Shown: positions 1 to 64,000 of the stretch, piece after piece | Position numbering within the stretch: position 1 is the stretch's first letter | Layout of the letters: every line of letters begins with the position of its first letter | Assembly (NCBI GenBank): GCA_008632985.1 | Contig: QPGO01000147.1 | Coordinates: 1-64,000 of the forward strand | Origin: Psammoneis japonica | Taxonomy: Eukaryota | Reading direction: 5' to 3' | DNA length: 64,000 nucleotides | The notes under the pieces: generated by a model | The model's database searches: none | Told to the model about the DNA's origin: nothing | The model's input: the letters and a program-made list of their open reading frames with translations, nothing else | Translations under genes and position numbers: made by a program

Positions 1-3
1 GGC

Positions 4-854
4 ATGTTGGGACCGATTGAAGCAGAGCGAAGGCAACTCGAAGAAAAATTAAAGGCCGAGATTCAACCGTTGCCGCAACAGAGCAACGACGATATCTGGG
101 ACGAGTGTGAGATTTTGGAGTATCAAGATTCGTTTCAAAACAGTGAAACCATCAGTGATTCTGCCGTTGGCGCGTCATCTGGAAAGAGCAGCCATGAGCT
201 AGTGGAACTGGCGTACGACAATCGAACTCCTAAATACATTCGCGACGGGGATTTTGTGTTTATTGACGAGCAAACATGCATTGGTTGTACACAATGTGCT
301 CAAATTTCGCCATCATCCTTTCTCATGCTTGACAATGGCAGGGCTCGAGCCTTTAGTCAACGCAACGGTCCCGATATTAGCCAAAGCGTTGCCGCGTGTC
401 CGGTGAACTGCATCATGAGAGTTTCATTTCGTGAATTAAAGGAAATGGAAGCCAACCGCGACAAAGAGAACTGGGATGACGTGGATAGGCGACACTTGAA
501 TCATCGAAAGGGTAATGTTCCACTGTACGTGGCAGGAATGGATTCCGATGCCAATCATCGAAGCAGTTGGTACCATTACTTGAAACAAAAGTGTCACAGT
601 AAGTAGAGTATCTATGTATCTCTTGCCAAGATTTTGCTTTCCTGATCCAGATGCACCTAACGCTTCTCTGTTCTTCTTCTTATTCCCTCCCTCATTTAGT
701 GTCCAAGGCTTGCCCGCAGAAGGGTTGTTATGACTGTCCTCACTATGATTCACCCGGCGAGAATCCATACTTTAAGAAGCAACATCAAGAGGCTGAGCAC
801 GTGCGAGCACAGGAATTCAGTGACAGTCTTTGGCGAAAAACGGCCGAATTGTAA
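4..854 (+). CDS. 4Fe-4S ferredoxin-domain protein (similar to DnaJ-Fer/CDJ-type ferredoxin domains), join(4..598,700..854), possibly 5'-partial
   Basis: FIDEQTCIGCTQCA...ACPVNCI iron-sulfur motif. A GT-AG intron at 599-699 joins in frame to a second exon (KCHMSKACPQKGCYDCPHY). The frame is open at the window start. Confidence 0.8.
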
Positions 855-869
855 ACTAGGAATGCAGTT

Positions 870-2957
870 TTACTCGTGATACTTTATATCTAGCACAGAA
901 CCTGAGAACGGATACCCGTCTTCTCTCCAGATTTGCCAAATGACTCCTTGCGCCTGAAAGGCGACAAACATGTACTGAGCGTCGGGTGAAAATGCCAATC
1001 CAGTCGTTTCACTTTTAAAGCCAGGTCCGTCAAGAATGCTAAAATACTTGGCAGTGCCATCTCGTCCATGGACTCCCGACTTGCGGCCTCCCTCTTCGCA
1101 AAAGTAGATAATTCCATTCGGATCATTCAGAATGGATCCAATTTGATCAGGCCTTTTGTCAAAGGCACCACTCGTAGTGGTGAAATTGGTATACGTCAGT
1201 TCGTCAAGGTTCAAAATGTAGAGCCGACTTGACCTCTTTGTTGTAAAGTGGAGCAACCCATTCACGACATCAATGCCTTCACTGAGAGGATACAGTTCTG
1301 GGTTAGCATCAGCTTTGTTTAGAACCCATGCAAACGTTCCGTTCTCGCCGCCTTGATCGGGATGCATTTGAAGATAGTCGTGAGATCCGTGATTTAGCGT
1401 GCACCACTTTTCGGCAAACGTCGTTTTGTTGTAACAAGCCATTCCCTCGTCATTTGGTGTAAAACGAACCAACGCACCCTTCTTTGCGTCTTCTGTGGTG
1501 TAAAAGGTTGGAACGTCGTACCGAGTGTCAAACGAAAAGGATTCATAACTTCCGCCAAATTCAACAACGTTAGTTTGCTGAGCCTCCAGGACGCCAGACG
1601 GATCACATTGGTGTACTCTGCCTCTTCCATACTCTTCGCAAGACACCCAGCTGCCCCAAGGAGTTTTTCCGCCGCCACAGTTTCTCGTTGTGCCGTTTAA
1701 AATATTGTAATAATCCACAACATCTCCGTTGGCATTGAACTTTAAGACATAAACTCCGCCTCGCTGCTGTGTCACTTCCGAGTTGGTAGTGTAGTAAAAC
1801 CCTCCGTCAGGAGCCGGAAAGGTTGCCGCACCATCGGGTAGGTCATGAAGTAAAAGTGACGAATTGGATCCGTCCGCAAACTCAACGGGATAACCAGCAT
1901 AGGCAATCGCTCTGGCTGTCAAGCCGTTGGAAAGCACGATCTCTCGTCCTGCTCGACTGAAAATAGAGGAGCGCATACAAGATGTATAAGATAAGATAAG
2001 ATAAGGTATGATGGTTTCAGGGTAAGTAGTATTCGCAAGAACTTGTTCCAAATATGCAGAGTACCTTTCATGAATAAACTTACTCTGCCACTCGAATACC
2101 TTGCGAGAAGTTTCCTGGATGGTACGTTGCAGGAGTGTTGGTCGGCATTGGGGTTTGAGTTGGAGACATGGAAATAGTCGGTGACTGTGAAGGCTGTACT
2201 GAAACTGTTGGACTCGATGTAGGAGAGACGGATGGTGATGAAGAGGGTGTAGTTGTCGGCAACGCAGATGGAGCAGGGCTACTCGTAGGAGATGCCGACG
2301 GCGTCTGCGTCGGTGCATCGGACGGTGTACGCGTCGGAAAATCTGATGGCGAATGCGTTGGAAGACCAGAGGGTTCACTCGTCGGAGAATGTGTTGGCAC
2401 TGGAAACGTTGGAAAGTTTGATGGTAACATGGATGAAAGCTCTGTCGGAGAGGTAGTTGGGTCTTGTATTGTAGGACTTTCTGTTGGTTCATTCGTTGGA
2501 TCTGGAAAATCGTCATAGTCAGGTCCATTGCCAGCGCATTCAGCAATACCTCCAGCAACACCACAGACACAATATGGGAGCAAACAACAGTTTTGAGTTT
2601 GTGCTAGAGTCGACATGCAGTCACTGTCAAACTTGCATGGGGTAATTTGGCCAGAGTTGAATGGTAGGCTGTGGTAGATCACGGAGTAGAAGTTGGGACA
2701 AGAGTCCAACTCGCCATCCTGCTGGTTTTGCACCTAAGTAACAGAAGAAGCAAAAAGATATTAATGTCATTGTCGATAGATTAAACACTGAAACACAGTA
2801 CCTGTGCTCCAATCACATCATTAATCGCACATGCCTGCTCGTTCGCGTTTTCTTTCTGCGATTCGCTCATGTCGACGGCATGGACACAGCCCAAAACTAT
2901 CAATAGGATCGCAGCACGGATCACAACATGAATTGACAAGGGACTATTCTTATTCAT
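870..2957 (-). CDS. phoX: Secreted PhoX-family (DUF839) alkaline phosphatase with a Pro/Thr/Ser linker, complement(join(870..1956,2084..2733,2802..2957))
   Basis: Signal peptide (MNKNSPLSIHVVIRAAILLIVLGCVHA) and a PT-repeat stalk. PhoX motifs PDGAA, TTNSE, NCGGGKTPWGSWVSCEE, PDQI, ETTGLAFSPD. Both GT-AG introns restore the frame. Confidence 0.88.
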
Positions 2958-3945
2958 AATTTGTTGCGCTCCACTACTAGCTAGCTTTCAATCTCATCGT
3001 GGCGACACAAGCTCAGTCAAAACGGTACTTTTGGCCGTTGACTGTCATTTTCTGTCTTTTCGAATTCAAACGAACAAATGAATATACAGTAATACATACA
3101 TAGTATCATAGAAGACATAAATAATTATTTAGCACTGTACAACGTCACAATGGCGGCAGACGCACTGTACACCCCAACGGCTTCCGTCCCATTATGAGAT
3201 CACAGAATAAATAGCCCTAAAGAATGCCGGTAAATAATGAGTGGTGCATGCTGCTGTGGCATGAGAGAGGACCACCGGGCGGTGCAGCAGTCCTGCAAAA
3301 TGGACATGTCTGGTGCGCGACTTTGTTGCAGAAGTTGAGTCATCCTCCTGCCCATCTTCAACTCAGACTCAGGCACTGGGGAAATGCCGCGCTGACATCA
3401 TGATGTGTGCAAGGAGCAATGGCCAGACGTTGTCACAGGTGCAGACCATTTCTTGTTTTGCATCAACTGACACCACAAAGGTGCGTGGCCAATTTTCTGA
3501 TTTGCTGGCTGGTGGTGGCTGGGTTGCAGCAGAAGGTTGGCCATCTTGTTCCAACATTTTTGTTTTGCACTTGACTCTTGGAAAAGTCACCCACATCAGA
3601 GCGTGCAATGCAGCGATCCAGACCACCTTTCTTGCAGTGATTTTTTTGATCCGTTGCAGTGCCAAATTCTGTTGTTTCAAACCTTGACAGTTGTGCAGCT
3701 GGCAATGACATGTCAACTGTGACAGATTGACATTTTCATGCTTTGGGAGTGCTGGTCAGACCCCCCCTCTGCCCCCTGTGAAGAAAAATGTTTCGCCATG
3801 AACAGGGGCAAGTTTTCCCTGTGAGAGTGCCCACCCTCCATCCCCACAAAACCTGCAAATTAAAGTCATTTGCATTGCACCAAGAACATCACATTTTGTT
3901 GTTTGTGTTTAAATTGGACGATGCTGATGGAGACAACACACCCCT

Positions 3946-4470
3946 GGAGTTTGCAGCAGCAGCTGCTTGCAACTCGCTTTCTTGAAGTGCCGCTCCAACA
4001 CTGGCAGCCACCTTGTTCATTGCCAAAAAAGTGCAGAGCACATTGTGAGAGCAGTGCAATGCAGATGGACTGACACTGCCAACAGGAGCGGCAACATGGG
4101 CTTGCTGGTGCATCCCCCGGAGCAGGTGAGTTTGCAGCAGGAGCTGCCATTCCATCATTTGAAGTGCCGTTGCTCCACTCCACCTCATTCATTGCCAAAA
4201 AGAGCAAAACACATTGGGAGAGCATGACACAGATGAGCCAACACAACCCATGGGAATGGCGACATGAGCATGCCAGTGTGTCAGACACCGCTGATTCTGG
4301 AGCAGGTGAGTTTGCAGCAGAAGTGCTGTTGCTCCTCTGACCCACCCTCATTCATTGCCGAAAAGTGTGGAGCACATTGTGAGAGCACATTGTGGATGAA
4401 CTGACATGAACTGCAACACACACTTGCTGGTGCATGGGAGCATCTGGTGCCACTGATTCCAGAGCAACAT
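3946..4470. repeat. Diverged tandem repeat, about 175-180 bp x3
   Basis: gagtttgcagcag...ttcattgcc.aaaa...cacattg.gagagca recurs near 3947, 4128 and 4308. Confidence 0.8.
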
Positions 4471-4801
4471 GGCTCCACCCCTGCAACTCAAAGAAAACAC
4501 AGAAAGAAAGCATGTGAGCAAGCAAAAAACATCTCAAGTGCCACAGAAGAATGCACTTGCTGGAACAGCTGTGGGAACAAGCACTGCCTGCATGTGCACC
4601 ACATTGCACAAGGTGCTGCATGAATGACAAAGTCATCGGCAATGACCAAGTTCGCCCTGCAGCTCCTGTGCTGTGAATGGTTCATCGATGACATGTTTAG
4701 AGTGGTGTGGACCAGAAACAGCAGAGAGACTTAAAAAGCCTTTAAAAATGAGCCTGACAACTCAGGCAACCTCCAATGGGTTGCCCCCCCACTCTCTGCC
4801 T

Positions 4802-5110
4802 CTGCAGTCTTTCTGGATCTGGATGCAGAAATTGGAGAAGAGGGATGCAATGCAAGTGAACATGTCAAAAACCAGCAAAGCTCTTTTTGTTGTGCACACC
4901 TTTTTAAAGAGTGTCATGTGTGGTGAAGAACTTTTCATGTGTGTGATTCTGGCTGAGAGTGGCAGGAACAAGCACCGCCTGCAGTCTTTCTGGATCTGGA
5001 CATGGAAATTGGAGAAAAGATGGACGCAAACGCATCAAAATCCAATGAACCTCTTTTTGCACATGCCTTGTCTGAAGAGTGTCATTTGTGGCAACTTGTG
5101 ATCATTCTGG
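4802..5110. repeat. Tandem duplication, about 177 bp x2
   Basis: ctgcagtctttctggatctgga at 4802 and 4979, with downstream similarity (aagagtgtcat.tgtgg). Confidence 0.75.
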
Positions 5111-7995
5111 ATGCAAAACTGTGACACACGCGATCATGCCAACACTGCAGAAAAGCAAGTTTGTGATGTGCGTGCACACAACAACACGCCAGCAGCTCAG
5201 CATTTTAGATGCAGTGGATTCGTGATGGCACACTCGCGATCACAAAACTCAAGCTGCAGCCAAATCAAAACCCATCTTGACCAGCCAGAAGGACAGCAGG
5301 TTTCACCATGTGCTGAGCTGCTGTCATTGGCCAACGGGGCAAAGTCATTCACCACCATGGCCGGTTGTCGATTTGCAGATTTGCGACCACACACAGGATC
5401 CACGTGAATCATTGCAGTGCACGCTCTCGCATTCAAACTTTGGGGAGAGGGTGCACTGTTGTGAAGTGTGCAGAAAATTGCGCATGTAAAAAACACACTG
5501 AAAATGCCACACAGACCAACGGGCTGTGTGCAAATCTGCGAAACATGAAGAAAAATGAAGGTGGGTCACATGCGTGTGCATGAAGCACTGCATGTGCAGC
5601 AGACTGCACACACGCAAAGACACACACACATGAGTGAGGAGGACAAAGTTGCAAACCAAGTTCAAATTGATTGCAGTCAAAAGAAAAGTTAACGAGACAT
5701 CAGATGAAATGCACAAAACAGCTGCATTTTGTTGAGCACTTTTGCCGGCATTTTTTAAATTCTGCTTGTCAACAATTTTGACAATGCACATTAAAAAATT
5801 TACAAAGGAAAGTGGAGACCACTGCATTGTGGCCTCTCATGCACTGTTTCCCTTTGTCATGCTGTGGGTCAAAAACATGATTGTGTTGCTGCCTTGCCAT
5901 TTAAGACAGCAGGCTCAACTTGGCAATTTCTCTGCCTCCCCAGCTCTTGAGAGGGCTGACACACCAGGAAAAGCAGCACCAGCAGCAAAGTCATGTGCAC
6001 CACATTTCTTGGTGAAACAAAGACAAGGATCAAGGTTGGATTGAATCCAACTGTGTTTGAGCAGCCCTTTGCACAGCTTTTTCACAGAAGCATGCTGGAG
6101 ACTGTCGGAATCCAGACAGGCCTTTCAGCACCTGATTTTGGCTGAAAACCCTCTGTGGCAGTTTTTTTGTGACTGCCACACCTTCTTGATGTCACAGCCC
6201 ATCAGAAGAGTGGCAGCACAACCCACTTGACAAGCAGCCCATGCCATTCTTTCAGCATCAGAACAAAGAAAAAAAGCACGTGGATGGCTGCTGCGCACTG
6301 CTGGTGTGCAGGTCTCAAAATGTCAATGCCTTCTTGTTTCTGCAAATTTTGTTACAAACACAATGCCATGCCTTGCACATCAAGGGTGCACTGTCAGGGA
6401 GTCAGTTAAGTTTGAGTGCCCAAGTGCCATTCAAAATGCACTTCTCACATTGGTGGCTCTTGTCAGCGTCATCTCCCACGCACCAGCAAAGCAGCTTGTT
6501 CATTTTTTCAATTTTTTGTGACCACAACCCACTTGTCAAACACTCACATGACTGCACACACAGCTTTGTGTGCAGAGTTGTCAACATTGCAGGCTTCCAT
6601 GTCAACACCCAGATGTCCAGAGTCCCAAGATGGGCCAACTGGCAGGTGGAGCTTGGAGTGGTCCATGCCTGCAGCTTGCCCAGAGCATGTGATTTGGCTT
6701 TTAGAGCTTTGCATTGTTCTGGGAATGTGGAGTGCTCAGCAGAACCAAGAGAACAGCAGTGTCATTTGGCATGCCAACAGACACTGCATTGTGGGTCACA
6801 GCTGCATTTTGCTGCACACTTGAGCTTGAGCTGCAGAAGCAAAGAGCAGGCATGGAGCAAGCCTTGGACTGAGGCAAAATTGAGATCATGACCAAACTGC
6901 CAGCACCATTCCAAAATGAGCTCTTCTGCCTGCTGGCAAGGATTTTGCTGTCTGGGTGCATCCAGCACTGCAAGAAAATGACAATTTTTTTGCCAGCTCT
7001 CCTTTTTGGCATGTGTGTCATTCAATCTTTTGCATTGCAGTCTTGTCAAGCACCCAAGTGCATTTCAAAAATGCCCCTGCACATCTCTGTGCATGGCTTT
7101 GTTGATGAGAAATGATGCCAAGAGGTGCAAGCAGCAAATGGTGCATTGCACTGCAAACAAAACACACTTTGTAGAAGATGAAGAGTGCAGCCAATTGGCA
7201 AATGCCCACATTTTCCAAACAGCTCAAGCCATTTGTGCGATGCTCTCACAGGGCCCAGTCATTGGGGGAAAATGAGAGACTGGCAAAAAGAATGGCACAG
7301 GGTGCAGAGCCACACCCAAGATCAACTCCAAAACAAGCACTCAAAAGACACCCAACTTCACCACAGTTTAAACATCTTGTGACTTTTTCAACAACATGGC
7401 CCAGAGCACATCACAATTGTTTTGCATTCTCCTTTTCATCACTTCACAGGAAAGCAACTCTCAAGCTTTCTGACTTGTGGCCTTTTTTTTAATGCCATGC
7501 AGGAGAGAACCAAATTTGTCAGGTCAAATTGTGCGCAGCTTGCACACAATGTGCATGCTGTGAAGTCATGCAGAGCAGTGACACCAACCAGATGATGTCT
7601 GTGTCAATTGCTCAATTTGCCTTTGATCAAAAGCAAGCATCATCTGCTTTGACAAAAGAGCCATGGATGTCATTTGTTTGACACTCCCATGCATTGGGGT
7701 GCACCAATTGCCCCTGCCATGAATCAGCCAACCAGAGAAGCCGATTTGTTTGCATTCGGGCATCACACTTTTTTTAATCCAGTTCTTCTGGTGTTGCATC
7801 AAACACCTTAGCACCAACAAGACTGCAGCTGGTCTTGCCTCATTGGCTCAGCGAAAGGCAGAAGAAGCTTGAGGGCAACGACTTGCTGAAAATGGAGGAA
7901 GCAACTGCAGCTCATTCAAAAGCAGGGAGTGAAGAACATTCTGACAAAAAGAAGAGACCCGGGTCAGTGCATCAAGGCAACATGATGAACACCAT

Positions 7996-8224
7996 GGAGC
8001 TCCGGGGAGATGAGGAAGGCTTCAAGAATCGAGAACTGCCGTCCGCATCCAAACAATGCATGCCAATGAGTTCAGTGGTCAGCACTGCTGCACAAAGAGT
8101 CAATGAATGTCACAGAGCTCTGGGGAGATGAGGAAGGCTTCTAGAACAGAGAACTGCCATCCGCATCTGATCAATGCATGCCAAGGAGTCCAGTGGTCAG
8201 CACTGCTGCACAAAGAGTCAATTG
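7996..8224. repeat. Tandem duplication, about 118 bp x2
   Basis: gagctc.ggggagatgaggaaggctt...cagtggtcagcactgctgcacaaagagtcaat occurs twice. Confidence 0.8.
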
Positions 8225-8709
8225 CCATGCGCTCGTTGAATCACACAGAGACAGTCACCTGGAGGCCCAGGCCATTGGCCAAAAGATTGAATCAAAGAAA
8301 CAGAAGGTCGTGTGAACAGCCACAAAGAAAATGCCACCCGACTTCAACAGCAATGGCCGGGAAGAGTTGGTTGCCTCGGTTTCCTTGAAGAACAGCAGGT
8401 GGCATTCCTTTGACCACTGAAGCCTTCAGACTGTTGGGGTTAGCTGGAGACTTGTGGATGCAATCATGAATGGATCAACGGTGATGGACGTCGGCTTTCC
8501 CTTTTGTTCCATCACTGTAGCCGTGCCACCTCCACTCTGTGGGACTCTCAAGCGTAATGAATCCGGATTGCAACTTTTTTCTCCATTCCTTCTTCAGCTT
8601 GAGACTTTTTCGATTGGTTTCTTTCGGGCCTGCTCGGGTGAGCTTGAGCCAGAAACCACCGCTATCCGACGAGGATAGAGAAGGCAATGTACTGTCATTA
8701 TCGTCCTTT

Positions 8710-10400
8710 TTCGTAGCGCCAATAGCATCTATGCACTACCAACTTGTTTACCTCGGGTCAGTAGTGTTGCGTATCTATACCGCACCGCTTCCCACGCACT
8801 CTGCAATATGTGACACTAAATACAATACGCCCAAAGTTCGACAAATGTCTAATGGTAGACAATAAAAATACCACAGTAGTACGTCAAACGTCTAATGATA
8901 AATAATCAAGCCGTATAGATGCCGAACGAATCGCCATATATCGGTATGCAAAGGCTCAATAAACTACAATGTCGTTCCCACCATGCTTCAGGACATTGAC
9001 ACTTGAGTGAATTTCACGACTTTTCCAAGACCCCGCAACACCGCACATGCTGAGAGTCAATCTCCGCTGTCTACTTGAGTACTGCCTTTTCTATAGGTAG
9101 GAAGACAACCATCAAGTCCCTCCACTTCCTTCGCTCATCGCCAACGCAAGCCTTCCAATGCAACAGCCATGTCATTTTCACTCTCCAAAAAGAAGCGATC
9201 ACCCTCTGAATTGGTGCAATGAAAACTCAGACTAAAGTCACAAATTTGAACCTTGAAGGCAGGTATTTTGGACAGTGAGCTGCGAATCTGCTTCCCTCCT
9301 CTGCAGTCTCTCAGCTCTGAAAGCCAAGGAAACTCCTTCTCCTCTAGGATTCTCAAATCGAAACCCGCCGTGCATTCAAAGGCATTTGATTCATTTTCGG
9401 CCTGTGAAATGAGAGCCCTTCCTCCAGCCTGAGTACAATCTACCTTGATGTCTTCATTCATCCAACAGAAGCGCTTTTCTCAGATGTCAGGGTGCAACAG
9501 GGGGCCTCGTTCTTGGATGAAGGCTTCACTGTCTACAATGCACACTGATTTCATGTTGTCACGCCTGAACAGAGTAACTCGGAGTCGGGGAACACGTTTG
9601 CCAATGTGTGCTCTTACCGCATCTTCTACAATGTCTGTTGTGATGCCAGTGATGCCCTTCAAACCGAGCGCTTCATCATCATCACAGTACCAAGACTTGC
9701 GAACGGATGCTGTTGATGATGCGTACGGATTTTCAACCGTGAGCACCCCCACGGCGTCATGCGCACGTAACATATTTCGGAATTCGAGCCGAATCTGATC
9801 TTGCGACCACGAAGCTATGACGTGTCGGCGACGCTTGTTTTTGTTGACATCGTTGGATCTCTCGATTCGGTAGAGTTCCACAACTGCAAAGATGGAGTTC
9901 AACGGAAGGTTGTGAGTGAGTGGAACTCTTGGAAGCTCCTCCATCGGCACTTCCCTAGAGAGAGATTCAGCCAAGCGACGGAAATCCCAGTTAGGTTATA
10001 CGGAGAGAAAACTCTGGACCGTACTCTCGGAATAAGTGTTTGCGCAGATTTGTTTCCACAAGTCTCCACAGTCTTGACTTGAGGAGAGCATTTTGTTCCA
10101 GGATTTACACACTCTGGACGCAGATCCGACATCCTGAGCATCAAGCCAGCGCATGACTAGCCGCCACGTAAAGTCATCCATCACCATGTTTGTTCAATCG
10201 TCTTAGACATCAGACACAAGGCAAAAGGGGTTAGTTGAGCGCGGCTGCAGCAACACCAGTGCGATGATGAGTGATGAGCCCGCAGCGCCTGTGGATACAA
10301 GTACGGTACGATGAGCCAACCACAACGAACAAACGCGGCGCCGCACGCTCCCCACGCGAAACGCGAGCAGCGCTTGACAGACAGCCAGACTGACAGCGGT
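8710..10400. repeat. Copy 1 of a 1.7-kb inverted segmental duplication (partner 39470-41138)
   Basis: Near-identical reverse complement covering the F-box gene and its 3' flank, with a more diverged promoter. Confidence 0.95.
9135..10187 (-). pseudogene. F-box-like protein pseudogene (paralog of 39669..40719)
   Basis: Three ORFs lie in one frame, separated by in-frame stops at 9996-9998 (CAA>TAA) and 9480-9482. The N-terminus is F-box-like (RLVMRWLDAQDVGSASRVCKSW). Confidence 0.88.
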
Positions 10401-10563
10401 ACGTAAGACGCGACCCGCGACGATGGCTGGCGCCGCTACCGCCACCGTTGCGCTGAAAGTGTTGATGAGCGAGCAAGACACGGTACATACAACACAGTGT
10501 GCTTCCCGAACTCTGCACTATAGCTCTACTGTAGCTCTAGAGAGAGTGTCTGTAAGCCCCGCC

Positions 10564-11658
10564 ATGTCTGAACATCATCTTCTTGGACACGACAATGCCT
10601 TGATCCTCAAGAGGGTCTGCGGCTGGCTCGAATTAGATGAAGTTCAGCAGTTGTCATTGGCTTCTCGTTCATGTCGGAAGATCATTGTAAACCACAAGCC
10701 GCTGTGGACGGACCTTATGAAGCAACGCTATCCAAATCTTTTTGACGTAGGTGGCGTTTCGTGCTGGAGCCATCATGACTACCTCATGAGACTTCGAATG
10801 CACAGAGATCCGGTGTTTCCGGTTCGTCCTGCGGCGCTTCCCGAAGAGCTGCTCTTGCCAGGCGAATTTCTCCTTCGTACATGGCAACCAGAGGCTATTT
10901 GCTTCTACATCGATCTTTGGAGAGGAAGCACTCGGATGATATCCACGACGCATCGAGTCAAGCTGGATGAGAAAGGGGAGCCCGTTTTCACCTTCAACAG
11001 CAACGATGAGCTACACAAGGCAGAACCCTGTTTCATCGGTTACGACGGAAACAGAGAATTTGTGCATCCTAACTTGAGCGGAGATGATAGAGCATTTTTC
11101 AGACTAGGTGGACCCAGGGAGATCCAGCTGTGTGGTGATGACGCAATCGAACAAGCCGAAGCCATTGCACGTGAATTGCACAGTTTCGGCGAATATGGAG
11201 ACATCAATGTCAAAATGTACGCAAGCTTATCTTACAAGGTCGAAGGTGTCAACGTTCCCACAATGGACAAGCCAGTTATGCTCCTGTCAGAACATAAAGC
11301 CTTTCATGGTGACAATGAATATGGAATGCCGGTGCGGTTGTTGTTTCAGACAGATGTGATAGGCAGATATGAATGGTCCGACAAGGACTTGCCTGATCGA
11401 TATGTTAGCTCGCCTCTACCATTTGACCCTAGCATTGATTTGTTCTTTTCCCCTCGTGGTGAGCGCTGGAATCAGTTTCCGAATTGGGATGGTGTAATCT
11501 GCGATCGGATGAAGAATGACACGGTGGACGTTTGTTCCTTGTATCTCGAGCTTAGGTTTTATACGGCATCAAGATTTCCTTTAGACTTCTCTGGCATTGT
11601 TTTATCAAGGCTCCTTTCCTTGTACCATGAAGTGATTCGCCGTGTTGAAGAAGTGTAG
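10564..11658 (+). CDS. F-box-like protein
   Basis: Single long ORF with an F-box-like N-terminus (ILKRVCGWLELDEVQQLSLASRSCR...LWTDLMKQRYP). Head-to-head with the F-box pseudogene. Confidence 0.72.
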   Translation: MSEHHLLGHDNALILKRVCGWLELDEVQQLSLASRSCRKIIVNHKPLWTDLMKQRYPNLFDVGGVSCWSHHDYLMRLRMHRDPVFPVRPAALPEELLLPGEFLLRTWQPEAICFYIDLWRGSTRMISTTHRVKLDEKGEPVFTFNSNDELHKAEPCFIGYDGNREFVHPNLSGDDRAFFRLGGPREIQLCGDDAIEQAEAIARELHSFGEYGDINVKMYASLSYKVEGVNVPTMDKPVMLLSEHKAFHGDNEYGMPVRLLFQTDVIGRYEWSDKDLPDRYVSSPLPFDPSIDLFFSPRGERWNQFPNWDGVICDRMKNDTVDVCSLYLELRFYTASRFPLDFSGIVLSRLLSLYHEVIRRVEEV

Positions 11659-12030
11659 CTATGCAGGGACAGCAATTCAGAAAGAGCGTGCTGTAACTTT
11701 GCACAGTAGAACTTTTGGGATAAGTTGTTTCTGTCGTCGGGACCTTTCTGTGAAGCTCCTTGGCACTCGTTCGGGAAGTACAAACATACATTATTCAGGA
11801 AATACGACATGCACAATATTCGGGAAAGTCATAATGTGCGGCACTTGTCCTTATACTATTTTTGTAATTTGCTAAAATAGAGACAGGTAGCAAGGTGATT
11901 TTGAATACTATTGTCGCTGGTTTTCGCTACTCGCCCCTTCTGTACGAGTCCGAAATCGATCTGCATACGCATCCATTCCAGACCCGGGTCCGTACAGTGC
12001 GTGTTCCCAACATCTCGGCGTGCGCCAGGC

Positions 12031-13850
12031 TCAGGCCCATACGTGTACAGAACATCTCAGGATATAGTCCATATGTTGTATCCAAAGGGTTTCCTCGAAT
12101 GCTGGAAGCAGGGCCGTACGTGTCGTTACCTTCTCTTCTTGGTCCAGGTCCACAATGCTCTGCACCTTCTCGCAGCTCATAAGCATCTCACCACCAATAA
12201 CTTTCGGAGGTCCAAGGTAGTAGCAGCAGGTCCATCCCAACTTCTTCTTCGTTATGGCCCGCCGCCGTTGCCGCCACTCCAGGCAGTCTCACTATCATCC
12301 CGAGAAGCAGTGTCACCCCCCAAAAGCGCCACCAGTAGAAGATAAGGATACAGAGCACATTTAACTTTTCTGAATATACCAGACACTCGGTACAGGGAGT
12401 GTTAACAAGAACCTCCCCTAAGACGCCTTTCGAAGAGAGAAAAGATGCCTATCGCGTCATTGTTTCGTGTATATCAAGACATGTTGTGTGCTTTCTCCAG
12501 TGACAAGCACCTTGCTGAGAAATCAGCTCCAGAACGACATTGCGCCACAAGAATAGCCTGCTTTTCTCTGCAAACTCTTGATGGCAATCTTGCGGTCCAC
12601 TCGCAACGGTGTCGTCTTGGTAGTACGCGGCACAAGATCAGAAACATTCCAACGTCTGTGCGATTCGTGTTTCTCAAGGTCCTCGAGAAAGTTCTTGTGG
12701 CGGTACAAGCGTACCCTCGCACATCCTCGTTCCTGTTTCTTGCTTTTCTGCTCGGCATCATCTTCCACCTCCTTTCCCACCAAGGTACTTCTTGACGTTT
12801 CGCAGCACCGCATCTGCAGACAAACTTGTAACCATCCCTTGCATCAAACTGGTAGTCATAAATCAGAATTCCCCAGGAGATATGTTCATACAGCATTTGA
12901 TGGCAACGTGCAAGTACCCTCCAACACTGACTCGGACCAGTTCGCAGTTTGGATCAAACGAATGATTAACCTCATTGCTCGCATCAATGTACCATCCGGT
13001 GTCAAGATACACGAGCCCCCAGCCTTTTCCCTTTCCCGCTGAGACTTGCATTTTGCAAACTTTCTCATACCCAAGCTAAGATTCCCATATTCAAGACCAA
13101 GCTTACAGTTTAAGTATGGACAGTTCTCGCCATAGGACGTGCGAGAAACACCCGTACATTCCATCATCACCATTCGCTTTAGACAATGCTCGTCACAGGA
13201 AACTCTGCAGCGACAGGCATCACCACTGAAAGGACGCAGCTTTGGTCGATTCGCCGGGTCGTAACGAAGGCTATGTACTTGACGATACGACGGTGGTTGA
13301 GAGTGGACCTGGAGGATCATGTGCTGTGTCAGCAACAAGGAAAATGAATTATGATACACCCTGTACACAAAAATAACAACGAGACTCTTACCTCTGCCTT
13401 GTAGCCACAGGGAAAACAAAAGGTCGAATCCGACGAACGCTTGNACTAACTCATCTCCACCGAGCAGGTCGTGAAACGTGTTCTCCTCAGGATTGGCATC
13501 ATCTATTCTCACTGCGGAAAAGACAAGTTTGGCCCGGCCTGTACTTACACCTAATCTCTTGCGCTCTAGCTTCTCCTTGCGTTTCTTGCCACGTTCAATC
13601 CTGCTTAGTTTCTTACCGATATTGGCTTCGACTTGTCCCTGAAATGAGGAATCTTACCCGTGGGATGCCCTAGAACTCCCACCTCATCTTGTAGTGCCAG
13701 CAAAGGACCAAATTCAAGTGGCTCTAAGTTGTTCCAAAATTCCTCCTTTTCCACACAAAACAAGGCCAAGTCGAACGCGTTGCAGACGATTTTCGCAACC
13801 GCTTGAAATTTGCGTTCGTCACCACGACGCTGGACTTGCACCATGCTGGC
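12031..13850 (-). pseudogene. SET-domain histone methyltransferase pseudogene (AWS-SET-postSET, NSD/ASH1/SET2-like)
   Basis: Fragments in different frames: CRCRVSCDEHCLKRMVMMEC (AWS-like), YIDASNEVNHSFDPNC (SET) and YDYQF...FVCRCGA (post-SET). Frameshifts and deletions; boundaries approximate. Confidence 0.75.
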
Positions 13851-14337
13851 ATACTAGACCGAATGGACAGTGGTCATGATTAATCTTTCTTTGACACAAA
13901 AGCCGCTGCTCGTGCTGGTGGGACTGATGCGTCTTTTACCATGGAATCAAATTATCGGGAGATACGTGTTCCGCATGGTTGCAGTGAACTTTCAAAGTAG
14001 AATCGCAGACAGCCGACAGCTCAGTGTCGCAGTGATTTTCTTCTTTATCGTCTTCAGCACGATAGCAGTCGAATGCTGTGGTCAAAACATTCCGTCGTTG
14101 CGTCGACGTGTCGAAGCCAAAAATCTACTTCGCGTGATTCTTGCAGTCAGTTGTTCGCAACGATGAAACGGAAAATGCCACTACTGCAAATTCTTGTAAA
14201 ATCGCAGACAGAAACAGTGGCAGCATCCAAAGAGAGCAAGTGAGTGAGCACCATTGTATGCACACAACTGATTGCTTGCTTGGTGTCGTTGTGATTTTTC
14301 AACTTGCGATTATCATCGTGAGATGCGCGAGCTAGGC

Positions 14338-14414
14338 GTCGGAGGGAGTTTCTGACGGACATACGGACCGTGTCGGAGGAGTTTCGGGCGACACACGGAC
14401 CGTGTCGGAGGGAT
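14338..14414 (+). repeat. GC-rich 32-34 bp tandem motif (gtcggagggagtttcgggcgacacacggaccgt), about 2.4 units; dispersed family
   Basis: The same motif occurs at 25610-25658 and, inverted, at 57031-57102. Confidence 0.85.
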
Positions 14415-14811
14415 TCAAGCAAGATTTTTTGCAAAAGAGGCTGCACCAAATGCAAATAGTACGAACCGATGATTCCAACAGCTCTTGTGTTTGGCCGCAC
14501 ATAGCACCTCCTCCAAGAGTAACTCCGAGCGTCCCATCACGTGCTGCTTCAACTCCCTCGATGCCGGCTGCCGTCAAGTCCGAGTGATGTGTTGCAGCCA
14601 CCAAGGCCATGTGAGTGGTCTCCGACTAGGAATCCTATCGTGGCCCTAATTGATGCACCAGTCGCCCAGCCCAATACCAACAACTGTCTCCTTTCTGCTT
14701 ATGCCGAATAAAACCTTCTTACGTCACGACTAAAGGATGGGCTTCCGCGACTGAAAATCGAGAATTTCAATCTTTTGGCGGATGCCGAGTAAATGACTTG
14801 TTCATTCCAGT

Positions 14812-16482
14812 TCATACTGTACCCATGGGATGCCACTGAGCCACGTATATGCCCTTTTGTGGACCAACCTTGAGTAAATCATGGTGCGCACCCGTCTCCA
14901 CAGTCGCTCCGTCCTTGATCACAGCGACTTTGTCTGAAAGCCGTCCTGTTACCCACTTGTGAGAAGACAAGATTATCGCAGCACCCGTTTGTTGCAGTGC
15001 AGCTAGGAATCTAGCCTCTTCTGCTTCTGACGTTGATGCTGTAACATCATCGAGAATCAATATAAACCCCAACAAATATTCGTCAACCGAATTGGGTGAT
15101 AGATATGGCTTGGTAGTCATTGTCATATTATATCGCCTGAGCTAGAACTTTGGTGAGCAGAACTTTTGACCACTCCGAAGGAGACAATGCACTAGCCGGC
15201 GGTCGCAGTGCTGATGGCTGTAGCTCATCCTCGTTTGCAGAGACGACCGTCGAGAGTTTGGAAGGAAGCCGTGGCAGCAGCGAAGTCGAAACGCCAGTAA
15301 TCTGAATAAGCACAAAACAATTGGCGCGATGCTTGAGATCTATCATGATGAAATCATCTCTCTCTGGAAACAATACAAATACTAACCTTCATAGCCAGGG
15401 TCATAGAGCTGTGTTCGCGACCTCCTAAGCTGTGAGGTTTTTGTCGAAAGGCTCTAGTATCTTTTCGAGAGTGAGCCCTGACATTCAATCAGCAAGATCA
15501 GTGAGAGTGCGGGCGTCCGTCAAAGATACTCCAAGACGCTTCTTCAACTGAGTACTGTCCCATTTTACAACGTCGGTGCCGTCGACACTTAACGAGCCTC
15601 GGACTTTTGTCGTTGATTGAGATCGCTTCGGAGGTATGATCATGCCTCCACCATAGCCGTCAACAAACGCGTCTTTCCGGCGCCATTATTTCCGAGAAAC
15701 ACAAACAGTTCTCCATTGCGGCATGAGATGTTCGCGCCGCGTACAGCCCAAGCACGTTTGGCAAAGTACAGTGCTCTGAAGCGATTGGTTTGGTTGCCGC
15801 TATGGACTGACAATCTCTTGGCGGATTCGGTGTGCGAGTTCAACGATCCCGACCCCGCCGGGGTGGATGGCGTGTTGATTACGATGAATTCGATCTTCAG
15901 GCGCGTCCGCTGTGTACAGAGGAGCTTTGAGGCTTACTGGGTTACTTGAGTGTTCTTTGGAGCACGTCCAAGAACCACTCATGACTTTATATCAGAAATC
16001 AAGACAAGCTGTTGAGGCGCGTGTGTATAATCCAGAGAAGCTTAAGATTTGATTTCCCATGTTGCGCTCATTTTGTCGGATTTACTACTCCCTGGTATTC
16101 CAAAACTGTCCCGAATACGCGTTTTACGAATAACCATGCGATTGCAGCAGCAGTTTGATCAAACACTCCATGAAACAGCACGGCGGAAAAACCCACAAAG
16201 ATCAAGGCCACATTCTGAGTCGGACTTTGTTTTTGGTGCAGTAACAAGAAACAGCAAAGGACCGCCCACGCCATTTTCGTTTGCGAAAGACCATTAAAGG
16301 TGACGGCATCTGAATTCTGATGCGAGTATCGGTACAAAATACCCTGAAGTGCATAGAGCACCGCCGGCAATCTCAAATCTCGTCACCACTAGAGACGAAG
16401 AGAATGACCAATGTTGTTGTTGCTTCAATGCCGCTGCTACGGTCTTGGTGTGTTGTTGCAATTTCAACATTGTTCTTGCCAT
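14812..16482 (-). pseudogene. ABC transporter pseudogene
   Basis: Walker A (GELFVFLGNNGAGKT), Walker B-like ILILDDVT and the H-loop region SSHK...DKVAVIKDGATVETGAHHDLL, split by stops and frameshifts. Confidence 0.75.
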
Positions 16483-18644
16483 GGTAAACTTAACAACTGC
16501 TTCGACGACCGTGACGCTTGATCATTTACTTTTGGGATACAATTCTTCTTGGAAATGCCTGGTTGAATGTTGTACTGTGGCCCTACTAGGAGCAGCATGC
16601 ACACAACCGCCATGGGTGTAACCATGGCTGATTCGAGAGAATCTGGCTGATTCGAGGCCGAAGTAGAAAAAACGGCAGTCCCCGCACCGACAAGAGCCGT
16701 AGGTGCTACAGTACTGCAAACGGCGTAGTAACGTTCGTTGGAAATAAGGCGCCTTGTAGTAGTATTCTCGGTTGTCGTTGTTGTCGCTGTTGGCATCATC
16801 AATGGTTTGTTGAAAGAGTATACGATTCTTTTCCGCCACGCGTACGGAAGCTAAGAAGGCCTTTGTATGTGGAACCATGGTTGTCGGTGTTGTAGCACTG
16901 TACGGTAGTTTGTGGAAAGGATGATGACGCGTGCACAGCGAGAAATAAACAGGTCGTTGCGTATCCTCGTTCTTGTACGTTGAATCCTCTCTCTAGAAGA
17001 TAAGTCCACGGCATCAGAAAGTCCCGCAGGATACTGCTCCGTGGTCACACCCGTTGCCTTTTCTCCACGAACATTGCCGTCCTTGCCTCCGTCGTGATTT
17101 CCTCCTCTTCCAAGTAGAACTCGGGTGGGACCTGGTGCATTTGAAATTTGAATACTATGCACTCCCCATGGGTCTTGAAGCTGTTTCGAGAGTCTCTTTT
17201 GGACTGTTTCCAGGCTTCTATACAATCTTTCTAAACAAACACAAAGAATAGAACACGTGAGTCTTGCTCAACAACAACTAACACATGCAGAGCAACAACA
17301 AGTGTATGTACCGTATAGCGCTACTCACTCTGTCGTGTTGAGATTATCTTGTGGTTCTGGTTTGAGACGAAGGTCGAAGTCTTGACCACAGTGCTGGTAA
17401 TAGTAGAAGTAATTATATGGGACATCGTCGGAATCTCGATGCCCCTCATAAAGGACGCTACAGTTTTTGCAGTCTTGAGGCCGACAACATCAGTACCGTA
17501 TCCATTGATGAAATGAAAGAGTTGACCCTAGAGAGTCGGTGAAGGTGTGTAACATTGAGAGTTCAGCGTCCGTAACGAGAGTAAAGGACAATCAAATTCG
17601 ACAACACTGAAGTGCCAGCTTGAACACTCGGACGATTCAGGAGGCGACGAGACAGCAGCCGATCAGCAACCACGAGATCTTCCAGCAGCCAAACAAAGGA
17701 AAAAAGCCTGCAGTACCTGTGGAATCCCAAGATACTATACGTGATTGCCCAAGCCTCCTCGAATGCAAGCAAGTGGTCTCCATTAGCATCAATTTTTTCA
17801 CAAGAGGAACGGGAGAGGCCGAGTTTTCCCAGCAATCCCAAGTAATCCAATGGATAAGCAACTTCTTTCTCCAACTGTACCACCAAAATCTATGAGCGGA
17901 GATGTGATCCACTATTGCATTGCACTGACGACCTGCATGACACATGCCTGGAGTCTAGCAGATATATTTCGTCACACGCGAGATGCTATAGAGAACACAA
18001 AAGGCAGCAATTCAGAATGCGAAAGTACGGTCGCCACGGGAGAAAAGCAAACACCCGAGTGACCCACGTTCCTTACCATCTCTCATCTGCGACGCACTAT
18101 CCGTCACAGAAGAAAATAAACCAAAAAAAAATTCATTACCGTCATTGAACTAAACGCACAGGGATACATGATATACGTGGGCAGCCATTCTTGCATGGGT
18201 AGTAATGGAGATTCACGAACAACCGCACAATAGAGTATCACAGCAGAGCTGTTATGGTGTGGCAGATATCTCAGCAATAAAGTGAGCACGGTAAGTACGG
18301 AAAACCACGTAGTTTCTACGTGAGTTTGATTTGTCAAAAACTCCCTCCAACGTCAGTCCTCCGTCCCTTTTCGCGCTCGTGTGCACGCCTAACGCTCAAC
18401 GCTCGCGCAGACGCGCATAGCAAGGCTTCGCCGACATGCACACGACACACGACACCGCAAAGGACGACAAACCATGAGACGTTAATGAGACCATCACACT
18501 GGGCGGTCGTCGTACACAAGTACAGTATCAGAGAGGATCATTCGACGAGGCTTGTATTTGAGTAAGACCTCTCCGGTAGTTAAAAAGCTTCGGTTGAAGT
18601 GTTGGATTTGTCAGAGAAACCCACCCACGGTTTCTACAGAAAAC

Positions 18645-19217
18645 ATGAACGCGGTTCGGGCAGTTTCATGGACCTTCTCCCGAGAGGCTGCCTCAATGCA
18701 ACCTACAAAGGCGCACTGTCATGTCCGCTCGTTACCATCATTGTTTAGGCAGGAACGCCATTCTCAAAGGCAACGTCCTGGTGGTATTCTGAATCGCTCG
18801 TTTTTCTCCACCGACGCACACGAAAAGTTGCTAACCATTCTGGAAGAATACCGGAAAGCAAAGTGAGTCCGTGTTGAGCAATTTGCTTCGTTACTACACC
18901 AGCAGTGATTAAAATTCCTAACGTTTTCTTTGTGCTATAGCTATTCTCAAACGATTCCCTCGCGCTTTGTGAAGAAGGTTCTTGCCGCCACAGATGAAGA
19001 TGGTGATGGACGAATCTCGGTAAAGGAGGTGCAGCGATTGTTGAAGAATATTGGTGCAGCCGACAGGATGTCTCAAGAGGAGTTGCAAACAATTATGATG
19101 TATCTCGCTGCTACAATGTTGAGAAACAGGAAAACATGTCTGTTCCGTTGGAGGAAGTCAGAGATTTGTTTCTCGGAAAAAAGAAGTGAAGAAGGACACA
19201 CTGACAGCGACGTATGA
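18645..19217 (+). CDS. Small EF-hand protein with a probable mitochondrial presequence; intron 18863-18940; probable frameshift near 19105
   Basis: DEDGDGRISVKE EF-hand and an Arg/Ser-rich N-terminus. The GT-AG intron is in frame. A more plausible C-terminus (…VPLEEVRDLFLGKKK*) lies in another frame ending at 19189. Confidence 0.65.
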
Positions 19218-19599
19218 AAGTCCGTTATTCTGGCCGAGAATTGAGTTAAACTTAAATCCTTTATACTTTGTAACGATGGTTTTGCTCTCTATCTATGACT
19301 GGTTAATGTGTAGCTTGGGAAACATAAGTAACCCGAGAGCTATGGCAGGTTGTCACCTCCTGCATCAATGTACTACACCTTTGCTTGGAATGTTTTGGAA
19401 CGCACACCGTGAAAACCGAAAAAAGAATTCCTTGCAAGTGCCACCGAAAAAATCAACTACCCTGCCGATCAACATCATGACGTTATTGTTTGTGCTTTTC
19501 CTTCTTCCTGTCACGCGCGCCACTCTACCAGCGCTGAATCTCACAAATTGCTGGCAACATGTGGCAATGAGTTCCGACTCAGACTTCCAAGTGGAAACG

Positions 19600-20250
19600 G
19601 GGAGAGGGGGCACAACAACCCGCAAAGAACAACATGCAGCATCTATGCAGGTTTCTGCGCTGGTGCACAATGGATGATTTTCAAGAAGCAGAAACTCTGC
19701 TGTGCCTGTGTGCATCTCATTTCTTTTGTCGCACCGCAGCTCTCTCAGAGTTCCCTGGCCAGATGGGCCTTGCAGCGCTCAACCACAATTCTGACAGTGT
19801 TCCCAGGGTTCCACCAGAGATCACTGACATCCTTGGTCTGCATTTGGTGTTCTTGTGGGTTGCATCAGGGCTTTCCTTTCACTCTGGAGCTGCGAGAGTC
19901 CCCCAGCTCTGACATGGATGAAGTGACTGGGGGGCACAACTGCGGTGCAAGATCGGCCTCACAGCACTCTGCCACAGTTCTCAAAGTGTTCCCTGGGTGC
20001 TGTCAGAGACCCTCAATGCTGTCAGCCTGCAGTTCTTGTGTTGGTTGGTCACACATCTGGGTGTCCTTGCACTCTGGAGTTGGGAAATCACAGCTCTCAC
20101 TCTGGCATGGATGAAGAGTGACTGTGTGGGGGGCACAACTGCAAACAGATGAGCCTTAAAACACTCCACTGCTGTTCTCAAGTGTTCCCCAGATTGCACC
20201 AGAGAGCTGCAGTTTCTTTGGCCTGCAGTTGTTGTTTGGTCAGTCAGAGT
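19600..20250 (+). repeat. Satellite array, about 190-200 bp unit, about 3 copies
   Basis: ttct.a.agtgttccc...cctgcagtt...cactctggag recurs near 19788, 19978 and 20175. Confidence 0.75.
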
Positions 20251-20679
20251 CAAAGCTGTGTTCTGCCTCAAGCTTCTGTGTGCAGTCTCCAATGGGGGGG
20301 TCAAAATGGCCCATTTGTCACAGCACGCAGAATCTGCATGGGTTCTAGCATTGAACTTGCTGCAAAAGACAGAGTCAGCACACATGACCTGCTCTGTGCA
20401 AGTGCCACCAAAAAACTCAAAAACCAACATCATGGTGGGCAATCGGAGCGGATTTTGGTCATTTCATGAAAAAACCAAGTGAATTTTTTACTCTCATCTC
20501 TGCCAGATTTCTGCAGTCAATCTCTGAACAGCCCGTGTGTCATTCCAGATGGGCGGAAGAGAGAAGAGTGAAGACTCTGACTTCAAAAACTGAGCAAGGC
20601 ATCAACAACCATCTTTGGTCTTTTGTCACCATGGCTCCATCTCTGAGGGCATTAAAATCTCAATGGGAAGCCAGAGAAC

Positions 20680-22210
20680 ACTTTGAGAGCAGTGGTTGAG
20701 AGTTGCAAGGCTTGCCTGCTGGTGCAGCTGTGCCAAGCAAAGCCTCCAACCTCACACAACTGCTGCTGGCCAACTCAACAACTGCAGGCTGAGGGCATTG
20801 AAGCTCTCCAGAGAAACCCTGGGAAGTTTTTGAGAATGGCAGCAGAGTGTTGCAAGGCTAATCTGGTGCAGTTGCAACCCCCCAACTGCTCAATCCATTC
20901 CAAAATGAGAGGAGAAAAATTCCCAGCACTGCTCCAGAGTAAAAAGACACCCTGCAGTGCAATCAACTGACCCAACAACTGCAGGCTGAGGGCACTGAGT
21001 CAAGGTCTCAAGAGGAACCCAGGGAACACTTGAGAATGGTGATGGAGTGTTGCAAGGCTCATCTGGCACAGTTGCAGCCACCAGGGACTCAAACCATGCC
21101 AGAGTGAGAGCTGAAACTCCTGACTCCAGAGTGAAAAGACACACACTGATGCAGCCAACCCACCCAAAAATTGCAGGCTGAGGACATTGGATTTCTCCAG
21201 CAAAGCCCAAAGAACACTTTGAGAGAATGGTGGTGGAGCATTGCAAGGCTCATCTGGAGCAGTTGCAGTCACCAGTCACTTGATCCATGCCAGAGTGAGA
21301 GCTGACAAAACTCCTGACTCCAGAGCAAAAGGACACACTCGTGCAGCCAACCAATCCAAGAACTGAGGGCTGAGGGCATCAGGGCTTGACTGCAGGCTGA
21401 GAGGATTGAAGGTCTCCCATGGAACCCAGGGAATGCTTTGAGAATGGTGGTGTGGGCATTGCAAAAGGCTCATCTGGGCACAGTTGCAGCCACCAGACAC
21501 TTGGTCCATGCCAGAGTGAGAGCTGAAACTCCTGACTTCAGAGTGAAAAGACACCCTGATGCAACCACCCAACACAATGACTTCAGCCTGAGAGCATTGA
21601 AGGTCTTCAGTGGATTCCAAGGAACACTTTGAAAATGGCGAGAGTGATTCATGGCACTGAAACTCCCAACTCCAGAGTGAAAGGACACCCTGGCACAACC
21701 AACCAGCCCAACAGCTGCAGGCTGAAGGCACTGAAGATCATGCACAGAACACTTTGAGAATGGTCGTGGAGTTTTGAAGAGCTCATCTGGTGCAGCTGCA
21801 GCCCCCAGTCCCTCAATCCATGCAAAAATGAGAGGAGAAAAAAATTCCCATTTGCTCCAGAGTGAAAGGACACCCCCTGGTGCAACAAACCAACCCACAA
21901 CAACTGCAGGCTGAAGGCATCAATGGTCTCCTGTGGAACCCAGGAGGAGGCCACACTTTGAGAATGGTGATGGTGGGTTTGTTGAAGGGCTCATCTGGTG
22001 CTGCTGCAGTCCCTGGTCACTCAATCCATGACAAAATGAGAAGAAAAAATTTCCCAACTGCTCCAGAGTGAAAGGACACCCCGATGCAACCAACCAACCC
22101 AACAGCCACAGGCTGAGGTCATTGAGTCAAAGGTCTCAAGAGGAACCCAGGGACCATTTGAGAATGGTGGTGGAGTGTTGAGAGGCTCACCTGGTGTGGC
22201 TGCAGCCACA
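20680..22210 (-). repeat. Same satellite in inverted orientation, about 8 copies
   Basis: The tgagaatgg anchor (or a variant) occurs near 20831, 21030, 21222, 21439, 21630, 21755, 21959 and 22159. Units carry ctccagagtgaaa.gacacc and ctgcaggctga. Confidence 0.85.
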
Positions 22211-25200
22211 ATGCTTTACACAGCAACGTGATGACAGATTGGTGCTGACCTCATCCAGCCCACATCAACTCCAAGATCCCAATTGGTCAATGCCCCCAGT
22301 GCTCATGCTCTTTCATGCTTGCCACCTTCTTGCCAATTTGAACAAGGGCTTCCCTGTGAGCCACAATGCAAATGTGTGCTCCATTGCGTTTGAAGCCATG
22401 ACGGCAATGATGAATTGTCCCTTGTGGGTCATCGTGACTCACCTGAAGACTGGCAGGAGTGGCTGCACTGTCAAGAAACCAGATCACCTCATTGAGTCAA
22501 TGAAGGCTGAAATCCACATCCCAACCAACAAGTTGCCAACTGCCCAAAAAAAAATCCCAAGTGCTCAGCAAAGTCAGAAACATTGAACAAACAGTTTTTG
22601 ATGGCACCACAATGGGACAGCATTGCAAATGCTCTCAGATCAAAAGGCTTGCATGCTGTGGTCAACATTTTCAGCCAAAGTGCCAATCAAGAACATGACA
22701 CACTCAAAGAAATGCACCCTCTCTGGCTCTTGCAGCTGTTGCCAATTCTGCTGACAACCCAAAACTTGGGAGGAAGCCATGAGTGGACCTGATCTCGCCG
22801 CCTGTCTCAAGGCTTGTGATGTCAAAATTGACTCCCTTGTTGATGACAAAGATGCTTGGGAGAAGTTGACTGCCAAGATTGGACAAACATCTGTCATCCA
22901 CTTGGGCCTTCAGATGCAAACAATGCCCTGATGGGTCAATTCAAAAACACAAAGCCTGATTCTGTGTCCGTGGTGACAAGAAATTGGAATGTGTTGGCCA
23001 CTTTGATGCCTTTGCTCCACTGCAGATTGGACAATGGCACAGCTGATGCTTGTGCTGTCTCAATTTTTTGAGCTCTCAACCAAACAAGTTGATTGTGTTG
23101 CTGCTTTTGTCCATGCTCCAATTGACGAGGATCCAAAAGCATGGGACAACATGATGCGTGAAGAGTGAGAGCACTCTGGACAATCGCGGGGCTTTGACTC
23201 CAGCTGACATCATGCCAAGCTCCAAGCACTGTGCCATCAAGTGTCAGGCTTTGCTTGCAGCTGAAACCAAATCAAGTCACTGTGTCCAAGATTGCAACAG
23301 ATTTTAACAAAGGGACTCATCGTGGTCAAATTGAGTCTGTTCACAAGTTGCTCTGCGGTTGGTGGCTTCTTTGTTGAAATCATGCATGACTCGCGCACGC
23401 TCATGCTTGCGCATGTGCAATTTTCTGCTTCCAGCCTTGCACCTGCAGCACTGTGTGGTGCTCTCTAGAGAGTGCAAAACAAGACATTGGTGTGCAGCTC
23501 CGTTGATTGCATTGCTGTCATTGGCCCTGCTGCTGGCAATGCATTTGCCATTCACCCTCCAGTTGATCTCTTCCAACTCTCAGACAACAGTCATTGCACC
23601 CACAAAATGACCACAAAGCATCATCATCTTTGCTGTCATCCGTGGTAAATCATGCATCATGCATCCAGAACCATGAGCACAGCATGTCACATCAAGCACT
23701 GGGAGACCGTGACATGCATTGCCAGCCCCTGTTGGACCTCTCCCCAACAAACAAGAACAGTGCAGTCTGCCAGCAAGGAAGAAGAATGCATGTGCAACAA
23801 CAAAACAAAGGCACAAGACCCTGCATGGCATGCCAACAACAATTTTGATTCACTTGATCAAGCAGCTGCAATGCACTGGGCTGAATGTGCTCAAGTGCTG
23901 CAACACAAACTGTGCCAGCAACAAGCAACAAGACACAAAGCAGCTTGTTCCCAAGTTTGTTTTGGAAAGAAAAGCATTCAAGCTGAAGTGCAAAGAGCAG
24001 TTGGCTTTTTGTTGTGGGAAACTGGCACCAGAATTACAAGAAGAAAACAAGGAATTGCAACATCAAGTGAGTGCACTGGAAGAGGTGAGTTGCTCCTTGT
24101 GTCAGCAAGCATCTGAGTTGAGCCGACTGGCACAAGTTTCAGACTCAGGAAATTGCAAGCTTTGGCAAGAAAAGAAAGAGCTGCAAATGGAAGCCAACAG
24201 ACAAGACAAGTAAACTCTTGAACATGAGTGGACAGAACAGCGCAGTGACTTGAGCAAGCTGAGCATGCACAAGCAATTGGATGATGATGCGGAACCCAAT
24301 GTGATTGGTTGGGAAACATCAGGGTGAAGCACAAGTGCTGTGAAGGAAGCAGGGGGGCCTTGTCTTTTTAAATTGCTGGGCATTTTTGAAGAGGCCATGG
24401 GTGATGAGCTTGAAAAGTCTTGGTTGGAATCCGACAGTCACATGATGTGCCATGAAACGGACGAAACATCCACTCCACTGTGCAAGGAATGTGTCGCCGT
24501 TTTGGAGGCTCTCACACAAATGTGATGAGTGCTGACAATGAAGAAGAAAGCAACAAACATGCAGATGTTGCATTGCTGGTGGGTTTGACAAAAGGAATTC
24601 AGCAAGAAGCATCACACCAGAGGAGGAAGTGTCAGTCATCAGATGGCATCCGCGACTGAACGAATCATCCACTCAAGATTTCAAATTCTGTCCTTCAATG
24701 GAAGAAGAATTTCGGCATTGCCTGACAATGTTGTGTGTGCAAGCATCCAACAAAATGCAAACCTGCAATGAGTTGCTGCACAAAGAATGAAGTGGGTTGC
24801 TGTGCAAAACATTGGATTTGTTGGAAGCCAGCACCAGGCAGTCAATGGCATGGAGACACGCGATTGTGGCGTGGCCACAAACTGACTCGACAAACTTGTT
24901 TCTTCTCATGCACTCAAATGCCGCCAACAAAAAGACACTCTCAACAAACAATGCAATTGCAGTGGACACATGTTGGCTGCCCATGTCACACAACATCATG
25001 GACAGTGAATGCCGCGTGCAGCGGCATTGGATGGCAAGAGTTTGAGCTCAGTCCTTGCATTTGGTGTGCATTGTGCATGAATCAAGTGCCGGCAAGACCT
25101 GCCATGATGCAGTGGCATTCTCCACCTGCACTGAATCATTGTTGAGACCACCTGTGTTGCTGCTCATGGCATCCAACAGTGACTCGGCCCATCCCACCCC

Positions 25201-25609
25201 AGCTTTCACAACTTCGATCCAGACTGTCATTTTGTGAACAAACCGAGTTTCACTCCCCCCCACACACATGCCACTGACTGCAACATTTAGTCCAGTCAAG
25301 CAAGCACCCTTGAAGCCCTGCAGCCATCATCCCTGCATCCATCTGCACACACATGGAGTGCGACAGGGGTGCTTTGGACACAATCAAAGATCAACTGGTT
25401 TGGCATTTCCATGGCACTGTCCATGATGTGTTGACTGCTGCTGGTCCCCATTTTTTTTAAGTGTTTTACTTGTGCGCCGAGCACAGCGGATGATCGTTTC
25501 GATTTGACTGTCAGTGCCCATTGCATCTGACTCTCTCCAGTTTCTCATGTTTTTAATGAAGCATTTTATTGTGGCGTCCTGCATGCTCAACGCAAGAGCG
25601 CTGCTTGCC

Positions 25610-25658
25610 TGTCGGAGGGAGTTTCGGGAGACATACGGACAGTGTCGGAGGGAGTTTC
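25610..25658 (+). repeat. 33-bp GC-rich motif, about 1.5 units
   Basis: gtcggagggagtttcgggagacatacggacagtgtcggagggagtttc. Confidence 0.85.
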
Positions 25659-25808
25659 CATTATCGGGCGAACGGCAAAAAAAAACACGCCACACCATGG
25701 CGTAAATCTTCAAGGAAGAAACTGCTTGATTTACCGTAAGTGCCAAGAAAATATGTTTTTAGATCACTCGCTCCTATCTCGGGTTGCAATAAGCCAGAAA
25801 AAGACGGC

Positions 25809-26450
25809 ATGGAGGTGGAGGATAAGAGCAATGAGGCGTCGTCTGCATCTCCAGGAAATTATTCTTCTCTTGAAGGCAAGCAAAACAAAACAAAGGCTTC
25901 CACCAAGAGCAAGCAATCAACGTCTTAGTCCACCGCAGTCTTGCACTCCAATGCCGTTAGTGGTGGTGTTGATGCACATCCGTTTGCTCGTGGATCTCTG
26001 GGAAAATGAGGATGATGATGTTACTACAGTCGAGGGACGAGCCGGCAGTGGGCCTAGTATCCGAGCACATCATCCTCACGGCGATTGATCATGTCGCTGT
26101 GGGTGATAAGTAGCGTTATTATGTGCATTACCGCTACTTCAATCGACGTGTGGACGAATGGGTTGGTATGGGTCGTATTGTGTCACCTCCTTCATTTGGG
26201 AATGCCAAAGCTCGAGTGATAAAAAGGACGAAGAACGTCGAAAGCGAAAGCAAGCGCGATTGGAGGAACGGAATGCGGAAAACACTGAAGATTCACTGCC
26301 GGCACACGGAGTAGACGGAAGCCGCCGTGGGCGGTGCTACTGCTACTACTACTTCAGCTGAAGAATCGTCTACGGACGCTGCTGCGGCTATGGTCTCGGA
26401 TCTAGCGTCAACAACTACAACACCTCGCATGACACGCCCAACGTGCTGAC
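25809..26450 (+). pseudogene. 5' fragment of a MYST-type histone acetyltransferase (Tudor-knot/chromo-barrel), degenerate
   Basis: RYYVHYRYFNRRVDEWV matches the Esa1/MOF Tudor-knot consensus YYVHYxxxNxRLDEWV. Flanked by stops and frameshifts; no catalytic domain is visible. Confidence 0.7.
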
Positions 26451-26599
26451 GGTGACGTGTTTTCGGTGTGCAAACGGGGTGTTTTGTTTGACGCGTCTCA
26501 CTGTATGACGCCACGTATATTTATCTCTTTTATTGCCATTCGTATACACCCATTGAGCTCGAAGGAATCACGTCGAATACAGCTAGCCGCGTACAGAAA

Positions 26600-27560
26600 G
26601 TTCTTCGGCAGTACAAGTCGATAGTCGATTGATCAAACGAATTATTGGCCGAGCCTTTTTCAGCTTTAACAGAACCTTTGGAGAAGAATATACTACACCG
26701 CAAGTTGATGATGGTGCAGTGCAGCCAAGAACATCGTTCAGGGAGTCTTCGTTTCGGGAATCAATGCAACCGTCTTTTTCAGCTTTAACAGAACCTTTGG
26801 AGAAGAATATACTACACCGCAAGTTGATGATGGTGCAGTACAGCCAAGAACATCGTTCAGGGAGTCTTCGTTTCGGGAATCAATGCAACCGTCTTTGTAT
26901 ACGGACAAACCTGTAGTGGTAAGACCTACAAGATGCAGGGTTTCGGTTCAATTGAAAAGAAGGCTACAAATCTACCGGTGGAGGCGTTGTACATACCGGT
27001 ATGACTACCAATGATCCATTTAATCACATTGCCGAGACACGAGACACCAGACCGAATGTTCTTGGTTCGAACGTCATTCTTTGAAGTCTTCAACGAGGAA
27101 GTGCCTGAGTTGCTCGGCGAGAACGATGTGCACAAATACGAGAAGACCCTCGACATGGATGGTTTGTGAACAGCCACGAGGAGGATGTTAACGATTTTGA
27201 TCGCATCATGGAGGTACTATTTGCTGGAGAGAAGAACCGGGCTGTAGCATCTACCTGCATAAATGAACGCTCTTCCCTATCTCATACCATTCCGTATCAC
27301 CGTCGAAAGTCGGTGGAAGACGGATCAAGATTTATGACGATGCATCAGTGATAAGCATAACCACGAAAACAAAGATTACGGTGCCATTCATATCTACACT
27401 CTGAACTTGGTCGACTCAGCTAGTTCCGAGATCGTTCCTCACTGTAATAGTCAGAAAGAAGGAGGAAAGATCAATAAGTGGTGAGTTGCTTTGAGAGCTT
27501 GCAAACTCTCATCTATTGTACTCTCAACTTTTACACAATACCTGTCCTTATATCTGCAGT
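26600..27560 (+). pseudogene. Kinesin motor-domain pseudogene (possibly kinesin-7/CENP-E-like)
   Basis: GINATVFVYGQTCSGKTYKMQG (P-loop), SFFEVFNEEV, NERSSLSHTI, LNLVD and KEGGKINK, spread across frames. Confidence 0.82.
26655..26896. repeat. 119-bp tandem duplication with one visible mismatch
   Basis: The copies are identical by eye except G26721 versus A26840. Confidence 0.92.
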
Positions 27561-28199
27561 CAATCTCGCTTTGGCAAACTGTTAAAGGAAACACTCCGAG
27601 GAGCCTTTAACTCCGAAAGAGACTGCTACATGTTGTAGGAACGATTAACGTGATCTCCCCATCGGGTGAAATGCGCATGGAATAAATATTTAAACTAAAC
27701 TAAAACAAGATGTGTTGACTGCTAGTCCCCATCAGATTTGCGGTCTGATGACTCATGCTCCCTCACCACGGCACGGTCGTCAACAAGAAGGAGTGCTGCT
27801 GCCTGTGGTACCCTTGGGGGGCCCCGTGCAGGTTGTTAATAGCCCGTCAGCTCTTACAACAGCCATGTTCAATGTTTTTTTACGATTAACATGAAAAACT
27901 CGGGGCTTTCTTAAACTTGGTGCTTTCCTAACCAAGGGGGCCTGTTGTTTGCTTGGCGCCCCGCCAAGGTTCTGGGCTTGTCTTTTTCATCGAGGTGCTT
28001 TCCTAACCTCGCCGTTTTAGTTGTAAACATCGAGTTTCGTCTCGAGTGGGGTTTCCTGAGGGTGCAGAGAATGGTACACTCTCTGTGCATCACCCAACAG
28101 GCGGTCGTCCTACCGTACCGAGACACTCGTCAGTGCCAGCAATTGTAAGAATGTTTAAACCTGCATGAGAAGGAAGAAGGTATAACTCAGCCAGTTTGG

Positions 28200-31100
28200 C
28201 ATCGTTGGAAAGGGGTTAGCACTTCTTCATGTCTTGCAGAGCGCCGCAACCATACTGCAGTGCAGAGAGGGCGGTCGATGCAGAAGAAGTGAGACGAAAA
28301 CACGTCGTGCAGCGAAGATCACGAGACGACGAACAAACAATGTGGCCAAATCTTTATTGAGCTGGCCTGCCTTTTTTCAATTCAAACACTCACATCACGC
28401 CTTCTTGGCTTCGAATGAGCTGCGACATATTATATACATTGATTAGAACAACAATTCATTCGTGGCGCCAATTTGAACGGAAAAGAGGCCTCCCACCGCA
28501 CCTGTGCAACGCTTTTCGCGCCTTCCGCGGCGATTTCAAAAAGAGTGTGGCTGGCGGGCAAAGTGCGCCTAAAAATAAATAAGGAGTTTTTTAGCGGGGA
28601 CGTTAAAGTTTTGCCGTTGAAGCAATTCAAAACCGATGGCGTGCCTTTCCGACGGCGGATTCAAATCAACATTGTCTTTGAAATTTTCAAATCAACCCAG
28701 ACGAACTTTTTTTGCTCAACTCGCAGCTTCCATGAGAACATTTTTTCTGAATCACATGAGCATTCTGCAGGAGTCGATGAGGTTGTGCGGTGAACAACAC
28801 TCCATTCATGTGGGGTTCGACGAGTGGAGGACACTGTTCTGCAGGAATCGCTGAGATTCTGAGAGTGTTTTTGGAGCAGGAAAATGTTTGGGCAAACCTT
28901 TTCAGACAAAGACAACACTCTCAAAGTTCAAGTTAGAGCAGGTGAAGAACCTTGGGGAATCCTGCAGGCTGCACAGTGCATTTGACCCACCAACGCATTT
29001 GACCCTGGGGCAAAGATTTGTGAAAAGCGCAGTGGAGACATTGAGCTTTTGCAGCTGAAGCAGCTCAAAACCGATGGCATGCCTCGCTGGTCTCCGACAA
29101 TTCAAATGATGAATTGTTCTTGAAATTTTCAAATGAACCCACAATGCATTTTTTGCTCAACTCATGGTTTTGGCCCAGCATGAGAACATCTCCAAATCAC
29201 ATGAACCCATGCATTCTGCAGAAGTCAGCGGGTGTGCCTCTTTGCAAGAATTGTCCCTTCCTGTGCATTGGCAGGAAGTGCAGCCACAATCCATGCACAG
29301 GCCCAGTGCTTGCCGAACAGCACCAACAGATGAGGGAAAATTGGCGGGAGTTTTGCCGGCTTTCTTGGACAGGGCCCCAAAGCCCATTCAATCGAAGATG
29401 GGGTTGCCCTCATCAATGACGTGAAGGCTGTCACTGCCGCAATTCTTGCTCGGAAGACAGACATCAAATTCAATGTCACAACCCTTCCAATGAAAAAAGA
29501 CAACAGCATGGTGCGTGCCCAAGTGTGACATCACGCAATGACAATGCACAACACCTCCCATCAGTGTGCAAACAGATGCGTCTGGCCCATGTCAAGATTG
29601 GGTGGCATCATCACAAGTCAGTTGACTTGGGGCAGAAAGACCCCCATTTGCTTGCAATCACAGAAAGTTGTGCCTCTGACCAGGAGGAGGACACCAAGCT
29701 GTGCAGAACAACTCCAAACCAATCTGGCCACACTCCTCTTTCTGTTTGTTGGACATCTCTCACTCCAACTGTCACCTCCATGATTTGAGAAACGGCACCT
29801 GCCTCTGTCACCATTTGCCATCATGTTGAAGACAGTCACATCAAACGCACCATGTGGGTTTTCACCCGTGTCAACTGGAAAGCATGCATTGTCAGCTGTG
29901 TGCTGTCCAAAAACTTTCCTCAGTGTGGCGAAGCATGTTTTCGACGGGTTCCAGTCCCAGGTGGGACTTTTTTGTGACATTTGCCCCGCAGAATTCTACG
30001 TGCGAGCTCTTCAGTTCGTACTCTGGTCAATGGATGCATTTGTCTTCGACATAAAAAAAACGGCCAAGTTTGTGGCACATCTGTCCCTGTTCGCACTCGA
30101 AGTTTTGGACAACACGCCTGCCCTGCGCCATTCTTAAGACACTCGAGAATGGCGCAGAAGAAAAAAATGTAAAAAGTTGTTCAATTGATGGCCTGACAAA
30201 TGCACCATAAAATCATGCAAAATTTCGCCAAAATCATGTAGAAATGTGCGTGCGCGACATACGACGCGATTCAAAAAACTGTCGATGTCACAGTTCAGCA
30301 GTGCGAGGTCCCACCCAGACCTGGAGCGCGTCTTTCATGGGGCCTGGTGAGGGAAGAAGAAAGCTTCTTCTCAGCCTTTTTTTTGTGCAGTGCTTTACAA
30401 ACTGGCGCCGTTGGCTGTTGTCATCATCAGGATTTGGGCCCAAGGCAAAGAGTTTGAGCAACTTGATGAAAGCTTGGTTGAAGAACTTGCAGCAGTGAAG
30501 AAGGTTGACTTAAAACGGGGGGGGGGGCACATGACAGCTGTGGGACAAACGCTTTCTTAATTTAGAATGTCGCTCAACAGGGAGTTGCAATCAACATGGA
30601 CAGGAGGGGCGTCAAAGTCCTTGTCAGCAGGAGAGAGGTTGTGTGCCAGCCCCAGTGGATTCTTGAGATCAAACAAGGAATCTGTGGCCAGGCCAACATC
30701 GGCGGGCAACAGGAGGAGGAGAAGCTGCATCATCTGCTGGCGTTGGCAGTGGCTGCATTGGCCGCAGTCACATTGGCAGCAGTGGCATGCAATCAACCAA
30801 CCTCCGTGTCGGCAATGCAGGGGTGGGCACCATTGCAACATGGTCTTCGCTCTCAGCAACAATTTTGTTGACTCACAATGAAAATTTGCCTGCAAAGCCA
30901 GGCCATGGCAATGACAAAGTTGGCTTGCTCTGAAGCCCAAAAGTTTGCTCCTTGTTTTGGCTTGCCAAATTAGCTGGAGTTGCATGCCCAATGCTGCTGC
31001 GCGCAGCTTTGACACCCGCGCTCCTTCTTTTTCAATTCTGGTGAAGTTTGAGTTGGTTGGCAACAGAAAGCTCATCTCTGGTCTGCTCTTTTTGGCTTGT

Positions 31101-31480
31101 CTCTAGAGTCTGGGCTGCTGCTCTGTGTGTGTGTGCATGCCACAAAACAGTTGACCATTGTGGCAAGGCAATTTGTTGGCCACAACAACAGAGGGCTTTG
31201 CTTGTGCGCGGCAATGTTTGCTTGGTTGGCGCGAAGATTGAAAAATGTTGTGGCAGCATGCACCCCCCAAAAAGTGCAGCCAAATGTGGGTCTTCATTGG
31301 CGGCAGATGCACGAAGAATCAAGCTGGGGGACAAGGTTGACAGACTGCATGTGCAGCCAGTCCTTCCAGTCTGCTGCATTGTGCATCACAGATCTGCAGT
31401 CACAGTGACGTCTGTTCTTGCTCAGTTGTACACCAGCAGTTTGCTAGCCACACAAACACAGCAGTGCCGAGAGGTTCACT
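28200..31480. other. Hypermutated domain D3 (partially converted, with CpG-retaining pockets)
   Basis: TpA-poor overall, with CpG retained at about 28200-28800 and 30240-30330. Contains an internal diverged duplication (28600-28775 versus 29036-29228). Confidence 0.75.
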
Positions 31481-31989
31481 TTTCGTCGTATTTTGAGAAT
31501 GTCAAAAGAAGTCACAACGACTGTCACGCATAAATGTTTCAGACATTTGGGTTGGCTGTCATTCGCTTGTGTAAAAAATTCTCATTTTGACAATTACAGC
31601 AGTCATTGAGATCATTCCAATGACTTTCGTTCCAATGATGAGTACGATGGAAATTGTATCAGACTGCGCAAACTAATGACGCTTCGTGTCCTATGTGACT
31701 TTGATGAAACAAAAGAGAGATCAATGACCCTTGTTTCTACTCAATTTTTCGTAGGATTCTCTAAACCTTCACTTATGACTCGCTCATCAGTGACCTCCAT
31801 CCAAGAGAAGAACATTCGAGTTCACAGACGCATTTTGGTCGTCGCCCCCTCCGATTCTGTCGTCCATAAAAAGTACAAGAGTGAGCAAAAGCCGTCGACA
31901 AAAATCAAAACGCGTCCCCCTTCTTCTTCCTCCGAAAGTTTTGATCAATTTCATCTGTTGCCAAATCGGACAAAGACGCATTTCTACTC

Positions 31990-32935
31990 ATGCCAAAGCT
32001 CGTCGTTTTCTTCCAGCTATTTCTGGTTGTGTCGGTGATACTTTCATCGAGATTCCCGATTGTGAAAGCGGACGGATATGGAAAAGTTCTTGGTAAGTTC
32101 ACTTTTCTATTCATGTTTGTTCCTTGAAAGAAGTGGGGATAAAAGTTGCTCACGGTAATCTCTCGGTCCGAATTTGAACTCTCGAAAAGGAACTGCGACA
32201 AATCTGCGCGGTACCGTTAATGGCACGAAAACCTCCAAAGAAGAAGTCCAGCAAGGCCATGTCACGAGGAAACTGCCGGAGGGAGGTGGCTCATCACATT
32301 ATGAAGAAGATATTCAACACAAGAATACCGATACGGCTACACACTTTGAGACGCGAGATGCTACCGGACCCCTTGATCCAGGCAGCGAAGGCACACACTA
32401 CGACGACGAAGAATACGAGGATCTCGATTTAAGCATGTACAACTTCACAGATGAGGAGTTGGAGTATATGGAATATAACGACACTTCGCAAGGAGGAGCT
32501 CTCGAGGAATTGGGAGGAGGATCAACCTTAGCTTTGTCAGAGCGATGCATGGAATGCAATCGAGCCGGTTGTCACAGTACGACGAACTACTCTTTTGCTC
32601 TTCCTCCCTTGGGCGACACCTGCAAGAGGTTGAAGTGCGATACCGCTCCTTGCTCACCGCCCCAATGTTGGCGTTGTCGCAGTCGAGGTTGCTACAGAGG
32701 TGGTATCGCCAACGTGCTGAGCGGAAACAAGGCGAAGGCCGAATTTTGTCAAACAAGGGGGTGCTTCTCGATGACATGTATAACCAATCAATGCACAAAG
32801 TGTAAGAAGATTGGGTGTTTCACTGTGAAACGCAAATCTGAAAAATTGCGAAAAAAGTGCTGGTTTTGGGGTTGCCCGAAATTAACCTGTGCTCGAGGCA
32901 AAGTAGCCCTTGCATCTAAGGTGCAGCTTCCGTGA
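31990..32935 (+). CDS. Secreted protein with an acidic linker and three 6-Cys repeats, join(31990..32092,32190..32935)
   Basis: Signal peptide MPKLVVFFQLFLVVSVILSS. The GT-AG intron gives in-frame GTATNLRG. Three C-x2-C-x3-GC-xn-C-x4-C-x4-C units. Confidence 0.75.
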
Positions 32936-33420
32936 TGTACTGTGGCATTCGTTCAACCTTATCGGAGCTCCCCCATGTAGTATCCCGTCAATCTGAGTTT
33001 AACAGTAGTACTTGTATGTAGAAAACGCAATCATACTTTCGTTCAGTAGGCGTACAGCAGCTGATCAAGCTGGTCACGACAAATATGTTGATACTTGGCG
33101 TGTTGCTCCCGAATGCAGATTGTTATCGTTTCGTGCTCCGCAGGAAGGAAAGGAAAGAAGAAGTGATATCCGGTATCTTTTTTGAAACATTGATGACGTG
33201 GCATACACGACTGAAGAGCTTATACCGCCGCCACCACGACACACGAACACGACTCACACGACAAAATCGGCGCACGCATGCGCACGCTACGCATCCATTC
33301 ATTTCCGCATTTCTGCTTCTCTCATCTCCTTCGATTTGGTCTTACTGTATTCATTCTTTTTGTTGTTGTGCGTGTGAGTTTTGTCGCTAGTGTGATTGTA
33401 CCTACTTCTATCAAATAACG

Positions 33421-34560
33421 ATGAAAGCTAGCAAGCTCTCTGTGGCCACGCGGTGCAGCAAGTGGCTCCTACTACTAGGGATTATCGAAATCATTGATTG
33501 CCATTCCATTGTTTTCTATTGCCATTCTTTCTCCTACGCGGTAGCTCCACTTGGGAGGAGACGGCCGTTCTTCTCACGGCCAAAACCTGTTAAATCGTCT
33601 GGGTTGATGATGGCTGCGGGCACGGGAATGGGAGGAGCAAGTACCAGAAATCGTAAATCAAAGAAAAAAGGGAAAAAGAAGAAAGCATCAGCTTCTGCCC
33701 CCTTTGATGCGAATGCGTCACTCCTTCGCCTTGAGAAGCGCTATGATGAATTATGTTTGGCAGATGCAAAGGATGTACAGTTAGATGCACAGGACGACTT
33801 TCAACGACAGGGGATTGAGCCTCGTGTGCTGTCAGAGTACGTAATTGGGGTCAGAGCTGCTCCCAAGTCCAATGCTGACGTGAGATCTGTTTCGGATTGG
33901 ATACCGGTCGCGCAGTTATGCATTTCCCAGTCCATGACACACAAGGAGACTACAGACCAGAAAGATGGAACTACAGCAGGTGTTTCTTTTTATTGTCGCG
34001 AGCTTTCGCATGCTGCAACTCTTGGAGTACCCGTATTCAAAACGTTGGCTCGTGAACAAATAGAATACAGTGCAGAACCAGTAAACTCGTTCTACAAGTA
34101 CGTCTATGATCCCATTGTCGGAGGAACTAATGATGACGACAGAAACGATCAAGTCATGACGAAAACTGAAGCACGATCCATGTTAGAACTAGAGGAAAAT
34201 GTCAGCGATCTCTCACTTGTCAAGCAATCGTACAAAAAGCTGTCATTTGAACTTCACCCGGATAGACTCTTGGGTCAGAATCTCGGTGATCAAGAACTTA
34301 AGGATGCGTCAAAACGATATGCGCAAGTCAAGCTTGCTTATGAAACGTTAATATCTGGTGGCGTTCGAAGAAATGGAGATTCGTCTTGGTATCAGTCGTT
34401 GGGAGGGAGAGCCCGGACCGAATTTTTTGGTCCGATTCCTCTCATGACAAGAGAATTGGCGCAAAGTTGGATTAAACAAAACAACGTTGATTTTGCGGTT
34501 GTAGGGCTTGATCCAGAGATCACAACACCGTTTTTGCTGCGAAATCAAGCTAGTTTATAA
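33421..34560 (+). CDS. J-domain (DnaJ-like) protein with an N-terminal targeting sequence, possibly plastid
   Basis: EARSML...VKQSYKKLSFELHPDR...YAQVKLAYETL J-domain with HPD. Hydrophobic then basic leader. Confidence 0.85.
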   Translation: MKASKLSVATRCSKWLLLLGIIEIIDCHSIVFYCHSFSYAVAPLGRRRPFFSRPKPVKSSGLMMAAGTGMGGASTRNRKSKKKGKKKKASASAPFDANASLLRLEKRYDELCLADAKDVQLDAQDDFQRQGIEPRVLSEYVIGVRAAPKSNADVRSVSDWIPVAQLCISQSMTHKETTDQKDGTTAGVSFYCRELSHAATLGVPVFKTLAREQIEYSAEPVNSFYKYVYDPIVGGTNDDDRNDQVMTKTEARSMLELEENVSDLSLVKQSYKKLSFELHPDRLLGQNLGDQELKDASKRYAQVKLAYETLISGGVRRNGDSSWYQSLGGRARTEFFGPIPLMTRELAQSWIKQNNVDFAVVGLDPEITTPFLLRNQASL

Positions 34561-34844
34561 TGAGTGCCAGTTGAGCAGAATGCCGTTTGAGTTATTGACG
34601 TGTCTGAAGGGTTATTGTGGAGTAGTTTGATGAGAATAATAATGTTGTTGATTCGGTAAGATGAGAGCTACTAGCTACCATCGAAAGCGCCAAGAGACTA
34701 GCGTGCTATTCTAGTCATTTGTGGAAATAAAGCAGTCAACGAATGGGAAGGAAAAAGAACTCGCCAAAGCCTCAACCACCTGCGCTCGAATCATGTTTCG
34801 TACTCTATCTTTCTCCTCTCAAGCGAGCAAGTAGAGGTATGGTA

Positions 34845-35010
34845 GGGCCTAGAGGGCCCTAGCGACTAGCAGGCTCTACTCTCTAGCTAGAGAGGGCCCT
34901 AAAGTAAAGTAGAGAGCGAGTAGAAAGCGAGGCCTAGGGCCCTAGCGACTAGCAGGCTCTACTCTCGTAGAGAGAGGGCCCTAAAAAGTAGAGGGCGAGT
35001 AGAAAGCGAG
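34845..35010. repeat. CTAG/GGGCCC-rich palindromic tandem repeat, about 84 bp x2
   Basis: agggccctagcgactagcaggctctactctc...gagagggccctaaa..agtagag.gcgagtagaaagcgag occurs twice. Confidence 0.88.
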
Positions 35011-35196
35011 CGAAGATAAGCAGGATCAAACAATAATGAAAACCCGGAGGTGTTGCCGAACTGGAAGAGTCACAGTCACAGTCATGGGGCTTATGTGTGA
35101 CAGTTGAAATTTCAGGCCGTGCGATGTTCGTTCAAGGTGGTTTCACCACACACCCGCACACAAAATCCGGCGAGAAGGCTCCGAATGCTGTACACC

Positions 35197-35520
35197 ATGG
35201 TTTCTCGTGCTTTGTTCATCTTCATTTCCCTCTTGCTTCTCGTGGCTTGCGAGAGCGCTCATCCAACTCCTGAAGAGCATTGTTCTGTATGCCTAAAGAA
35301 ATGTTTACGAGGCGGCGACCAGTATGCATGCGACGTGTGCAACCGCATCAAAGATTGCCCAACGCCTTGCAACCACTGTAGCGGCATGGGCTGCTTCGGA
35401 CCGAGAGGTGATTCCATCGAGGCCTGTCATGAGTTCAAGTGCCACAGTATTCTTTGCCCGCACCCGATCGCAACCATTGACTCAAATCTCCGTCCAGTGA
35501 AACCGAAACCCGAAAAGTGA
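35197..35520 (+). CDS. Small secreted Cys-rich protein
   Basis: Signal peptide MVSRALFIFISLLLLVACESA, 12 Cys in the mature part, and one unit of the 6-Cys motif seen in 31990..32935. Confidence 0.7.
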   Translation: MVSRALFIFISLLLLVACESAHPTPEEHCSVCLKKCLRGGDQYACDVCNRIKDCPTPCNHCSGMGCFGPRGDSIEACHEFKCHSILCPHPIATIDSNLRPVKPKPEK

Positions 35521-36019
35521 GAATCGTGTCGAGTGTCGAAAGGCTCGCTGTCGAAGAGTGGTACAAGAAAATGAGAAGGATTGCATATGACTCGGTTACT
35601 TCGATGATGTTCGAGATGTATGGGAAAATGGTGAAGGATGCAGATAGTGTGATAGTCCCTACCGTATACATAAAACATTGTTACACATGAGAGCGAATTG
35701 AGCAGCCGTTTTAGAAATGAAGACACCTAAGAATAGGCCGTTGCTTGTTCAACTTGAGACTTAGAATGGAATCATCTTCATTGCTTGTTCACAGAGGTGA
35801 AAGTGTCACTTTTGGTGCGTGCTGTGCTCAGAACGGAATCGAGAGCCAAGGCGTTACGGTCATCAGTCTTTACCACAAGGTAAACCTGGATGAGATATGA
35901 GACAGAGTGGCCTATCGGTTGTGGGACAGGAATTTCCTATGTTATTAACATGGGGCAACTTTACGTTTCGTGCCTGGTGTCTATTCTCAGAATAACAGGC
36001 AATAGAATCGTCAAGCCCT

Positions 36020-36598
36020 CGCTACCTCTTCCCCCGCATCGCTCTCGGAACCAGTGCATCGAAGCATCGACCGCTGCAATCAATGGATCGTCCTTTTGGG
36101 CCCGCTCTCTTGACTACACTCTTGAGGAACAGTGTGCCCAGGCCTTCAGCACATTTTGGGTTTTGGTGCCTTTGCCATTACTGCAAGTACTCGTCTCACT
36201 TACAACGGTTCCATCCACCCCTGTATATATTCATGCGCAACATGTCTCTGTGGCTTTCCGCCAATGTTGTCGTTGCGCTCCAGCTCTTCACGACCTACAC
36301 ACCCGGTTTGAACGATACCATCTTTGGTGTGTCCGGTATGAACGGAACCAGTGATGTATCACCATTTCGATGATGGTTTCCGTCTTTTTGAACAGGGTTT
36401 CCGAAGAAGGCGCTTCGCCGTCGCCTCAAGGCCCAGGGTTCAGATGCGGACGATCGCGAGGACTGGCTCTTTGTTGCGCATGTTGATCCTGCCCCGCACG
36501 GCACCAAGCTTCCAAGGGAGCTTCCAAGCTCAACTTGGATGGCTGAGTTGGACAGATAGAGTCCATTCAACGCTTCTGCCAGCTGGGGATGAAGCATC
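36020..36598 (+). pseudogene. Duplicated 3' fragment of the P-type ATPase gene (homologous to 46548-47130)
   Basis: Shared [32 protein letters not shown] and 3' flank; frameshifted. Confidence 0.88.
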
Positions 36599-36909
36599 GG
36601 ATGTGTTCCCAAGTGCATGCGCATGTGTGTTATAGAGGGCTTGTCGTCCAGGAATTGGGAGAAAAGAGTTGGTCGGCAGCAACGTGTTCGTTGTTTTTGA
36701 GATTGCTCTTCCTTTTTAGTCTTTCGAATCTTGTTTGGAACGTTTTGACGGGAGAGTGACAGCAAACAGAACAATAGAAGGGAGAGAGTTCCACTCTGCT
36801 CTACGGCATGCCAAGGAATGGAATGTAAGTGCTAGTAGAGATACACAAGAAGCGAGAGAGAAGCAAATAAAAACTGAAGTACCACAACTTATAACAAAAC
36901 ATTAACGTT

Positions 36910-39342
36910 CTATAAATCCGGCTCGTAGGTTGCAATTTCATAAAGCTTCGCACAGAAGTTGATAATCAAAACCAATACGATCGTGCTTCCCAACAACATT
37001 GGTCCCCGAGGGTCGTCCCAACGCCCAGGAATACGAGTCTTGATGCGATCTGCTCGCCACAGAAACACGTGCACTGCATAAAGGCAAAAGCCCAAGGACA
37101 CCGGCAACAAGACGAGAGCGTACCAATGCGCCCAGCTCTCGCCCGTGTCGTCGGAAAAGGCAAGAATACCGGACGAAATTGTGTATAGCGTGACACCGGC
37201 GTGCAGCCAGTGCAAGTAGGTACGCTCGTTCGCGAAGAAGACCTTGGGCTCAATCTTTTGCACAGACGTAGGAGCCAAAACAGTTTCGTAGTAAGCGTTC
37301 GAGGACGAACAGAAAGGGAAGAGCCAGCCGCAAATAGTTTCATCTCCGCAACACTCTTCGGTTTGTCCCCTGAGAATTTCTTGCTCGTCCAAGTCCGCGT
37401 CACTGTAAAAGTTCACTCCATAATTACCAACTACAGGCTGCTTCTTGTCCTTGCCTGCGATCACAGCTTCTTCCATATTGGACGTCCTTCCGGTGGCAGT
37501 CGCGGTTCTGTCTTGCTTGATATCGCCAAACGGCAGCAAGTGGTCATATATCCTATTGGCCCCAGGTCCAACGCCAACCTCTGCATCATCGGGCATGAGG
37601 ATGCGTTCACCCTTGGATGCAAAGATGGAGTCTCGGAGACTGGCGTCATCAACCCAGTACGGAACACTCTGTACGTCCTCGGGAAGAAGTACGGCGCAGC
37701 CATGGATAAACTTGGAGAACTTGTGCACCTCATACAAGAGACCAGAGTTCTGCAAGTCAGTAACCCACTTGGGCGGGGTGGAGTCTTCGCCCTTGAGTTC
37801 AAGCTTGATTTCCAACACCGCGTGTGGGAAGCGGGTGATCTCGTTGTCCTCCAGAATAGCGCTCTTGTCACGATGCCACACGGTTTTGTCCTTGAGGTCA
37901 TATCCGCGCTCGGAAATCATACATAGATTCGTATCAAGACTGACACGAACCGTCGCGTCAAAGGGAATCTGAAAAGCAGTACGCATGTATTGGGTACGCA
38001 TGGTCGGGACTAATTGCTTCGATACCATCACTTGCACCACCTCGCGGGCCAACTGCTCCCACTCGTCAGCTTCCTGTTGCGTCTTGCCCTCCTCGAGCAT
38101 CTTCTTTTTCTTTTCCGAAATTGGATACGTGCCATTCATGACTTGTTCGACTTCTTCTTCCTTGATCTGTGTTTGGTGATGAACGTAGGCAAACGTGCGT
38201 CAGAACCAGCCAGCCATGGTATGCGCAACCTTCATCTCTGCCGTACTTACAATGAAGCGTTCCTTCACACTTACTTCTCCTGTCCACGAATCACGATGAG
38301 TCTTTCGTTCGACAAACACAATCTGTGGATCGGCAGCTCCATACCAGCGGAGACGCGTTGCAATGGCACCGGGCAACTTATCCAATCGTCCATGGTACAA
38401 CTCGAGTTGGTCATTATCGAGATAGACACTGTTTGTGAGTTGACTGTCGCTCTCTCCCGTGGAAGTCTTTTGCAAAAAGACAGGCAAGTTCCTAAGAACT
38501 GCATACTTGACCCTACTCACGTCCTCCGTCTTGACCCAGTACTTGGTCGTGGATCGCAAGAAGGATTGACTGGCGTCAGCGTTCTCCTGAGCTGCTTGGT
38601 CGTTACGAAGAGTAGAGTAGATGCTCGACATGCGCACCACAACGTCGGAATAGTCTCCGCGCACCCACGCTTGTGCGTGCAGACGAGATACATAAAAGGA
38701 CCGACAGGGATTGGTGGGAACGTACTTGTCGTGCTTTTTGAGAATCTTGTGAAGGCCCATAAAATTGATATTCACGTACTTTTCTAGAGTCAAAAAAGCC
38801 TCGGCCACTTCATCCACCTGAGTACGAATCAAATCCATAGATCGTTCACTGCCACTGAGGTTCCTTTCGAGATTGGCCTCGATTTCTTCAATCTTCTGAC
38901 GGAGTTCCGTGACCTTAGCAAGAGTGAAGGACTCGATCTTACCGATTTCTCCCTCGAGAGCTTTGAGAAAAGCCTCATTGGTTGCTGTTTGGTTGAACTG
39001 AGGCAAGCCCTGAGCGTTCGTGGGAGGTGGTGTCGTGAGAGAAACTTGTCGCTTCGTCAAATCGGCGCTAAAAGATATTCAAAAAAGTGAAAAGTGTAAG
39101 ATACAATTTTCAGGATTTGCAGTTTCACGCAGATTCGCGAAGATTCCCGCTGTAGAAAACGTACTGAGAAAGTACACAGATCTGACGTGATGCGCGTTTG
39201 TTGGACAACAATGGCCTCCTTACCTGGCGAGCGCATTTTGGCTGAGTTCACGAATGATTCCATCAAGACGTGCGTAATCCAAATAAGGCTCGGGGCCGTA
39301 CTCTTCTGCAATGTTATCTCGCAGGTGCTGCTTAAACTTCAT
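36910..39342 (-). CDS. VTC4: Vacuolar transporter chaperone 4 (polyphosphate polymerase; SPX-VTC-DUF202), complement(join(36910..38166,38251..39067,39224..39342))
   Basis: SPX motifs MKF...YLDY and NFMGLHKILKKHDK; VTC motifs RSTTKYWV, SVYLDN, RLRWYG, VERKTH, FPHAVLEIKL, KFSKFIHG; DUF202 motif EPKVFFANERTYLHW. Both GT-AG introns are in frame. Confidence 0.95.
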
Positions 39343-39469
39343 GGTGGTGTTCGAGCTGTAGCCCCCCGTGCTTTGCGGCTTGCGACGAGAAATAAAAATG
39401 AGAACGGTATGTTGTTGGTTACGTGGATATATTACTGGATCCAACGTACGTGACTCCTACAGAGAGCCA

Positions 39470-41138
39470 CCGTACCATGCTGTCAGTCTGGCTGTCTGGC
39501 AAGCGCTGGCGCGAGAGCTGGCGTGCCAAAAAGAAATGCGCGTTTCGCTCGCGCGCGTGGGGAGCGTGCGGCTGGCCGGCGGCTGCGTTGTTGTTTGTCG
39601 CATTGTTGTTGCTGCAGCCAGCGATCAACTTACCCCTTGTGTGTTATGTCTAAGACGATTGAACAAACATGGTGATGGATGACTTTACGTGGCGGCTAGT
39701 CATGCGCTGGCTTGATGCTCAGGATGTCGGATCTGCGTCCAGAGTTTGTAAATCCTGGAACAAAATGCTCTCCTCAAGTCAAGACTGTGGAGACTTGTGG
39801 AAACAAATCTGCGCAAACACTTACTCCGAGAGTACGGTCCAGAGTTTTCTCTCCGTACAACCGAACTGGGATTTCCGTCGCTTGGCTGAATCGCTCTACA
39901 GGGAAGTGCCGATGGAGGAGCTTCCAAGAGTTCCACTCACTCACAACCTTCCGTTGAACTCCATCTTTGCAGTTGTGGAACTCTGCCGAATCGAGAGATC
40001 CATCGATGTCAACAAAAACAAGCGTCGCCGACACGTCATAGCTTCGTGGTCGCAAGATCAGATTCGGTGCGAATCCCAAAATATGTTACGTGCGCATGAC
40101 ACCGTGGGGGTGCTAACGGTTGAAAATCCGTACGCATCATCAACAGCATCCGTTCGCAAGTCTTGGTACTGTGATGATGATGAAGCGCTCGGTTTGAAGG
40201 GCATCACTGGCATCACAACAGACATTGTAGAAGATGCTGTAAGAGCACACATTGGCAAACGTGTTCCCCGACTCCGAGTTACTCTGTTCAGGCGTGACAA
40301 CATGAAATCAGTGTGCATTGTAGACAGTGAAGCCTTCATCCAAGAACGAGGCCCCCTGTTGTACCCTGACATCTACGAAAAGCGCTTCTGTTGGATGAAT
40401 GAAGACATCAAGGTAGATTGTACTCAGGCTGGAGGAAGGGCTCTCATTTTACAGGCCGAACATGAATCAAATGCCTTTGAATGCACGGCGGGTTTCGATT
40501 TGAGAATCCTAGAGGAGAAGGAGTTTCCTTGGCTTTCAGAGCTGAGAGACTGCAGAGGAGGGAAGCAGATTCGCAGCTTACTATCCAAAATACCTGCCTT
40601 CAAGGTTCAAATTTGTGACTTTAGTCTGAGTTTTCATTGCACAATTAGAGGGCGATCGCTTCTTTTTGGAGAGTGAAAATGACATGGCTGTTGCATTGGA
40701 AGGCTTGCGTTGGCGATGAGCGAAGGAAGTGGAGGGACTTGATGGTTGTCTTCCTACCTATAGAAAAGGCAGTACTCAAGTAGACAGCGGAGATTGACTC
40801 TCAGCATGTACGGTATTGCGGGGTCTTGGAAAAGTCGTGAAATTCACTCAAGTATCAATATCCTGAAGCATGGTGGGAACGACATTGTAGTTTATTGAGC
40901 CTTTGCATACCGATATATGGCGATTCGTTCGGCATCTATATGGCTTGATTATTTATCATTAGACGTTTGACGTACTACTGTGGTATTTTTATTGTCTACC
41001 ATTAGACATTTGTCGAACTTTGGGCGTATTGTATTTAGTATCACATATTGCAGAGTGCGTGGGAAGCGGTGCGGTATAGATACGCAACACTACTGACCCG
41101 AGGTAAACAATAGTGCATAGATACTATTGGCGCTACGA
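39470..41138. repeat. Copy 2 of the 1.7-kb inverted segmental duplication (partner 8710-10400)
   Basis: Reverse-complement near-identity with copy 1. Confidence 0.95.
39669..40676 (+). CDS. F-box-like protein; a net 2-nt loss near 40640-40650 alters the C-terminus (ancestral stop probably at 40719)
   Basis: 335-aa ORF. Copy 1 reads gcaccaattcagag where this copy reads gcacaattagag. Confidence 0.75.
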   Translation: MVMDDFTWRLVMRWLDAQDVGSASRVCKSWNKMLSSSQDCGDLWKQICANTYSESTVQSFLSVQPNWDFRRLAESLYREVPMEELPRVPLTHNLPLNSIFAVVELCRIERSIDVNKNKRRRHVIASWSQDQIRCESQNMLRAHDTVGVLTVENPYASSTASVRKSWYCDDDEALGLKGITGITTDIVEDAVRAHIGKRVPRLRVTLFRRDNMKSVCIVDSEAFIQERGPLLYPDIYEKRFCWMNEDIKVDCTQAGGRALILQAEHESNAFECTAGFDLRILEEKEFPWLSELRDCRGGKQIRSLLSKIPAFKVQICDFSLSFHCTIRGRSLLFGE

Positions 41139-41163
41139 AGTTTGGACGATCGTGTTTGTTTCA

Positions 41164-41898
41164 TGTTGAATACCAATGGATTCATCAGTTGTTCTTGGCT
41201 TCGGTACTTGAGATGCTAGTGGCTTTCATTTTCAAAACAAGTGGTGCGAGTAGCGATGCTTTTCAATTGTTCCATGCGAGTTTGGCCGTTTGCTACATTG
41301 GCCATGGACCGCATATGTTCCACTACAGTTCATATTTTTATCATCTTTCGAATACTCTTTGGTACTAGAAAAGCTTTCGTGAAACTACAATGCTCTCTCG
41401 TCTTTCTCAGATAACAATCCAGTCTGTCTCCTCTCTCTAGCTAGAGACACAGAATGTACAACCACGTGATCGCCCCAAACAATGCAGGGCTGTGTTGAAT
41501 ATACTAATGGATTCATCATTTTCGCTCGACTTTGGTAATTGAGATGCACGAGTATCGATGCCTTTCGATTGTTCCATACAAGAGTGGTCGTGTACTACAT
41601 TGGCCGAGACGGCATCTCTAGCTTGTACTACATTTCCTATACTTTCTCAACATTCGGTTTCACATGGAGTTATTTACTTCTCACTTCCGATTCGAGATTT
41701 CATTGGTTTGTTGTGTAGGCCACGCTTCATCCCACCTCGGGGATTTCAATTACTGTCTACTAGGGATTCTCTGAAAGAAAAGCGTTCATCAAACTATAGT
41801 ACCGTCTCCTCTTTCTCAAAGTAATGATCCAGCCTCTCTCTCTCCTCTCTCTAGCTAGAGGCAGAGAATACAACCGAGTGATTGTTTCAAACAATACA
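41164..41898. repeat. Diverged tandem duplication (about 41164-41486 and 41494-41898), each unit ending near ctctctagctagag
   Basis: Shared blocks tgttgaa..aatggattcatca, ttgagatgc, attgttccat, ctacattggcc and ctcctctctctagctagag. Confidence 0.78.
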
Positions 41899-42065
41899 CG
41901 AATGAAATTGCTTTCCCTATCAATCGAACAAACATATTTTGATGCTCTGAAACCGCCTGTTCATGTGTCTGTGTCTCGATCCCTCTTCACGCCCCCGCCC
42001 CTTAAATACATTGCAAAACCGAACAATTGACTTCCCCCAATTCTGCTCCGCTCGCTAGCAATGGT

Positions 42066-43107
42066 TCAAACCATTGAAGTAAAGACCATGAACAAACTCG
42101 TTGCAATGGCATAAACCCGCATGACAAGACAAGCAGAGCCATACAGGCTACTGCTGGTTGCCGCCGACGGTATCAATGTCATTGTTGGTGACGGCGACGG
42201 CGTTACTTGTTCAATGGAGCAACCTCGTGTTGACTCGACACGCTGTCCTGCAGAGACGGTAGGACAAGCCGCGGCGAATTCTCCATTGGAACTGCAAAAC
42301 ATACCAGTGATATTGACTGTGTCAGCTAGAGGAGACGCAAAGCACACTTGCTGTGTAAAGGAGGGCGTTTTTTCAAACATAAAGGCCATGTCTTGGACAC
42401 TGGATAAATCCCAGCTGTTGATAAAGCTGCCATTGACATTGACGGCTCCACGAAACATGTACAGCATAGTTGTTACAGATGACGTGTTCCAGTTCTGAAT
42501 CGAGTTTGCCGTGAAATTGGTGGCAGAAACAAACATGGATTGCACATCCTCGACCGAAGAAAGGTCCCATTCTCCAATATTTTGATTAAAGGCTCGAGCA
42601 CGCGCAAACATTCCAAACATTTTCGTGACGGAGCTTTGTTTATGATTAGAGAAAAAGAAATTGGTAGAGTGAGATTCTTGTAAGATTTTCAACAAACGAA
42701 TGAAACGCAAACCGTTTCTACCTTTCAAAATACACAAGATCTGTAACTACAGCATCGCAAAGGCTTGCTACGTACCCGACATTCCATTTTCCAATATCTT
42801 GATTAAAGGCCAAAGCTTCGTCAAACATACCAGCCATATTTACCACGTTGGACGTGTCCCATCCGCTTATATCGTCGTTGAAGGTTTCGGCTGGAAAATT
42901 AGGGCCGGGGGCGAACAATACGGACATGTCTGTCACAAGCGAAGTGTTCCAAGTGGAAATATGCCCATAGGTGGAATTGGCGAGCGTCTCATTGGCGACC
43001 CACTCACGCACCGCCTTGCGAATGTTGGTGTCGTTGAACACATAATTCGCACGCGACAAACGAATAGAATTGATGAGAAACAACACTATGCATGAATTAG
43101 ACTTCAT
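42066..43107 (-). CDS. DUF285 (BspA-like) repeat surface protein, complement(join(42066..42633,42776..43107))
   Basis: Signal peptide, YGHISTWNTSLVTDM, repeated FNxDIxxWDxSxVxxMxxMF, and a hydrophobic C-terminus (GPI or TM). The intron is in frame. Confidence 0.88.
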
Positions 43108-43239
43108 TCTTGACGTTTGTAAGCAGTGTATCGAATGGTATGGACGCGATGAGAGGTCGTACTGTAGTCTAAAGACCGCTTAGGGCTATTTCCAGTGCAT
43201 CATCGCTGATACAGTACCGAGAGATCTCAGGATCCCTTC

Positions 43240-43420
43240 CGCTCAGATCCGCGCGGCCGCCGCGCGCGGGCGGGCATGGTATTGAGAAAATGACGTCATC
43301 ATGACGCTTACTGTGCTGCATGAGATATTCAGTACGTACGACGTACGTACAGTAATTACAACCGTCTCGCGATCGCTCCGCGGCCGCCCGCTCCGCTCTA
43401 AAAAACACACGCGACGACGA
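43240..43420. promoter_or_regulatory. CpG-dense island upstream of the DUF285 gene, with a near-palindrome gtacgtacgacgtacgtac
   Basis: ccgcgcggccgccgcgcgcgggcggg; near-palindrome at 43332-43350. The regulatory role is inferred from position only. Confidence 0.4.
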
Positions 43421-44297
43421 TGATGATTCTTGATTCTTAATTCTTAATCGACACCGCCATGACGACGACGCAAGAAGAACAAAGCATTGCAGCCGAGGTG
43501 TTGGCTGCTTCCTTGGGCGGAGCCATTTAGGCCTCATTTCTATATCCGCTCGAATTGTTAAAGACGAAAATGCAAGCCGAAAGTGCCAGTGATGAGGATG
43601 AAGAAAACAGCACATCCATGGTGGAGTATGCGGAAAACTTGTACCACCGCCAGGGTTGATTTATTTTCATCAAGGGCATGGAGTTTTCCGCCTTGCAATC
43701 GGCCACGGAAAAGGCGCTCTAGTTTTTTGCTTACACGGCCTTGAAAAAGATTGCAGCCCGATCCAGAACGAAACAAAGCAGGAAGCGAAGAGAAGCGGAG
43801 CATCAACAACATGGACGCAGTAAAAGAGAAACTATTTGCTTTTTTGAGTTATTGTTTACAATTAATTGCCGGATTTGTAACATTGCTGATGAACTGAGTG
43901 GCTTCGATGAGTTGAAAGCTCTCTTGTCTGCTGTTGCCTTGGACGTTGGAGTCGAATTCGATGATCCGTCAAGCTATCAGTCCAAGGCCCGATCATGACT
44001 CTCGTCTGACTCTCAGATCAAAGTATACTCCAACAGGATCTCTTGAATGACCGCCCCTATTTACTTTCTCGAGAAAGACACCCTCGAAAAAGTAACAGGC
44101 TCGATGATTCGCGAAGACCATGGGTCACACCAAAGAAGTGAAGTAGTGGTTCTATTCAACGTCTCCCCCCCATCCTCTTATTTGAAATACCAAAGGGCGT
44201 TTCTCATCGCCTAAAGAGCAAGAAGACTCAACAATAACACTCTCTTGGAGACTCCTTTCGTGATCGAATCTAAGGGGAACAACGTGTTGTCTCCCTT

Positions 44298-47062
44298 ATG
44301 GAGTTGACAGCAGCGTATATCTACGATTGGTACCTCACGTCTGACGGAGAAGCAGCAGCGGAAAGTAACAATGAAAGTGAGCCGCTGACGCCCTCAAGTC
44401 CATGCTTTCAAGTGATGCCTGTGTTCTTCGTGATGGGCAAGAAAAGATGCTTCCTCCTGAGGAGCTTGTTCCCGGTGATATCGACATGCTTGGGCTCGGA
44501 GACAAGATCCCATGTGATATGCGTATTATCTCCTCCGCCAACCGTGCCTGTCAAGAAGCCGCACTCACTGGTGAGTCGGTCCCCATTGATAAGAGCGTCG
44601 AGCCCATCCCCATGCCTGAAAGTGGCGACCCCTCCCAGACGCCTCTTGGAGACCGTCAGAACATGACCTTCAGTGCCACGCTTTTTGCCCAGGGTAGTGG
44701 TGTCGGTATTGCCATTGCTACCGGTGACAACACCCAGATCGGTACTATCGATGCAGTTGCCATTGCTCTTGTTGCCGCCGTTGCCATGATTCCCGAGGTT
44801 CTCGAGGCCATTGTCACCGTCGTCTACGCTTACGCTGTGTCCAACGTGGCCGACCACAACGCCATTGTTCGTGCTCTTCCCGCCGTCGAGACGTTGGGCA
44901 GTGTCACCGTCATCTGTTCTGACAAGACCGGTACGCTCACCAAGAACGAAATGTCCCTCACCGCCTTTGTCACGGCCGACTCCCGCTGGAAGGTGGATGT
45001 CCACAGCAAGGATCGCGTCACCTCTAACTTTGTCCGCGACGACAAGTACTTGTTTGAGCGTGCTAACCACCAGATGAACCGCAAGACCAAGGACGTAGTC
45101 GCCGATGGACCCATGGGTGGCAAGAAAAAGCGCGGCAAGAAGGACTCCTCCTTCCACTTTGCCGCTGATACTCGTACCGACGGCAACGTGTCTACGCACC
45201 AGTCCGCCCACAACACCGCCGCACTTGATGACGATGCCAACGCTGAACACCAAGGCGAGTCCCCTAGCGTCGAATACGTCAAGTCCGTCCTATCCGGTGG
45301 TATCTTGTGCTCCAAGTGTGTAACCCCACCGAGCTCTCCATTCTTCGCGCTGCGTACTTTACCGGTATCGAGATTGAAGACATGAAGAAGGCTGCTCCCA
45401 TTGCCGCTGAAGTGCCTTTCACAAGTTCATGGCTACCGTACACCCCCCGGTTGAGGAAGTTGACGGCAACGATTTCGATAGCAAGCACGTTGTGCACGTC
45501 AAGGGTGCTCCTGACCGCATGATCCCTCTTTGCAAGTACCAATCCAAGGGTGGCAAGTTCACCGGCGACGGCATCGAAGCTCTTGATAAGAAGTTCTGGA
45601 ATGAACAGATTGCTATCCTCAGTTCTCACGGTCTTCGTGTTTGGCGCTGTGCCGTGGATCCATCGACACCAGCGCAGTCAGTCAGGGCGAGCAACTTGGT
45701 CCTGAGTTTGTCAATGAACGTGGAGAACCCTGGATGACCATGGTTGGTCTCTGTGCCATCATGGATCATCCTCGTCAAGAGTGTGTTGCCGCCATTTCCG
45801 AAGCCTACGGCGCCGGTGTCCGTGTTGCCATGATTACCGGTGACCACAAGGATACCGCTGTTGCTGTTGGACACATGTTGGGTATTGTCGACGAGAAATA
45901 CAGCGAGGATGTGACTGGACCCGAGATGGATGCCATGGACGACGACCAGCTCCGTAAGGCTGTCATGGCCCACAACGTGTTTGCTCGTGCTTCCCTCAGA
46001 ACAAGATTCGTATTTTGAAGGCACTCCAAGCCGAAGGACAGGTTGCCAGTGTGACCGGAGATGGAGTCAACGACGCGTGAGTACTTCGACTTCTGTTTTA
46101 TTTTCTCTTGTATCCTAATCTCTTGGGCTTCACTTTTCACACTACTGTTCCATTGTTTCGTATGTGTCTTTCAGTCCTGCAATCAAGGCCGCCGACATGG
46201 GTGTTGCCATGGGTAAAGAGGGAACCGATGTAGCTCTTGAAGCTTCCGAGATGATTTTTGCTGACTATAACTTTGCCACTATCGTTACCGCCGTTCGTAA
46301 GGGCCGTACTGTGTGGGATAACCTCCGTAAGGTGTTGTTGGTGAACACTCCCATCAACAACTTTTAGGGTCTCTCCTTTCTGTTTGGTTTTGCTTTCGGC
46401 CTTGAAGATACCCCTTTGACCGCCATTCAGGTGTTGTACTCCAACTTGATCTGCGCCGTGACTCTTGGATTTGTGTGCGCCGTCGAGCCTGCCGAAGATG
46501 GTATCATGAACATCCCTCCTCGCCGCGTTGGGAAACGCCTCATTGGACGCTACCTCTTCCTCCGTATCGCTCTCGGAACCATTGCGTTGACCGCTGCAGT
46601 CGTTGGATCGTCCTTTTGGGCTCGCTCTCTTGACTACACTCTTGAGGAACACGTGCCCAGGCCTTCAACACTTTGGACTTTTGTGCCATTGTCATCACTG
46701 CAAGTGCTCGTTTCACTCACAACAGTTCCATCCACCCCCGTATTTTCAAGGGCAACATGTCTCTGTGGTATTCCGCTATTATTGTCATTGTGCTCCAGCT
46801 CTTCACAACCTACACCCCCGGTTTGAACGACACCATCTTTGGCATGTCCGGCATGGACGGAACCCAGTGGGGTATTACCATTTTGATGATGGTTTCCGTC
46901 TTTTTGATCATGGAGGCCGAGAAAGCGCTCCGCCGTCGCCTCAAGGCCCAGGGTTCGGATACGGACGATCGCGAGGAGTGGATCTTTGATGAGCATGTTG
47001 AGCCTGCCCCGCAGGGCACCAAGCTTCTTCCAAAGGGAGCTTCCAAAGCTCAACTTGGCTGA
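44298..47062 (+). pseudogene. Type II P-type cation ATPase pseudogene
   Basis: Motifs [33 protein letters not shown] and intron 46078-46174. Internal deletions of TM segments, several frameshifts, and an in-frame TAG at 46365-46367. Start approximate. Confidence 0.88.
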
Positions 47063-47761
47063 ATTGGACCGATAGAGTCCAGCTTGCGTATATGCTTTCA
47101 ACGCCGCTGTCAGCCTGGGGACGAAGCATCCTATCTGTCTCCAAGTATATGTGTATATGTGTGTTGGTGTGCTTGTCGCCATGATATTCAGAGAAAGAAT
47201 AGTCTTGACAATGCTGTAAATAATAATCAAGCATATAGTATGCAAAGTACCTTCGAACCAATAGCTTTTCATTTTTTACTTCATGAGTTATCATATGAGT
47301 CGTAGACCGTTCGCTCCTAGCTATATCCCGCATGATGTTGTCAAGCAGGAACTTGGTTTAGCAAACAGGAACATAATGAAAAGTTTGAAAGAGTTTTTTA
47401 CTAGCTATTTGTTGGGCAATGATACCGAGAACGTTTCGCCTGAGTTGTTATGGTAGTTAAAAAGTTGTAGGATGATAATACGTCGGAAGCACAGTAGTTA
47501 AAATCATCACCTGTCGGTATCGCAACAGTTCATCACGTCGTGAGTCTCCGAAGCGATATTGAGATTGGCGCCGAGGAACGCTAAGCGGTGTTTTGGTCAG
47601 GTTTTGACAACAGAAAAAAACGTGTCCCGTTTTGTGATCTCTGGGACTACGTAGAAACCACGTAGCCGCCAGTATTCGCGAATCATCCTCCACGCTTTGC
47701 GCTTTCCCACTCCATCTCACAAAACGGGCAATTCGTCTTTTGTTATCATCAAGCATCAACC

Positions 47762-49636
47762 ATGTCGATCTCCCTCATGATCTTTGTTGCTCTTTTTGCT
47801 ACCATCCTTGCCGGTGGCGTTGCTTTCATCGGCAATGTTGACATTGCCGCATTCTCGGCTTTCGTTGCTTTGAAGTCGATTTCGACGAAGCTTTTCGACG
47901 ATGAACAAGTCGGCACGTTTCAACTTGATCTGGCCCCAACTGTTCAAGAGGTTACTTCGATTGTTCCGTATTCCAATGGCGCTGCTGTCTTCTTCAACAA
48001 GTCGACCGCGCCTGCTTGGTTCAAATGTTACGTTCAGAATCTTGCTCGTTTTGTCGTCAAGACTCGTGTTGAGAAAATCTACGTTTTTCCTACCGCCGCC
48101 AACGAAGCCACTACACAAGCCGTTACCGAAAGCCTTCCCACCTACAAACAGAAAATGGCCACTACTGAATCTGGTATGATCAAGAGTGCTGCTATTTCTT
48201 ATTCTACAAACTCAGTTCTTGTTGAGCTCGTGTTCAAGCCTTCCTCCTCCGACTCGCGTCCTGACGATTTCGAAGAAGTCGTGGTTGACACCCTCAAGAA
48301 GAAGCTTCGTATTTTCGCTCCAGGCGTTCAAGCGAATATTTTACTCAAGAGCAGCAACACATCCTCGGGTCCATCCATTGATGTTATGGCGAACCTCGAG
48401 CTCTCAACACGCGACTTCGCCACGAATGTGGAAACGCCCAACCAAAGTTACAAAGTTGTATTGAATAGGAATGAGTGCACGCCCTCCCTTCCATTCGATG
48501 CGAGCTTCACGCTAAACACACAAGCTCGTCCAATCCGCCGGAACGCCACCCATCCGATTGCCCTCATCGAGGCTCCACCACCTGTTTCGTCAACCACGAT
48601 TGTCCATTCCGTGCCTGAAGCCTTCAACATGGTTAAAGAAAAGGTGAGCGCGCTCAAAACAATCCAGCGCGCTTTTCGAAACATCCTACAACGAGTTGCC
48701 ACGATGAACGCTGCTGCTACAACTATTCAGGTCGCCTTCCAAAGCTTCATTGTCAAGCGCCGCATTCACGAGAAGGAACTCGCCGCCGTCGTGAGGATCC
48801 AGGTTGCTTACCAAAAACATTGCGCTTTCCGAAACATCCTGCAGCGAGTTGCCGCGATGAACGGTGCTGCTGCAACTATCCAGGTTGCCTTCCAAAGCTT
48901 CATTGTGAAGCGCCGCAAACACGAGAAGAAACTCGCCGCCGTTATGAGGATCCAGATCGCTTACCGACAACATCGCACCCGTGTCGAGAACGAGGAGAAG
49001 TTGAACTATTTCAAGAGCCTTTTCAAACTCCACTGTTGGAGGGATGCCGGTGGCGTTTTCAGCGCCCATCATCCCAATTTTTATGAGTTCTCGACTCCCT
49101 GCTTGAATAGCACAGACAAAGAGAGTGAGTGCAATGACGACTTGGTAATGAAAATGCCCGCCAAGAAAAGCACCGTGGAAAGCATTGCAGCGATTGCAGA
49201 GATAATCCAAACACTTCTCGCAGCAAGCAACAGGATTCCGCCGCTCCAAACACAGCCTGAAACAAGCACTCCGTCGCTCCACGACCAACCTGGAACAAGC
49301 TCGTCGCAAGCCAAAAAGCCGTCTCTGAATGAAGAGCTCAAGTCATTAAAACGTTGCATTGAAGCCGAGGAAGCTCCAAGAAAAAGGAGAAAGCTTGAGT
49401 TCCACGAGCCCGGCAAACCAAATCCGTTTGCTCTTGAGTTGCTTCGACGAAAGAAAGCACCAACACCCCGTCATCAGCTCAAGCGGTCCCCTCCCAAGTC
49501 CAATGAGAATTTCAAAAAGAACATTCAAACAATGAAACGGAAGTCCATTGAACAGATCCGACGCCAGAGGAAACATGAACGGATGTGCAAGCTTCGTGGC
49601 ATTGGAGTCAAACCATTGAAGACCAGGGCCCTATGA
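47762..49636 (+). CDS. Uncharacterised 624-aa protein with a hydrophobic N-terminus, about five IQ-like motifs and a basic C-terminus
   Basis: Long intronless ORF with TIQRAFR, TIQVAFQ (x2), RIQVAYQ and RIQIAYR, and a 153-bp internal duplication (48668-48973). Confidence 0.7.
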   Translation: MSISLMIFVALFATILAGGVAFIGNVDIAAFSAFVALKSISTKLFDDEQVGTFQLDLAPTVQEVTSIVPYSNGAAVFFNKSTAPAWFKCYVQNLARFVVKTRVEKIYVFPTAANEATTQAVTESLPTYKQKMATTESGMIKSAAISYSTNSVLVELVFKPSSSDSRPDDFEEVVVDTLKKKLRIFAPGVQANILLKSSNTSSGPSIDVMANLELSTRDFATNVETPNQSYKVVLNRNECTPSLPFDASFTLNTQARPIRRNATHPIALIEAPPPVSSTTIVHSVPEAFNMVKEKVSALKTIQRAFRNILQRVATMNAAATTIQVAFQSFIVKRRIHEKELAAVVRIQVAYQKHCAFRNILQRVAAMNGAAATIQVAFQSFIVKRRKHEKKLAAVMRIQIAYRQHRTRVENEEKLNYFKSLFKLHCWRDAGGVFSAHHPNFYEFSTPCLNSTDKESECNDDLVMKMPAKKSTVESIAAIAEIIQTLLAASNRIPPLQTQPETSTPSLHDQPGTSSSQAKKPSLNEELKSLKRCIEAEEAPRKRRKLEFHEPGKPNPFALELLRRKKAPTPRHQLKRSPPKSNENFKKNIQTMKRKSIEQIRRQRKHERMCKLRGIGVKPLKTRAL

Positions 49637-50299
49637 ACGCAGAGGAGGAGGATGCAATGGAGAGTGAGATGTTGTAAAGGTTTACGTGGAGCTTGTCTAA
49701 CCGGCTTTCTTTCTTACCTCTGGAATCGCGGAATGTGCCCAAGAACTCAAACGAGGTCGGTGTCTCTGACGCCCGAACCATACTAAGTTGGTGCGACTCA
49801 CAGTGACGATTCTGTCAAGTCGGGCAACCCATCGGTTCTGAGAGTTCATGCGATCGGTCACGCAGTCCCAGGGAGGAAGAGAGTAGGAAAGACAAGCTCC
49901 ACAATCGTTAGATACAAATAGGAAATCATCACAAATAAATACGTGTTCAAAGAATACTCCGCTTGGCACCACGCACCCTTTTGATTGGTAGAAGTACCTA
50001 CTAGAGACGCTCGTTGATAGGACACAATGTGCGGTATCGAGTGCCTTATGTTGTCAAAACAGCGACCCAAATATCACTGACAAGAGCATCAGGAAGGAGT
50101 CCCGTCCATGCTTAGTGTCCTCGTGACGGAGATAACGCACTCCCTGCTTCACCAATTTGGCCAGATCTACTAGGCTCCAAGACAAGTGGAATGAGTATTT
50201 CGAGCTGTTGATGTCCACAGGTTTTTTGTGATGCTCACGTTTCGATATTTCAATGCAAGAGTGCCACGCCATCGGTTCGGAGTCGTGCAGAAACAGGCT

Positions 50300-51600
50300 T
50301 TCGTCCCTCTTGAGAGCTAGACAGTGCCCAAGCCTTGGCAAATCGTCCCAACCGCTAACATTCCCCTCTCCCGAAGTGCCTCACTGTTATGGAATCAATG
50401 CATGTGCTACTGCACCTCTAGAAATGGGAATTTGCTTCACGTTGTTGGTCCCAGACACGATGCGTTTACAAGCAGCAAGATTACGGAAAAGTGTCCCACT
50501 CGAAGATAGGGTCATTCCACGCACCACTTTGTCGCAAATTCCACAAGTAATGGACCACTGGGTTGCCAAGTGCAGAAGCGTCGGAAAGGAGCCCAAGTAA
50601 GTATAGAACGCACGGTCGTTTCCTGGCAGTGGCGACCCGATTCTACGTCCACCACCCAAAACCAACGAGCACCTTCAAAGTGCAACGCAATCCTCCGAGG
50701 TCGACTGCCCCATCTTGATACCATTCAACATCCCAACCCCAATGAAGCTCGCAGTCCCAGTAGACAAATCGATCGACTAGCCTCTCCCTCCTCCCACGCC
50801 TCCATTCAAGGATCATCCGATCGCCGAGAAAGCCTTGATAACAAAGAAAGACGGTTAGCAGAGCAACAAAAAGTAATCAAAGCGTTTGGTAAGTATTCAC
50901 CCAACACGGCAAACCATTGACTCGAACGGCGGCGACAGCAGCTCGAGACTTACATTTTCAGGAGACATCAGCAGAGCCCACCGAACGGCTTTTTCATCTT
51001 CAGGATTCCTCAGTAGTCCACATTCAAGCAATAGATGCAACGTCCACCGAACAGGTTCTTTTTCAGGACACCCCAGTAGCCCCCACGAGGCTGGCTACTT
51101 GCCTACTCGTACTCGAGAAATCTCGTACAGGGGCTGATAGGACAAAGCCAGATGAACTCTCCGGCTCAGACTTTATCGAGCTGATCAAGGTCATCATAAT
51201 CACACCTATTCGACTGCCAAGCACGCCAATCTTCTCCTACGAACCTGCCAAAGCAGCGGCTGAACAAAAGTATTGGTTGATTTCGTCCCAACATTAGTCA
51301 CCCACTACCGGTATAGAACAACATCAGGAATATGATGAAGAAAGGTGCAGTGTATCCACCGGCGTCAATCAATGACGCCGACCGAGCACAGCATCTAGCT
51401 GACGCCGTAGAACAAGGAAGCCACAACAGTCCGCCATACGTAAAGTGGATATCTTGACAGAGAAGCTCCACGAGGAAGTAGGAAGTCGATATCCGCAAAG
51501 GGAGGGAGTTGTGGTGCTACCGGACATTGGTGAGGACCTGAAACAAGGTCAGGCAACCCTAGGGCCCTACTCCATGGTGCGGAGTGTTTTTTGTGCGATG
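50300..51600 (+). mobile_element. Possible remnant of a tyrosine-recombinase (DIRS/Ngaro-like) retrotransposon
   Basis: Broken frames PIFSYEPAKAAAEQ and HP...MMKKGAVYPPASINDADRAQHLADAVEQGSHNS...LHEEV resemble, from memory, the pre-RT region of diatom YR elements. No RT core is visible. Confidence 0.4.
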
Positions 51601-51619
51601 GATGCAGGCTACCCAAAAC

Positions 51620-54600
51620 CCACAGCGCGCGAGTAGGGAGCGCAGCGCAGCACCAGTGCTCACATCAGGAGCACAGGCGCTTGCACAGCATCGCATTGTG
51701 TCAAAACACGGCAGCGCGCAGTTGGGAGCACAGCACCAGTGCTCACATCACGAGCACAGGCCCATCATGCATTAAGATTTATCATGTCCTCTAGATTGCA
51801 AACGACATTGCCATTGCCCAACCTTTTCAGAATTGATTAAAAACACAAAGGGCATCATAGATTCAAAATTTGTCTTTGCTTGGACACTTGTGTTGTGTCA
51901 AAACACACAGCTCACAGTTGGGAGCGCAGCACAGTGCTGCAGCACCAGCGCTCACATTGGGAGCACAGGCACTTGCACAGCATCGCAGTGAGCAACACTC
52001 ACGTTACAGCATGGTGCTGCACATGGAAATGGCCGTTTCTCACTCCCACCACAAACACACAAACATCATCAACAAGGAGCACCTGCAACAATGGCCATCG
52101 CCACTGAAAATGAGCATCATCGATTTTGTGTTGATGCCATTCGACCTGCTGTTGTCAACCAAAAACAAATTCATAAAATGAAAACAAATGAAAACATTCT
52201 CTAGAGACAAAATTTGTTTCTTCATTCTCACATTCTCGGTGAGTGAATCAAATCACTCCACGACATTTGACGAAATCTGTTGATTCATTGCATTTTTTGG
52301 TTTTCTCAACTTCTTGTTTTCCTTTGATCTTTGTCCACATTTCTGCAGGAAAATGTCACATCATGCGTTGTGGTGGTGCCAGACATTGGCAAGAACCTGA
52401 AACAAGGTGAGGCAGCAGCACTCCATGCACTGCATGTCTTGAGAAAACCTGTCCACCCCAATGAAATCTCAAGACCAGCATCTTTCAAGAAGCTTCTCTT
52501 GGATTGCTCTTTCTGATGCTCATGGCTCTAGAACCAGAACATGCCACATCTCGTTGTCAACTTCTTGATTCTTTGCTGACTGAAGATGCATCGGGAGCTC
52601 GCCTTTCTCTGGTTCATGAGGGTGGAATGGGTGTCTCAGATGCAAATCGTTGTTCCATTGCACTTGCAGCACTCAACACCCATGTTTCCATTGCCCCGCA
52701 GGCTCACCATGCCAACAACGCTTGACGTCAGACAATTTGTTTGACAATGAAAAAGAGTGCCGTTTTCACCTTCCACAGCCACTCATTTTGAACAAACAAA
52801 ATGCAAACAAACAGGACGAACATGTTGTTTCTTGAGGATGCTGCCAAGTGTTGGGTGTCAGATCATCACACATGACAGGTGCAGAGTCGCAAAGCACGCC
52901 GTCTCACACACCATGGTGTGCTTCGTTTTTGAAAGGATGCCGCTTGCTGGAATTTTGAAATGGTCCCAACAAAGGTCAGACCAGAATTGTTCAGTGCAGA
53001 GGTGGCCAGACCACAAGACTGTGAAAAACCCAGATGTCGTCCATCGTCCACACAAAAACAACATGGAACAGAATGGGCTCTCCTTGGTTTTCATGCACCA
53101 TCTGCACATGAGCCTTCTTGTGCAAGACATCTTCTGCTCAAGCTCTTCCTTGTGCTTGCAGGTGCAGCAGTGGTGCTCTTCTTTGGCGGCATCATCATTG
53201 TCCAGGATGCCGCAATCCTCTTCAGCTTCCTTCTTAGAAGCTGGAGCTGCTGGGACCGCGGTCTTTTCAGCAGTGCTTGAGTCACAAGGCTCCATCAGAT
53301 CAAGACAGAGGCAACAAATGATGTGGTCATGAAGCATTGGCACCAAAGCTTTTCCAGTTAACGGAGCTCAGGATTGTCAGCAAGGCCATTGTGGTGCAAC
53401 TTGCAGAGCACAAGCACGCATTCATCGAGAGTGAGAATGTAAACTGCTGCCTTGGTCCTCATGCTCACATCAGCTTGGACAAACGTCATGGAGTTCTTGG
53501 CACACTTCTTCTCCATGGAGGCTCTGCGGTGCCAGCCAGCAGTTTGGAGGAACTTCTGATTTGAGATGGAAAGCAAGTGCAGATCTTGGCACTTGAGAAA
53601 AGCTTGTGCTTGAGCACCTTCACAATGCTCTGCTTCCTCTTCTGCTTCACAGGTCTGTGCTTGAAGCTCACTCAACTCAATCAAAGTGGTGCTGTGCTTC
53701 TCTGTGGCTGCTTCAAAGTGCTTGCTCTGTCCCTGGATTTTGAGAATGAGGCCCGCTTGCTTGTCACTTGCGTTGTCAAAGAGAGCACTCAACTCTTCTG
53801 GGCCATGCTCTTTGCACTCCTTCTCGAATTCAGGGTGTGCATGGTGTTCACAATGCATCAGACTTGGACAACCAAACTGCAAATGATGAGCCAGGAGACT
53901 CACAGCAAAACCAGCAAGTTTCAATTTCTGTGCTTCCTCTTGTTTGGCGTTTTGTTGACAGCTGCTCCTGGTGCCACCACTTTTGCCGCTTGGCCAAAGC
54001 ACATCATGAAGATTTGGTGAAGACTGCTTGATGTGGGTGGATGGTGAATGGTGGCAAAGACTGCTTGATGCAGATGGTGAATGGTGACAGTGAAAGCAAA
54101 CAACAAAATGACGAGTGTCAAAATTGTGAGAGTGACTGAGGAGGCTGATTTTGGTCTTCTCTTCTCTTGCGTGGTCCTCTCTCTGTGTGGAAACACCAAC
54201 TTGACTCTCTGTTTTGTTGGCAACTTGGCAGCACCGCATGACACAGACTCTGTTGGTGTCAACTCCTCCAAATGCACAACACTGATTGATCTGAACTGAA
54301 GGCATGATTAAAGAATGTCGAGAGCTTGAACAAAACGGTGACCTCTTTGGCTTCCAATGTCTCCAAACTCACACATCCTAAATGCCTGAAACATGAGTGT
54401 GCTCATTACAGTCACTGTCATGACTTAAGAAGGTGTCAGTTGTCCACTGTGGAATTGTTCAGTCTGCCTTTCTTTGGCAGAGCCGCAGAGCAGCAATGAA
54501 GACAGAAGAATGATCAAGTGCTGCCCCTCTTTCAAACAGCCACAGAGTGGCAACGGCAGCAGAAGCACTTCAAATGTGTGGCGCTTTTGCACCTGCCGTG

Positions 54601-56960
54601 TGAAAACATTCAAGACAGCAAGTGTCACACATTGCGTGCAATCATGATGCAGTTGCAAGTGCTTCAAATGGTCCTTTTGCACATTGTTTGCTTTGCGAGG
54701 TTCTGCGCAGTGACTCGACCAAAATCCACAACTGGAGATGAAGAGTGGGCAGTGCAGCATGACATTGAAGCAAGGGATCTCTCAAACAATCCACAAGGAA
54801 ACATGTCATTGAATCACTGGCAACACTCTCCCCAAATCAATGCATGCCGGTCAAGATGCAAGAGACTTCAGGAAAATTTGAAAGCATGATTTCTTGAAAA
54901 GTCCCCAAGGAAGCTCGCATCTCCAACAAGCAGGCCACTGCAAATGCTTTCCTCTCACAAACCCGCCGGTGAGTTTGCCAGTCAACAAGCTGTTGCGACT
55001 GCCTCTTCACATCAACACTCCCACACAGACAAGCAGATTGGTCCATGTGGCCAAGCCAATGCAGTGGAATTGCACCACAACCCTTGGATGCTGCAACAAC
55101 TCAACACAATGTGCTTGTCCTCTTGATCAAGTTTTGACCATGTGTGATGGATGATGACACCATCAGGAAGCTTTGTTCAATCCCAAAGGTCAATGTGCAA
55201 GGCAACACTTGGTTGTCTCATGGATCAATGAGCCTGTGCATGCTCCCTCATCCCTTGGTCTCCATCCATTGCAAGAGCCGCTCCCGCACCGCAGTGACAG
55301 ACTCTCTGGATTTTCCCTGTGTCAACAAGTTCTCAATGTCTGTGCCTGATGCAGGCCATTGCAATGACCACTGCTCTGACGACAATTCTGATGACAAGTC
55401 ATTGGATGCTCAAGATGCCACCCAGTCAGTTTTGCTGGACATTGTCACAATGATCTGTGCCACAGGACACAGCTCTGAAACCACTGCGGTTGTGTGTGGT
55501 GTCCAAGCAAAGGCCACATCCTCCATTTTGCACCACTGCTGCCAGCCCTCCCCCCAAATGTTGGCACTGGTGTTGCCGGCTGTCCTGGTGCTGAGCAGCA
55601 CCATGCTGGCAAGAAACATGCAGCGCTGCAACACCATTGAAGTTTCAAGTTTGGTGGAAGACACCGGAAGGTTGCATTGGCAAGTTGTTGACACTGTTGC
55701 TGCGCAAAGCTGTGCACAAAGGCACATCGGATGTCAGTGTGTACTCCACTTTGTTGTTTCCTCTAGACTGCACACAACATTGTCATTGCCTGAGATCCAC
55801 ATGATTGTAGAATGTTGTCAACCACATCATGCATTCAACAATTTCATGCTTGCACAACACGAAAGAATGGGAATGCCAGCCACACAGGCCAGCTGCTGGT
55901 GCACCCTCTGTTTGATCATGCGTGGTTTGTGCTGCCAAAAGGAGGTCAGAGGAACACGTCTTTGAGCACAGCTGTTGCTTTTCTCCTTTCAAATCAGGTT
56001 CATTAAAGTTGAAAACAAAGAGCCTCAGATGACCTGGAGACCACCATGCACACCACCAGACATGGCCAGAGCTGAGCCCCTGGTTTGGAACTGAGCACAT
56101 TGTTCTCTGTTTGATTGAAAATGTTGCCATCTTGGTGGCTCTGAAACAGTGACACATTTGACAACAAAAAATCCACTCAGCCAGTTTTGACAAGTTTTGG
56201 CCTCCATGCACAGCTGGGGGGTGGGTTCTTGCTTGTGGGCACTCCCCAACGTCTGAATGTTGTTTGCCTCAGTTTTTCCTCTCTCCACCCAAGTGCTCAC
56301 AAATGTGTGCCAAGTTTTTTCTCTTCTAAAATTTTGTGCCTAAAGCTCATTTTTTGCATTTGTGCCATCATCCCATCAGTGCACATCATCGCAGCTGACT
56401 TCTCATTGATGCACAAAGAAGCGACGACAAGAACAGCCCATGAAGAAAATCATGCAGTGGAAAAGCAGCAGCTGGATTCTCCAGCTTTTCCCGAAGAATG
56501 CTCCTCTCCCCTGCACTGTCACAGAGACACTGTGGGGTGCAACAACAAGAGTGTCTGCCTCTCCTGAGCCAGAGGCAGTGGCACACAGTTGCAGCATCTC
56601 CAGCAGGGCACACCTCTGCTCTGGTTGTGGAGCAAAAGTGAAGAAAAAGAGCTTCAACAGTCAACAGCTGGTGGCTGAAAAAAAAACCAAATCAGTGCTG
56701 CCATTGCTGACAGACCACAAGGTAAGAGCCGGCCACAAGCCAACACCAGAGAAAGTGCCTGCTTCATTGTGGCACTTGCCACAACATGCTCTCCAGCCAG
56801 CACGCCATTTTCTTTTCTCGAGTGCTCTGCTCTGGTGTCTCTAGCCTTTCTTTGACACCTCTGCTTGATGCTCCCCATGTCTCTTTGAAGCCCTGCCCCT
56901 GCCCCCTTTTCTCTTTTGCCTTTGCCCCTTTCTTTTGTAAAAGATGATGCCATGATGTCA
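51620..56960. other. Hypermutated domain D4
   Basis: TpA/CpG loss with surviving ctctag at about 51789, 52199, 52525, 55761 and 56840. Starts with short repeats (gcagcaccag.gctcacat). Confidence 0.88.
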
Positions 56961-57000
56961 TCATCCGTTCTCGAATCCTTGATTCGTCAATCCGCCCGCC

Positions 57001-57026
57001 CGATCGATCGATCGATCGATCGATCG
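57001..57026. repeat. (CGAT)6 microsatellite
   Basis: cgatcgatcgatcgatcgatcgatcg. Confidence 0.9.
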
Positions 57027-57030
57027 GATC

Positions 57031-57102
57031 CGTCCGAAACGGTCCGTGTTTCGCCCGAAATCTCCCTCCGAGACGGTCCGTGTGTCGTCAGAAACTTCCT
57101 CG
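57031..57102 (-). repeat. 33-bp GC-rich motif, about 2 units, inverted
   Basis: The reverse complement reads gaggaagtttctgacgacacacggaccgtctcggagggagatttcgggcgaaacacggaccgtttcggacg. Confidence 0.85.
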
Positions 57103-57578
57103 AAAGCAATCTTTTTTTGTTGTTGTTGTTGTTGCTGATGATGCGTCGCATGGCTCATGACGTTCTCTGAACTGTTACGCTACTTCGACAGATGACTTTC
57201 GAAATAAACGCCTCTGGAACGAGAGAGAACAGGGGAACGAAATCTGTTCATTGCAGTCATTGTGGTGAACAAAAGACGGAGAAGGACACGAAGAAGGCGG
57301 CAAGAACACACAGTTTGCGAGCAGAGCAAGCCAGTGAAAATCGAGCCGTTGTTGTTGCTGCTGTTTCTCAGCCATGGAAGACTGCATATTCTCATTTACT
57401 GATCGCACATCCTTGCAATGCCATGATGATGTCGTGTGCAAGCGCCTTTACGACGATTCTGGAATCGACTTGAGGCTTCGGATGCAACTCTCGGTCTTCC
57501 TCAGGAGAAGTTGTCTCGTTTGAAAAAAAAAAAACAATCGGGAGAGTGCATTGACTCACAAAGTATACCAGTGTCGCC

Positions 57579-60500
57579 ATGTTTCGTCGCCTCGACTCCC
57601 GCAATTCATCGCTATCTCTCATTGGCTTGGATGGCTGGGAAAGCGTTGTGCTTGCATCTACTCATGGGCGGGAAAGCACAGCAACACCGAACGTGTTAAA
57701 ACCGGAACACTATCCTTTGGGCCTGGTTCTGACGACCAATGTGGAAGAGCTTCTTAAGGCATTCCAGGAAGCCTTGAATGATTCAGAGAGAAATAACACC
57801 GGTAACATGAGAGGCCAGTCAGTCCGCGGGGCACCAAGGAAATCAGAAAACCCCGTCATCCGCTCGTACTGTTCTGTACCAAACAATGATGCAATCTGCC
57901 ACACAGCAAGAAATTCAAGGCGGCATTACAGATGTTGGCTTGCACACAGGGTTTCTTCGACGAAACACGTCACTCCCATTGGTCCTGTCGCTCTTTCATG
58001 AGCTTCTGAGTATGGAGGGGGGAGGCGACGACAGCCTGTTTCTCAAGTGCACGACAGCATGTTTCTCAAGTGCACGACAGCCTTTTTCTTGAGCTATCTA
58101 ACTCAGGTCAGCTTTGGTGTCAAGGAGTATGGCCCCGACCAGTGCAATCGGGTCATCACCATCATTAGAGCGATGGAAGGATACCTTCGAAAGGTGCAGG
58201 ATGGTTCTTAGAAAGAGGCTGTGGTGGAAATTGTGGTTGAAATTTTTGAACAATTTCGGGCCCGAATCGACCATTTGCGTCCCGGAAAAGATTGATGAGT
58301 CCGTCGAGGAGATATGCCGTGAGCTGAAAGCACCAATGTTGCCAAGCGTCCCTGTATTGTCCGACGGAGTTGATACAGCCGCAAGATTGATCCATGCAAA
58401 GTCTGATGCAAAAAAGAATCTGGGGTACACAAATCTTTCATCTTCCGCGTTCACTGGCTAGCTTCAAGACACGTGGGTTCAGATTAAGAGGTTCAATGAG
58501 CTTTTATTTTCGATTGCGATGGAGCTTAATGATGCCTCGAAGGATAACTACGACACTCAGACCTGAGAAAGACGCTCCAGTGCTACTCTCAACACATCAC
58601 ATACGCTCGATCGAAATCTCTGAGCACAACACATGTGATGACTGTCTTCTTGTCTAGTGAAGAGCTGCTAGCTGTCTGGATTTGTTATTGCTGGGCGCAT
58701 CGCGCTACCAAATTGAAGCATCTTCTGTTTCAGCAGTACGGAGTTGCTCTTGACCCCGCGGATCGTGAGCATATTGCTCTTTCCGACGCTCGAGCCCTTG
58801 CAGCAGTTAGCAGCGTACGACAATTTCTTAGGTCTAACCTGAAGGCTTGACGACCGTTTCGAAACAAGGATCACACACGGACCTTGGCAAAGCACTATGG
58901 CATACAGTCGAAACGCTTGGACGCAATCTTTTCCCAGGAACTTGCAGAAGCCAACCGACTGATCGATGAGAGATGGAAGAAGATTGAAAAAGCTCAACGT
59001 CAGTTGTCCGTGCTAGACAGTAGGTTAAAAATCACAGCCAAAAGGCTATGAAGATGCGAGAGGTAGACGCGAAGGCTCAGAGGCGAAAGACTTTGACTAC
59101 AATCGCCAAGGCTACAAAGACTATCATTCCATCTTTCATGATTATGTTGAGGAGGAGGAAAGGCTTCGTACAAAAATGCGTAACTTGGAGGAGAAGATCT
59201 GGACGCTTGAGCAGAAACCAGCAGATCTTGTTCTGGATCTGCCGAAATCAAGGGAACCATATCTGGAATGGCTCTTCTTCCTTTTCAGCCAGAGGAATTC
59301 CGCAATCTTGCGGCCTTGGCTCAGTTGGAGCAATCAAAATTGTGGAACGAAGTTCCTGATACTATCCAACCCGCGCGAGCTCTACTCTCATCATGGTTTA
59401 ACACGAACAGAAAGAAAACAAAAGATGATTCACCTGAATGCACGGAAACTGAAGTGGTTCTCGGGTCTGATTCGGGGTCGAAGAGAATCTACAAACCAGA
59501 CATCCGACGATATAGTTGCGATACAGGCGTATGCTTTCCTGATTTCTTCTTCATCGATCCGTACTGGGTGGGTGCGGACCCTTTTGTTCCCGGACGAACT
59601 GCGTTTGACGCCACAGTATTGTTTACTGAGCTACTCCCTCCCGCCCATGAGAGCAGATTCATGCCAAAGGTCGTTTCGATGGTGCATATAAGGACACGAG
59701 AAAACGAAAGCATCGCTCGTCGAGAGAAGAAACCCGAATGGCTAACACAAGATCAGTTTGTTGCTTTGCCAATCTGAGAGCGGGTCCGTTAGCACAGATA
59801 CGTTGTCTTGTTGAAGCGCTTCACGAGGATCTGTTGCCTTTCCAGAATGATTGTGTCCACGTCTTGGTTAAACAACTGCTGTTTCATGTCGGCAACGGCT
59901 GGAAGACCGACCTGGATGCCAATTGGAATGGCACTCGTCGCATTGTCGACGAGATGCGCCAAAAGGTAGAATTGCTCCGCGAGTCACCGAAAGATTGTGA
60001 CCAAGTGCTTCTTTTCGGGGCCATGTGTTCATATTTTGGGCTGGAGAACGAAGCTCTAAGAAAATGCGCTCGAGATTTTGCAAACATGTGTCGAAAGTGG
60101 CCTGACGACGTTGGAAGTGAGGTCAAGAGCTCCGATAAAGTGTCTCCTGAGCTATACTGGAAACAGGCGAAGCTTTACGGCTATTCCATGCTGTGTCGCA
60201 CTCTTGGTCGGTTCGAAGACACTGATTGCAAGGAGATGGCGGAGCTGATTGTCCTCTTCAGAAGCAGGGCGCTTTATGCTTCTGACCTGGAGGAAAGCAC
60301 CTCGCTGGATCAACCCATCCTAGAGTGCATGACTACTTGCATTCATGGCATCCTTGCAATGATGTCGAGTCACATGGATCATTTTTCACATTGTCTGGCG
60401 TTTATCTTGGACGACGTGCCCAAAGGGCTCCAATGGTCGCCTGTCAAATATCAGGGCATCCCCGAGACGGCGTGCTTCGAAGCCTACTCAGGCGAAAACC

Positions 60501-63500
60501 TGTTTTCTATCAATATTCTAAATGGAGCACTACTTGTTGACGGGGTTCCACCGGGGACGCTCCCCGCTTCCGTAGTCGAAGATTCGCTCTATCGGCGAAC
60601 ATTTGGTGAACGGAACTTTAAAATGGTTGCTTTGGGGCCCAGGCGCTATCGAGCGGCTCGCGCTGTGGATGACCGTTTTCTTTATGAGTTCTTGATTGAC
60701 TCAAGAAATATTGCACGTAATGGAACAGGACATATTAAGTGACGAGAAGTTGCTTCTTTTAAGGAGAGAATCAATTGCACTCCCAAAGCTTCTCCGGCAA
60801 TGTCACAGCCACTGGCTTTCTAAGGAACAGGGTAATAGTACGGAAGCCATCGATTCAAAGTCGAGATGTACATTATGTCATGACAGAAGGTGCAACATAT
60901 TCAATTCCGCCAAAATGCAGAATGCTATCTCTTCAGAAGATCTCCGAAAGCCTTCTGGACTGTGACCGTCTTGCTGTGGGCGATGCTCTACTCTTTTGGA
61001 CTCATTGAGTTGGTTTGAATATTCTGCCTATATATCCACATCTTTGTTGATCCGGCCACATCGTCCATGAGATACTCACTTCCCCGCTTCAGACTCTCGT
61101 TTTTGCTAATGCAACAATGTGTGTGCTCACTTGAATTCTACGGTTTTCGGTTGAACGACAGACTTGCAATAGAAGGCACACTTCGATTTGGAACTGCCAT
61201 AGTTTATCGCACCCCGACGGACGAGAGAAGGTGTTGATTCCCGATGGTCTTGTGCAGACTCGAAGCGAGGTTATCACACCCGAAAACTGGGATGCAACAC
61301 TCAGTTACCACATCTACGACGTTCACCATCGATTTCGTCATCTGATTGCGGGGACGAAGGTTGGTCGGCTTCAGCTAGCAAGCCTGTATTCTTCTCTTGG
61401 CTGTGCCTTCGCAGATAGAAGAATGGAGAAACCGGCGTTTGTGACTGCATGTGAAATTGCCAGGCAATCATTGAAGAACAAACCACTTGCAGATGCCGAG
61501 ACATTGAAGTTGATCGAGCTGTCTAAACATTCGAATCTGTGTTGTACGCTTAGGCTACTCTGCACCTGGCTTTGGATGAGCTCAGATTCACTTGCATTCT
61601 TGTATGAACAGGAATGAGCTGCGCGGCACCCAGAACTGGAATTTGATTTGCTGGCAAAGGATGAGTATCGACGGAATATCTACGCAAATCGTCTATTGCC
61701 TTCTGAAGAAGCCTCGCTACTCGAGACGCGACAGCCAGAAGGACTGACCGTTCCGTTTGCCAATGCAGCAGAATCTGTAACCATCGCCTTCGTTCTTGAA
61801 ATCGAAGGTAAGCTCCGGCACAAAATCGTTGTTCAAGCACCGTCTGGCATACCCCGACGTTTTCCCTTGGAGCGGCCTTCAAGTTGCGAAGGCCTTGAGC
61901 TTCAAGTATATGATGAGCTAGAAGAGAGCTACACACGGCATTGTGATTTGCCTAAACGTGAAATTAGACAATTCGATCGTGCTTTCGTGCGCAAAGCATT
62001 GATTAGAGTCCGGAGTCGGAGAGAAAAACTCGAATCATTGCTGCTTATAAAGCTCTGTGAACGAGATCGGTCGTCGGATTTTCGCATGTCTATTGCGTCC
62101 GCAAGCATCGAGGCCCCAAATTCTATGGACATGCTTCGGATCGTAAGCAGTGGTTGAATGGCAGAAAATTCATTCGCGCTTTATGGATAAAGGTGACACC
62201 TCTGTGTTCTGGAGGACAAGCTACATCGCGTCCTTGGGATCGCCTTTGACGAGGACTCGCATGCTGTGCTACAAGAGATCGATGCTGTCCGCGAGGGGCG
62301 AGGGGTCTCCAGTTTCGCACCCCAGATGGCTTGCATTCGAGGTAGAGCAAAACCTGCAGAATCGGCCGAGTCAGTACTCTATCGTACGCCAGCTCCTGAA
62401 GAATCCAAACAGTGTGATTCAATTGAACATGGGTCTTGGTAGGTCAATCTCAGGAGCCCGAGATTTGCGACTAGTATGAGTTAGTCTGTCTTACCCATCG
62501 CCTTTTGTCGCTTCGTAGGCAAGACACGTGTCATCGTTCCAATGCTGATCCTGGAGTACATGTCTTCAACGCGCATCAGCCGTCTGAATATGCTTCCTTC
62601 CATTGTCGATGAAGCTATGGAGTACTACCGAACATTTCACGTCGCATCAGTGCAACGCATCAAGCTGTTCGCTTTGCCCTTTGATCGTGATATTCCTTTA
62701 GATGATGTGATTGCCGGCCAGCTGACTGACGAGATCCTAAAGCAGAGAAACTCTCTTCTACTGAAGCGATATGATCAAGACGTGTTCGTACAGGGCTTGA
62801 ACGAAAGCTTCGTTGACATACTCGACGAAAGTGACTCCATTCTAAGCCATGATTTCCAACTCGTATACGCGCTCAGGGGCTCAGGTGCCGCTTCCGGCCG
62901 AGCCGTTGGCAGGTTGTGCAAGCTCTCCTTACTGTCTTGGCTCGACGTGAGAGCAAGGAGCTTCGCACGATATTGCAAGACTGCGAACGGGTGCACACTG
63001 AGCGAAGTAAGCGTGGTTCGTTTCCCAAGATTCGTCTACTGTTGATTTTTCGAGGGCACGAGCGTGAGTTAAGAGCTGCTGTTGCTAAACAGCTTGTAGC
63101 TCGTCCACCCCATAAACTTCGCTGGATGAAGGAAGTGCCGACTAAAGAAGTGGATGTCCTTGTCCGCATGCTAACGGAACCTAACTTCGAACACTGTGTG
63201 GAGGTGGTTTAGTCAAGCCCCCTATTCAAAGAATACGAAAGCCATATAATTGCAGCTCGAGGCTTCATTGCCTATGGTTTGATGTTTCACGGGCTCGAGG
63301 CAAGGTATCGCGTGACGTATGGCTTGACAGAATCTATCTGAGTGCTTCGTGTACTTTTGATGAGAGTCGATGCCGAGGATCGAACATGAGACTCCGGATG
63401 GATGCGGTTGCGATGGTAACAATTGAACCAAAGCAAACCAAGGACAAGTTCTTCCAAGGTTGTGCTCGCTTGAGGCAGCTGCGCCCCGACGGGCAGTCTC

Positions 63501-64000
63501 TAGTTCTCGCTGGTACATAGCAGGATGTTTCAGCCCAGACAACAACAAAACGAGTGCTCAAGGCTATTTTGCATCGCACAGCAGTAATTACGCTGGCCGA
63601 TTTCTTTCGCAGCAAAGTGGACAGCATTGCCGTAATCGAATTGTCCCTTGCTAATCTGTTCTGCACTCCGAACTTCTTGAGGACTATCCAGGTTTTTGAG
63701 TCAGCCGCGGATTTGTCTCTGTACCTCCGCCCACTTAACGCTGTACTTCTGGCGCCTCAAGATCGACTCGTCTTGCTTTCGGCATATGAACTGGATATGA
63801 GCTACTGTCTTTTTGGTGGAACGCAAAGACAAAGTCGAACGCGACGCTTCAGCATCTTTTCACGCTTGCTTCCAAGTAATGCTTGGGCTGGGACCAGGCC
63901 AAGACAACTGATGAAAAAATGGCCCTCGCGAAACTATTTCGAGGGCACGTGCAGTTGACTGAAAGGAACAAGAGACACTTGGCAAGGCATTGCGCAATGC
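57579..64000 (+). pseudogene. Giant DUF3638/DUF3645-family protein pseudogene (runs off the window)
   Basis: HPRWLAFEVEQNLQNRPSQ...QLNMGLG|KTRVIVPML (intron 62440-62518), DILDESD, FSINILNGALLVDGVPPGTLP and GRLQLASLY. Many frameshifts and stops. Confidence 0.82.

What the first reader, a model, noticed from the sequence alone, without database searches (positions are those of the whole stretch)
3241..56960. Domain-restricted adenine hypermutation (RTA>RTG) alongside CpG decay: a candidate repeat-targeting mutator opposite in direction to RIP
Seen: four domains of 3-6 kb (about 3241-8480, 19390-25600, 28200-31480, 51620-56960) lack TpA almost entirely, while neighbouring genes and pseudogenes have ordinary TpA. 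In D1 I count about 23 TpA by eye, about 19 of them in YTAR (TTAA, TTAG, CTAG). The four exceptions are near 5487, 5801, 6353 and 7172. YTAR is the only context with no RTA on either strand, so the target looks like 5'-RTA-3'. CpG is also lost, and both processes yield TG/CA. Established: 5mCpG deamination explains CpG loss, and diatoms methylate repeats at CG via DNMT5, but this cannot remove TpA. Fungal RIP creates TpA from CpA. Inference: a second mutator acts on silenced repeats. Candidates are a TadA/ADAT-like DNA adenine deaminase, a modified adenine, or Pol-eta-type error-prone repair of T:G mismatches (WA>WG, although A-runs persist here). I know of no description of this but could not search the literature.
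Basis: partly seen in the sequence, partly recalled or inferred. Interest (0 to 1): 0.92.

Follow-up and report, generated by a model that had tools for sequence, protein, structure and literature searches.

The report
TpA-erasing hypermutation islands in a diatom
Four sharply bounded, non-coding stretches of a diatom chromosome have had nearly every TA and most CG dinucleotides turned into TG or CA, which points to an undescribed, locally confined A:T-to-G:C mutation process working beside ordinary methyl-CpG decay.

Summary
In four blocks (3236-8441, 19645-25458, 28445-31429, 51635-57000) TpA observed/expected is 0.06, against 0.58 outside, and CpG is 0.31, against 0.98. The loss (76 per kb) equals the CA/TG gain (76.5 per kb), and G+C is unchanged. 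Survival of TA depends on the tetranucleotide: RTAY is almost gone, TTAA is almost untouched, and a per-flank multiplicative model fits. Both strands are hit equally.

Direct polarised evidence comes from a broken gene copy just right of block 1. It has lost 11 of 50 TA to CA/TG relative to its intact paralogue, with none in the reverse direction. Homologues from other diatoms place TA as ancestral at two of those sites.

De novo contigs from a public DNA run match the TA-free sequence exactly, so an assembly artefact is unlikely. The blocks hold no recognisable protein domain, LTR or TIR. Two of them carry roughly 180-190-bp satellite-like arrays.

Composition bookkeeping favours RTA>RCA (equivalently TAY>TGY) over RTA>RTG. 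"Silenced" and "repeat-targeted" remain unshown. The enzyme is unknown. I found no description in eight literature searches.

The parts
3236..8441 (.). Block D1: TA-free, CpG-poor, TG/CA-rich non-coding island
   Evidence: It holds 22 TA in 5206 bp (4.2/kb) and 13.6 CG/kb. The left edge is sharp within a few bases. Six-frame read-through found 0 Pfam families. There are no terminal direct or inverted repeats above shuffles.
3336..6003 (.). Part of D1 that belongs to a many-copy, roughly 180-190-bp periodic repeat family
   Evidence: Summed contig word depth in run X1 is 968-3897 here, against about 55 in the flanks. Contig joints skip 178, 179 and 189 bp. Self-BLAST offsets are about 177-181 bp. 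Depth summed over contigs is not a copy number.
6004..8441 (.). Part of D1 at single-copy depth, equally TA-free
   Evidence: X1 depth is 55-87. Contigs covering 6324-6773 and 7625-8102 are identical to the window. TA counts are 0-4 per 500 bp.
19645..25458 (.). Block D2: the most depleted island
   Evidence: It has 2.4 TA/kb and 10.5 CG/kb, and 0 Pfam families.
19758..22209 (.). About 190-bp tandem array (20770-22209) with inverted copies (19758-20246) inside D2
   Evidence: Found. In an alignment of 10 units, 28 dinucleotide columns hold both TG and CA, against 1-13 for seven control double-transition pairs. Two of these columns still hold a TA and one a CG.
28445..31429 (.). Block D3: less decayed island with a near-normal insert
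   Evidence: It has 6.7 TA/kb and 32.2 CG/kb, and 0 Pfam families. The stretch 29997-30563 holds 13 of its 20 TA and has CG o/e 0.83.
51635..57000 (.). Block D4
   Evidence: It has 4.7 TA/kb and 17.7 CG/kb, and 0 Pfam families in six frames. Its two long ORFs (53358-54305 on the minus strand, 55147-55965 on the plus strand) have no family and are expected where TAA and TAG are absent.
8710..9500 (-). Lightly mutated zone: the left 0.8 kb of a broken F-box gene copy, 270 bp right of D1
   Evidence: Compared with the paralogue, 11 of 50 TA are now CA (8) or TG (3), with 0 the other way. Only 1 of about 32 CG was lost by transition. The copy carries in-frame stops and 1-bp indels.
9501..10264 (-). 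Remainder of the broken copy, not affected
   Evidence: 0 of 20 TA changed to CA/TG. Fisher's test against the left part gives p=0.027.
39598..41139 (+). Intact paralogue (F-box ORF 39669-40676) used as the unmutated reference
   Evidence: It is 96.7% identical over 1556 bp, has F-box Pfam hits, and has 7 homologues at 28-37% identity.

Best explanation
The four blocks are non-coding, partly satellite-bearing islands of a pennate-diatom chromosome. After they were in place, they were hit by two dinucleotide-specific transition processes that both end in TG/CA.

The first is ordinary CpG>TpG/CpA decay, presumably by 5-methylcytosine deamination. The second, stronger one is TpA>CpA/TpG (A:T>G:C).

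Shown for the TpA process:
- It works on duplex DNA on both strands.
- Its rate is set by the two flanking bases, with the 5' flank on either strand ranked A > G > C >> T. As a result RTAY is erased and TTAA survives.
- It stops within a few bases at most block edges, but has lightly touched about 0.8-1 kb of a pseudogene next to block 1.

Inferred: the base that changes is mostly the T that follows the purine (RTA>RCA, equivalently A>G in TAY). For RTAY the rate is at least about 180 times the ordinary reverse transition, assuming equilibrium.

Inferred, not tested: the process is tied to a local chromatin or DNA-modification state. The chemistry is one of three things: enzymatic deamination of adenine in TpA, a mutagenic modification of the thymine in TpA (of the 5-hydroxymethyluracil type), or error-prone patch repair. 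I rank adenine deamination first (about 0.3), thymine modification second (about 0.2) and patch repair third (about 0.1).
For: Mass balance. TA falls by 34.6/kb and CG by 41.7/kb, while CA+TG rises by 76.5/kb, with G+C unchanged. The result is the same against non-ORF background (-45.6, -34.1, +77.5).

Simulation. Applying only these two decays to the window's own background sequence cuts the tetramer distance to the blocks from 2766 to 358, with r=0.96.

Context. Survival relative to background is: ATAT 0 of 115 expected-scale, ATAC .008, ATAG .012, GTAC .026, CTAC .042, ATAA .08, GTAA .18, CTAG .24, CTAA .26, TTAA .90. This fits s(A)=.085, s(G)=.19, s(C)=.28, s(T)=.95 multiplied over the two flanks, and it is significant.

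In-situ change with known direction. In the pseudogene zone 8710-9500, 11 of 50 TA became CA/TG and none reversed (binomial p=0.001). In the whole duplicate, 14 of 22 transitions are TA<->YR against an expected 25% (p=1.4e-4). The TA-bearing copy is the intact gene. At codon 261, L/M is conserved in 7 of 7 homologues. At codon 236 the derived state is a stop.

Mutation after local amplification. In the D2 array, 28 columns hold both TG and CA.

Strand symmetry and independence of sites. TG is about equal to CA in 500-bp bins, and there is no overdispersion relative to background.

Regionality. Edges are sharp. The non-ORF background still has TA o/e 0.68 and 142 RTAY in 9.4 kb.

The sequence is real. 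X1 contigs are identical over 6324-6773 and 7625-8102 at the same depth as the flanking genes. The window differs from X1 by 1-bp indels elsewhere, so its consensus was not simply copied from that run.
Against: - Only one 64-kb window was available and no whole genome is held. Genome-wide generality and the pre-mutation sequence of any block are therefore unknown.
- No block could be aligned to an unmutated relative. Direct polarity rests on 11 sites, of which 2 were checked against an outgroup.
- "Background = ancestral composition" is an assumption.
- Methylation, chromatin state and expression were not measured.
- TA and CG survival do not co-vary among 36 500-bp bins (rho 0.15, p=0.39), although they rank alike across the four blocks.
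- Which base of TA changes is unsettled at single sites: 2 against 2 informative sites, and one array column shows GTGA 7 against GCAA 1.
- CTGC/GCAG and GCAC/GTGC are more enriched than the two-process model predicts.
- X1 may come from the same sample as the assembly.
Confidence: 0.65

Rival explanations
1. Inherited composition. The blocks are insertions of elements that were already TA-free when they arrived. They might have been hypermutated in an extrachromosomal, RNA or cDNA stage, or amplified from a TA-less progenitor. On this view nothing happens in situ.
For: - Edges are very sharp.
- The four blocks are unrelated sequences.
- Many related contigs that are at least 90% alike exist for 3336-6003.
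Against: - There is no LTR, TIR or TE protein domain.
- TG and CA are symmetric, so editing was not on a single strand.
- Units of one tandem array differ by TG/CA flips.
- The adjacent pseudogene shows the same change against its paralogue.
- Half of the related contigs fall in the 90-95% class (536 of 1070). By my arithmetic, independently mutated copies would differ by about 7.5%, which matches that class.
Confidence: 0.12
2. Genome-wide neutral spectrum plus age. TA>CA/TG is simply the dominant neutral mutation of this species. The blocks are old junk at equilibrium, and everything else keeps TA by selection or youth.
For: The only pseudogene available shows an excess of TA>YR changes.
Against: - The non-ORF background keeps TA o/e 0.68, with RTAY at 15 per kb.
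- The right half of the same pseudogene lost 0 of 20 TA, against 11 of 50 in the half next to D1 (p=0.027).
- The second duplicate (81% identity) shows no asymmetry: 9 against 6.
- A mutation-accumulation study of another diatom found a GC>AT bias and no TA effect (PMC6604790, passages).
Confidence: 0.08
3. Selection against TA (and CG) in these stretches, for instance to avoid a TA-cutting nuclease or transposase, or UA-cleaving RNases.
For: TTAA and CTAG, two palindromes, are the survivors, which looks site-specific.
Against: - The blocks show no coding or RNA function.
- Purging to 1% in non-functional DNA needs implausibly strong selection.
- The exact mass balance into the transition products is what mutation predicts, not what selection predicts.
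Confidence: 0.05
4. Technical artefact: base-calling or polishing errors on modified DNA.
For: - The assembly has an N at 13444 and 1-bp indel differences from X1 contigs, so it is not error-free.
- The only holder run may be from the same sample.
Against: - De novo k-mer contigs of X1 reproduce 928 bp of D1 with 0 differences, at the same depth as neighbouring genes.
- An artefact would not give a tetranucleotide-graded pattern together with a paralogue-polarised flank.
Confidence: 0.03

Closest known systems
Repeat-induced point mutation (RIP) of ascomycete fungi
   Same: Dense transitions confined to sharply bounded stretches, dinucleotide-specific, with some leakage into neighbouring DNA. 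The result is non-coding relics.
   Different: RIP is C:G>T:A, mostly at CpA, and it creates TpA (abstract of PMC2621366 in the listing). Here the direction is A:T>G:C, TpA is destroyed and CpA/TpG is created. G+C is not lowered. An intact 96.7% paralogue is untouched, and a part at single-copy depth is fully mutated.
5-methyl-CpG deamination decay of methylated repeats
   Same: CpG>TpG/CpA loss with WCG decaying faster than SCG is present in the same blocks.
   Different: It cannot remove TpA. Here TpA loss is about 1.8 times stronger than CpG loss overall (from the per-kb values). In the pseudogene flank, TpA loss is seen almost without CpG loss.
Pol-eta WA>WG mutagenesis in phase II of somatic hypermutation (recalled, not from a call)
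   Same: A>G at an A preceded by T, triggered by processing of U:G or T:G mismatches. This would link it to a methylated, deaminating domain.
   Different: WA includes AA, but AA/TT is not depleted (162 against 150 per kb). The strong 3'-pyrimidine dependence and TTAA immunity are not part of the WA motif as I recall it.
Adenosine deaminases of the deaminase fold (TadA/ADAT on U-A-C-G anticodon loops; ADAR hyper-editing), and the uncharacterised stramenopile deaminases predicted by Iyer et al. 2011 (PMC3239186, passages)
   Same: A>I reads as A>G. There is a 5' U/T preference. Stramenopiles encode deaminase-SAM-Tudor and Rossmann-deaminase proteins for which 'DNA mutagenizing activity' was proposed.
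   Different: The known enzymes act on RNA. ADAR editing passed through a retroelement's RNA copy would mark one strand only, and the 3' G preference (recalled) is opposite to TAY. No natural role in genomic DNA mutation is known to me. No such gene could be sought, because no genome is held.
5-hydroxymethyluracil made by TET/JBP enzymes in dinoflagellates (PMC11572971, passages)
   Same: It is a thymine modification reported to prefer T in TA and TC, to be enriched at repeat elements, and to be needed to silence transposons.
   Different: It occurs in a different lineage. No mutational erasure of TpA is reported there. It is not known in diatoms, and TC is not depleted here beyond neighbour effects.
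Very-short-patch repair over-correction that depletes CTAG in E. coli (recalled, not from a call)
   Same: A repair system built for deaminated 5mC converts T:G to C:G at look-alike sites and so erases a TA-containing word.
   Different: Here CTAG is among the better survivors (0.24), and the loss covers nearly all TA contexts.

Membership tests
RIP (fungal repeat-induced point mutation) | C:G>T:A transitions that raise TpA and lower G+C | tested here: not met
   TpA falls to o/e 0.06, CA/TG rises to 1.7-1.8, and G+C stays at 0.48.
RIP (fungal repeat-induced point mutation) | Triggered by duplication, with both copies mutated | tested here: inconclusive
   Part of D1 is many-copy, but 6004-8441 is at single-copy depth for matches of at least 90%. 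Of a 1.5-kb duplicate at 96.7% identity, only one copy is hit, and only in its half next to D1.
RIP (fungal repeat-induced point mutation) | RID/DIM-2-type cytosine methyltransferase homologue in a sexual-cycle context | not testable with these tools
   No genome is held.
Methyl-CpG decay | Loss of CG into TG/CA | tested here: met
   CG o/e is 0.31. NCGN survival ranges from .19 (ACGT) to .63 (GCGC).
Methyl-CpG decay | Accounts for the whole compositional shift | tested here: not met
   TA loss of 34.6/kb is needed as well to balance the CA/TG gain of 76.5/kb.
Methyl-CpG decay | 5mC actually present on these blocks | not testable with these tools
   No methylation data.
Pol-eta type WA>WG | AA as well as TA is mutated | tested here: not met
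   AA/TT is 162/kb in the blocks against 150/kb outside.
ADAR-type RNA hyper-editing fixed through a retroelement copy | Single-strand A>G, giving a TG excess on one strand | tested here: not met
   TG is about equal to CA in all blocks, and runs and dispersion match the background.
ADAR-type RNA hyper-editing fixed through a retroelement copy | The host sequence is a retroelement | tested here: not met
   0 Pfam families in 24 six-frame read-throughs, and no terminal repeats.
AMT1-type N6-adenine methylation | ApT context in active chromatin | tested here: not met
   AT is barely changed (54 against 61 per kb). The literature reports ApT, active genes and no depletion (PMC12695648, passages).
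LTR retrotransposon or DNA transposon relic | RT, integrase or transposase remnants, plus LTR or TIR | tested here: not met
   Heavy decay could hide them.

The most novel reading that the evidence does not exclude
Diatoms, or this lineage of pennate diatoms, possess a dedicated genome-defence or heterochromatin-linked enzyme that chemically attacks the TpA step of duplex DNA. It would be either a natural DNA adenine deaminase or a mutagenic thymine modifier. It would be recruited to silent islands by the same mark that brings CpG methylation, and it would irreversibly scramble whatever lies there. This would be a mirror image of fungal RIP with the opposite chemistry, and the first natural A:T>G:C DNA hypermutator.
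Probability: 0.35. Interest if true: 0.95.

Novelty: new variant of a known kind. Interest (0 to 1): 0.8.

Why it matters
All well-studied repeat-linked or silencing-linked point-mutation processes start from cytosine and push DNA towards A+T. Examples are RIP, methyl-CpG decay and APOBEC editing.

A regional process that removes TpA by A:T>G:C would be a new mutational signature. It would imply an unknown enzyme or lesion, and a natural DNA adenine deaminase would also interest base-editing work.

It would explain how silent DNA can decay without losing G+C. It would also make such relics invisible to the usual RIP and CpG indices and to homology-based repeat annotation in diatom genomes.

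It also gives a simple sequence index (RTAY against TTAA, and TG/CA excess) for mapping such islands in any assembly.

Tried and rejected
- Whole genome: none is held, so there was no genome-wide scan, no family consensus and no proteome search for deaminases, TET/JBP or Y-family polymerases.
- Earlier findings of this scan: five look-ups gave nothing on this genome or phenomenon. The phage CA/TG notes listed there are unrelated systems.
- Protein content of the blocks: 24 six-frame read-throughs with X at stops gave 0 Pfam families. The two long ORFs in D4 have no family.
- Background ORFs: I scanned 63 of the 94 ORFs of at least 110 aa (chosen by dropping overlapping opposite-frame ORFs). 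No transposon protein was found.
- Terminal repeats: no LTR- or TIR-like match at block ends above 30 shuffles. D2 direct scored 28 against a null maximum of 27, which is marginal.
- No tRNA genes and no Rfam families anywhere in the window.
- The blocks share no homology with each other.
- Second duplicate (36020-36664 against 46548-47196, 81%): TA<->YR differences are 9 against 6, so no asymmetry.
- Strand-coordinated clusters: none. chi2/df for TG against CA is like the background at 50-1000 bp, and the runs tests are mixed. The run of 7 same-strand changes in the pseudogene flank is not significant.
- TA against CG survival in 36 bins of 500 bp: rho 0.15, p=0.39.
- TA context in the lightly depleted flanks (57001-58500, 31430-32000, 48400-49650) shows no clear YTAR enrichment. 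I do not claim these flanks as mutated.
- Other diatoms: 80 metagenome loci around VTC homologues (433,294 bp, 1454 windows of 1 kb) have a minimum TA o/e of 0.28, and none is below 0.2. These are gene-rich contigs in which repeats assemble poorly, so this says little about absence.
- Sequencing runs: no RNA holder was listed. Run X2 behaves like RNA, since it skips 13306-13390 and 18862-18941, and it has no cover over 1335-9338. That is not evidence of silence.
- Literature: eight searches found no paper describing TpA-erasing regional mutation. Passages read in PMC4504042 and PMC2806351 (diatom TE and chromatin papers) mention no such bias. Subscription journals and preprint supplements were not searchable.
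Full report
OBSERVATION. The window has 48% G+C throughout. In 1-kb sliding windows, TpA observed/expected is 0.27-0.82 over most of the window. It collapses to 0.00-0.19 in four stretches, where CpG is 0.02-0.64 and TG/CA is 1.45-2.0. Runs without any TA reach 1316, 1277, 1088 and 1063 bp. Using those gaps I set the blocks at D1 3236-8441, D2 19645-25458, D3 28445-31429 and D4 51635 to about 57000.

Pooled, the blocks have TA 0.06, CG 0.31, CA 1.71 and TG 1.81. The rest has 0.58, 0.98, 1.15 and 1.18.

I find 22 TA, 18 of them YTAR, and the four exceptions lie exactly at 5487, 5801, 6353 and 7172. In D2-D4 the YTAR share is lower: 8 of 14, 10 of 20 and 15 of 28.

IS THE SEQUENCE REAL? One public DNA run (X1, kept as de novo contigs) holds the region.
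- Its contigs over 6324-6773 and 7625-8102 match the window with no difference, at the same word depth (about 55) as the flanking genes.
- The window differs from X1 contigs by 1-bp indels at several places in 12-16 kb and carries an N at 13444. Its consensus was therefore not simply that run's assembly.
- X1 may still come from the same culture, so independence is partial.
- X1 contigs also show CA>TG double changes at 5127/5128 and 6177/6178.

WHAT THE BLOCKS ARE.
- Homologues of the neighbouring VTC gene that carry names are pennate diatoms, with a best identity of 73%. The background genes are ordinary eukaryotic genes.
- None of the 24 six-frame read-throughs of the four blocks hits any Pfam family.
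- There are no tRNA or Rfam hits.
- There are no LTR- or TIR-like terminal matches above shuffles.
- The blocks share no similarity with each other.
- D2 carries a roughly 190-bp tandem array with inverted copies.
- D1's left half (3336-6003) has about 180-bp periodicity. In X1 it collects 1070 related contigs, with summed depth 18-70 times the flanks. D1's right half sits at single-copy depth.
- The edges are sharp. At 3235 the sequence passes from ...AATAAATAG...GGTAAATAATG to TA-free text within a few bases.

TWO PROCESSES, BOTH ENDING IN TG/CA. Per kb, TA drops by 34.6 and CG by 41.7, while CA+TG rises by 76.5. Against non-ORF background the figures are -45.6, -34.1 and +77.5.

I applied only these two decays, with context-specific survival, to the window's own background sequence. 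This reduces the tetramer distance to the blocks from 2766 to 358 (r=0.96). The secondary shifts (GA/TC down, GC up, AA/TT up) are the neighbour effects expected from CGA>CAA, TCG>TTG and GTA>GCA.

CONTEXT. Relative to background the tetranucleotides survive as follows: ATAT 0, ATAC/GTAT .008, ATAG/CTAT .012, GTAC .026, CTAC/GTAG .042, ATAA/TTAT .08, GTAA/TTAC .18, CTAG .24, CTAA/TTAG .26, TTAA .90.
- A model that multiplies one factor per flank (5' A .085, G .19, C .28, T .95) reproduces nine of the ten classes well. CTAG is higher than predicted.
- Fisher tests give p=2e-19 for YTAR against the rest and p=5e-4 for RTAY against mixed. A non-ORF background gives the same order.
- CpG decay shows its own flank order, A>T>C>G.

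Which base of TA changes is less clear. Bookkeeping points to RTA>RCA, which equals TAY>TGY. GC rises by 14.5/kb, and AT falls by only 6/kb although ATA falls by 20/kb and ACG>ATG adds AT. The simulation also prefers that model: SSD 358, against 559 for RTA>RTG and 409 for a coin toss. Individual sites go both ways.

From the counts (3 RTAY against 1097 RCAY/RTGY), I infer that the forward rate is at least about 180 times the reverse transition, if the blocks are at equilibrium.

DIRECT, POLARISED EVIDENCE. A 1.56-kb duplicate lies at 8710-10264 and, in reverse orientation, at 39598-41139, with 96.7% identity.
- Of its 22 transitions, 14 are TA<->CA/TG, against an expected 25% (p=1.4e-4), and 4 are CG<->CA/TG.
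- In the 0.8 kb nearest D1 (8710-9500), all 11 such sites read CA/TG in the copy next to D1 and TA in the distant copy (11 of 50 TA, p=0.001). Only one CpG there was lost by transition.
- In the remaining 0.76 kb, 0 of 20 TA changed (Fisher p=0.027).
- The distant copy is an intact F-box ORF with seven homologues. The copy next to D1 has 1-bp indels and stops.
- At codon 261 the homologues have L/M, like the TA-bearing copy. At codon 236 the derived TG makes a stop. So TA is ancestral at these sites.

Inside D2, ten aligned units show 28 dinucleotide columns that hold both TG and CA. Seven control pairs show 1-13 such columns. TA survives in two of these columns and CG in one. This is the footprint of independent hits on either strand after the array formed.

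STRANDS. TG and CA are balanced in every block. Their dispersion at 50-1000 bp equals that of the background. The process therefore acts on both strands, site by site. That excludes single-strand RNA or cDNA editing as the source.

MECHANISM. Shown: a regional, duplex-level, tetranucleotide-graded TA>CA/TG transition process beside CpG decay. Everything about the agent is inferred.
- Adenine deamination in TpA gives hypoxanthine, which pairs with C. It is the most direct chemistry. Uncharacterised deaminases, one class fused to SAM and Tudor domains, were predicted in stramenopiles and proposed as possible DNA mutators (PMC3239186, passages).
- A mutagenic thymine modification is the second candidate. 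Dinoflagellate 5hmU prefers T in TA and TC, sits on repeats and silences transposons (PMC11572971, passages).
- Pol-eta-like patch repair fits poorly, because AA/TT is not depleted.
- AMT1-type 6mA is an ApT mark of active genes without compositional effect (PMC12695648, passages).

RIVALS. These are pre-insertion hypermutation, a genome-wide neutral bias seen only in old junk, selection against TA, and artefact. Each is weighed in its own section. None explains together the strand symmetry, the array flips, the half-mutated pseudogene and the TA-rich non-coding background.

NOVELTY. Eight full-text searches and passages from two diatom TE and chromatin papers found no description. Passages from the P. 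tricornutum mutation-accumulation study (PMC6604790) report a GC>AT bias of 2.21-fold, with CG/CC/TG mutagenic and no TA effect. A sample of 433 kb of gene-rich contigs from other diatoms shows no such block, which is weak evidence either way. The kind of phenomenon, point-mutation decay confined to particular stretches, is known. The specificity and direction are not.

Noticed in passing
14338-14411, 25610-25658, 57029-57105: A CpG-rich 32-34-bp tandem motif (consensus) recurs at three intergenic places. Two of them lie directly at the right edges of D2 and D4, the latter in the opposite orientation. Its CpGs are intact. It could be a boundary or promoter element, or the end of an unknown element.
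   Followed up: partly
57001-57026: A perfect (CGAT)6.5 microsatellite sits exactly where D4 ends and normal CpG density resumes.
   Followed up: no
29997-30563: This is a 0.57-kb stretch inside D3 with near-normal CpG (o/e 0.83) and 13 of D3's 20 TA. It may be a younger insertion or a protected element. No tRNA or Rfam hit was found.
   Followed up: partly
36020-36664 vs 46548-47196: An 81%-identical copy of the C-terminal part of the P-type ATPase gene (Cation_ATPase_C at 46368-46823) lies 10 kb upstream, next to the VTC gene. It is probably a pseudogene fragment. It shows no TA asymmetry.
   Followed up: partly
47762-49636: A 624-aa ORF with no Pfam family contains a 153-bp tandem repeat (48669-48973, 88% identical). 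It has a low TA o/e (0.26) with normal CpG (1.05). Codon usage or a partial TA effect could explain this; I did not resolve it.
   Followed up: no
12217-15643 and 13444: The window carries an N and about ten 1-bp indel differences from the contigs of runs X1 and X2. This suggests residual indel errors in the assembly in genic DNA.
   Followed up: no
42069-43179: Two adjacent minus-strand ORFs carry DUF285 (PF03382) repeats, a family named after Mycoplasma proteins. This is an unusual family to meet in a diatom chromosome.
   Followed up: no
13306-13390, 17230-17329, 18862-18941: Contigs of run X2 skip these 78-103-bp stretches cleanly. X2 therefore behaves like RNA and the stretches like short introns.
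   Followed up: no
6161-6178: An X1 contig of depth 50 differs from the window at four places within 18 bp, including a CA>TG flip at 6177/6178 in the part of D1 at single-copy depth. It is possibly the other allele, which would mean the flips are recent.
   Followed up: partly
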